This document shows, piece by piece, positions 1-64,000 of a stretch of 64,000 nucleotides of DNA. Position numbers and translations under genes: made by a program. The stretch covers positions 42,972,401 to 43,036,400 of the forward strand of contig CM120641.1 in assembly GCA_051362555.1 (NCBI GenBank), written 5' to 3'. This DNA is from Lingula anatina. Its lineage: Eukaryota > Animalia > Brachiopoda. Position 1 is the stretch's first letter. Every line of letters starts with the position of its first letter. The notes below the pieces were generated by a model. It was not told the DNA's origin and searched no databases. It saw only the letters and a program-made list of their open reading frames with translations.

Positions 1-2036
1 ATACATGTCCTGTGTCAGAATGAGGTAAGGAAATATCAACAGTGTCACAATTATGTCCGTAACAGTGGCATCGAAAATATGTTATTGACAGGAGACAACA
101 ACAGTAATAAACTCCTATTTGAATCTCCATTTGTCATAGTTTTAGCATTATGTTCTTGCTATGGAAAACAAGACCAATACGTTGTACAAATGTGAGGTCA
201 TAGCCTTTTGTAAAACTGCTAGTACCAAATAAGCAGATAAATAGATAATTAAATCAATGGCTTGCCATGTTTTGTTGCAGGGCTCCAGCTATGTCAGCCA
301 TCCCCCTGAGAGCTACAACTTGTTTGTCACTGCTGCTGCCTCAGATTGCATAAAACTCTGGGACCTCAGGACAAACAGGTAACTAGTTTCTATTTTGAAT
401 GCAAGAAAATTGTGTGTGTTCTTACCCATTTCAAATAACCTTACTTGGAATTAAAAAGAAACTTATCTTGATTTGGCTGAGCTTCCTTTTTAGCTTAGTG
501 CAATGTGGATGCTGGTCAATGTCATTGTCTATTTTTAGATACTAGTAATTCAATTTACCTATTATGAGTAGCAATCATTTTTGAAGAATCGGCATTGAGT
601 CTTGTATCAAGTTAAGTAGTCCCCTCAAAACTCTTCACCTTATAACATCTATTATGATTTATCTTGGAAAAAAAAACTTGTGGAATGGATTTTTGCTTTG
701 ATATGGGCTGAAACTCTATGAACACAGTTAAACTTGAATCCTGGTGTAACTCAAACAAATTTCCTAGAAGTGTTTGAGTTATTCAGAGTCTACTTTATTT
801 GTAAAATATGGTTTGACAGTTGCATATTGCATTATTTTTTTTACTACCAGATGCATAAGAAAATATGAAGGTCATATAAACAGGTCTCATTCCTGTGGTT
901 TGGCCATCAGTCCATGTTCTAGGTTTATTGCTTCTGGAGCAGAGGACAGAGCAGTAAGTATACACTGTATTTCCTCTCTCTCTCTCTTTTTTATGTGTTC
1001 ATGTTAAACTGCAAAATAATGATTTATAGCATAAATAAAATGTATTGATCAAAACTGTATGGAGACACAAACTCTACAATTATCAATGATTCTAAATTAA
1101 TTTTTAAAAAGACATTTAACATAAGTAAAAGTAGTAATGAAATAAGTAAAACATTTTTCATTACAAGATGATCCTTTACCTCCACATACATTACCGTGGT
1201 CTGTACCATGTATCCATTTGTTTTATTATTTGCAGGCTTATATATTTGACATCCGCTCAGGGACGTACCTCCACAAGTTGACAGGACACACAGATACTGT
1301 CACTGATGTAGAGTTTCATCCATTGTACCCAGAGGTCTGTAAAATTTTGAATTCTAATTTTTGAAAACCACAAATTATTTTAAGCATCACAACCCATTAA
1401 AATCTATAATAATTGAATTCTTCCTTTAAGCAGATGGCGTGCTGTCATCATAAGATTCACCAAGTTGATATCAAACTCATTGCAAGTAAAAAATTAATAG
1501 ACTGGAAAAAATACTGTTGCTCATTAAGATAGTTGTCCCTCATTTTATTGCTGCAGATATCTAGACTCTTTTAAACTAAACTGTGCAGAAATTCAAAAGT
1601 TGACTTCATTTCACTACATGGATAAATTTCATATGGATAAAATTTTTTTTAATTTCTTAAATGTTGGCTATGTTACATGTATGATCCCTGGTGGATTAAA
1701 GCAGGCAACTTTCTAATTAATAAAGCCTGTTGTTGTTTAACATGTATACCTACATGTACTAGACTTAAAATTCTAATGGTGACTGTACCCTGTATCAGTA
1801 TGCTGCATGTATCTCTTATCTTTTATGATAAATTTGTGTCCATTTGGGGTCTGAAACTTAAATATGCATTTACACATGTAAATAGGTACAAGTGGACTTT
1901 TTCAAGTTGAAAATTGGTATTAAATCTACAAAAGAGATGATGGTATAAAAGTATAAATTAAATTTAAATTATTTTCCTCTTCTAGCTGCTCACATCAACA
2001 TTAGATGGTAAGCTTAGACTTTTCAAGACCAGTTGA
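1..2036 (+). CDS. WDR27: WD repeat-containing protein 27, last five coding exons (1-24, 281-378, 851-953, 1236-1334, 1986-2036); 5' part lies outside the window
   Basis: GT-AG exons splice in frame to IHVLCQNE-GSSYVSHPPESYNLFVTAAASDCIKLWDLRTNR-CIRKYEGHINRSHSCGLAISPCSRFIASGAEDRA-AYIFDIRSGTYLHKLTGHTDTVTDVEFHPLYPE-LLTSTLDGKLRLFKTS*. This shows WD40 GH/WD motifs and matches the WDR27 C-terminus as I recall it. AATAAA at ~2880. Confidence 0.88.
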
Positions 2037-2220
2037 TGTCTCCTCCTCTGTTAGTATGTGGATATGGCACAAATAACCTTAGAAATCTGGACATGGCTGG
2101 CATTGCATTCTGGAGAGCAATCAGACAGGTGTATAATGATATAGCTCCTCCAGCACAAGATGTGGGCTCCTGTTGTGCAGTGTGAGACCAATTTCTAAAA
2201 CCTACAGCTTAAGAGTCTTA

Positions 2221-2444
2221 GAATGCATTTAGATTCGCACATCATGCTAGCTGGGTCAATCCAACTTTGCCGAGTATTTTCTTCTAAGTTCAATCAGTGG
2301 AATCAGCCTAATTGTCTGACAAACCTCGAGCAGCCAGGGTGTAATTTACTATTGTGTGATGAATAAGCTAATTGCAATGTGGCAAGAATCCTTTGTGGAG
2401 TTTTACCGACCCAGCTAGTACAATGTGTGAATCTGAATGCGGTC
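2221..2444. mobile_element. Tourist/PIF-Harbinger-like MITE in the WDR27 3' UTR
   Basis: Imperfect ~37-bp terminal inverted repeats (GAATGCATTTAGATTCGCACATCATGCTAGCTGGGTC / GACCCAGCTAGTACAATGTGTGAATCTGAATGCGGTC), flanked by TTA on both sides (2218-2220, 2445-2447). Confidence 0.65.
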
Positions 2445-3513
2445 TTACAGATGAAACTGATGACTAGAAATTGCAATCAGCTTTAGCCTCTGACTTTTAT
2501 TGATCCTCAATACAGCTATGCATAGATATCTGCTTGCTGCATTTTAATACGCTGTGTGGTCCAGAAACATGCAATATTGTATATTCTATTTTAAGGATTA
2601 CTGTGATAGGAAAATTCACCTCTGTGGATTTTGCATTTATAAGGTGTATTTTAAATGCAAACTTATGGCTGGTAAAAATGTGAATCTATCTTCATATGTT
2701 GTTAAAGAAGAGGAAAATTCACCATCTCTATTTTATTTACTTAAATCATTAGTAATTCCACTTTCGTAACTGTTTGGTCATAACTTTTGTAGATAAAAGT
2801 GTAAGAGCTAGTAAAGATTATTGTTATTATTGTGTATCTCATCTGAAACAGCTCGATATGAACATTTTTTGTGCTGGTTAATAAATTTATTTTGATAGAA
2901 AATATTGCTCACTATACTCTGCATGAATTCCATTTCAGTAACTCACAAATGCAAGTAACAAAGTTCAGTGTATGATCTTTTTTATTTCACATTAAGTGCC
3001 AGTTTCAACTTTTATGGAAAACACATTTTATAACCTGGAAATATAGAGTATAATTTAAAATTTTTTTTTAATTTAAAAAATTCCACTGAGAGACATAGAT
3101 AGCCTGCTAAGATTGCACAAACAACCAGATATTAGCTTAAATGTAGAACAGTATTCCAATAGTCATCTTCAGTTATGAATTTCGATCTACATTTATAACA
3201 ACCGTCTTCATTTACAGATTCTGATAAATTGCAAACACAAAATGCATTTTTCTTTTGAAAGCAATGCCTAAGATAATGACATTTTATATGATAATGAGAC
3301 AATGCTTTGTCTTCAGCATTTGGTGACCTTCATTTGGCTATAAATGACACAGAGTATAAGATAAAATCAGAGTTTAAGAAGCCACTTAGATACAAAATAA
3401 AATCTTATAAACAAGAGTGTAGAACTACTGTTGTCTATTTTAAGGAAATCATATACATGTAGTTACACTAAAAACACTACATAATTATACACTTAAAACA
3501 CATGCATGTTCCT

Positions 3514-5106
3514 TCACTCAGCGCTATCACTACTTAACTTTTGTATTTTAGGCTGCTTCTTGTTCCAACTTCTGAGATTTCTATTGGCCTTATTCATAGC
3601 TGTTACACACCTACTCCACATCTTTTGTGGATTATTCTGAAAATCTGTGGGATACATATTTTGAACACAGTCCTTAATGAATTGTATACGAATGGGGCAG
3701 AAAGCTGTTCTTTTAACTGCAATATTTTCCATTCCTAAAACATTTTTATCATCTTGCAACCGCTCAGCTCTACTAAATATTTTACACATTATTTTTACAC
3801 AAAAGCCTTTAGCATCGGGTGACTTGTATTTAATTTGCTCTAATTCATGTCGAGTGATACCTAATGGGGAAAATTGCACAGCATGTGGCATGAGTGGCAT
3901 TTGAGAGTTGTGTATCAATGGTGTGGAGGATGAGATAGCATTAGATATATGACTGTTCTGGTCTTCAGCTTCAGGTCTCCCAGGGCCAGAAATGGAGTTT
4001 GCTCCATGTAGTAAGGATGCCCCAGCAGCCACTCCAGTATCAGTTTGAATGTGACAAGTTTCATGCCGCTTTGTCTCTCCAAAATCAGCAAATGTCTTAT
4101 CACAAACTATACACTTGAATTCTTTGCTGGAAGTTGCATTTATCTGTCTGTGTTTTCTTTCACATTCAATCACTACACTACAGCTGCTGTAGTACTCATT
4201 ACAGACTGAACATATGAAAATTGTAGTACCCGTTTTAGAACATTCGTGGCCACACACTAAACTTTGTCCAAATTCACTGTGTGTAGCAAAGCAAAACTTG
4301 CATGATGGAATTTTAAATCTTTCTTTACTGGAGCTAATTTGTGCAGAAACAGTAAGCTGACCAGAAGATGTGCAATTCTTATTTGAATCATTGTCAAATT
4401 GCTGGTTAAAACTTTCCAGTGACATACTAATTGTTTCCCTGTTGGCTTGTAGCTTTGGGGTTTTCTTGGGTTTCTGCTCAACTGAATTGGGGCTCTTTGA
4501 TATTTTACGTTTTAAAAAGGATTCCATATTTCTTGAATGACTGCCTTGTCTATCGACTGTTGAGGTGATTTCTTTTTCATTTGTTTTCTCTGTGCTATTT
4601 GGCATTGCATCAGTGCACTGATGAGTAATGCCTTTGTCAATTGTCTTTGAATACAACATTTCTTCCTCACTTGCAAAATGGTCATATTTAACAAGATTGG
4701 TACAGTTCTCATTACTGGACTGAAAACTTTCATAGCACTCAACATGCATATCTAAATCAAGATCATCTTCACAGTGTCTACTGAATGAATCTGTATCTGT
4801 CTTAACAAAATCCTGTGAAAAGTCAGCAAAGCTGGACTCTCTTTGTAAAGTGCTTGTGTCTGTTTGATTTGTTTTCTGGCTATCTACCAAAGTTTGACCT
4901 GCAGCAATTACTACTGGACAATTCAGGAGTGGAGATCTACTGACTTCACTCATCCTTAACACACTGTCACATACAGAACACCTTAAAGTCAAAGTCTGTT
5001 GTCCATCCTCTTTTGTTATAACATCCATCTTCATATGGATCAGCAGGTGTCCCTCTTGGCATATCTGTTGGCTTGAAGAAGCTGGTCTGCTCACATCAAT
5101 TCCCAT
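3514..5106 (-). CDS. Zinc finger + BEN-domain protein, cluster copy 1 (530 aa, single coding exon)
   Basis: Intact ORF containing CQEGH..CSVC, CKFC..HEC, CSVC-x12-C-x3-H and CIVC-x12-H-x3-H, plus a C-terminal FCVKIMCKIFSRAE..NVLG..CPIRIQFIKDCV..YP..WSRCVTAMNKANR matching the BEN pattern. Splice acceptor 23 nt upstream of the ATG; upstream non-coding exon donor (GTAAGT on the - strand) at 5783-5788. Confidence 0.85.
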   Translation of the reverse strand: MGIDVSRPASSSQQICQEGHLLIHMKMDVITKEDGQQTLTLRCSVCDSVLRMSEVSRSPLLNCPVVIAAGQTLVDSQKTNQTDTSTLQRESSFADFSQDFVKTDTDSFSRHCEDDLDLDMHVECYESFQSSNENCTNLVKYDHFASEEEMLYSKTIDKGITHQCTDAMPNSTEKTNEKEITSTVDRQGSHSRNMESFLKRKISKSPNSVEQKPKKTPKLQANRETISMSLESFNQQFDNDSNKNCTSSGQLTVSAQISSSKERFKIPSCKFCFATHSEFGQSLVCGHECSKTGTTIFICSVCNEYYSSCSVVIECERKHRQINATSSKEFKCIVCDKTFADFGETKRHETCHIQTDTGVAAGASLLHGANSISGPGRPEAEDQNSHISNAISSSTPLIHNSQMPLMPHAVQFSPLGITRHELEQIKYKSPDAKGFCVKIMCKIFSRAERLQDDKNVLGMENIAVKRTAFCPIRIQFIKDCVQNMYPTDFQNNPQKMWSRCVTAMNKANRNLRSWNKKQPKIQKLSSDSAE

Positions 5107-5788
5107 ACTGGTAGAGTTAACAGTGGATTCTGACAGATAAAGACAACAGAATATTGTAAATATGAAAAGGCATGTTGTGTTTTGTTATTCCAGTGATCAT
5201 GAAGCCATAATCGACTTCGTGTTTATATAGAAGTGTCAGTCTCCAATTCATGGAGATTTGACCTGTGACAATTGCATATCAATTTTATGCTTGCATGACT
5301 TCAATCGATGCCTTCATTATCCAAAGTTACTGTAATGTACTCAGACGTACTACCCACATCTAAAACTAATATGCAAAGATGAGTGTCAGAACAGTTGATT
5401 CATATCTCTCTGTTTAGAATATTCAGATAATGTTTTAAGTAACTGTAAAATGACAGTGAGCTACAGGTACATGTAGTACGTCCACTTTCCTGCTGGTGTT
5501 CTCAAATATTTTTCTAACTTCTCAGCTTCTAAAATTAGGTTACACACTGTTGAAAGCCTAATAGTTATGATGTTGACAGCATTATGAATAAGGTAAATTT
5601 TATCTGTTCGTCAACTATTTATGTTGTAGAGGACAGATAAGCTACCAAAATATACACCTGCTGAAGACTGGCAATAATGCGTGAAGTACATGTACATACA
5701 AGTACACGTTCATTGTACACTTCATGTACGTTTTGGAGGGGTTCAGAGATCTATTTTGTAAAACATTTGCTAAAATGCTGATACTTAC

Positions 5789-5965
5789 TTTCAAATTGTA
5801 TCTGGTAGACTGATCGTTTCCGCACGCCTGTCACTAATGAAATACTTCAAGGAACATTTTCGAACAGCAGCGGTAATTATTTGGTTTGCACTCCATGTCC
5901 GCCGACATGAATTGATAAAAAAATACCCACTGATACAAATCTTATACCAAGATAAGACAAATGGT
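5789..5965 (-). promoter_or_regulatory. Conserved 5' non-coding exon / core promoter block of the ZnF-BEN genes (also ~9810-9985, ~14010-14240, and ~29150-29350 on +)
   Basis: Copies 1, 2, 3 and 6 share TTTGTCTTATCTTG(G/A)TAT, GGCG(G/A)ACATGGAGTGCAAACC and a downstream GTAAGT donor, while the flanking intron sequence diverges. Confidence 0.6.
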
Positions 5966-6274
5966 TACTAACTTCATGTTTAATTTAAAGTTAATTTTAA
6001 TTTAATTTTTCTTAAACTTTATGTAATCGTGTTTAATCATTAGTTTTCAAGAAATGGTAGTTACCAGCTACATAGGCATCATGTCCATGGAAATATTACA
6101 TATGCAAACAAAACATAGAAATTAAAGTTATACAAGGTGTTCAAACTTAAGATGATTTACAGGTACATGGAAGTTGCAACTTAAAAACTTACCAGTAGAG
6201 CTAACAGCCTTTGCAACAGGATGCACAGATAGCTTACAAATATTGACACTGCACATGAAATATCAAATAAGTTG

Positions 6275-6571
6275 CAGGGCCGGATGCAGGATTATTTGAA
6301 ACTTTTTATAATGGGGAGGGGGGGGGAGGATGACAGGCCTCTAATACGAAGCTGACCCTCAGGCCCCTTGGGATGGGGTTTGGAGCCCACTGAATAAAGG
6401 GCCCCTGAAAAATTTTCGTCTGTTGGAGGGCAAACGGTGCCATTTGCTACGGTTTAGAACAAAGAATCAGCTAGTCAGAATCCTAATGTCAAGAGGGCCG
6501 AATATTAGTGTGATTTGTTTTTCAGAAACCAAAGGGCGGGGGTGGGGGTGGCAGGATCCCCCTGACCCCCC

Positions 6572-6602
<31 letters not shown>

Positions 6603-6617
6603 ACACACCCGCCACTG
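6275..6617. mobile_element. hAT-like MITE remnant, duplicated with the tandem unit (second copy 10273-10628)
   Basis: Starts CAGGGCCGGATGCAGG, ends CCCGCCACTG, and has G-run/C-run subterminal tracts typical of non-autonomous hAT-like elements. No clear target-site duplication (TSD). Confidence 0.45.
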
Positions 6618-7575
6618 TGATGACCCAGAAGGTAAGTCCAGGTGTAATGGTTGAAAATTTTAAGTGAGTGAGTGTGCGTGTGTGGGGTGTAACCATTTAA
6701 ATAATGAATTTTTTTTTATATGATAGGAAGAAAATAGTGAAATATACATACTCAAGTTGAACAAAATACATGAAGAATGGGGTCGCAGGCCAAGGAAATT
6801 GTGACAAATTTTCTCATGACAATGTGTCATTGCTTTGAATTATCTTTTCTTCAAAAGTTTACTAATACGTCACTAAAAGGTGATCAGTAATAATATTTAG
6901 TAGCTAGAAAATTCAGTATCCATTTTTACTCCAACAGTTATATTCCTCAAGATATTTTACTCCCTAAACTTCAAATTAAGTACATCGTTCATGGTTTTAG
7001 GAGCACTGACTCAAAAGTACAGATCAGATTTTTTTCTGCTTTTGAATTATACCCTGCTTTCTGACGACACGATTTTAATGCAAAGTTGAAGTCTTAGTAA
7101 TATACAGTTTTGGCTGATGTAGTACACGTTTATTACTGCAAAAAGATTGTCAAATTAAGGCACTAACACCAACTTGGAGTGCTTAAATATATTGTCTGTT
7201 TGATAACGTCATGATTAAATAGACCTTATAACAAAAACAGTGCTCATAGTTGTGCAGGTGCCAGCTAGAGATCTATCTAAAAATAACAACTTTCACCCCT
7301 CCCCCAACACCACCACCACCACCACCACCACCAAAAAAGGCTAATGTTCCATCATCAACTTGAATTACATAATTCATTCCAATGTATTTTGTTGGAACAA
7401 CACTACCACATAACATTACAAATGGAACACAGAATCTAGAGCACTGCCAGAAAAGCAAACTGATGGCATGAATGAAATCAGTTTACACAGAAGGTCAAAT
7501 ACTAAAAAAAAAAAAATGCAGAACACACACAAAAAAAAAGACATGCATGTTCTTTCACTCAATGACATCACTGTT

Positions 7576-9204
7576 TCACTTTTGTATCCTACTCTGCTTC
7601 CTCCTTATGCATCTGAAACCTCTATTGCACGAATTCATGGCCGCTACACATGCACTCCACATCTTGGATGGATTATTCTGAAAATCTGTAGGATACATAT
7701 TCCAAACACAGTCCTTGATGAATTGTATACGAATGGGGCAGAGACTTTTCTTTTTGAGACCACCTGTCGAAATTCCTAAAACATTCCTATCATTTTGCAA
7801 CCGCTCATCACTACTAAAAATTTTGCACATTAATTTTATACAAAAACTTTTAGCATCATGTGCCTTGCTCTTAAGTTCCTCTAATTCATTTTGTGTAATA
7901 CACAGTCGGGAAAACTGAAAAGCCTGTGGCACTTGAGAGTGGTGTATTGTAGATGATGTGACAGCATGAGATATATGACTGTTCTGGTGCATGAGTGGCA
8001 CTTGAGAGTGGTGTATCAATGGCATGGATGATGTGATAGTATTAGATATATGACTGTTCTGGTAGTCAGGTTCAGGTCTCCCAGGGCCAGAAATGGAGTT
8101 TGCTTCATGTAGTAAGGATGCCCCAGCAGCCACTCCAGTATCAGTTTGAATGTGACAAGTTTCATGCCTTTTTGCTTCTCTGAAAGTAACAAATGTCTTA
8201 TCACAAACCATACACTTGAATTCTTCCTTGATGAAAGTTGCATTTACCTGTCTGTGTTTTCTTTCACATTCAACCAATAAGGTACAGCTGCTGTAGTACT
8301 CATTACAGACTGAACATATGAAAATTGTAGTGCCCGTTTTAGGACATTTGTGGATACACAATAAATTTTCTCCAAAGTCACTGTGGGTAGCAAAGCAAAA
8401 CTTGCATGATGGAATTTTAAACCTACGTTCACTGGAGCTAATTTGTGCAGAAACAGCAAGCTGACCAGATGATGAGGAATTCTTATTTGATTTGTTATCA
8501 GATAGCTGGTTAGAACTTTCCAGTGACACACTAATTGTCCCCCTGTTGGCTTGTAGCTTTGGGGTTTTCTTGGGTATCTGCTCAACTGAAATGGGGCTCT
8601 TCTGTATTTTACGTTTTAAAAATGATTCCATATTTCTTGGCTGACTGTCTCGTCTTCTTGTACCTCTATCTACTGTTGAGGTGATTTCCTTTTCATTTGA
8701 TTTCTCTGTGCTATTTGGGATTGCATCAGTGCACAGTGGTGAAATGGTTTTGTCAATTGTCTTCGAGTTCAACACATCCTCCTCATTTGCACAATGGTCA
8801 ATATTGTTACAATTCTCATTACTGAGCTGAAAACTTTCATAACTTTCAACATGCATATCTAAATCAAGATCATCTTCACAGTCATCACAGACTGAATCTG
8901 GATCTGTTTTAACAAAATCCTGTGAAAAGTCAGCAAAGCTGGACTCTCTTTCAGAAGTGTTTGTGTCTGCTTGATTTGTTTTCTGGATACTTTGACCTGC
9001 AGCAGTTACTACTGGACAATTCAGGAGTGGAGATCTACTGACTTCACTCATCCTTAACACACTGTCACATAAAGAACACCTTAAAGTCAAATTTTGTTGT
9101 CCATCATCTCTTGTTATAACATCCATCTTCATATGGATCAGCAGGTGACCCTCTTGGCATATCTCTTGGTTTGAAGAAAGTGGTCTGCTCATGTCAATTC
9201 CCAT
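7576..9204 (-). CDS. Zinc finger + BEN-domain protein, copy 2 (542 aa)
   Basis: Intact ORF with the same motif order as copy 1. In-frame internal duplication of QNSHIS..TSS..IHHSQVP before the BEN domain. Confidence 0.85.
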   Translation of the reverse strand: MGIDMSRPLSSNQEICQEGHLLIHMKMDVITRDDGQQNLTLRCSLCDSVLRMSEVSRSPLLNCPVVTAAGQSIQKTNQADTNTSERESSFADFSQDFVKTDPDSVCDDCEDDLDLDMHVESYESFQLSNENCNNIDHCANEEDVLNSKTIDKTISPLCTDAIPNSTEKSNEKEITSTVDRGTRRRDSQPRNMESFLKRKIQKSPISVEQIPKKTPKLQANRGTISVSLESSNQLSDNKSNKNSSSSGQLAVSAQISSSERRFKIPSCKFCFATHSDFGENLLCIHKCPKTGTTIFICSVCNEYYSSCTLLVECERKHRQVNATFIKEEFKCMVCDKTFVTFREAKRHETCHIQTDTGVAAGASLLHEANSISGPGRPEPDYQNSHISNTITSSMPLIHHSQVPLMHQNSHISHAVTSSTIHHSQVPQAFQFSRLCITQNELEELKSKAHDAKSFCIKLMCKIFSSDERLQNDRNVLGISTGGLKKKSLCPIRIQFIKDCVWNMYPTDFQNNPSKMWSACVAAMNSCNRGFRCIRRKQSRIQK

Positions 9205-10585
9205 ACTGGTGGAGTTAACAGTGGATTCTGAAAGATAAAGACAACAGAATATTGTAAATATGAAAAAGCATGTTGTGTTTTGCTTTTCCAGTGATCATGA
9301 AGCCATAATAGAGTTGGTGTTTACATAGAAGTGTCAATCTCCACACATATATTCATGGGAATTTGACCTTTGGCAATTGCATATCAATTTTATGTTTGCA
9401 TGACCTCAATCGATGCCTTCATTATCCAAAGTTATTGTAATGTACTCAGACGTACTACCCACACCTAAAATTAATATGCAAAATAGAATGTCAGAACAGT
9501 TGATTCACATCTCTCTATTTAGAATATTCAGATACTGTTGTAAGTAACTGTAAAATGACAGTGAGCTAGTACGTCCACCTTCATGTTGGGGCTCTCAAAT
9601 ATTTTTCTAACCTCTCACCTTCTCAAATTAAGTCACACACTGTTGAAAAGCCTAGTTATGATGTTACACCTGCTGAAGACTGACAATAATGCGTGAAGTA
9701 CATACTGGTACACGTTCATTGTACACTTCATGTACGTTTTGGAGGGGTTCAGAGCTCTATTTTGTATTTGCCCCTTTCAAAACATTTCCTAAAATGCTGT
9801 TACTTACTTTCAAATTGTATCTGGTAGACTGAACGTTTCCGCACACCTGCCACTAATGAAAAACATCAAGGAACGTTTCCGAAAATCAGCGGTAATTATT
9901 GGGTTTGCACTCCATGTCCGCCGACAGGAATTGGTAAAAAAATACCCACCGATATAAATCTTATACCAAGATAAGACAAACGGTTACTAACTTCCATGTT
10001 AAATTTAAAGTTAATTTTAATTTTTCTTAAACTTTATGTAATCATGTTTAATCATTAACTTTCAAAAAATGGTAGATACCAGCTACATAGGCATAATGCC
10101 CATGGAAATATTACAGACGCGAACAAAACATAGAAATTAAAGTTATGCAAGGTACAGGTACATACATGGAAGTTGCAACATAAAACTTACCAGTACAGCC
10201 AACAGCCTTTGCAACAGGGTGCACAGCTAACCTACAAATATTGACACTGCATATGAAATATCAAATAAGTTGCAGGGCCAGATCCAGGATTATGATTATT
10301 TGAAACTTTTTTTATTTTGGGGGGGGGGGGGGGGGGGGGGGGGAGGGGGGGGTTTGAATACGAAGCTGATCCTCAGGCCCCTTGGGATGGGGTTTGGGGC
10401 CCACTGAATAAAAGACCCCTGAAAAAGTTTATGTTAGAACAAACTGTGCCATTTGGTATAGTTTAGAACTATGAATCAGCTATTCAGAATTCTAATTTCA
10501 AGAGGGCCAAATATTAGTGTGATTTATTTTTTAGAAACCGAAGGCTGGGGGGTGGGGGTGGCAGGACCCCCCTGACCCCCCCCCC

Positions 10586-10616
<31 letters not shown>

Positions 10617-11412
10617 ACATCCCCACTGCGTTGACCCAGAACGTAAGCATCGAAATGTATGTATCATAAATACTGTATCATGGAAATAATTAATAGTTAT
10701 AATATTCATAATGTGTGTGGGGTGTAACGATTTGAATAATAAATTATTTTTAAAAACTGATAGGAAGAAAATAGCGAAATATACATGAAAGTTTATAAAA
10801 ATAGAATGGGGTTGCAGGCCAAGGAAATTGTGACAAATTTTCTCATGACAATGTGTCATTGCTCTCAATTATCTTTTCTTCAAAAGGTTTACTAATACTT
10901 CAGTAAAAGGTTATCAGTTATAATATTTAGTAATTAGGAAATCCAGAAACCATTTTTACTCCAACAGTTATATTTCTGAAGATTTTTTACTCCCTAAACT
11001 TGGAATTAAGTACATTGTTCATGGTTTTAGGAGCAGTGACTCAAAAGTAGAGATCAGGTCAGATTTAATGCAAAGTTGAAGTCTTAGTAATACACAGTTT
11101 TGGCTGATGTAGTATACTTTTATTACTGCGAAATGAATAGTCAAATTAAGGCACTAACACCAACTTGGAGTGCTTATTGTCCATTTTGTTAACGTCATGA
11201 TTAAATAGACCTTTTTACAAAAACAGTGCTCATAGTTGTGCAGGTGCCAGAGGTCTATCTAAAAATAACAACTTTCACCTCCCCCCCCCCAGCACCACCA
11301 CTAAAAAAGGCTAATGTTCCATCGTCATCTTGAATTACATAATTCATTCCAATGTATTTTGTTGGAACAACGTTACCTCATAATATTAAAAATGAAACAG
11401 CACAGAATCTAG

Positions 11413-11629
11413 GATCCCATTCCCACAGAATTTAGATCAATCTATCCCTGTGAGGAGTCTCACTAGATAACGGTCAGCTTAGCCGGCTTTTTAAAGCGTC
11501 TGTTCCACCTACTAAAAGCTGTAAGGGGGTAATTAACTGTCGTGCGTGCTCGGCTGACTGCAATTTAGCGTGAACCCCCAGGGAGTTAGGTCGATCCAGA
11601 TGGATCAATCTAAATCTGTGGGAATGTAC
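11413..11629. mobile_element. MITE insertion with TCTAG target-site duplication
   Basis: Terminal inverted repeats CATTCCCACAGA(A)TTTAGAT / ATCTAAATCTGTGGGAATG, with TCTAG at 11408-11412 and 11630-11634. The paralogous site at ~7430-7450 is empty (CACAGAATCTAGAGCACTGCC). Confidence 0.75.
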
Positions 11630-11754
11630 TCTAGAGCACTGCCAGAAGTGCAAACTGATGGCATGAATAAAATCAGTTTACATAGGTCAAATATTAAAAA
11701 AAAAAGCAGAACACTTAAGACATGCATGTTCTTTCACTCAAAGACATCGCTATT

Positions 11755-13251
11755 TCATTTTTGTATTCCACTCTGCTTTTTCTTTATGCATCTGAAACCT
11801 CTATTGCACAAATTCATGGCTGATACACATGTAGTCCACATCCTGGATGGATTATTCTGAAAATCTGTAGGATACATATTTCGAGCACAGTCCTTGATGA
11901 ATTGTATACGATAAGGACAAAGACTTTTCTTTTTGAGACCACTCCCACTTGAATTTCCTAAAACATTCTTATCGTTTTGCAACCGCTCATCACTACTAAA
12001 AATTTTACACATTAATTTTATACAAAAACTTCTGGCATCATGTGCCTTGCTCTTAATTTCCTCTAATTCATATTGTGTGATACACAGACGGGAAAACTGT
12101 GCAGCCTGTGGTGGCATGAGTGGTACTTGAGAGTTGTGTATCAATGGTGTGGATGATGTGATAGCATTAGATATATGACTGTTCTGGTCTTCAGGTTCAG
12201 GTCTCCCAGGGCCAGAAATGGAGTTTGCTTTGTGTAGTAAGGATGCCCCAGCAGCGACTACAGTATCAGTTTGAATGTGACAAGTTTCGTGCCTTTTTGT
12301 TTCTCTGAAATTAAGGTATGTCTGATCACAAACTATACACTTGAATTCTTCTTTGCTGGAAGTTGCATTTACCTGTCTGTGTTTTCTTTCACATTCAATC
12401 AATAAGGCACAGCTACTGTAGTACTCATTACAAACTGAACATATGAAAATTGTGGTACCTGTTTTAGGACATTTGTGGATACACAATAAATTTTCTCCAA
12501 AGTCACTGTGGGTAGCAAAGCAAAACTTGCATGATGGAATTTTAAACCTACGTTCACTGGAGCTAATTTGTGCAGAAACAGCAAGCTGACCAGATGATGA
12601 GGAATTCTTATTTGAATTGTTATCAGATAGCTGGTTAGAACTTTCCAGTGACACACTAATTGTTTCCCTGCTGGCTTGTAGCTTTGGGGTTTTCTTGGGG
12701 TTCTGCTCAACTGAAATGGGGCTCTTATGTACTTTACGTTTTAAAAATGATTCCATATTTCTTGGCTGACTGGCTTGTCTTCTTGTTCCTCTATATACTG
12801 TTGAGGTGATTTCCTTTTCATTTGTTTTCTCTGTGCTATTTGGCACAGCAGTCTCATTACTGAGCTGGAAACTCTCATAACTTTCAACATGCATATCTAA
12901 ATCAATATCATTTTCACAGTCTCCGCAGACTGAATCTGGATCCATCTTAACAAAATCCTGCGAAAAGTCATTAAAGCTGGACTCTCTTTGTAAAGTGTTT
13001 GTGCCTGTTTGATTTGTTTCCTGGCTATTTTGCAAAGTTTGACCTGCAGCAGTTACTACTGGACAATTCAGGAATGGAGATCTACTGACATCACTCATCC
13101 TTAACACACTTTCACATAAAGAACACCTTAAAGTCAAATTTTGTTGTCCATCCTCTTTTGTTATAACATCCATCTTCATGTGGATCAGCATGTGCCCCTC
13201 TTGGCATATCTGTTGGCTTGAAGAAGCTGGTCTGCTCATGTCAATTCCCAT
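11755..13251 (-). CDS. Zinc finger + BEN-domain protein, copy 3 (498 aa)
   Basis: Intact ORF with the same motifs. In-frame linker deletion relative to copies 2 and 4. Confidence 0.85.
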   Translation of the reverse strand: MGIDMSRPASSSQQICQEGHMLIHMKMDVITKEDGQQNLTLRCSLCESVLRMSDVSRSPFLNCPVVTAAGQTLQNSQETNQTGTNTLQRESSFNDFSQDFVKMDPDSVCGDCENDIDLDMHVESYESFQLSNETAVPNSTEKTNEKEITSTVYRGTRRQASQPRNMESFLKRKVHKSPISVEQNPKKTPKLQASRETISVSLESSNQLSDNNSNKNSSSSGQLAVSAQISSSERRFKIPSCKFCFATHSDFGENLLCIHKCPKTGTTIFICSVCNEYYSSCALLIECERKHRQVNATSSKEEFKCIVCDQTYLNFRETKRHETCHIQTDTVVAAGASLLHKANSISGPGRPEPEDQNSHISNAITSSTPLIHNSQVPLMPPQAAQFSRLCITQYELEEIKSKAHDARSFCIKLMCKIFSSDERLQNDKNVLGNSSGSGLKKKSLCPYRIQFIKDCARNMYPTDFQNNPSRMWTTCVSAMNLCNRGFRCIKKKQSGIQK

Positions 13252-14625
13252 TCTTGCGGAGTAAAAAATTGGATTCTGAAAGATAAAGATGACAGAAAAA
13301 AATGTTGTTGTGCTTTGATTACTCCAGTGATTATGACGTCATGATGGATGTGGTGTGCATATAGCAATGTCAGTCTCCACACATATATTCATGGGTATTT
13401 GACTTGTGACAATTGCCCCACAACTGCATAGCATTTTATTGTTTGTTCTTTATCAATGGTTTCATCATCCAAAGTAATATACTCAAAAGTACTGCCCACA
13501 TTTAGAATGCATGTGCAAAATAGAGTGTCAGAACAGTTGATTCACATCTCTTTTCTGCATGAAATTCAACACATTAATATACTTCCATTTAACGTTTTCT
13601 GATTTGTACTATATGCCCTCACTGACATCGTTGTAACTGTAAATGGCGGAGTTAGTTCATCAACCTTGAAGCTGGGGCTCTCAAGTTTTTTATTTTCATC
13701 ATTCATAGTATCTTCCATATGAGACAAATAATTTTGCTGTAGACGGAACAATGAATAAGGTAAAATTTATCTGTGTGTTGACTAGCTACTTATGCCGTGG
13801 AGAAAAGAAGAAACACAAAATGTACACCGGCTGAAGACTGCCAAGGTATTGTATGCATGTATGATGTAAAGTACATTATAATTCGTGTACGTTTTGGATA
13901 TTTATTCTCTGAATTCTAAACACGTTAACGTTGCACTGGCCTGCTCGGACGCCACGGATATTTTAAAACTTGTGTCCCTTTAAAACATGCGTTAAATTGC
14001 TTTTACTTACTTTCAAAATGTATCTGGTTGATTGATCGTTTCTGCACGCCTTTTGTCACTAATGAAAAACCTCAAGGAGTAAGTGGGAAAGTTAGTGGAA
14101 GTGCATGCACGTGACTAGCACACGTACGTGGGCGCCTTTGTTGCGTTATGGCGAAATGGTTTGCACTCCATGTTCGCCAACACGAATTGAGAAAAAAGTA
14201 TCCACCGATAAAATATCCCTTATACCAAGATAAGACAAAGTGAAATATATTCATGCTAGTTACAAAGTTTACGTTGATTGAATTTTTTTCAGAACTTTAT
14301 CTAATCGCCTTTAATCAGCAGTTTTCAAGAGAATAGTATTGTGCTTATGGAAATTTGATAGAATTTATCTAATAATGTTAAAACATTTTTTTGCAATATT
14401 TTTCTTTGACCCAATGGTCAGATACGATGATAAAGACTTTTATCCAGCCAAGTTTAATTTAAATAAAAATGCCATTTGACATATTGCTTTAAAAGACAGA
14501 CTTTGTAAAATAGCAACTTTGCCAAATTAGGGGGCATGTGTCAGCTTGGGGCCCATTATAAACGGTAACATTTAAACAAAAGGTGAATATACATGTACAT
14601 GTATATATATACATGTATATGAACA

Positions 14626-14681
14626 TCGTCTATTGACCATGTTCATATATATACATGTATATGAACATGGTCAATAGACGA
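14626..14681. repeat. Perfect 24-bp inverted repeat with 8-nt spacer
   Basis: TCGTCTATTGACCATGTTCATATA-tatacatg-TATATGAACATGGTCAATAGACGA. Confidence 0.9.
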
Positions 14682-15533
14682 ATTCAATTTTTTAAATTGA
14701 ACTATGGTAAATGAGCATAGCAACTAAATTCTATGGTCAGGCAGAATTTTAAGAGGTATGTTTATTCAAAAGGGCATGTCAAATATCCAAAGTGTAGGTC
14801 ATTTAAAGCATAAAAACAACATCATCAAGGGTTTCCCTGCAATCAATTGTAAATTTTTCCACATAGCACACCAATACCCGATCCATTTCTCTACTTGAAA
14901 AACAAATCCTAAATTTAGGGTAGGCCATGCTGCCAGGTCCTTAATCAACTTATCAATTTCATATGGCCTATTTTTAAATATAATATTGATGAGCTACAAT
15001 GTCGGTAATATGAAAACATTGCATAGGGGGAGCATCGGTGCGGGGGAGTAAAGAAGCAGAGAGGCAATAATGTGGGGAAGTATAGGTGTGGGGGAGTAAG
15101 GGTCCTAATAATGTTGATTTTGATCGATGTAGTGTACTTTTAAAAATTACAGAAAAAAAGGACGGTTGAGGCACCAACACTAACTTGCGGTACTTTATCT
15201 TAACGTTATGGTTAAATAGGCCTTAAAACAAAAATGCTGCTCATACCTGTTCAGGTGATAGACATCTATTCAATAGTAGCTATAAAAGTCCCCCACCCCA
15301 ACCCCAAATAAAAATACTAAAATGATGTTGTCAGCTTAAATTACAAAAAAGCATCTCAATGCATTTTTAAGTACATGTAACAGTATTGTTTCATTACAAG
15401 ACAAATGGAACAACACAGAACCTACAGCACCATCAGTTGTGCAAACTGATGGCATGAATAATATCACAATGTAACATAGTCCAATGCTAAAAACACTACA
15501 TAATTATGCATGTTCCATCACTCGGTGCCATCA

Positions 15534-17105
15534 CTATTCCACTTGCCTCTGCTTATTACTACTTCTGAGACATCTATTGGCCGTATTCATGGCTGTTACA
15601 CACCTATTCCACATCCTTTGTGGATTATTCTGAAAATCTGTGGGATACATAGTTTGAACACAGTCCTTAATGAAATGTACACGAATGGGGCAAAAAGCTG
15701 TTTTTTTAACTGCAACATTTTCAGTTCCTAAAATATTTTTATCATTCTGCAAGCGCTCGGCTCTACTAAATATTTTACACATTAATTTTACACAAAAGCC
15801 TTTAGCATCAGGTGACTTATATTTCATTTGCTCCAATTCATGTTGAGTGATACTTAATGGGGAAAATTGTAAAGCCTGTGGCAAAGGTAGCACTTGAGAG
15901 TTGTGTATCAATGGTGTGGATGATGTGACAGCATGAGGTATATGACTGTTCTGGTCTTCATCTTCAGGTCTCCCAGGGCCAGAAATGGAGTTTGCTTCAT
16001 GTAGTAAGGATGCCCCAGCAGTCATTCCAATATCAATTTGAATGTGACAAGTTTCATGCCGCTTTGTTTCTCCAAAATCAGCAAATGTCTTATCACAAAC
16101 TATACACTTGAATTCTTCTTTGCTGGAAGTTGCATTTATCTGTCTGTGTTTTCTTTCACATTCAATCACTACGCTACAGCTGCTGTAGTACTCATTACAG
16201 ACTGAACATATGAAAATGGTGCCACCTGTTTTAGGACATTTGTGGCTGCACACTACACTTTGTCCAAATTCACTGTGGGTAGCAAAGCAAAACTTGCATG
16301 ATGGAATTTTAAACCTACGTTCACTGGAGCTAATTTGTGCAAAAACAGAAGGCTGACCAGAAGATGTGCAATTCTTATTTGAATCATTATCAGATTGCTG
16401 ATTAGATCTTTTCAGTGACACACTAATTGTTCCCCTGTTGGCTTGTAGCTTTGGGTTTTTCTTGGGTATCTGCTCAACTGAAATGGGGCTCTTCTGTATT
16501 TTACGTTTTAAAAATGATTCCATATTTCTTGGCTGAATATCTTGTGTTCTTGTACCTCTATCCACTGTTGAGGTGATTTCCTTTTCATTTGTTTTCTCTG
16601 TGCTGTTTGGGACTGCATCAGTGCACAGTGGTGAAATGGTTTTGTCAATTGGCTTTGAGTACAACACATCTGCCTCATTTGCACAAAGGTCAATATTGCT
16701 AGAATTCTTATTACTGAGCTGAAAACTTTCATAACTTTCAACATGCATATCTAAATCAAGATCATCTTCACAGTCACCGCAGACTGAATCTGGATCTGTT
16801 TTAACAAAATCCTGTGAAAAGTCATTAAAGCTGGACTCTCTTTCAGAAGTGTTTGTGTCTGCTTGATTTGTTTTCTGGCTATTTTGCAAAGTTTGACCTG
16901 CAGCAGTTACTACTGGACAATTCAGGAGTGGAGATCTACTGACATCACTCATCTTAAACACACTTTCACATAAAGAACACCTTAAAGTCAAAGTCTGTTG
17001 TCCATCCTCTCTTGTTATAACATCCATCTTCATATGGATCAGCAGGTGCCCCTCTTGGCATATCTGTTGGTTTGAAGAAGCCGGTCTGCTCATGTCAATT
17101 CCCAT
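15534..17105 (-). CDS. Zinc finger + BEN-domain protein, copy 4 (523 aa from the conserved MGIDM start)
   Basis: Intact ORF. The extension to 17255 in the ORF track runs through the conserved intron acceptor, so the paralog-conserved ATG at 17105 is used. Confidence 0.85.
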   Translation of the reverse strand: MGIDMSRPASSNQQICQEGHLLIHMKMDVITREDGQQTLTLRCSLCESVFKMSDVSRSPLLNCPVVTAAGQTLQNSQKTNQADTNTSERESSFNDFSQDFVKTDPDSVCGDCEDDLDLDMHVESYESFQLSNKNSSNIDLCANEADVLYSKPIDKTISPLCTDAVPNSTEKTNEKEITSTVDRGTRTQDIQPRNMESFLKRKIQKSPISVEQIPKKNPKLQANRGTISVSLKRSNQQSDNDSNKNCTSSGQPSVFAQISSSERRFKIPSCKFCFATHSEFGQSVVCSHKCPKTGGTIFICSVCNEYYSSCSVVIECERKHRQINATSSKEEFKCIVCDKTFADFGETKRHETCHIQIDIGMTAGASLLHEANSISGPGRPEDEDQNSHIPHAVTSSTPLIHNSQVLPLPQALQFSPLSITQHELEQMKYKSPDAKGFCVKLMCKIFSRAERLQNDKNILGTENVAVKKTAFCPIRVHFIKDCVQTMYPTDFQNNPQRMWNRCVTAMNTANRCLRSSNKQRQVE

Positions 17106-17513
17106 ACCAGTGGAGAGAGGAATGCAATCTGAAAGATAAAGATGACATATTATTTTAAACATAAAAAAATTTTTTGTTTTAATTATTCCTGTGAACACAT
17201 AGCTGTAACTGAAATGATCTACCGGGGTATGTGTATAAACAGGGCCAGTCTTCACACATTTAGTATGCTTGGGGTCTGACTTGTGACAATTTGCATATTA
17301 ATTTAAACATGTTCAGTACTTAATTGGCTTCTATCAATGGTTTTATTATAAAAAAGTGGTGTACCCAGAGGTACTACTGCACCTTAAATGTAATATATTA
17401 GTATTTAATTTTTTTCTAATGTGGACTTTTATTTTATTTGCTGAAAGAAACAATTGAATTTAACTGTAAAATGGTAATGACTTAGCCCGTTCAGCCTTTA
17501 ACTTGGCTCTCAC

Positions 17514-17615
17514 TTGCCTCAGTTTTCGGCCTTACAAGCTCACGGTACCCTTACCGCTGGTAGCCTTACCAGCGGTAAGGGTACCGTGAGCTTGTAAGGC
17601 CGAAAACTGAGGCAA
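17514..17615. mobile_element. 102-bp perfect foldback MITE with 9-bp TSD (GGCTCTCAC)
   Basis: Perfect 49-bp arms TTGCCTCAGTTTTCGG...GCTGGTA / TACCAGC...CCGAAAACTGAGGCAA around a 4-nt loop (GCCT). GGCTCTCAC at 17505-17513 and 17616-17624. Paralogous introns have a single GGCTCTCA. Confidence 0.85.
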
Positions 17616-20258
17616 GGCTCTCACCTTCTCAAGTCCCGAACTGCTGCAACCAGTTTTGTTGTGAAGTCTGAAGAAGATGAAATTTATCTACCCGTCTATC
17701 AGTTGTTTTCAGATATTATGCTGTAGAGAAATGACTGTTTATGACTGCCAACATCTGTCTATTGTGTATGTACATTCAGATATTTAATTTTACCTGTGCC
17801 CCTTTTGAAATAAAATACTCGTTAGCACTCTACTAGCACCAACACGAATAAAGAAATCTCTCCTGGAAAAGCGCCACCTACAGTTTTGTCTCCAAACAAC
17901 AATTCAGTTTATGACACCGGACCTGTGCGCTCTACATGATAATTTCGTGACCACTGATTCTATACGGTAAGTTTTTCACGCTCCTCTAACAAACACTTTG
18001 GTGTGTATCATTGTCACTTGTAGCTACCAGAAGACTAAATAACCTTGACCACTCAGGTTCACTGTATTTGGCGATAGTAAGTAAAAACTGAGCCACGCTT
18101 TTGCTTTTGGTGCAAGAAATTTTGACACTTTTGCTGTATTCCCCCACCATGAAACTTGGTGACATTCAATATTAAATTATTTGTGTGGTGAATTTGAGTA
18201 ATATCTCCTCTACTCAAATAGTTTGTAGATTTGTTTACCAATTTTAAGATGCTTGTACAGTGGTAGCTTTATTGACGCCGCCTTAATTCACAACTAAAGT
18301 TTATTCGAAGGCTAACAGATTGGCGGATTAAATATGGCTTGAAAAGCTTATAGTGTATTTCCCCAAGGGGAATTGACTCGGTGTCTGTTAGGGGAATGTG
18401 TGATAAGCTGGCAAGTAGGTTTGCCATAAATGATCCGGGGAGTGGGTTTTGCTACACACCCAGTGACAGTCTCAGGGGAAATCCTAGACTAGGTCTGACT
18501 CTCTGGAGGGTCTCAGTAAAGTGCTATCATCTTAACTGGCTTAAATATCTCTCACGCCTACCGAATCAGCAAGAGGGTAAAGATAACTACTCCCTTACGG
18601 CTTTACTCACCCTCATTGCTAAAAGGATAGGAAAGGAATGTCATGCCTTATGAATTAAGTTTCGCCCTTATTGACAAATTGTTGTTCTACTTACCTTTCA
18701 TTCTTCTAGTTATTCTGTTTTTTTTCCTGAAATTTTTCAACATTGGCTTTAGTGCCAGTTTTGACTTGTTTTGTGATAATTTTTTTCAATTTTTTCTAGT
18801 TTAAACCAGTTTCCATTGTTAACTCAAACAGAATGGGAATTGACATGAGCAGACCAGCTTCTTTAAGCCAACAGATATGCCAAGAAGGGCACCTGCTGAT
18901 TCATATGAAGATGGATATTATAACAACAGAGGATAAACAACAAAATTTGACTTTCAGGTGTTCTTTATGTGACACTGTGTTAAAAATGATTGATGTCGGT
19001 AAACTTATCAATCATCCAGTAGTAACTGCTATAGATCACACTTCGCAAAATAGCCAGACAACAAATCAAACAGACACAAACACTTCAGCAAGAGAGTCAA
19101 GTTTTGTTGATTTCGCACAAGATTTTACAAAAACTGAGTTAGCTTCATCAGAAAGAGAGTCAAGTTCTGCTGAGGTTGCACAAGATTTTACAAAAACTGA
19201 GTTAGCTTCATCCCAGGGAGAACGTGAAGATGAGATTTCAGAAAGAGAGAGTAATTTTAATGACTTTGCAGTAAAGACAGAGTTAGTTTCTCTCCAGGGC
19301 GATTGTGAAGATGACATCGGCTTAGATATGCACGTTGAAAGTTATGAGAGTGTCGAGCTTGATCTTGGAAATAAACAAGAAAATAGTGCAGCAAATTCCA
19401 ACCAGATGCAACCTTTGACTAATGATACAGAAGCTGGTACCTCATCTGTTCAACAAATTGTTTCTGACAAGAGAAAATCCAATGCAAATAGTGCAGCAAT
19501 TTCCAACCAGATGCTACCTTTGACTAATGTTACAGAAGCTGGTACCTCATCTGTTCAACATATTGTTTCTGACAAGAGAAAATCCAATGCACCTTCTGGA
19601 TATAAGGAACCACTAAGTAAATTTTGCAAATCGACTGAAGGTGAGTTTGGACAAAGTTTAATGTGGGGCCACGTGTAAAAAAATTAAAAAGCATCCTTTT
19701 GAGCTGTTCTGTCTGTAGTGATTATTATGGCAGCTGTAAACTTTGTGGTGGAATGTGAAAGCAAACACAGACTTTTAAAAAACAATTGCTCCAAGCAGGC
19801 TGGTTGCCAGGGGGGGTTGGGGGGGGTTCCATTGAACCACCCTTTTTGCCTTGAAAAGGTCTGCTCTAAGTCAAATTTTGATCACTGTTCTTTGTCATTT
19901 CTCACTGTTCTCAATAAAGAATATTCATCATTTTTATACAAAAAGTGAAATAAAGCAGACAGTTTTGATAGTTACGCTCTGCGTCAAATATACCCAATGG
20001 GAGAGTAAGGTCGTCAACTTCACTTGCATTTTAAGTTGCCAACGCATTTTTGCTATTAGCGTCAAAACACACTCTTTATGTGTAATTTATTGGAATGATA
20101 ACTAAAATCCAAAAACCCACAGATCTCTAGCTAAGACTTGTTAGGTTATGGCGTCATTTTTTGTCAAAAAGTAATGATTGAACTTTTAAAAATCAGCACA
20201 CATCTTTGTCGTTCATTTGGTCGTCCATGACACAAATGGAAGGTTAGGACTACTCGGA

Positions 20259-22312
20259 ATGCATTGCAAGATCGGAGGGAAAATGAAACACACTAAAAGA
20301 CCAGGTAGGCTCTGTGAATATTTTTGTCAAGCATATCGTACTCGTAATGATCAAATTCTTTTAGCAGTCTTGTAACAATCAACAGTGTTTTTGTGCATTT
20401 TTGTGATTTTGATGATGATTTGCACTTTATTATTAACTTGAAGCGAGTGTACAGCATATTATATTGTGTAACAGCAGACGATTTACATACCGCTAAATTC
20501 GAGTGAAATATTTGCCCGCTTAAATGTCAAATTAAAAAGTTACAGTTTATGTCAGTGTAGCAATTGTCGGACAATGAAGCTACATGCCTCTTAGTACAAA
20601 AGTTAACTTTATTTTATCAGTTTGAAGCATGGTTTTCTCAAACAATTTATTATTTCTGTGTTCAGATACATGATATCACGTTGCATTTGTTCTCTTTTTT
20701 TTTTTTTTTTTTTTGACAAGCAATTCCATTTGACGCAGACCAGCTGTCCTACTTCATATCTTTAAGACTTTTAACCACCTCCTTATTTTCATTTACCTCA
20801 CATTTATGAATCAACAGTATTAGAATAAAACACTCCATTACCTTTTGGCCAGCCTACCCTGCTGTTACCCAGCGACAGGGGGAACCCCTGCCCAATTTTT
20901 TTAAAAGGGGGGGGGGGGGGGGGTAAATATTGGACTTTAAGGCATCTACCCCTCCTGGATACTGGTGGTCTGCTTTTCATAACATATTTTTAACAATTCA
21001 GATATGCCAATGAATATTACATTTGACTTAATCATCTGTCTTCTGTGTTTTTACCAGATTTGGAGTAATACTTAAACATAATTGCCCTTTTCAGGTCTAT
21101 GTGAGAGACCACTGTCCCCAGTGGCTCTAAGTCATAAAGAGAGAGAACAAAGAAAGAGGGAAAAGAACAAATTAAGTTGCAAGGAATGGCGGGAGAATAT
21201 GAAATCAGACCCCATTCGTAGTGAAAAACAGAAGCAAAAAGACAGGGAAAGGAACAGGGCTAACCGACATAAAGCTAAGACAGAGGAGGAAAAGGCACGA
21301 CAGAGGGAGCTTACCAGAGAGCGTGTGCGCAGATTTAGGTAAATTCTAGGATCACTCAGCTAACTCAGAGGAGAGCAAGATATAAAAAACCAGCTGGTTT
21401 GATTTATAGAAATTGTGTAAGCTATAATAATACCAGCTGATGTTTTAAAGGTTAAGAAAATTATGAATATTAAAACAATTTACAGAGTTATCACTGTAAA
21501 ATGAATATTCTGGATAACTTATGAAGGTTAACTATTTATTTTTCTTTGAAGGATTATGATTTCACTAACTGTTATAAGCATATTTTTATAATCATTTATT
21601 ATTATAATTTCTGACAATTTTAGGGCCAAGCAGAAAGCAGAAAAATCAAAGGTAACAATTAACCAAAAGAAAGTAACCACACGCCCAAAAGAGAAAAGAA
21701 ATACAAAGGCTGTTAAGCTTCAAAGAGAAAAATGGAAAATGTCCAAAAGGAAACAAAGGGAACAGTGGACCCAACAGAAATGGAAATGTCACAGAGAAAA
21801 AAAACGTAATGCATATTACAAGCGAAAAAGGACTGCAAAAGGTTATCACACTTTTAATATTCGGTAACTTTGAATTTTTCTCATTTAAAAGGTATTTTCA
21901 TTTAGCTGCAGCTTTATGTTGTTTTATTAATTTTTATTATTGACTAACCCTCTCCTATTTTGTACAGTGAACATTCATATCTCCCTATAGAGACATTCCC
22001 TTAATAGTGTGCTTATAATTATTTCAAATTTTCAGAGTGCCATACATCTTCCTCCCTTCAAAATGCCTCGGGGCAATAATGTGGAAAAAAATTGGGGAGC
22101 ATACTGTCTTCTTTGAAGAAATCACTTTGCAAGAGGTGTCTTATTTTGCAAGTTAAAGGTGTTGCAATATCATCCCCACCTAACAGCCTGTACAAAAGAA
22201 GACAGAAGCACAAGGGGACAGAAGCAGCTAAGAAATTTATGGAGGAACAGTCCGTACACATTCCACATAAGAAAACTGCAGTGAGAGTTAAACAGAGAAA
22301 GATACTCCAGAA
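20259..22312 (+). pseudogene. Degenerate multi-exon K/R/E-rich protein resembling the N-terminal region of invertebrate DNA transposases (Sola-like, tentative)
   Basis: Exons ~20259-20304, 21095-21338, 21624-21841 and 22037-22312 give ..KEREQRKREKNKLSCKEWRE..RQRELTRERVRRFRAKQK..QREKWKMSKRKQREQW..REKKRNAYYKRK.., then (with a stop/frameshift) ..KKFMEEQSVHIPHKKTAVRVKQRKILQK. No DDE/DDD catalytic region seen. Confidence 0.4.
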
Positions 22313-22740
22313 GGTTGAGATGATTACACCAGAACTTTCTGTAGAGCCACCCCCACACCAAGTGGTCCTTATGGCATGTACAGACACACGCCAAAACAAA
22401 TTATACCAGTAAACATCAAAAGTGGAGGCAGTGTTTGTGTGAGATCTGTTACAGTATTGACCTGAAACTCGTTGTTGGATATTACATGGACACAGTTGCT
22501 AGTGTTACACTGTGTCCAACTGCAAAATGTAACACCTGACATTGTAAACCATTAGTTTAGTAGCTCAACTGAGTGTTAATCACTTAAATTTAACTAGTCA
22601 GATTTTCTCATTATATTTGACAATGTTGCATTTTAATGAAAAGGAGTGGAGGTACTGACTATTGGATGTTACACTGGACATAGTGAAGAATGAAAAAGAT
22701 GTTACAAAATATGACTTGCAGGTTAAGGAATTGACACATA

Positions 22741-22907
22741 TAGGCCTACCCAACTACCAGACTTGGCACCGAATGATCACAAATACCAACTACCAGACTC
22801 GGCTCTGAAGCGTGTACTGACTCACACCTTGAAAACGGGTAGTGGGGTCCGATCTACCGGTGAATTCAGGATCATTTGGTGCCAAGTCTGGTAGTTGGGT
22901 AGGCCTG
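22741..22907. mobile_element. Short MITE, AGGCCTACCCAACTACCAGA family
   Basis: ~37-bp TIRs AGGCCTACCCAACTACCAGACTTGGCACC / GGTGCCAAGTCTGGTAGTTGGGTAGGCCT. Same family as 23674-24211. Confidence 0.75.
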
Positions 22908-23673
22908 CAAATACTTATGTTAACATGTAAATCTACAATAAAAATAGCATTGTGTCCAATGCAATGTCCGAATGCAATGGGGCAGGAATCCTTTTTAATA
23001 AATTTCTCAAAAATGCTGGCCTGGGTTATCTTTTTGTGATATGCACTATATGGAGAAATTATAAGTCTTTCAACACATAAGATTAGGAACCAGTAACATA
23101 GGATATCATGAATTTTTATATTGTGCTTATTAGCAGCAAAAATAAGTATATTGGAATTTTTCTTTTCACTTAAATATATTCCCTGTTAATGAAAGATAGC
23201 CTTCAATACTTTTCAGCAAATTAAATATATTTGAATAATTAACATCTTAGGTTTTCTTCAATAAAAACCTTTTTTTTATTTTTGTGATAGAGGTCCACTT
23301 TTTCAGAAATAGAACACCCCCTTTGAAACTGCGGTTACTGTCCTTAGAGTCCGAGGAAGAGTTAAAGTGTAGAATGAAATTTGCAGATTGGAAAAAAAAA
23401 AAAAGAAAAAAAAACATGAATTTTGTCACAATTCAAATGATATTGAAGTGCTTTCTAAACTTTATGATTATTCAAACAATTGTTTGGTTATCTGCATAGG
23501 TTAAAACATTGACTATTTTCTGGCTTTTTCACTTCTAGATGAGACTTGATACTCTGTGCCTTCTGGTATTGATGAAGGTAACATTTAATCAGGGCATTTA
23601 GATGTGAAATTTTATTGTAGTATTTTTAAATCACTTGGAGAAAAAAATTTCCTCACCTTAGCTGCAACAGTAT

Positions 23674-24211
23674 CAGGCCTACCCAACTACCAGACTCGGC
23701 ACCTAAGGATCCTGAATTAACCGGTATATCGGACCACACTACCCGTTTTCAAGGTGTGTGTCAGATTGCATTTCGGAGTATCAGCCAGAACACCGACAGG
23801 ATGAGCCCTGACATGCTCGGCTGTCACCTTGATTGGATAGTAAACGATTGTCGTAAAATCGCTATATGATTTTAAAACCGGGTGCATAATTTTGAAAGCC
23901 ACCTAGATGAACCTTAGACTGCCACATTAATCTAATACAATGCAAAAAAGCCCTATCAAAAGTGGTTAAAACATTCAAACCGAATGTCGTAAAGTCCCCA
24001 TATATCCCCATAGAGACAATAAAATAGAGTACTCTAAAGTAAGAGTACAGTTTAAGGTTGTTCAGCCGAGCGTGGATGAGCCCGCAGTCGTGCTACAAAA
24101 TTTGTTCTGGGGTATGATACTCCGAAATGCGATCTGACACGGGTAGCGTGGTCCGATATACCGGTTAATTCGGGATCCTTAGGTGCCGAGTCTGGTAGTT
24201 GGGTAGGCCTG
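23674..24211. mobile_element. 538-bp MITE with long (~70 bp) TIRs and AGTAT direct flanks
   Basis: CAGGCCTACCCAACTACCAGACTCGGCACCTAAGGATCC..AATTAACCGGTATATCGGACCAC is mirrored at ~24140-24211. AGTAT at 23669-23673 and 24212-24216. Confidence 0.8.
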
Positions 24212-24400
24212 AGTATTCAATTGACCTACACATTTGACCCGTTGTGCAAAATAAAATTTTGGTGTTGACTTTGCTGTGAAGCATAATGTATTATTGCATC
24301 AGGTTTGACAGTAGCCTATTTTGTGCATCATTATTTTCTGCTTTTTGTCTGTACATTCAACAGCTTTGCTGCCATATTTGTGATTTGGTTTCTATTCCAG

Positions 24401-27255
24401 ATAGAGCTGTGTTCCAGTGTAGAGTAAGCGGGTGTGATAAGGTGTTTAGCTCAATGTGTGCCCTACAAAAACACAGTAGGACCCACACCGGTATTTACCC
24501 ATTCAACTGTTTGGAATGCAACAAAGGGTTTCACTCCAAATCTAAGCTTGAAGACCACAAGAGGGCTAATCACACGGAGGAAAAATTCCATTGCCTTCGC
24601 TGTGACAAGACAGTTAGTACTCTGTACGTATCTTTATACAGATGAATCATTATTGTCATGTATTAGAAAAATATATGTATAAGTTACATCAAGAAGCTTA
24701 AGTGCACAGGTGAATTCTGGCATTGTTTTATTTGTACCAAACTCAATTATTAGTACCACCAGCGTGTACGCTGGCGGTACTCATGGTTTTAGTCCCGACC
24801 CGTCTCGTACAGCTCCGCCGGCTCCTGCGGCTCCGCAGGATGGCGTGGGATACAAGTCACCGTTACCGCTTCTCCTACTAGACCGCAAGGACCTATGTCC
24901 CCATCTCTTGGATTTTGGTCACATATAATCTCAACTTGAACCCCCTGGTTTTTTTGTCTCAGTCGGTGCATTGGCCTGGGTGTGGCGCTCGTTGTAACGC
25001 ACCCTTGTCAAAATTTTTGAAAATTCGATGCTAAATATCTCCCATACCGAAGGAATTATGTGAAAAATTTCTACAGATGGCTGACCGAAAGTCATATGTG
25101 GAGATTTCAAATATGCCCTTGGATTTGACCTTTGATCTTTATTTCAAGGTCAAACGGGCCAAAATTTTCTAAAAATGGAAATTTTTTGCAAAAAAATTAT
25201 TATTTTATGCCGATTTTCAGAAACTTCACAGATCTAACTTATAATATTATGGACGGGTGTTACCCCTTAGGGTCTTCTTTCATCTTCGTGAGTTTGGGGT
25301 CAATCGGTGCATTTTCACGGGAGTAGCGGCCAATAGATGCCAAAACTGAAAACTCTCTCAAATTCTGGAACTGTTAATGCCAGAGACCTCTTGTTTTTTC
25401 ATTTTGTAGAGCTTGTCAAGCGCAACACTGAAGGTGGTCTCCGTTTTTTGTTTTCGATACGGCTTAGGCATTGTACTATATCGACAGTTCAACATCCAAT
25501 ATTTAGTGGTGAAAATAAAATGTGAAATACTACAAAATTAGCAGAGATACGCCCATAGTTACTATTAAACTTGAATAGGAAGTCATATACTGGTAATCTA
25601 ACTGTGACCTTGAAATTGACCTTTGACCTACTTTTCATAATGAACTGCACTTTGCAAGTTTTCTGATTTTTATATCTCCAAAACTGGCAAAGATATGCCC
25701 ATAGTTACTGTTGAACTTGAATAGGAAGTCATTTTCTGGCAATCTAACTGTGATCCTGAAATTGACCTCTGACCTACTTTACACCATGAACTGAAATTTG
25801 CAAATTTTCTAGCCCTTACATCTCTTAAACTGGCAAAGATACCCCCATAGCTACTGTTGAACTTGAGTAGGAAGTCATATACTGGCAATCTTACTGTGAC
25901 CTTTAAATTGACCTCTGACCTCCTTTTCACCATGAACTGAACTTTGCAAATTTTGGTTCCCTTTTCTCTCTAAAACTGGTAGAGATATGTCCATAGTTAC
26001 TATTGAAGTTGAATAGGAAGTCACATACTGGCAATTTACTGTGACCTTAAAATTGACCTTTGACCTACTTTTTACCATGAACTGAACTTTGCAAAATTTT
26101 GTTCCCTTTTATCTCCAAAACTGGCAGAGATAGGTCCATAGTTACTATTGAACTTGAATAGGAAGTCATATACTGGCAATCTAGGAGTGACCTTTAAATT
26201 GACCTTTGACCTACTTTTCATCATGAATTGAACTTTGCAAATTTTGGTTCCCTTTTATTTCCAAAACTGGCAGAGATAGGTCTATAGTTACTATTGAAGT
26301 TGAATAGGAAGTCACATACTGGCAATTTATCTGTGACCTTGAAATTGACCTTGACCTACTTTACAGCATAAAATGAACTTTGTAACTTTTTTAATACTTT
26401 TTTTTATACTTTCAAAACTGGCAAAGATATGCCCATAGTTACCATTGAACTTGAATAGGAAGTCATATACTGGCAATTTACTGACCTTAAAATTAACCTT
26501 TGACCTACTTTTTACCCTGAACTGAACTTTGCAAATTTCCATTCCCTTTTATCTCCAAAACTGGCAGAGATGTGCCCGGTGTTGCCCCTAGGTTTTCTCT
26601 TTTGTCAGCATATATGCACCACTGACAACACATTTTAAGGAAAACCAATAGGCCTTTTGTCTAGAGAATCACAGGAGTGATCAATGGTAGGAAAATGCAG
26701 GTCAGTTCAAAAATCTGCTTGATTGTACCATTTTTATTTATATTTTTTGGCATATTTTGAGAACTCTTGTTGATTGCATTTTATAGAGCTTGTCAAGCAC
26801 AAGACTGGTGATGGTGTCCCTTTTTTTTGGGGGGGGGTCCATACGAATGCGCTTACTCCAGCTGGTGGTACAATATCCGGAGGCGGTATCGCCTCTCTGA
26901 TCCTCTAGTTAACAATGTAATTGCAATAGTAATAAAAGTATTATTTTCGTATTTCAGCCAGGGTCTCAAGCTTCATGATGAGCTGCATGGAGAAAAAGTC
27001 CACCAGTGCCATGTATGTGAGAAGTCATTTTCTTCAAGAACCTACCTCAGTCGTCATCTGAGGACACACATTGCCTGCTATGACTGTAATCTATGTGATA
27101 AAAGCTATTCTAGTCAACAGCATTTAAAGATACACATGGCCACTCACAGTGATAAAACCTTTACCTGCAGCAAGTGCACATTCAAAACCCATTATAACCA
27201 CTCATACGTGCGTCATCTTAAAACACATGAAAGAGATCCAAATCTGTCAGCTTGA
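24401..27255 (+). CDS. Six-finger C2H2 zinc-finger coding exons (24401-24623, 26958-27255); 5' exon(s) uncertain
   Basis: Splicing CT|GTACGT to TTTCAG|C restores a perfect C-x2-C-x12-H-x3-H finger (CLRCDKTVSTLQGLKLHDELH). Six tandem fingers, an HTGIYPF linker, and a stop at 27255. Confidence 0.7.
24747..26910 (+). mobile_element. Non-autonomous Helentron/HINE (DINE-1-like) element inside the zinc-finger intron
   Basis: 5' subTIR GTACCACCAGC (24753-24763) with adjacent inverted copy GCTGGCGGTAC (24770-24780), internal tandem repeats, 3' subTIR GCTGGTGGTAC (26861-26871), stem-loop GAGGCG-gtat-CGCCTC (26880-26895) and terminal CTAGTT. Confidence 0.75.
25541..26577. repeat. ~146-bp tandem satellite, ~7 copies
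   Basis: GA(A/G)TAGGAAGTCA anchor at 25573, 25719, 25865, 26011, 26156, 26302 and 26453. TGACCTT motifs in every unit. Confidence 0.92.
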
Positions 27256-28700
27256 ATATTGCTTAAGAAATTAAGTGGAAGTCAGTCTAATTATAACCTT
27301 ACTCACTGTGATTTAGATCAGTTTTGATCTTAAAACAGAGTCGGTATGTTTGAAGACTCAGGTTAATCTTTAAGACCATGTCAGGCCAGTTCTGATCTGA
27401 AATTGCACTTTCAGACCAAATCAGGCGCACAAGTGTTACATCATAACATGATGGCAATTTTTAATGGTTTAAGTCAAATATTTTTATGTATAACATTGCA
27501 TTTTTTCAAGATTCTTGAAATGTTTTCATATCCCATTCTTTTAAATAAGAGAAATATTCCATTTTTGACACTTGTTAACATGCAAAGGTTGACATCTTTG
27601 GTGAGAAGCATTGATAGTGTCTTTTTATTTCCCTTTGCATCAGGTGATTTTATATATGAACACAGTGGTCCTGTTTTTGTGTTAGTGATCTTATTTGCTT
27701 TCATTGGGTTTGTAACATTATGGCAAAAGGATATTTATTGTCATGGTTGTGCTCTAATGGTCAGTTTTGTCACATTGAACATGTTACAATAATGATTGTG
27801 CAATGTTATTTAATCAGTGTCATTACGTAAAATTCTATTACCATTTTTCTTCATTCTGTAGATTATAATTTCTAGTTTGCCCATTTGAGATGAATATCAT
27901 TTCATCTTGTAAATTTAATAGTTAGACGGCCTTGTTAGTGGTGTTCTTTTTACCTGTAAGTGGGATTTTTACTGTTTCAATGCTGTATCATCTGTTTTTG
28001 GTGTCGATTACCTATTTTATAAAGATCAAGCAGAAATAAAAGCTGATCTCACACTGGTATATTATTGAAAATTACTTAGTGCTCTTATGATTAATTTCAC
28101 ATTACATTCAAGGATTTGCATGCATTGCCTCTTTGCGAAATCCAGTTTTGTTAAGCTATATAGCCATCTGTTTAAAGAACTAATAGTAATACCCATAAAA
28201 TGTAGGCACCAGATATCCCTATGACAGAAATAAGCAGTACAATTAGTATTTGTAGTTTATTTCTATTCCATGTAAATATACGGTATATTTGGTATACTAG
28301 CAGTACACTAAACATTCACACACTAAGTATTTGTTAAAAAGAGTGCATATGTAACATCCAAAATACCAAATAGGCCTTGCAAGTGGGATAATGAACTTGC
28401 TGCAAAGTTCATAGGCTTAAAAAACAACAGCTTCATTTTACCGATAGTGGAAGGTAGAACATGTTATCAGGAGATTAAACAAAAATTCCATTCATTGTTT
28501 CTTCAAAATTTAATACAAAAGCAAGACTTGTGCAAGTGTTAAGATAAAGCCAAACATCAACAATGGCCTACATTTAGATTATAATCTGCCTTCCAAACTT
28601 TTAGGGCAATGTTCCACTTTCTATCCATTGTAAAAGAGTATACAATGAACCATTATGCCAGCAATAATGGTATTTAACAACCAGGGTACATGACGCATGG

Positions 28701-28701
<1 letters not shown>

Positions 28702-28755
<54 letters not shown>
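28702..28755. repeat. (TA)n microsatellite
   Basis: Uninterrupted TA run. Confidence 0.95.
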
Positions 28756-28757
<2 letters not shown>

Positions 28758-30160
28758 ATCCATGTTTATTAAGCCTATAAAATATTCAATATCGAGAATA
28801 AACTGCTTCGTAAAAGCATCTTTGTATTAAAAATGTCTAAAAGAGAAAAGCTATGTAAAAAATAGTTTACTATCCTTAAAAAACAAAGTCTGGAGTTGCT
28901 AAGTAAAAATTAAAATATATATATTGGAAACTGTCAGCCGTGGCACATGTAGACATCGTATTAAAACTATCACCTCTGTTTAAAACTATCGTGTCCCACA
29001 AGTTAAGACCAAGAGAAAAACAAAGCCCAATCACTCCGACATATTGGAAACTTACGATCATTAAAATGTTTTAAATACACATTTCCCGGAATAATGCCAT
29101 TGATTTCTGAACTATAATCAACAAATAAAATTCCTACCGTATAGTTACCGTTTGTCTTATCTTGATATTGGGGACATTTTATCGGTGGCTATTTTTTTTT
29201 TTCAATTCGTGACGGCGGACATGGAGTGCAAACCAAATCACCAATGAAAGCAACAAACAAGTGGTACATGCATTATCACTGACATTCCCACTTGTTCCTT
29301 GAGATTTTTCATCATTGGCAAAAGTGCACTGAGACGCTACAATTTAAAAGTAAGTAAGTAACAGCATTTTAACGAGTGTTCTAAAAGGGCACAGTTAAAA
29401 TTATATCTGAAATGCACATGGTGGTAGTCTTGAATATAGGTGTATCATTTCATAACACCCGATAACTGGTGGACGGTTTGCTACATTTTGCTTTATACAC
29501 AATGCTGTCAACGACAAAACTGCTTGGCTTTTTTTTTGCAGCATACGACTTAAGAGTTAGAAGTACTACATAAAGAAAAAGATAGGAGAGTCTAGTGCAT
29601 AAGGGTGAACCGTGGACGCGCTAGCTCACTGCCATTTACATGCAGTTACTGGTATTTACAACAATATCTGTCAGGACATAAATTATGAAGCAGAAAACGT
29701 ATAATTGGAGTGTAATATTTTAATGTCTGATTAGTTGATGTGAATCAACTGTTAGGACCCTTTTTTGTATACTGGTAGACCATTATTTGACATTACAATG
29801 TATCTCAAGATGGGGGTAGTAAATAATAAAACTACTGGTTTTGATAGAGGGCAAGCAATTGTCACAAGTCAAATCCCCATGAGTATATTTGTGTGGAGAC
29901 TGACACTGCTGTGTATATACCACATTGGTCATGGCTTCATGATCACTGGAAGAAACAAAAGAACAACATATTATTTCATATTTTGATAGAAATTTATCTG
30001 TGCGGTCAAGAATTAACTTTTAGTTTTTTTACACTAAATTGAAGCTGTACCTTTCAGAACTTTCAGTCTCTTTTGTGAAATTTCACTTATACTTTATTTT
30101 TTCATGTTTACAATATTTTGTCATCATTATCTTTCAGAATTCATTGGTATTTCCAACAGT

Positions 30161-31486
30161 ATGGGGATTGACATGAGCAGACCTTCTCCAAACCAACAGA
30201 CATGCCAAGGTGGGCACCTGCTGATCCATATGAAGATGGATGTTATAACAAGAGAGGGTGGACAACAGACTTTGACTTTAAGGTGTTCTTTATGTGAAAG
30301 TGTGTTACGGATGAGTGATGTTAGTAGATCTGAACTCATCAATCATCCAGTAGTAACTGCTGCAGGTCAAACTTTGCAAAATAGCCAGGAAACAAATCCA
30401 ACAGACACCAACATTCTAGAAAGAGAGTCTAATTTTGACAACTTTGCAATAAAGACAGAATTAGTTTCTACTGAGGGAGAATGTGAAGATGACATTGACT
30501 TAGATATGCATGTTGAAAGTTATGAGGGCACTCAGCTTGATCTTGGCAATAATAATCAAGCAAATAGTGCAGCAAAATCTAACCAGGTGCTGCCTTTGGC
30601 TAACAATACAGAAGAAGCTGGTACTTCATCTGTTCAACAGATTATTTCTGACACAAGAAGATCCAATGCACCTTCTGGATTTGAAGAACCACTATGTAAA
30701 TTTTGCAAATCAACTGAAGGAGAGTTTGGAGAAAGTTTTATATGGGGCCACATGTGTAAGAAATTAAAAAGCATACTTTTCATCTGTTCTGTCTGCAATG
30801 AATATTACGGCAGCTGTAACCTTGTGACAGAATGTGAAAGCAAACACAGACGTATAAAAAACAATTGCAACAAGGAAGAGTTTAAGTGTATGGTTTGTGG
30901 CATAAAATTTGCAGATTTAGGAGAAACAAAAAGGCATGAATTTTGTCACAATTCAAATGATTCTGAAGTGCTCTCTGATACCTCTTTACAACCTGAATTA
31001 AACGACTCAAGATTTCACGGACCTGAAACAGAAAACCATCACACACAGAAGTTTCAAGTCATGGCACTGCCGGCACCATCAAACAGCAGACATGTGCCAT
31101 CCCGCGAAAACCAGCAATTGACGCAGGGTGCACAAATTCTACCACCTATCATCAGTCCACAAGAAATAGAAGAGATTAAACATAAGTCGTTCAAACCTGA
31201 AAGTTTCTGTGTTGCATTAATGGCAAAGATATTTAGTAGGGTGGAGCGGTCAGAGAAGGACACAAATGTTTTGGGAATAAAAAAACTGAAAAAATTATGT
31301 CCAGTTCGTATACAGTTCATTAAAGACTGTGTTCATCAAAATTATCCCAAGCATTTTCAAAAGGAACCTGGAAAGACGTGGTCTCGATGTGTAGGTGCCA
31401 TGAACAATGCCAACAGATCTTTAAGATTTAAAGATGCACAGTTCAAGATTTTTCTGCAAAAAACTCGAAAAAACTCAAAAAAGTGA
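30161..31486 (+). CDS. Zinc finger + BEN-domain protein, copy 6 (441 aa from MGIDM)
   Basis: Intact ORF with all zinc motifs and BEN-like FCVALMAKIFSRVE..NVLG..LCPVRIQFIKDCV..YP..WSRCVGAMNNANRSLR. Acceptor 23 nt before the ATG; 5' exon donor at ~29350. Confidence 0.85.
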   Translation: MGIDMSRPSPNQQTCQGGHLLIHMKMDVITREGGQQTLTLRCSLCESVLRMSDVSRSELINHPVVTAAGQTLQNSQETNPTDTNILERESNFDNFAIKTELVSTEGECEDDIDLDMHVESYEGTQLDLGNNNQANSAAKSNQVLPLANNTEEAGTSSVQQIISDTRRSNAPSGFEEPLCKFCKSTEGEFGESFIWGHMCKKLKSILFICSVCNEYYGSCNLVTECESKHRRIKNNCNKEEFKCMVCGIKFADLGETKRHEFCHNSNDSEVLSDTSLQPELNDSRFHGPETENHHTQKFQVMALPAPSNSRHVPSRENQQLTQGAQILPPIISPQEIEEIKHKSFKPESFCVALMAKIFSRVERSEKDTNVLGIKKLKKLCPVRIQFIKDCVHQNYPKHFQKEPGKTWSRCVGAMNNANRSLRFKDAQFKIFLQKTRKNSKK

Positions 31487-32439
31487 AAGACTTGATGGAG
31501 TGAGTTTCCTATGATAAACTTTATTTTCACCCAACTTACCAACTTCACCATTATGCAAGTGACTCAAAATAAGAAACCTACCAGTAGAACTTAAAATAGA
31601 TCGTAGCTCTGTGGACAGTATGGTGAACACGTAAGGTGTTGAAAGTTGAATGTTTGCTGAATTGAGGTGCAACTGTAATTGTGTGGGTTTAAGACGTTTC
31701 AACAGACTTAAAGGACTTAAAAGATTCGTTTTTAGTAGAAGTGAAATGACCAAATTCATTAGAACCATAAAATAAGAAAGCTTATAGTTATTCTGTAAAT
31801 GTGACGTGAAGTTGAGGAATGATATTGCTTCTGTGCCGTTAGGACTGTCATTGTTTTATTTAAACGAAATATGATTATGCAATAACATTCATCTCAAACT
31901 TAAGACTTAAGTAGTTAAAATTACAGTTTGAGTTTGAAAAACAACCTGAGCTGCAATAAAAGAGAAATGTTACTTTGGACATCTCTTTTTAAGATTTACT
32001 TGACAGGCACCCTTTGCAATTGTTTTCTTGGCTTTTTGTAGTAGATCAAATTTCTTATTTAACGTATTCAGATATTTTCGTTTTCCTTTTTTATTTAAGT
32101 TTTGCTCATCCTTACCAAGGAAATTTGATCCACCATTTGTTATAAAGACAGTTAAAAGTTGTTTATTTGTGCGACCGCTGTTACTAATAATAACAAAATA
32201 ATAAAATTAATAATAACAGTTTTATTGGACACTTACACATTTCAAAATTTCATTTATATTTTATATTAACGTTATCATTGTTTCAACACCACTAACACAT
32301 CTTTGTCCAATAAATAAAAAAAATGTAAAATGTAAAGTATGACCCGTTAAATGTTTTTGTCATAAATTCATATTAGTGTCAGTTTGATATTCTGTGCACA
32401 TGCAGTCTTTGAAGGGTTTCTGTTATTGATGTAGTCAGG

Positions 32440-33630
32440 GGTAAACCCGAGGAACCCCTCCCCATCGCTGTCCAAATTGAACAGGTCCTCGGGTTACCCA
32501 CTGAGTGCTGGATTGATGCCGATGACACCAAAACTACTTCGTATCATTTCCTTGGGAATCTGTGACCATGTGTCTTTTATCCATTGTTCATTAAAAGGTG
32601 TTTGCACCTTGTCTATGCTCCCTCCCTCCCCCCCCCCCCAATCTCTGACCACAACCTCCGTAAATGCCCCTTGAACGGCTTGTTCAGGGATACGTCCAGA
32701 TGCTGGGCCAGAGAGGCACAACCTCCCAGAATAATGGCTGAGGTCGCGTTGGCCCGTCTCAGTAACAGTAAAGCGCTGCTTTTCGGCACCACTGGAAATG
32801 ATTTCACGTCTTTGTCGCCTCTTGTGTGCAATGTCTTTGCAGGCAGAAGATCAAAGACCATAGGCACCTCATCCATGTTGATTACCAAGCTGGACTCGAA
32901 CTCCATCCCTTCCTGCACCTCTCCAAGGTACCTGTGGTAGACGGACACCCTGTGCTGCAAGTCTGCCGGGAGTCGTTGACTGACAGTTGTAGAACACCCC
33001 AAGCCGAGCTGAATCGACTGGCCCACCCCCTGGATGCCTTAAATTCTATTCCTTTGCTGACGACAAGTAAAAGAGCGTGGTAGCAAAACTTTTCAATGGA
33101 GACGGGCAGCTGCTGTTCGCGCTGACTGAGAATCCAAGTATCAGTATGCAGCTCCTCTTTGAAGTCCTCTCCCAACAGTGGTTTCTAACCAGATCCTTTG
33201 TAGAAAAGAAAAAAAGGTGTAAATATAAAACATTAGGATCTCATTTATTACTGCTTGTTGCTTCTTTCATTTAAAAAATCGCTCACATTTGGTATAATCT
33301 AAAATTCATGAAGCAAATTTCAATTGCAAGTTATTATTTAGTAGTATCGTGTTCAATTAAATACATAAAAGAGTATAATACAAGAAAAGTTTGCAAAGTA
33401 ACGCAAGAGTAGGCTTTAATTTCCACACTGATTAATGGTATAATTATATCTTCTTTTCTCGCCGACTTCGATCTCTTCGCTTCTTTTGCCATTTCCCTCT
33501 TCCATGTGCTGATGGTAGACTTGGGTCTGTTGAGAGATCTAGAGATCGTCCTAACGCTATGAAGGGCTGCTATCTCCACAACTTCCCTCTTCTGCCCCAC
33601 AGAGTATTGTTTGTACTTGCCTCATTTTGA
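32440..33630 (-). mobile_element. Degenerate pogo/Tigger-like (POGK-type) transposase pseudogene
   Basis: Frameshifted fragments in order: KQYSVGQKREVVEIA..ISTWKRE (Brinker-like HTH), WILSQREQQLPVS..FKASRGWASRF (CENP-B HTH), NMDEVPMVFD, GGCASLAQHLDVSLNKPFK (DDE_1), WIKDTWSQIPKEMIRSSF..GI, and an acidic DSDGEGFLGF tail. Confidence 0.85.
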
Positions 33631-34479
33631 AGGAGCCTTGACAAGGTCCAGTATTACATCAGTCTTGTGAGGGCGTTTGATTTGGTGTCCGAGGGGCAAC
33701 TCGTCGACATTTTTCCTTGGGCGCTCCACTGGTCTCTTTATTTGGTGTCGGGGGTAAAGGACACGTCAGCCACCTCGAGGTAATAGTTTGTTCTAGCGTT
33801 GCGACCTTGGTAAAAATCCGTCTATTCTCTGTTGAGACCTGTTGAAGTGTGAATTTCAAAATTTTAATACGTTTTGAAATTGACCAATTTGTTTTTGTTT
33901 TCATATCAAGGTTAGAAATATGCAGTGTAATATGTCACAAAATATATAAATTCTGGATCTGCCAATTTTAAGATGTATTATGTCTGCTCAATTTTTTAAA
34001 AAATGTACGGCCCATCCTGTAAACCGCACTATATGCATACACAATATGCAGTACTAATGATAGTTTCAAATGTCCATGAAAAAACTGACATATTTTCCTT
34101 TTTCTGAATTTTTATTTTAGATCGACACAATTTGAGATATTGGTTTCTTATAGTAAGAACACGAATGCTGATATTGATTCCTAGTACAAAGAGAGCGAGT
34201 TTTAGTACTAGTAGCAAGTTCCAGTGCAAACCGAAACCACGGTTCCCAAGATGCAATAATTCATATTTTATCATATTATTTGACTAGAGTCTATGCCAAT
34301 CAAAGTGTTAAATTTATCTTTATTTTATTTCTTCATCACGATTACCTGTCGCAAAAATGCCCTTAATAAATAAATATCACATTTGAATGACTTTATTTTA
34401 CAATTTGATAGGAGTGTGGTTTACATTGATGTTGGCGAGTTGAGACGAATCCTTTTTAAAGAGTGATAAATGGGTCAAG

Positions 34480-34837
34480 CCCATTGGATTTGAGGGGTGA
34501 CAGGTGGCGCAAGTCCATTTCACTTGAAGGGTTATGGGTAGGGCAGGTCCATTCGATTAGAGGGATATCAGGTGGGGCGAGTCCATTCCTTTGGCGGGGG
34601 GTGAGAAGTGGGGCTAGTCCATTCAATTTGAGGGATGATAAGTGGGCCGAGTCCATTTCAACAGAGGGGTGACAGGTGCGTCGAGTCCATTCGATTTGAG
34701 GGGGTGTAAGGTGGGACCAGTTCACTGAATTGAGGGCTGATGGTAGTGGGGTGAGTTCATTCAATTTGAGGGGTGACAGGTGGGTTGAGTCCATTCCATT
34801 TGACAAGTGGCAGGCGGGATGAGTCCATTTGATTTGA
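34480..34837. repeat. ~34-bp degenerate minisatellite, ~10-11 copies
   Basis: Unit approximately GTCCATTCRATTTGAGGGGTGACAGGTGGGNCGA. Confidence 0.85.
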
Positions 34838-37176
34838 GTAGCACGTTCATGTAAAATCATCACAAAATTACATTATAATGCCAGTGCAATTAGCTATTTG
34901 GAAGAGCACATTATATTTTATCAACTTGTATCATGCAGAAATAGACATTAAATTATTGTTCTCAAAATTTATTTTTTCACAATTCAATAAAAAACAAATA
35001 TCTTCTGTTACTGCAAAAATCATCAATCCCAAGCAAAATTAAGATCTGAAGTTAAAGATATCTGAGATATCTTGCTTTGAAAAAACAAATATTGCAAGCA
35101 TTTATTTAATTTGTGGAAGTTATTACAAGAGATGTTAATTTATTTTACCCACTACTTAATTTTTTAATATCTAAAATCGCCTTGCATCACGCGTTTGGGG
35201 GCCATATTTCACTTTATTGTAAATCATTTCCCCATGTTTTAACACTACTTAAAAACAATTTTACAGTTACATGTATAAATAAAAAACATACAAAAACTGA
35301 TTCAAAATTAATAAAACCTCAAATTAATGAAACCTCAAAAAGGCAAAAGTAACCATAAGATTATTCAAATCAAAAGGGTTTCATATTTCTTTTTTAAATT
35401 ATCGTGATTGTCGTAAAGGGAGAAGTTGATTATTTTATAAACTTTTATTTGACCTAGAATTTACGTACACTTTGATGGGGCACACTTGTATTTGGATCAA
35501 AAGTTCAGAACTGTGACAAGTACGGTATTATCATTTAAATTAGTACGTGAAATATTCTGTGTGGCATATAAGTAACGACAGGCAAAATATAACAAAGAAA
35601 CGTTACATAAATACTTGTCGTAAATTTCCCTGAATTTTTCTACGTTTTTCTATCTACTGACAGAGGTTACAGAAGAAAAAATGATACTTACGACACATGC
35701 ATACATGTACTTCTTTGCCTCGTTGAAGCCCGACCTTGCGACTGCACCACACGTTGTTGCGTCTTCAACCAAGTGTGTTCTCCTGCTTAGTGAACATTTG
35801 GGAAATCAGCTCGGACAACGATGAGCAACTTATTGTTATGCAAATTACAGACAGGAATGTCTCATTTTAGGTGAGGGACTGTGGCTGAAGCTGTTCACGA
35901 ATGTTTGCTTTATTCCACATATATTGTGCATGCATCTTTTTTAGATCTTTTAGAATAAGCCCCCATTGGAACCAGCACCTTATTTTCAACAGCAACTTAA
36001 GTGGCAAACACTTGAAACATTTGACAATATGCATGCATGTATGTAAATGTTGTGAGCTCGTGCAGGGGTGGGGGCCATTGGAGAATGGGCCAACGAAGAT
36101 AATTTGGAAAGCTGGCAGAAAATATCCCTGGATCTGCCCCTGTTAGTTATTTAATATTTTTTGTAATATTTTAGCTAAGTCCTAAATTCAGTTACACCCA
36201 TGATTAGCTAGTCGATATGGTGACAGAGCACAGTCAAAGTTTAACACGAAACACGACAAAACTGCATTCTCACAGAAGGTAATGTGCAAAAAACTTTCAA
36301 ACGTTACCAGGAATTGTGAGAAAAATACTTGAAGTACAGAATGTGTCAGTAAAATAAACGTGGACATCGTAATATCTTTTTGGCGCAGTCTATTTTTGTT
36401 AGTATTAATGGCCTGCAAATATTATCCAAAAGGGATGTTTTACCAGTTAATTTTTGTGGTAAAAAGACATGCACAATTCTGGATATGGTTCCAGGTCCAG
36501 GAAGGCAGACAGACTCAGGTGATTGCAATATCTTCAGACACTCCTGCTATTTATGTTAATCAGGGGTTGGCTTTTTTTTTAAAAAATTTTAAGTTGCTTG
36601 GGGGGAGGGGGGCTTACCGAGAATGCAGTGAAATACATTTTAACTGATACTCCAAATTCAAAAAGAGTTTTTAACAAAAGGTTATGTCAGTTCCTCTGCT
36701 TCTTTTACAAAAAGAGTTTACAGAAAACAAAATATATACGTAAATATTTTATTGCTATATTACAATCAACACAAACAACTACGGTCAACATTACCAAGAG
36801 GAGCCAATGCCATAAAACACAGTGTAAAACATACAATGAATGAAAAATACTCAGAATTGAATGAGTTGCATTGTTGGACAACTCCTTGTCAAGATTTGGT
36901 TGCATGAGTGGAAAAAGTGGTTGCAAATTGCAACCATGCAACCCTGTATGTCAAGCCCTGCAAATTATAATTTTGGATAAAAGTCATACTGGTACTGATA
37001 AAAAAAATACTAGTACATAATAATAAAAGTGAAGCATGCAATGTATCACTCTCTGGGGAAAGTGTGTACAAATGGATAAAATGATCGTTTTCCATACCTG
37101 CAATCACATGGGGTGCTTGTAAAGTATTCTTAACTATTTTGGTTTTTCAACTTCTTGTTTTTTGATAAACATCAAC

Positions 37177-38496
37177 CTAAGACTTTGTTGCATTATAAAA
37201 TCTTAAAGATCTGTTAGCACTGTTCATGGCACCAACACATTTTCTCCACCGGCACATCTCATTTTGGAAATGCTGTGGATAATTTTGATGGACACAGTCT
37301 TTTATGAACTGTATACGAACTGGGCAGAATTTCTTTTTATTAAAAGTTCCCAAAATATTTGTGTCATTCTGCAACCGTTCGGCATTACTTAATATCTTTG
37401 CCATTAATGCCACACAGAACTGTTCAGGCTTTTGCGACTTGAATTTTATGTGTTGTAAGTCTTGTGGACTGATGATGGGTGGTAGAATTTGTGTACCCAC
37501 TGTCAATGACCGGCTTTCATGGGATGGCACTTGTATGTTGTTTGATGGTGTGGATGATGCCATAGATGGCAACTTCTGTGTTTGCTGGTTTTCTGATTCA
37601 GGTCCCTGAGATTTGGAGTCGGAGTTTAATTCAGGCTGCACAGAGATACCAAAATGCACTTCAGAGTCATTTGAATTGTGACAAAGTTCATGCCTTTTTG
37701 TTTCCCTTAAATCTGCAAATTTTATACTACAGACCATACACTTAAACTCTTCCTTGTTATAACTGTTTTTTATAAGTCTGTGTTTCCTTTCACATTCTGT
37801 CACCAAGTTACAGCTGCCGTAATACTCATTGCAGACGGAACAGATGTAAATGTTGCCTTCCAACTTTTTACAGTTGTGGCCCCAGATTAAACCTTGTTCA
37901 AATTCTCCTTCAGTTGCATTGCAAAATTTACACGTTGGTTTCCTCACTCCAGAAGGTGCACTGAATCCTCTCTGGGCAGAAAAAGTCTGTGGAACAGATG
38001 AGATGCCAGCTTTTGCTGTATGATTAGCAAGAGGTGCAATCTGGTTGGGATTTTTTAAAAGGTCACTAACTGTTGCAATATTTCCTTGGTTATGTTTGGC
38101 AAGATCAAGCTGGCCGCTTTCATAACTTTCAACCTGCATGTCTAACCCAATGCTACCTTCACAGTCTTCACAGGTTAAATCTGAGTCTGTCTTTATAAAA
38201 TTATGTGCAAAGTCATCAAATTTAGACTCTCTTTCTGTAGGGTTTGTGTCTGTTTGATTTGCTTTCTGGCCATTTTGCAAAGTTTGACCTGCAGCAGTTA
38301 CTACTGGATGATTAATAAATGCAGATCTACTGAAGCCACTCATCCTTAACACACTGTCACATAAAAAACACCTTAAAGTCAAAGTCTGTTGTCCATCCTC
38401 TCTTGTTATAACATCCATCTTCATATGGATCAACAGGTGCCCCTCTTGGCATGTCTGTTGGCTTGAAGAAGCTGGTCTGCTCATGTCAATTCCCAT
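37177..38496 (-). CDS. Zinc finger + BEN-domain protein, copy 7 (439 aa from MGIDM)
   Basis: Intact ORF, closest to copy 6 (ILPPIISPQ, FCVALMAKI, VGAMN.ANRSLRF) and convergent with it. Confidence 0.85.
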   Translation of the reverse strand: MGIDMSRPASSSQQTCQEGHLLIHMKMDVITREDGQQTLTLRCFLCDSVLRMSGFSRSAFINHPVVTAAGQTLQNGQKANQTDTNPTERESKFDDFAHNFIKTDSDLTCEDCEGSIGLDMQVESYESGQLDLAKHNQGNIATVSDLLKNPNQIAPLANHTAKAGISSVPQTFSAQRGFSAPSGVRKPTCKFCNATEGEFEQGLIWGHNCKKLEGNIYICSVCNEYYGSCNLVTECERKHRLIKNSYNKEEFKCMVCSIKFADLRETKRHELCHNSNDSEVHFGISVQPELNSDSKSQGPESENQQTQKLPSMASSTPSNNIQVPSHESRSLTVGTQILPPIISPQDLQHIKFKSQKPEQFCVALMAKILSNAERLQNDTNILGTFNKKKFCPVRIQFIKDCVHQNYPQHFQNEMCRWRKCVGAMNSANRSLRFYNATKS

Positions 38497-40231
38497 ACTG
38501 GTGGAGAAAACGATTGGATTCTGAAGGACAAAGATACCAAGTATCATAAAGATGACACGTGAATCAAATATTATTATACTGATCATAAAGTTACAACATT
38601 CCATAGCTGTACATGTCTCCACACTGGAATACATGTAAAAGAAGTTTACTAATATGAATACTTTGTTAAGAAAGAGTGCTGCACTCGCCCCCCCCTCCCC
38701 CCATAAAAAATGGGGGAATACAGTATATGTACCTGTATATTGTAGTTTTATATATATCTTGTTCGAAGATTTGGATTAACTAAGATAAGTTTCTAGGCTC
38801 AATCTTGCCTCTGTAAGAGTAAGGCCTTACACTGAGGCATCATACAGGTGCTGAGAAACATTATGAGAAACATAAAGGACAAAGGGGAGGGGGATCAATG
38901 CTACCTGTATGATTCAGCTGTTGTGTGCACTAATTTTTATTCTAGTGACCATTCCTTTCCTTTGTAAGTCTGGACACGAATGAGGACATAAAAGAAACCA
39001 CCCATGAGATATTAGAGCAGCTGGGTCGTAGACTAACAAACTGGCGGGGATTGAGGCTCCAACTGCGTGATTTTAAACATTCTACAAAAGTTACACATAT
39101 AAAACACGTTTCAAAAGATAAAAAGGTCCACAATATATTATAGGTATTTTTTCAAGTAAGTGGCAGTTTTATATAATCCTACGACCCAGTGAATAAGTTG
39201 TTTTATGGGTATTAGTGTAATTCAAACATTGTTCAAATACTGTGTGGTGGGTCCAAGCCAAAAGCAATGTTATCGGCCCATAATTGTCACGTTTCGTTAC
39301 ATCGGTAATAGTGTAATATTTAAAAAACATCAACAAAGAGATAAAATTAGAGCGAAAACAAAGATTTTTACGCTCTTTAAGGAAGACAATGTGCGCTAGA
39401 CTTTTATGCAACAAAAATGGGAACTTTAACAATTTTTCAATAAGCACAGGGCTTGAAAAACCTTCCGTCCTTCTCAAACACATCTTCATCCCCTTGCAGT
39501 TCCCCTGAAAATGACAGTGGTCGAAACGACAACTCATCGGTGACTGGGTCTCACCTGAAAAGCCGTAAAAACAGAGCAAAAAAGTACAAAGTCAAAAGCT
39601 GCAAGATCTAGATAAGATAGACCTGTGCTTTTTATGTGTACCTCCAACGGGATCTGTGTACAGTAACACAGCTGAGGTGTGAGAGTTTGACATAGACCTG
39701 CTGATGTCCCACTCGAGCTCCAGTCGGTTTTGTCCAATCTGAAATTGATACTGGTGAAATTGCGTTCTTGAACAAACGGGAATCACGAATCATGTCGGTA
39801 AGTCCATTTTAAACCAACCTCATTTAATTGCATGCAATTAAAATAAGAGGGGTCTAGGCAGTTTCTGACCCTTAAATTACTAAAAATTTTAATATATACA
39901 CCTTCCCAAGTTTCAATATTACGCATGGCTTCAGCATCTGTTTATATTGAGAGGGTAGCAAACAAAGCAGTGTCTATCATGAATGACAGTTTCCATCCTG
40001 CTCAAAACTTAAAAAAAAAATTTACCAAGCAACTCCAGGGTTTTCGTTTCTAAGGGTAGTGAATGATTTTAGGTATAGCTTTTCTACTGTAGCTCTACCC
40101 TTTTCAATACAAAGTTTTAAGTTTTTTTAATGCAGCTTTTACTGTTCTTTAATACAGCGACGCTCTTGAAGAGCATTTTCTTCCCGATATTGTACATTTT
40201 TTAGGTTTATATTTTATTGGTTCAATAAACT

Positions 40232-41944
40232 TTATCTAAGACGACGCGACTTGGAAAAGTCGATTCGTTTTATATATCCTGATTGGTCTGTCTGTCCGTG
40301 TCTTTGCCGTAGTCGTCGCTGTCGATATCCGACATATGACGTTCGCCCCATAACTGCCAAACCATTATTTTGTTTTACTTTAAATTTACTAAATGGTTTT
40401 GTTTGGTAAAGAGGCAGGTCACTTTCAAAAATCGGCATAATCGATTTACATATACGGTAATTATCAAGGGCGTAGCACCCTGTACGCAGCGCGCATACAC
40501 GTGAACATTGGAAAAAAAATCATAGTAATAAAAAAACGGTACGTTTAATTTTTATACATAGTTTGAATGTTTTTGCTCGGGGACAAATAAGAGGGTGTAG
40601 GCCTAATATAAAATAATCCTATGCGGTTACCTTTATTTCCTTCAAAACGCTATAAACCATGCTTGCCGTCAGCTACGATCATCTTTAACATTAGAATTGC
40701 TATGTAGGCGGAAAAAAAGGTGATTGCAGAGTTGCACTTCAGTTCTTGTCCGTTCTCAGATTTACGTTTTGAATATTTTATGTAGATTTAAAAAATAAAA
40801 CATCGTTTTTTTGCATTACAGACCTTTGTCTTTTCAATATAGAAGTCATCTGTACAGCACAAAAGCAATATATATTTTTTATAAGAATGAGTCTGTGTGA
40901 ACTATCCCTTCATGCCCAGCTGTGGTTTCATAACTTTTCACGCACGCAGTGAACTGGCCGATCTTATATATTTTAGTTTTACAGTTAAACGAGACTTACC
41001 TGTAAGTTGAAGTTTGACTATAATTCTACCGAGTCTTCAGGAACAGAGGGTTTACGTGAGATAGAACCGAGACCGCGCATGCTCAGGTTTTAAAGGTGTG
41101 TGGTTGTCAGGAATAAACTGTGTAACTGGCTCCAATATTTCGCTTAACATTCTCTTAAATACACCATTTTAAGCTAGATTTTTAGAAATGTTCTTCGGGG
41201 AGGACCACCACACCCCCACCCGACGGCTCCCTTTGGCAGCCGACTCGTGGCCTACGGCCCCACAATCTACACGCATATAAAACGTTGCGTACACTTCATT
41301 TTATCCATAGAAGTAGAGAAACTTTATGATTTTATCCTAGCTATGCCCCTAATTATTCCGTTTTTATTTTATTTTATTTATTTATTTTGCACAATTTTGA
41401 TGGCGTTCGCCTCATAACTTCCAAACCATATTTTTGTTTAATCAAAATTTACAGAGTGGCTTTGTTTGATTAAGAAGCAGGATGCTTTCGAAAATCGGTA
41501 TGCTGACTTTTATGGTATTTTTTTTCTTTTTTTTTGCGCAATTTTGGTGACGTTCACCCCATAAATTTACTCAGTGGCTTTGTTTGGTTAAGAGGCAGGT
41601 TGCTTTCGAAAATCGGCACGATTGGTTTACATTTACGTTAATTCTTCTTTTTTTTTGTGATATTTTCATTTTTCACACATTAACATTTTCAGTGGCTTTT
41701 ATATCCCATGGAACTGAATCACTTGCTATTTTTCAATGTCCATGTTACCTGTAGTACAAATTGTAAGAGCGTAAGAGTGATAATGCTTTAAAATAGCATA
41801 ATCACTCTTACATTATTAGCGCATCAAAATTGGCCAAAACATTATATTATGCACTTTTTTCTGCCTAATGTCTGAACATGTAACGGCTTTGCTGGCTTGT
41901 TTCCTGCATGGTGTCTGTACATTTGCAAGCTTTGCCGTCTAGTT
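40232..41944 (+). mobile_element. Second Helentron/HINE-like element with a nested MITE
   Basis: Starts TTATCTAAGACGACG, followed by a GTCTGTCTGTCCG microsatellite and three related internal repeats (TTTGTTTG.T.AAGA.GCAGG...TTTC.AAAATCGG). Ends GCAAGCTTTGCCGTCTAGTT. Confidence 0.55.
40465..41350. mobile_element. hAT-like MITE nested in the HINE
   Basis: Ends CAAGGGCGTAGC / GCTATGCCCCT with TAATTAT duplicated at the junctions. Confidence 0.6.
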
Positions 41945-42550
41945 ACATATTGTGGTGGGTTGTTCTAAAATACATTTTAGTAAGATTTTTTTTCTTGGTT
42001 TCTAGGCTGAGTTATCTTTTTTAATAATCTCTGGCCTACAGATCAGTTTTTTAGTTGAAAGAAAACCCACAATTTTTATAAACCCAATCAAGCATCCTTA
42101 AAATAACCGTATTACTAATATGCTCCTAATTATATGAAGAATAATTTGTCAATCAGAATTATTCAGATTATATGGGGTGACTACATGGCTGTTATCTCAT
42201 TTCTGCCCATATAAACAGTGGCTGCCCATATTAAAGAGTGGAAAAATACATCAGATTATAAACTGTCAATCATCTTGCAATTTAATACTATAAAAAATTT
42301 AATGCTTTAATTACATTCCAGTACATTTGTAAATATTCAGTTTTGCATAATGATAACTGGAAATTAATAAGAACTCTTGGGCAATTTTTAGGCCAGTGAT
42401 GTTATATTCCAGTTGAAACATGACATTATCTCTCATGCTTGTTTGATTTTACTACAATATTATCAATGTGTCACTATTTACACTACACCTACACAAAGTT
42501 CTGTTCATTACCATGATAAGTCAAACCAGAATAAGTGCTACACACATCAG

Positions 42551-44029
42551 TTATTCATTCTGCTTAAGCCTCTCCCTCCTTGAAAAACCTCGACAATAAC
42601 TATCGATGGCTGATCTTATTTTAGGCCATTCGAGGTCTAGGCCATAATTGGTCATTCCAAAAGCCTGACACAAACTTCTTTTAATTGTTTCAATCTTTTC
42701 AGCATTTAACCTTTTCTTTCCATTAACACCATTAATATTAGCTCCAATTATCTCTACTCTAGAAAATAACCGTTTCACTAGTCTTGTGGCAAATGCAGTT
42801 ACAGTGCCAGTCTGCTGTTTAAGTTTATACAGGTCTTTTAAACTGGGAGCACTGGGGATAGGGGCTGATTCAGACAGTTCGGATGAAGCTACCGAGTCAA
42901 CCTGACTGTGACAGGTTTCATGCCTTTTAGTTTGTTGCATGTCCTGGAAGGTTTTGTTACAAAAAATACACTTGTATTCCTCTTTATCATGTGCAGTAGT
43001 TACAAGTCTGTGTTTTCTTTCACAATCCATGACACTGTCAAAGTTTTCATAATACTCATGGCACACTGAACATATAAAAACAATGGTGTCTGTTCTGGGG
43101 CAGGCGTGGCCCCACACTGTGCATTCTCCCAACTCGCCCTGGGTGGAATTGCAAAATTTACATGACAGTTTTCTTAATCTTTTAGCTTTCCCAGACCTAA
43201 ACTGAGACTGTCCAGTTGAGGACACTGTCTGCACAGGAATCTGGGACTGAGGCACTGGACTCGCCTGTAGTTTTGTTCTTTTGGATATACTGGCATATTC
43301 ACCCTGTCTAGAATCATTCCTCAACAAGCGTTTACATGTAGTTGACCTCTCTTCAGGCAAAACTGGGTTATGCTCCGCATGAATGTGTGAAAGAAGATTT
43401 TTACGTGTTGTAAAATATGTTCCACATTCACTACAAAAATACCGACTCTGCCTTTTCCATTTGGAATGTTCGTCACCTTGGTCCGGAACACCATTCTGTC
43501 CATAATTTTTATCAGCAGAATTACATGTCCCTTCATCTTCATCACTTCCATGGGAACTGTCATCTCCAACATTCTCTGATGTAAATGTATCATTGTTCAT
43601 TTCAATTTCAAAACTGCTGACATGTAAATCTGAATCAAACTCACTGTCATTATCAGCAGCACTATTGCAGGCACTGGCCACACCAGTAAATGTCACCTCT
43701 GGTTCTGGTTTTATCAATCCCTGAGAATCATCCTTCAGTCTTAACCCTTCTACACTCTGCTCTGGCTCATGTCCTAGAGTGCACAGGCTGGTCAAGGTAG
43801 CTGGTGCAGTACCAGTACTTGTACCATAGTCACCATATGCAGCATGATCTGACTGGTCCAGCTCTGAGCAAGGCGTCATTCGAAATGAAATTTCACAAAC
43901 TGAACATCTAAAGAACAGTTCTGGAGGAGAATTATCCTTCATTTCAATGTCCAGTTTTATGCTAGTTAGCAGGTGCCCATTCTGGCACTCCCCTGCAGGT
44001 CCTACTGGTTGACTGACTCTGATACCCAT
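42551..44029 (-). CDS. Divergent zinc finger + BEN-domain protein, copy 8 (492 aa from MGIRVS), with an extra C2H2 finger
   Basis: Contains CQNGH..CSVC, an extra YFCSECGTYFTTRKNLLSHIHAEH finger, CKFC..HAC, CSVC..CERKH, CIFC..HETCH and a very BEN-like FATRLVKRLFSRVE..NINGVNGKKRLNAEKIETIK..WPKIRSAIDSYCR. Confidence 0.87.
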   Translation of the reverse strand: MGIRVSQPVGPAGECQNGHLLTSIKLDIEMKDNSPPELFFRCSVCEISFRMTPCSELDQSDHAAYGDYGTSTGTAPATLTSLCTLGHEPEQSVEGLRLKDDSQGLIKPEPEVTFTGVASACNSAADNDSEFDSDLHVSSFEIEMNNDTFTSENVGDDSSHGSDEDEGTCNSADKNYGQNGVPDQGDEHSKWKRQSRYFCSECGTYFTTRKNLLSHIHAEHNPVLPEERSTTCKRLLRNDSRQGEYASISKRTKLQASPVPQSQIPVQTVSSTGQSQFRSGKAKRLRKLSCKFCNSTQGELGECTVWGHACPRTDTIVFICSVCHEYYENFDSVMDCERKHRLVTTAHDKEEYKCIFCNKTFQDMQQTKRHETCHSQVDSVASSELSESAPIPSAPSLKDLYKLKQQTGTVTAFATRLVKRLFSRVEIIGANINGVNGKKRLNAEKIETIKRSLCQAFGMTNYGLDLEWPKIRSAIDSYCRGFSRRERLKQNE

Positions 44030-45079
44030 TTGATTGTGACAGCTTGAAATAGCTATAAATAAGAGCAAGATATAAGAATTATGAAAATAACGGGTAACAA
44101 AACTGTGATTTGCAATATCCCTCTGATAGCAGGGTCTGCAGACAAATGTAAGTGCCATTAATTTATTTTCCAGATTTCTACATTGTCAAATAGTTTATTC
44201 CTAACCATGTGGCTAACTGTACACCAAATTTCAAATCTCCCTTTTTTCATTATTAGAAAAAACGTACTAAAATACAGTGTGCTTTTTAGACGTAACTTTT
44301 GAATTAGTAGTGGCAAAGCTTGAAATTATGATGAATTATCATTGCATTACAGTCATTACAAACTATAGCCCACTAAGACTACTGTTTTTAGGTGTAATTT
44401 TCTTTTTTCCCCCATGAATACACGTTTACATTTAACTTACCAATTTGAGTTTTGCTTAATTTGTTTGCCACACTTGCCACCGATGTTGAATTTTCTTAGT
44501 ACCTTTAATCAAGACAATCCCTAACGGTCTATTTCAACAACATCAAAATTTTATGGTGTGAATAAGTATTAATAAGGTATTCTTTATTGTACCTGTGCGC
44601 TTAGGCCAAAATTTGAACATAAATATCTAGTCCCTATTGTTAAAATGCTTTTCATATCTTTTACCAGTTCATCTGCATTTTGAACTGGGAAATGGAAAGC
44701 TTATTTATAGTGGTTTATTTTTATCATTATCATTTGGTACATTTTGTGCAGAGGAAATGCTTTTCATTCATTTCGCTAAAATGCAATTAGAAAGAAAACC
44801 TATAAAATCAATACAAATTTTATTCAGGACACAACTTGCCTTGAACTCATGCACAATGGTAAAAAAGCATGAATTAAAACATGTTTATAAAAACAGTCAA
44901 AACAAGTAAATTCCATACAAGAAATAATGTACTGTATGTACGTATATGATCAACTGTGTTTTTTTAATACTATGTTCTCTGTGCATGGTATTCAGAGATT
45001 GATTGCAAAAGCAGCAAACTTGAACTCTCTTGAGATTTATTTCACTCAAGGACTGGTGTAAGGGTCGAGTCATACTTAC

Positions 45080-45121
<42 letters not shown>

Positions 45122-45726
45122 TTCACATGTAGCAACTGGCATTTAATTGCCTCATTATTTTCCAAGCTCTGTATGGTTATGGCTTTGCTGTGGTATACAA
45201 TTGACAAAAGCATCAAGAACTTAGGTATACACCAAAACAAAACCAAGCAAAGTTGTTAACATTATTATGCAGCATTACTTTTGCCAGCCAGGTTTTTCTA
45301 CATCTAAACTCAATAACATAGTCATGTCACTAAACATAACCATATCACAAAACATGATACTGATGACAGGATTTTGTCTGATAATTAAATTCATGTCATT
45401 GACATGAGATTATGCTACTGCAGAAAAGATAAAACAGACCCAACAAAATTCAAGGCTTGGCACAATATGCCACACGAAAAAGCTTTAGATTTCAATACAG
45501 TATACGTACTGTACATCTTCTCTAAGATCCGACTACAAAGTAATGTAAAAAGCTGCAATTCCCAACAATGCCTTCTAAAATGTTACTGGCTTCTTGTACT
45601 CTAAATTTTTCAATGTGATGTCAAAGGTTATATACACGTATGTATAAGATTTGCAGGCATCTTTGCAGTCTACTGGAATCAAACAAAAGGTCTCTGTCAG
45701 TAAATGGACATGTTACAGGTTGTGAT

Positions 45727-52159
<6,433 letters not shown>

Positions 52160-52689
52160 GGCAGTTCTATTGTGTTATTCAAGCATCACAGCGTGGTTTG
52201 CCTGAAATCATCATCTACATGTGTATAATGTGATTGTTATTATTTGAGGCAGGTGCAAGTTTCACATTTTTTAATATATTCTGCATATCAAAAAAACTTC
52301 ACAATAAGAAAAAGACAGACTCAAGAGTTTGTCTCATTACTCAGAGCAGTTGGTGGGATGCAAGCCTCACCTTGTTTCTAATTTAGAAACACAAATTCAA
52401 ATTCAGACTTAGTTATGCCTTTAAATTATGGGGTATGTGTGCGGGGGAGGGGAGGGGGGGGAGAATACTGCAACAGCACCCGGAGTTTATTACATAGATT
52501 TATTTTAACCTCTTTAAAATTCACCGAGAAGTTGTGTGGACACATACTGGGAGTAAGTAAAGATTAATGCTTTGACGATCTAATTAGTTTTCTTATGACA
52601 GGTAGTTAGTTGCCTTACTTGAAGGCATTAAAATTGTAAGTAGCAGAGAAAGAAAAATCAGAGTTTAAATAGCATTTCTGGCGATGAAA

Positions 52690-53561
52690 ACATACTTACA
52701 AATATACACTTGGGAAAGAAAACTCCAATGATCTTCATCTTTTTCTTTTTTGTTTAGAAGCCATCTTGGAATCTCCAACGAATGAAAAAGGGTACAAACT
52801 TGCCATCAGATAAATATAACAAGAAGAGGCGCATACAATGTCTAGAATATGATCTTCTTATCGAGTAATATTGTTTAGATAATTTATTTTTAGATATTTC
52901 ATTTATCTCAGACAGTAAGAAAGTTAATTATTGAACTATTTTATTAACTTTTTAACGATAAATACAGTTTGTCTTGTCTTGTTTGCAAATTTGTGGCCGA
53001 CGCTAGTTTATTTATTTTCGAGGACATTTCGGCGGGTGCACATGTCTAGGTACTTACACTTTGTTTATTGTCGATATATCGACCTAAAGACCGCCGGTGA
53101 AGAGATATTTTATTTTATTTTATAATAATTAACTAGTTTAATAATATAAACCTCTGCAATGTAATAGAAGTATTATAAGAACCTCATATACACCGCACCG
53201 AGCACTGTAACTGCTTGATCAACTTCCTTCATGACTGCACTGGCTGTACGTTCAGTGCTGTAGTCTCTTCATTAATAAATTAATACTTTATTGATGAACT
53301 TTTTTAAAGAGTGCATCATAGTTTTATGTATATTAAACCCATTTATAAAAAATTCTAGATCAGATTTATTGACATAACAGCATTGCCGTAGTCATTGATA
53401 TTAGTTCCACGAACTGCATTCAATTTATAACAGTAATATATAACGTTAAAAGGGTGAACTGCAACTCGTGTAATTATTTCAATAAATTTTCCAATTCTAG
53501 TTTTCAGTCAGTAAGGCAAGTGAACCACTTTCTTTGCTGTTAACATCCTTTTGCAAGAAAG
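52690..53561. promoter_or_regulatory. Putative bidirectional promoter region FSIP1 / RIOX1
   Basis: The genes are head-to-head. FSIP1 5' non-coding exon donor at ~52694-52699 (ACTTAC on +) with a YY1-like GCCATCTT at ~52760. Locally raised CpG at ~52995-53200. Confidence 0.45.
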
Positions 53562-62610
<9,049 letters not shown>

Positions 62611-64000
62611 AAGAGATAATACAATGAAGATGAGGATGTTTGACTTAGGCATAGGATTTGACATTGAGGATGGGGATATATAAATAGAAAAAATAATAAT
62701 AAATTGAAGATGAGGATATTGAGGATTCGACAATGAGGATGAGGGAGACATTGGTGATGTGAATTAGAATGTACAATTCAGGATATGCATTGACAGTGAG
62801 GATTCTTATCAGGAGTTGGAATGATGATGCTTATGTTGTTAATATACAATAACAGTGAGGATGATATTGATAATGTGTGGTAAAGGAAATACAATGACAC
62901 TGCATTGGGACCGAAATATTTGATAGAACTCATCAAGTGAAGTAAGACATAAAACTAAGTTTTAATTGCTTTGTTTAGACTGTAGTATTATACAAATTTT
63001 AGGGGTTTTATACAAAAGTGATCGATATCATTTTACACATTAAGTGTATCAGTAAGTACATGACTCAAGACTTAAAAGCATTGTAAGCAAGTTTATTGTT
63101 CTGAAAAAGCAAAATGATCTTTTGTGTGACTTTTAGACATTTCAAAACTCACTTGTGTTTTCTCTTCATATTCATGTATTTTATGCAGTTATTAAGTTTC
63201 AAAATGGGGTTAAAAGCAACTGAAAAAATAGCCAGCCATGACATTTCATAGTTTTCTCTTTTAAGTTAACTTTTTTAATATCATAAACTTTGTTTAATAT
63301 TGTTTTTTTAACTTAATGTATGCCAATTTGGCAGATTTTTTGCTTTTTTCATAAAGTCAAATTATTTTTTCTTTTTCTTGTACAGTGAATCACATACAAA
63401 TTTGAAACTAAGAGGGTTGGAATTTCCAATCAATGAAAAAAATATTTACATAAAATACCTTTTAGTTTTGTTTTTAGTAAAGACTGACTGAAAAGAAAAA
63501 TTATGCAAGTGAACCTGTAATTGTGCGATTTTCTATACATGTATTTGAAGCTGAGCTTGAGTTATCGTGTAGGCCAGAATGACGCTTTGAAAAACTTAAA
63601 TTTTTATTTTAGAACATTTCAGGTGGACAACAAAATAAAGTAAATCTAAGCAATTAATAACATAAAATGTTGCGAGCATTTTTTAACTATAATTCAGTCA
63701 AATGCTAAATTTCACTTTAGTGCATAATATTGCCTGTGGAACATAGAGGCAGTGACTTGATAGCCGCTATTCAAACTTTCCATTCTCCCATCGTCATCTG
63801 CATCGTCCTCTTTTAAAACCGTCTATAGATTCTGCAAAACACCCAAGGAGACCTTATCATGTTTACAGAATTGTGTTTTGTGAGAGAATCAGCTGAGCTT
63901 GCATTAGAAAATTGTTTCGTTGGGGATAACATCATTGTTGACATAGATGGCTGTCACAGTGACTTAACAATTCGAATAAATATGTTTTTACAATAAGCAG

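What the first reader, a model, noticed from the sequence alone, without database searches (positions are those of the whole stretch)
3514..44029. Eight-gene cluster of an apparently unnamed multi-zinc-module + BEN-domain protein family
Seen: eight paralogs (seven intact) in ~41 kb between WDR27 and FSIP1, each with one coding exon. They share an N-terminal module, an S/T/acidic linker, three zinc motifs and a C-terminal BEN-like domain, and occur in tandem, divergent and convergent orientations. Known: BEN domains are sequence-specific DNA-binding/chromatin modules (BANP, NAC1, Insensitive, BEND family; also poxvirus E5R and polydnaviruses). Inference: a lineage-specific, rapidly duplicating regulator array with birth-and-death evolution, loosely analogous to KRAB-ZNF or ZAD-ZNF clusters and possibly aimed at repeats or viruses. 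I do not recognise this domain combination.
Basis: partly seen in the sequence, partly recalled or inferred. Interest (0 to 1): 0.85.

Follow-up and report, generated by a model that had tools for sequence, protein, structure and literature searches.

The report
Brachiopod zinc-finger BEN regulator gene cluster
The brachiopod Lingula carries a cluster of eight related genes (seven intact, the four tested are transcribed) for proteins that likely bind DNA through a BEN domain, and the copies appear to keep a shared zinc-binding front end nearly alike while their predicted DNA-reading ends drift apart, one BEN domain probably having been swapped for another along the way.

Summary
Confirmed. Eight paralogs (seven intact, one broken) lie between a WD40 gene and FSIP1; named database matches (97-99% identical) are Lingula anatina proteins. 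All four copies tested are transcribed and spliced (5'UTR exon plus one coding exon). The C-terminal domain is a BEN domain (Pfam, profile hit to BEND3 E 5e-9, fold match Z 11.6) and keeps the guanine-reading arginine in 7 of 7 intact copies, while neighbouring base-contact positions vary. Head and zinc module were found only at this Lingula locus. No positive selection was found, so an anti-transposon arms race is unsupported. C2H2+BEN fusions are already in print; this architecture was not found in print. Verdict: new lineage-specific variant of a known kind.

The parts
3514..5106 (-). g1 coding exon, 530 aa: zinc-ribbon-like head (aa 16-52), S/T/acidic linker, three-site zinc module (aa 269-352), BEN (aa ~411-517)
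   Evidence: RNA depth 13-23x in run X1
5130..5788 (-). g1 5'UTR intron (GT..AG on - strand)
   Evidence: 23 spliced reads in X1, 2 in X4
7576..9204 (-). g2 coding exon, 542 aa
   Evidence: BEN E 8e-4; 99.4% to XP_013379298.1; RNA 15-17x
9228..9807 (-). g2 5'UTR intron
   Evidence: 21 spliced reads in X1
11755..13251 (-). g3 coding exon, 498 aa
   Evidence: BEN above Pfam cut-off, 26 vs 23.2 bits; 99.2% to XP_013379275.1; RNA 31-43x
13276..14010 (-). g3 5'UTR intron
   Evidence: 17 spliced reads in X1, 5 in X4
15534..17105 (-). g4 coding exon, 523 aa
   Evidence: RNA 10-22x
17129..17624 (-). g4 5'UTR intron, using a donor different from that of g1-g3
18833..19795 (+). g5, broken copy, 5' part: first Cys of the zinc module lost, frameshift and stop at 19676-19678, internal 63- and 105-bp duplications
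23354..23456 (+). g5 remnant resuming after a ~3.5 kb insertion (third finger); no BEN remnant found beyond it
   Evidence: blastn to g6, 73% over 112 nt, E 1e-15; six-frame BEN profile scan
30161..31486 (+). g6 coding exon, 441 aa; conserved upstream donor context at ~29350
37177..38496 (-). g7 coding exon, 439 aa
42551..44029 (-). g8 coding exon, 492 aa: most divergent copy, extra classical C2H2 finger (aa 197-220), BEN of a different lineage (closest solved structure BANP)

Best explanation
This is a Lingula gene cluster of seven intact paralogs that likely encode sequence-specific DNA-binding regulators, predicted to read DNA with a C-terminal BEN domain and probably to reach a shared partner through a zinc-binding head that gene conversion appears to keep alike. 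Shown: architecture, BEN fold, the conserved DNA-contact Arg and Asn, transcription and splicing of g1-g4, purifying selection on zinc module and BEN core, a 5' tract of low synonymous divergence, and two BEN lineages inside the family. Inferred mechanism: helix 5 of the BEN enters the major groove, the invariant Arg (BANP R316 / BEND3 R810) reads a guanine, and the variable positions three before and one after it (K/S/L/T/N/S/S and N/G/G/C/S/S/G) give copies different motif preferences; the basic loop binds the backbone; the C2H2-type module adds DNA or protein contacts; the head plus a conserved psi-K-x-E/D site (SUMO-type consensus, recalled) and an acidic D-x-D-x-H-V-E motif form a common effector platform, most likely repressive as for BEND3, NACC and Insensitive. 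Inferred history: a g8-like gene was duplicated, the copy took over the BEN of another Lingula BEN family (relative XP_013418091.1), and this chimera expanded to g1-g7 by tandem and inverted duplication, with repeated ectopic exchange at the 5' end and loss of g5.
For: BEN: Pfam hits in 7 of 7 intact copies, 1 of 7 above cut-off; profile of 7 BENs hits BEND3-BD4 at E 4.7e-9; AlphaFold pLDDT 79-93 over most of aa 421-510; VIA Z 11.6 BANP (rmsd 2.9, 102 aligned), five BEN structures at Z 9.2-11.6, next row 5.9. Invariant Arg and loop Asn align with BEND3 R810/N762 and BANP R316/N269 (contacts from PMC8887127 section 10 and PMC10206803 passages; residue numbers counted from the alignments). Expression: stranded reads on the correct strand over g1-g4 at 10-43x against 5-6x for the neighbour's last exon in X1, 4 of 2096 reads fitting two places. 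Selection, three independent pairs: zinc module pN/pS 0.36 (p 6e-6), BEN core 0.37 (p 6e-7), head 0.54 (p 0.046), linkers 0.88-0.97. Homogenised head: pS aa 1-95 0.10-0.21 vs 0.53-0.67 in zinc module + BEN for 5 of 5 cross-clade pairs tested, Fisher p 1e-5 to 4e-13; g8 is outside the tract (0.79); branch between g1-4 and g5-7 0.02 in the head tree vs 0.45 (g1-4 vs g6-7) downstream; four-taxon site patterns in g1-g4 differ between head and tail, p 2e-9; head is not depleted of allelic change (13 of 22 differences of g6+g7 from the NCBI proteins lie in aa 1-130, p 0.004). BEN swap: g8's BEN ranks g6 only 147th and is 37-41% identical to other animals' BENs vs 21-27% to its neighbours; the first outside hit of 5 of 6 g1-g7 BENs is Lingula XP_013418091.1; monophyly of the seven BENs rejected, p-AU 0.00012 (37 rows, LG+G4) and 0.014 (33 rows, mixture model).
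Against: No binding, motif, partner or repression was measured. Divergence in helix 5 is not significantly faster than in the BEN core (pN 0.13 vs 0.10, p 0.27), so motif diversification is inferred from aligned positions only. g8's BEN is a long branch (1.7-2.1), tree rows were chosen by BLAST similarity to the window's BENs and the domain has only 95 columns, so the swap could be overstated; a two-BEN ancestor with differential loss gives the same tree. The head tree still keeps g5-g7 on one side (88/90) and does not reject g1+g4 (p-AU 0.065), so conversion is shown by branch length and site patterns, not by a firm topology conflict. The head model has pLDDT only ~55-62.
Confidence: 0.6

Rival explanations
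1. The copies are functionally redundant: a dosage array of one regulator, drifting by neutral birth-and-death; the homogenised head is a passive by-product of recombination between neighbours and has no functional meaning.
For: Overall pN/pS about 0.5 and linkers near 1; one copy is dead; g1-g4 rise and fall together between runs X1 and X4; helix-5 change not significantly accelerated; third-finger contact positions nearly constant (E at +3 in 6 of 7, R at +6 in 7 of 7).
Against: Three BEN types (g1/g4, g2/g3, g6/g7) plus g8 persist at 50-64% identity despite exchange a few hundred bases upstream, which is what selection against homogenising the DNA-binding end would leave.
Confidence: 0.2
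2. The array is a KRAB-ZNF-like defence system whose members are driven apart by an arms race with transposons or viruses.
For: Lineage-specific head + zinc fingers in a tandem cluster, as in KRAB, ZAD and FiNZ families (PMC10547256 passages); strongly sample-dependent expression, about 8-27x higher in X1 than X4 per base read; variable base-contact positions; BEND3 is described as a heterochromatin-associated repressor.
Against: No domain with significant pN/pS > 1; zinc module and BEN core under purifying selection; fixed finger number; only eight members found against hundreds of FiNZ-ZNFs.
Confidence: 0.1
3. The genes are a domesticated or still mobile gene of a transposon or DNA virus.
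For: Single coding exon; BEN domains occur in poxviruses and polydnaviruses; transposon remnants lie inside the cluster; many BEN relatives come from short unnamed contigs.
Against: Spliced 5'UTR exons; duplication units include promoter and intron; coding CpG observed/expected 0.17-0.33, like the bodies of the neighbouring host genes at 0.24; no transposase tied to the copies; no viral fold match for the zinc module at E <= 0.001; no relative in the metagenome scan.
Confidence: 0.05
4. The BEN domain is a non-DNA-binding ('type 0') protein-interaction module and the proteins are adaptors.
For: The second-best fold match is BEND3-BD1, a type 0 domain (Z 10.8, tied within 1); g1-g7 have Arg at +3 rather than +4 of the reading Arg.
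Against: Invariant reading Arg and loop Asn, basic loop and basic C-terminus, long helix 5 as in type I domains.
Confidence: 0.05

Closest known systems
BEN-domain transcription factors (Pfam PF10523): BANP, BEND3, NACC1/2, BEND6, Drosophila Insensitive/Elba
   Same: BEN fold, loop Asn-x-x-Gly-basic motif, Trp and reading Arg in helix 5; C-terminal position after a disordered linker.
   Different: Head and zinc module have no counterpart in these proteins; tandem multi-copy cluster; g1-g7 BENs form a Lingula clade with XP_013418091.1.
C2H2+BEN and C4DM(ZAD)+BEN fusions noted by Abhiman et al. 2008 (seen only as cited in PMC8887127 and PMC5043383; the paper itself was not held); Amphiura XP_072016271.1 (C2H2 + several BENs)
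   Same: Zinc fingers and BEN in one chain.
   Different: None of the 147 non-cluster hits listed matches the head or zinc-module profile; here the fingers are atypical (C2HC, C2CH, C2H2) and preceded by an orphan zinc head.
KRAB-, ZAD- and FiNZ-headed C2H2 zinc-finger clusters (PMC10547256)
   Same: Lineage-specific conserved N-terminal module, zinc fingers, tandem cluster, gene loss.
   Different: Head and fingers share one exon; three fixed fingers instead of variable arrays; main predicted DNA reader is BEN; no positive selection detected; eight copies.
Lingula BEN protein XP_013418091.1 (labelled 'proteoglycan 4')
   Same: BEN 35-41% identical to g1-g7; sister or near-sister in both trees (97/81, 99/96).
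   Different: Similarity is confined to the BEN; no zinc head or fingers.

Membership tests
BEN domain family (PF10523) | Sequence match to the BEN profile | tested here: met
   g3 26 bits vs cut-off 23.2; the other six intact copies 13-20 bits, below cut-off; family profile hits BEND3-BD4 at E 4.7e-9
BEN domain family (PF10523) | Five-helix fold with middle loop | tested here: met
   AlphaFold helices 419-428, 432-443, 446-449, 471-489, 493-517; VIA Z 11.6 to BANP, rmsd 2.9 over 102 residues
DNA-binding (type I) BEN domains | Long helix 5 with guanine-reading Arg and basic loop between helices 3 and 4 | tested here: met
   Arg and loop Asn invariant in 7 of 7, aligned to R810/N762 and R316/N269
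DNA-binding (type I) BEN domains | Sequence-specific DNA binding | not testable with these tools
   needs SELEX/PBM/EMSA
Classical C2H2 zinc fingers (PF00096) | C-x2-C-x12-H-x3-H pattern and profile match | tested here: inconclusive
   Third site and g8's extra finger fit the pattern but score below cut-off; module profile hits ZBTB17 fingers at E 1e-5; sites 1 and 2 are C2HC and C2CH variants predicted to pack as one unit, best fold matches weak (Kaiso, E 0.13; Z <= 4.5)
ZAD-ZNF / KRAB-ZNF / FiNZ-ZNF | N-terminal ZAD (C4DM), KRAB or FiNZ domain | tested here: not met
   0 of 8 heads match zf-AD or KRAB in Pfam at E <= 10; head is predicted beta. FiNZ itself is not a profile that was scanned
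ZAD-ZNF / KRAB-ZNF / FiNZ-ZNF | Variable array of classical fingers under positive selection | tested here: not met
   fixed three-site module, pN/pS 0.36
Zinc ribbon (head) | Two knuckles on beta-hairpins binding one zinc | tested here: inconclusive
   C-x3-H and C-x2-C invariant in 8 of 8; three strands predicted at pLDDT ~55-62; Atlas structure rows TM 0.44-0.57, several to zinc ribbons, all under the naming bar

The most novel reading that the evidence does not exclude
A brachiopod-specific 'constant head, variable reader' regulator system: an orphan zinc-ribbon head, kept interchangeable by recurrent gene conversion so that all copies plug into one effector complex, is coupled to BEN domains that act as the diversifying DNA readers and that were replaced wholesale once by capture from an unrelated BEN family; this would be a BEN-based counterpart of KRAB/ZAD zinc-finger arrays.
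Probability: 0.3. Interest if true: 0.72.

Novelty: new variant of a known kind. Interest (0 to 1): 0.5.

Why it matters
BEN domains are known mostly from single-copy genes of flies, worms and mammals. A natural series of seven expressed or intact paralogs that share the reading arginine but differ at the neighbouring contact positions is a ready test set for a BEN recognition code. It defines an unannotated zinc head. The interest is limited by the restriction to one genus so far and by the lack of any functional data.

Tried and rejected
Homodimer prediction for the head: no verdict (score 0.01, alignment not used). No whole genome is held, so copies elsewhere in the genome and synteny in other lophotrochozoans could not be checked. 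No RNA holder was listed by the index; raw-read runs with the same species label were laid instead; X7 and X9 are uninformative because the neighbour gene is barely covered too. Word-based searches with g3, with g8 aa 300-492 and with the head profile found only Lingula proteins of this locus (4 of 4411, 1 of 223, 5 of 2378 candidates). Full HMMER search: 558 proteins at E <= 0.001, best 150 listed, 3 from this family and 147 matching through the BEN region only; the other 408 were not seen. Metagenome scan with the zinc module: 221 pattern hits, none confirmed. Atlas: no usable feature hit for the head; whole protein only C2H2-type leads under 0.9. Fold searches of the zinc module gave no match at E <= 0.001 or Z >= 5; this shows no new fold. 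The head was not folded and searched alone. Rfam: 0 matches. Positive selection in helix 5 tested and not found; IQ-TREE codon runs printed no omega. A second, decayed BEN in the window was sought and not found. Mobile-element origin considered and rated low. Literature: 'BEN domain'+'Lingula' 0 papers; further listings showed no description of this family; the two Lingula genome papers have no BEN-domain mention in main text or in the supplements held as text (1 file and 3 files). Abhiman 2008 and Pan 2023 were not held; their figures or supplements, and supplementary tables not held as text, could list these proteins.
Full report
Observation. The window has eight ORFs of at least 150 codons and all are paralogs of one family (alignment). 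Seven run from a conserved MGI start to a C-terminal helical domain. The fifth (18833, + strand) has lost the first cysteine of its zinc module, stops at 19678 after a frameshift, is interrupted by about 3.5 kb of other DNA at 19796-23353 and resumes for about 100 bp before it is lost. The right neighbour is FSIP1, the left a spliced WD40 gene (the name WDR27 is recalled), and a JmjC gene follows FSIP1. Database matches at 97-99% identity are Lingula anatina proteins labelled uncharacterized or 'zinc finger protein 574-like'; exact copies of g1 and g4 are not in the collection.

Gene structure and expression. Stranded reads of run X1 cover g1-g4 on the expected strand at about 10-43x, against 5-6x over the last exon of the neighbour; only 4 of 2096 laid reads fit two places. 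GT-AG joints at 5129/5789, 9227/9808 and 13275/14011 show a 5'UTR exon spliced to one coding exon; for g4, 26 loose ends point to a different donor near 17624. Per base read the four genes are roughly 8-27 times lower in X4, where they equal the neighbour. X7 and X9 barely cover either. Only window 1-17140 was laid, so expression of g5-g8 is untested here.

Anatomy. (1) Head, aa 1-56: C-x3-H-x22-C-x2-C invariant in 8 of 8, three predicted strands at modest confidence, weak structural likeness to zinc ribbons, no Pfam family, and no match outside this locus. (2) Linker: S/T-rich and largely disordered, but with an invariant Lys in a psi-K-x-E/D context in 8 of 8 and a conserved D-x-D-x-[HQ]-V motif; reading these as SUMO site and cofactor motif is recalled knowledge, untested. 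(3) Zinc module: C-x2-C-x14-H-x-C, C-x2-C-x12-C-x3-H, C-x2-C-x12-H-x3-H, all ligands invariant in 7 of 7. The profile hits classical C2H2 proteins (best E 1e-5); AlphaFold packs the first two sites into one unit (pLDDT 72-83) with no strong fold match. g8 has one more classical finger. (4) BEN: Pfam, profile match to BEND3-BD4 at E 4.7e-9, and fold match to five BEN structures at Z 9.2-11.6 with the next row at 5.9 (Foldseek agrees in rank but has no row at E <= 0.001). The helix-5 Arg and loop Asn that contact DNA in BEND3 (R810, N762; PMC8887127 section 10) and BANP (R316, N269; PMC10206803 passages) are invariant; the positions equal to E807/S313 and R811/T317 vary among copies.

Distribution. 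HMMER over 1.84 billion representatives gave 558 hits at E <= 0.001; of the 150 listed, three are this family and 147 match through the BEN region. None of those 147 matches the head or zinc-module profile. One is an independent C2H2 + multi-BEN protein of a brittle star. The full architecture is thus Lingula-only as far as these searches see; brachiopods are thinly sampled, so this is not proof of genus restriction.

Evolution, selection. For three independent pairs (g1/g4, g2/g3, g6/g7) pN/pS is 0.36 in the zinc module, 0.37 in the BEN core, 0.54 in the head and 0.88-0.97 in the linkers; helix 5 has 0.88 but its amino-acid change is not significantly above the core (p 0.27). There is no evidence of positive selection.

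Evolution, homogenised head. Between g1-g4 and g6/g7 synonymous difference is 0.10-0.21 in codons 1-95 and 0.53-0.67 in zinc module plus BEN (5 of 5 pairs tested, p <= 1e-5); the step falls near codon 90-100. g8 is not part of it (0.79). Within g1-g4 the tail groups g1+g4 against g2+g3 at 61 of 66 informative sites, the head at 2 of 15 (p 2e-9). The head is enriched, not depleted, in allelic amino-acid differences (13 of 22 for g6+g7; 3 of these 13 toggle between states both seen in other paralogs), which argues against constraint on the DNA and for ectopic gene conversion. Against: the head tree keeps g5-g7 on one side (88/90) and does not reject g1+g4 (p 0.065); conversion is inferred, and whether it is selected or passive is open.

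Evolution, BEN swap. Head (about 40%) and zinc module (48-54%) tie g8 to the others, but its BEN is only 21-27% identical to theirs and 37-41% to BENs of other animals, with BANP the closest solved sequence (E 2e-4). The BENs of g1-g7 are closest to another Lingula protein that shares nothing else with them. Trees place g1-g7 with that protein (97/81 and 99/96) and g8 across a starred branch; holding all seven together is rejected (p-AU 0.00012 with 37 rows; 0.014 with the mixture model after leaving out four long rows, P0006, P0091, P0033, P0014). Rows were the top BLAST hits of g8, g4, g7 and g3 among the 147; g8 is a long branch; the direction of the swap is not shown, and a two-BEN ancestor is possible, though no second BEN remnant lies in the window.

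Mechanism. Most likely each intact copy is a nuclear regulator that binds DNA through BEN helix 5, with paralog-specific flanking preferences, is helped by the zinc module, and acts through a common head and short linear motifs, probably as a repressor like BEND3, NACC and Insensitive (established knowledge). DNA binding, motifs, partners and repression are all inferred. Rivals: redundant dosage array (0.2), transposon arms race (0.1), mobile-element gene (0.05; coding CpG o/e 0.17-0.33 like host neighbours), non-DNA-binding adaptor (0.05).

Comparison with what is known. BEN fused to C2H2 fingers or C4DM is mentioned in PMC8887127 (passages and sections 10 and 12 read) and PMC5043383 (one passage), both citing Abhiman 2008, which was not held. 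Head-plus-finger clusters are known as KRAB, ZAD and FiNZ families (PMC10547256 passages); the membership tests for those fail. Other papers seen: PMC11514455 and PMC10789644 (passages), PMC10080584 (first of two parts, main text and references), PMC4595640 and PMC13121700 (term searches in text and held supplements, no BEN-domain mention). Searches for this family in print found nothing.

Verdict. Real, at least partly expressed, undescribed as far as searched; a new variant of a known kind. Interest 0.5: the domain classes and the cluster pattern are familiar, but the orphan head, the apparent BEN replacement and the constant-head/variable-reader pattern are specific and testable.

Noticed in passing
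window 24400-24640 and 26971-27255 (+), with basic-rich pieces at 21082-22412 (+): Exon-like pieces of a separate classical C2H2 zinc-finger gene (PF00096 E 1e-8 and 7e-13) between g5 and g6, partly inside the insertion that breaks g5; possibly the cargo of a decayed transposon.
   Followed up: partly
window 32600-33620 (-): Decayed pogo/Tc5-like transposase: HTH_Tnp_Tc5 E 0.0014 and HTH hits; a DDE-like stretch is recalled by eye, no Pfam hit.
   Followed up: partly
window 17513-17616: A 104-bp near-perfect palindrome (96%) directly beside the g4 exon-1 donor, within the 1.7 kb shared upstream region of the divergent g4/g5 pair; g4 and g5 use 5' exons unlike those of g1-g3 and g6.
   Followed up: partly
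window ~11490-11630: Short repeat in the g3 3'UTR that collects hundreds of partly fitting reads in all four RNA runs: an abundant transcribed SINE/MITE-like element; no Rfam match.
   Followed up: no
window 25533-26577 and 34481-34838: Tandem arrays of 146-bp (7 copies) and 34-bp (10 copies) units.
   Followed up: no
window 22742-22907, 23673-23792, 24103-24212: Several copies of a short element with 37-bp terminal inverted repeats (MITE-like), in both orientations.
   Followed up: no
window ~57300-62700 (+): Multi-exon JmjC gene (JmjC_2 E 8e-16), by recall RIOX1/NO66, head to head with FSIP1.
   Followed up: no
P0009 (XP_013418091.1): A Lingula protein labelled 'proteoglycan 4' is a BEN-domain protein with a Pro/Thr-rich linker; the label looks like a low-complexity artefact.
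   Followed up: partly
window 9227/5789: Five X1 reads join the g2 coding exon to a first exon placed at g1; most likely an allele of g2 exon 1 that fits g1 better, but it would also fit an exchange between the copies.
   Followed up: no

What the first reader, a model, noticed from the sequence alone, without database searches (positions are those of the whole stretch)
18833..27255. Possible domain-swap chimera: copy 5 N-terminus spliced onto a six-finger C2H2 array in place of BEN
Seen: only copy 5 has AAG|GTGAGT at 19640/19641; copies 6 and 7 have GAAGGAGA. This consensus phase-1 donor lies ~35 nt before the frameshift, and the upstream 269 codons are stop-free despite two internal duplications. 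The orphan C2H2 exon at 24401 has a phase-1 acceptor. Joining 18833-19640 + 24401-24623 + 26958-27255 gives 1329 nt, an open 442-aa protein. The basic exons 21095-21338 and 21624-21841 are also phase-compatible optional cassettes. Inference: the apparent pseudogene may be a new gene that keeps the N-terminal module but swaps its DNA-binding domain.
Basis: partly seen in the sequence, partly recalled or inferred. Interest (0 to 1): 0.75.

Follow-up and report, generated by a model that had tools for sequence, protein, structure and literature searches.

The report
Brachiopod gene swaps DNA-binding domain
In a lamp shell (Lingula), one copy of a tandem gene family lost its BEN DNA-binding half and gained a splice site from one silent base change, and RNA reads show its front half joined to unrelated downstream exons, which likely makes a new six-zinc-finger gene regulator out of what looks like a dead gene.

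Summary
Confirmed, with RNA. Copy 5 of an eight-gene Zn-module/BEN family (Lingula by database names of its paralogs) is transcribed and spliced at the new donor 19640, which differs from its sister copy 6 by one silent change (GGA>GGT). Run X9 (reads mostly 90-95% alike, a likely divergent lineage) joins 19640 to the C2H2 exon at 24401 (5 reads). Run X1 (219 of 311 reads >=99% alike) joins it to basic exon 21095 (10 reads); at most 2 of 32 reads run on unspliced. All 24 finger ligands are intact. Corrections: the two basic exons keep frame only as a pair (596 aa); they lie in a 3.56-kb insertion; a copy-5 remnant resumes at 23354-23456; the BEN half is gone. Not seen: joins 21338>21624, 21841>24401, 24623>26958, so in window-type animals a finger-less 431-437-aa product is not excluded. 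Selection is mixed: frame kept, omega ~0.34 between lineages but ~1.2 since the split from copy 6. A new variant of chimeric gene birth with ZAD/KRAB-ZNF-like layout. This scan had not noted it elsewhere.

The parts
17936..17966 (+). 3' part of the 5' non-coding exon (start not mapped); donor G|GTAAGT, spliced to 18800
   Evidence: loose ends: 42 reads in X1 match 17936-17965 exactly; 3 reads in X9 carry a diverged version
18800..19640 (+). Exon 2 of the chimera; ATG at 18833; 269 codons + 1 nt
   Evidence: depth 12-96 in X1, first mates on the minus strand, as for sense RNA in most stranded libraries
18833..18988 (+). Family N-terminal module, C16-x3-H20...C43-x2-C46, likely a zinc site; all four residues invariant in 8 of 8 copies
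   Evidence: no family above cut-off, no fold match
19085..19212 (+). 63-bp tandem duplication, in frame
19381..19591 (+). 105-bp tandem duplication, in frame; X9 reads skip 111 nt here (19406>19518), also in frame
19638..19646 (+). New splice donor AAG|GTGAGT inside the ancestral coding exon; differs from copy 6 by one silent change (Gly GGA>GGT)
   Evidence: used in RNA
19641..19795 (+). Abandoned ancestral coding sequence (zinc-finger region), now intron; two frameshifts
   Evidence: 85.6% identical to copy 6
19796..23353 (.). 3.56-kb insertion, likely transposon-derived (not shown); right edge uncertain by ~10 nt
   Evidence: inverted-end test not significant
21095..21338 (+). Basic exon B1 (81 codons), spliced to 19640 in X1
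   Evidence: (10 reads, 30 of 30 letters)
21624..21841 (+). Basic exon B2 (predicted); donor AAG|GTTATC is weak (6 of 9); B1+B2 add 154 aa with 59 K/R
   Evidence: not covered by reads laid
22036..22412 (+). Broken third exon of the insertion, in frame with B2, stop after 14 codons; possible trap exon
   Evidence: no Pfam family
23354..23456 (+). Last remnant of copy 5's own coding sequence (copy 6 30873-30976); nothing of the BEN half follows
   Evidence: BEN-half alignment score 37, shuffled mean 36.4, max 47
24401..24623 (+). C2H2 exon Z1: fingers 1, 2 and first half of 3; spliced to 19640 in X9
   Evidence: (5 reads, 29 of 30 letters, the one change silent)
26958..27255 (+). C2H2 exon Z2: rest of finger 3, fingers 4-6, stop; first AATAAA downstream at 28035
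   Evidence: join to Z1 predicted from frame, not covered by reads laid
30161..31486 (+). Copy 6, intact sister gene (441 aa: N module, linker, zinc fingers, BEN)
   Evidence: copy 5 + copy 6, 99% support
15534..17105 (-). Copy 4, intact, head-to-head with copy 5 (its 5' exon donor at 17625)
   Evidence: (15 cross-laid reads show its join)
3514..13251 (-). Copies 1-3, intact (3514-5106, 7576-9204, 11755-13251)
37177..44029 (-). Copies 7 (37177-38496) and 8 (42551-44029, most divergent), intact

Best explanation
Copy 5 is a transcribed chimeric gene whose inherited front half is spliced at a new donor to foreign downstream exons, and it likely encodes a transcription factor with the family's N-terminal zinc module on a six-finger C2H2 array in place of the lost BEN domain. 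SHOWN: it is the sister of copy 6; one silent change separates its donor from copy 6's non-donor; the BEN half is absent; RNA joins 17966>18800, 19640>24401 (X9) and 19640>21095 (X1); the frames of 442 aa and 596 aa are open; all 24 finger ligands are intact. INFERRED: a deletion or insertion after 23456 put the two C2H2 exons behind the broken gene; the new donor let the spliceosome skip the wreck and reach them in phase; a separate insertion supplied two basic exons (the copy-5 remnant at 23354-23456 lies between them and the fingers, so the two additions are independent) that window-type animals include as a pair, giving 596 aa. PREDICTED: the fingers read DNA and the N module plus acidic linker recruits the same partners as in the BEN paralogs, so the family's regulatory activity would be redirected to new target sites, as the ZAD or KRAB module does in ZAD-/KRAB-ZNF proteins.
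For:: loose ends behind 19640 in X9 (5 reads) equal the start of exon 24401 at 29 of 30 letters; behind 19642 in X1 (10 reads) equal exon 21095 at 30 of 30 (the shared GT explains the 2-nt shift); at 19661/19666 30 of 32 X1 reads carry copy-1 letters, so at most 2 run through the donor; depth falls to 0.37 and then 0 after 19697. The donor is used in two lineages that differ by roughly 5-10 letters in 100. Copy-1 reads cross the homologous GT unspliced (23 reads); length changes against copy 6 in the N exon are all net in frame (3, 6, 153, 3, 102 nt; the 153 is aligned as 82+71), while 3 of 4 after the donor shift the frame (Fisher p 0.048); the two X7/X9 length changes (3 and 111 nt) are in frame too; window versus X9, 15 silent and 19 replacement differences, omega ~0.34, p 0.002 (34 of the 40 rows shown; 40 more rows were not shown). 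Chance of an open frame by shuffling: B1 0.009, B2 0.013. BEN identity of the paralogs' lost half: profile hits BEND3 structures at E 7e-9. The Cys pair cut by the donor has decayed (Cys>Ser in the window; second Cys>Arg in X9 reads).
Against: The direct join to the fingers is listed in 1 of 4 runs, 5 reads, in the divergent lineage; in X1, which matches the window, only the join to B1 is listed (7 loose-end rows were not shown; by count at most about 6 of 18 reads at 19633 are unassigned). Joins B1>B2, B2>Z1 and Z1>Z2 lay outside the stretch laid. B2's donor is weak and two finger-less endings exist (431 aa, 437 aa). On the branch from copy 6 the N exon shows 7 silent: 31 replacement changes (omega ~1.2, also ~1.1 in codons 1-60) against 14:14 (~0.28) on copy 6's branch (Fisher p 0.008): relaxed or positive selection, or a spell as a pseudogene. 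No database protein with this N-terminus or these fingers was found (copies 1, 4 and 8 were not returned either, so this is weak). DNA binding, protein product and the N module's role are untested; the source of the C2H2 exons is unknown (no whole genome).
Confidence: 0.75

Rival explanations
1. The chimera is real in the X9-type lineage but has been gene-trapped in window-type animals: the message goes N>B1>B2 and then stops (read-through stop, 431 aa, or the insertion's broken third exon at 22036, 437 aa), giving an N-module protein with a basic tail and no fingers.
For: X1 lists only 19640>21095; B2's donor scores 6 of 9, an in-frame acceptor lies 194 nt on at 22036, and AATAAA sites follow at 22937-23260.
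Against: Both finger exons are intact in the window (24 of 24 ligands, no stop in 521 nt); B1+B2 sum to a multiple of three and land in phase on Z1; the only difference seen between window and X9 in Z1's first 30 nt is silent. Intactness could also reflect a recent trap.
Confidence: 0.15
2. The C2H2 exons belong to a separate gene with its own promoter or first exon, and 19640>24401 is a minor read-through join between neighbours.
For: No reads were laid on Z1, so other upstream partners are untested; ten GT sites with >=7 of 9 consensus lie in 19800-24350; an in-frame Met lies within finger 1.
Against: Z1 begins mid-frame just before finger 1 and needs a phase-1 donor; in X9 the only listed continuation at 19640 is Z1 and depth after 19655 is 0 up to 19737, so for copy 5 this is the main route, not a minor one.
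Confidence: 0.05
3. Copy 5 is a transcribed pseudogene driven by the promoter it shares head-to-head with copy 4; the splices are tolerated noise and the open frames are selected only, if at all, for escape from decay.
For: omega ~1.2 on the copy-5 branch and a branch twice as long as copy 6's (0.142 vs 0.074); head-to-head first exons 341 nt apart; no database protein.
Against: Same donor in two diverged lineages, omega ~0.34 between them, all length changes before the donor in frame, four N-module ligands and 24 finger ligands kept.
Confidence: 0.05

Closest known systems
Chimeric new genes born by exon shuffling (e.g. Drosophila cases in PMC1463047, PMC2211543, bioRxiv 10.1101/2025.10.28.685065; search listing and abstract starts only; jingwei recalled)
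   Same: A duplicate keeps its promoter and 5' coding part and is spliced in frame to foreign exons; fast amino-acid change after birth is described for such genes (recalled).
   Different: Here the parent's coding region has no intron (single ORFs), so the join needed a donor made inside the coding exon by one silent change; the swap replaces one DNA-binding domain class (BEN) by another (C2H2); a second, independent pair of exons was added on top.
ZAD-ZNF (insects) and KRAB-ZNF (tetrapods) transcription factors (PMC7655104, passages read; PMC7913770, listing)
   Same: N-terminal module, long variable low-complexity linker, C-terminal tandem C2H2 array; PMC7655104 reports rapid, often adaptive linker evolution in ZAD-ZNFs, as the fast N exon here might show.
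   Different: The module is C-x3-H...C-x2-C, with no Pfam match to ZAD, KRAB, SCAN or BTB; single gene, not an expanded family as far as the window shows; the module comes from a BEN-domain family.
BEN-domain factors, BEND3 and BANP (PDB 7w27, 7v9i, 7yuk; PMC8887127 listing)
   Same: The seven intact paralogs end in a BEND3-like BEN domain (profile E 7e-9).
   Different: Copy 5 has lost it; Pfam BEN scores of single paralogs are below the curated cut-off (best E 0.0017); the paralogs add an unnamed N module and 2-3 atypical zinc fingers.
Domain shuffling in the Lingula genome (Luo et al. 2015, PMC4595640; passages read; supplements not read)
   Same: Gene-family expansion and new domain combinations are reported as features of this genome.
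   Different: The passages found concern EGF-collagens and shell proteins; 'zinc finger' does not occur in the main text.

Membership tests
Chimeric gene (exon shuffling) | Coding parts of two unrelated origins | tested here: met
   N exon is sister to copy 6; Z1/Z2 have no blastn match to any paralog in the window, only generic finger likeness at E >= 0.9
Chimeric gene (exon shuffling) | Parts joined in spliced RNA | tested here: met
   19640>24401, 5 reads in X9; 19640>21095, 10 reads in X1
Chimeric gene (exon shuffling) | One open frame across the whole message | tested here: inconclusive
   442 and 596 aa open in DNA; downstream joins not covered by reads
Chimeric gene (exon shuffling) | Purifying selection on the new product | tested here: inconclusive
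   omega ~0.34 between lineages, frame kept; omega ~1.2 on the branch from copy 6; no data on the finger exons beyond 30 nt
Chimeric gene (exon shuffling) | Donor gene of the acquired exons identified | not testable with these tools
   no whole genome held; best 150 library hits <= 45% identical
C2H2 zinc-finger array protein | Tandem C-x2,4-C-x12-H-x3,5-H fingers with intact ligands | tested here: met
   6 fingers, 24 of 24 ligands; Pfam zf-C2H2 E 1e-8 and 9e-13, above cut-off
C2H2 zinc-finger array protein | Sequence-specific DNA binding | not testable with these tools
   needs SELEX or ChIP; only two of five linkers resemble the usual TGEKP type (motif recalled)
BEN-domain family (parent) | C-terminal BEN domain | tested here: not met
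   met for the paralog profile; no trace in copy 5 between 23457 and 30100
ZAD-ZNF / KRAB-ZNF / SCAN-ZNF / BTB-ZNF | N-terminal ZAD, KRAB, SCAN or BTB domain | tested here: not met
   no such Pfam hit at E <= 0.1; no PDB sequence hit under E 1; no fold match from a low-confidence model
ZAD-ZNF / KRAB-ZNF / SCAN-ZNF / BTB-ZNF | Layout: module, variable linker, C-terminal C2H2 array | tested here: met
   (works-like claim only)
ZAD-ZNF / KRAB-ZNF / SCAN-ZNF / BTB-ZNF | Module dimerises or recruits a co-regulator | not testable with these tools
   needs a biochemical assay
Cut-and-paste DNA transposon (for 19796-23353) | Terminal inverted repeats and target-site duplication | tested here: inconclusive
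   end-to-end score reached by 119 of 2000 shuffles; a 12-of-14 inverted match near the ends; candidate 8-bp duplication matches 5 of 8
Cut-and-paste DNA transposon (for 19796-23353) | Transposase domain | tested here: not met
   no Pfam family for B1, B2 or 22080-22409 beyond E 0.03; no relatives; a likeness of 22080-22409 to invertebrate transposase N-termini is recalled only

The most novel reading that the evidence does not exclude
This is the founding member of a new, brachiopod-specific class of effector-plus-C2H2 transcription factors, caught in two stages: first a one-base silent change moved an unnamed zinc module from a BEN factor onto a finger array, then a likely mobile insertion added a 154-aa basic arm in one lineage. 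It would be a living model of how KRAB-, ZAD- and SCAN-type zinc-finger families start, with the parent genes still next door.
Probability: 0.35. Interest if true: 0.75.

Novelty: new variant of a known kind. Interest (0 to 1): 0.58.

Why it matters
The large zinc-finger families of animals pair one effector module with swappable finger arrays, but their first fusion events are ancient. Here the parent family, the sister gene, the single base that makes the donor, the decaying left-over sequence and two lineage states of the message lie within 15 kb, so the steps can be ordered and tested. It also shows that a sequence that reads as a frameshifted pseudogene, and for which no database protein was found, can be an expressed gene.

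Tried and rejected
No whole genome is held, so copy number of the insertion and the source of the finger exons could not be sought. Run search: no RNA holder listed; nine raw-read runs offered by species label, of which 4 (X1, X4, X7, X9) were laid, at 6-30 in 100 of each run. X4 (20 reads) and X7 (24 reads) gave no listed loose end. Reads were laid on 18795-20000 only. Depth at 19641-19696 in X1 was first a candidate for read-through and rejected: it is copy-1 cross-mapping. 'Optional single cassettes' rejected. BEN half displaced rather than lost: rejected within 23457-30100. Inverted-end test of the insertion not significant. Homolog searches: N exon gave only four Lingula paralogs; B1 nothing; Z2 only long generic finger proteins; 22080-22409 nothing in metagenome contigs and did not complete by the Atlas. 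N-module model pLDDT 58.5, no fold match; Atlas on P0003 residues 1-70: no usable feature hit, weak zinc-ribbon-like structure rows under the bar. Two-copy fold of the N module with zinc: verdict 'no answer', score 0.02, no evidence either way. Literature: no paper holds both 'Lingula anatina' and 'BEN domain'; searches listed no report of this gene or of a BEN-to-C2H2 swap; the library lacks most subscription papers, and supplements (e.g. of PMC4595640) were not read. That X7/X9 are a separate lineage or cryptic species is my inference from read likeness; one search found no paper on it. Earlier scan notes: none near this place or alike in sequence.
Full report
Setting. The window holds eight tandem genes with single-ORF coding regions. 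Database searches with copy 5's N exon return four proteins named by their sources as Lingula anatina LOC106150820/841/824/828, which differ from window copies 3, 2, 6 and 7 at 4 of 498, 3 of 542, 10 of 441 and 12 of 439 residues. Intact copies read: N module (C16, H20, C43, C46 invariant in 8 of 8), variable linker, 2-3 atypical zinc fingers, C-terminal BEN domain (profile of 7 copies hits BEND3 at E 7e-9 and BANP at E 0.02). Copy 5 groups with copy 6 at 99% support on 676 gap-free columns.

Observation. The donor, the stop-free 269 codons, both duplications, the frameshift about 36 nt after the donor and the 442-aa join are all as described. Copy 6 has Gly GGA where copy 5 has GGT: one silent change gives a 9-of-9 donor. 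The basic exons are frame-compatible only as a pair (596 aa). New: blastn against copy 6 stops at 19795 and resumes at 23354-23456 with the adjoining copy-6 bases, so 19796-23353 is an insertion that carries B1, B2 and a broken third exon. Beyond 23456 no BEN-half remnant scores above shuffles. Because the remnant lies between the basic exons and the finger exons, these are two separate additions.

RNA. Four of nine offered runs were laid on 18795-20000: 311, 20, 24 and 35 reads. X1 and X4 mostly match the window at >= 99%; X7 and X9 mostly at 90-95%, a likely divergent lineage under the same label. X1: 42 reads bring a 5' exon ending at 17966 to 18800; 10 reads continue from the donor into B1. 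X9: 3 reads bring a diverged form of the same 5' exon; 5 reads continue from 19640 into Z1. The X1 depth just after the donor is copy-1 cross-mapping (30 of 32 reads carry copy-1 letters; loose ends on both sides are copy-1 sequence); these reads cross the homologous GT unspliced and serve as a control. Seven loose-end rows and 40 difference rows were not shown, so a minor N>Z1 route in X1, or N>B1 in X9, is not excluded. Joins further downstream were outside the stretch.

Selection. For: five length changes before the donor are net in frame, three of four after it shift the frame (some in-frame ones may predate the fusion); both X7/X9 length changes are in frame; 15 silent against 19 replacement differences between window and X9 (34 rows used of 40 shown; left out were one untranslated site, one mixed site, two sites varying in X1 only and two copy-1 sites), omega ~0.34, p 0.002 (14:20 and 0.39 when counted by codon); 24 of 24 finger ligands intact; B1 and B2 open against shuffle odds of 0.009 and 0.013. 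Against: with copy 7 as outgroup the copy-5 branch has 7 silent and 31 replacement changes in the N exon (omega ~1.2), not lower than after the donor (5:17, ~0.76), against 14:14 for copy 6. These are parsimony counts without correction. I read this as a burst of relaxed or adaptive change around the birth of the gene followed by constraint; a pseudogene phase cannot be told from that.

Mechanism. Shown: inherited promoter region and 5' exon in use, new donor in use, two foreign partners, loss of BEN. Inferred: a rearrangement after 23456 brought two C2H2 exons behind copy 5; the donor rescued a frame by skipping the cut zinc-finger region, whose Cys pair has since decayed; the insertion's two exons were taken in as a frame-neutral pair in window-type animals, adding 154 aa with 59 K/R, which would plausibly add nuclear targeting or non-specific nucleic-acid binding. 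Predicted: the protein binds DNA through the fingers and carries the family's module to new sites. Confidence 0.75; chief rival, a finger-less trapped message in window-type animals, 0.15.

Comparison. It is a chimeric gene of the known exon-shuffling kind (listings), and works like a ZAD- or KRAB-ZNF in layout (PMC7655104 passages), but fails membership in those families and is no longer a BEN protein. The insertion is likely transposon-derived but did not pass tests for inverted ends or a transposase. No report of this gene was found in the searches listed under Tried and rejected. Two unchecked scan notes on this genome describe genes with one front half and many swappable DNA-binding ends; a sequence look-up with copy 6's database protein found no likeness to any noted stretch, so a link is only thematic.

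Verdict. Observation confirmed, interpretation supported by reads, two corrections. New variant of a known kind; interest 0.58.

Noticed in passing
window 17625 (-) and 17966 (+): First exons of copy 4 and copy 5 lie head-to-head, donors 341 nt apart: a likely shared two-way promoter. Cross-laid X1 reads show copies 1, 3 and 4 are also transcribed.
   Followed up: partly
window 17513-17616: A 104-bp near-perfect palindrome (96%) right behind copy 4's first-exon donor.
   Followed up: no
window 23673-24212 and 22742-22907: A 540-bp element with ~120-bp inverted ends (84%) just before Z1, and a shorter relative inside the insertion: MITE-like family.
   Followed up: partly
window 25533-26577: 146-bp tandem repeat, 7.2 copies, in the intron that splits finger 3; flanked by a 68-bp direct repeat (25383-25449, 26759-26826).
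   Followed up: no
window 42551-44029 (-): Copy 8, the most divergent, has an extra canonical C2H2 finger in its linker (residues 197-220, Pfam E 0.004) and GC instead of GT at the column of copy 5's donor (CAGG|GCGAGT).
   Followed up: no
window 32494-33184 (-): Broken pogo/Tigger-like transposase remnant between copies 6 and 7 (HTH_Tnp_Tc5, E 0.0014, under cut-off).
   Followed up: partly
window ~45700-51340 (-): Multi-exon FSIP1-family gene flanks the cluster (Pfam FSIP1 E 3e-9).
   Followed up: partly
runs X7, X9: Reads filed under the same species label as X1/X4 are mostly only 90-95% alike in coding sequence, well beyond the 1.6% heterozygosity given in PMC4595640: likely a distinct lineage or cryptic species.
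   Followed up: partly
window 7926-8063 (-): Copy 2 has a 75-bp internal duplication before its BEN domain; linker duplications recur in this family.
   Followed up: no
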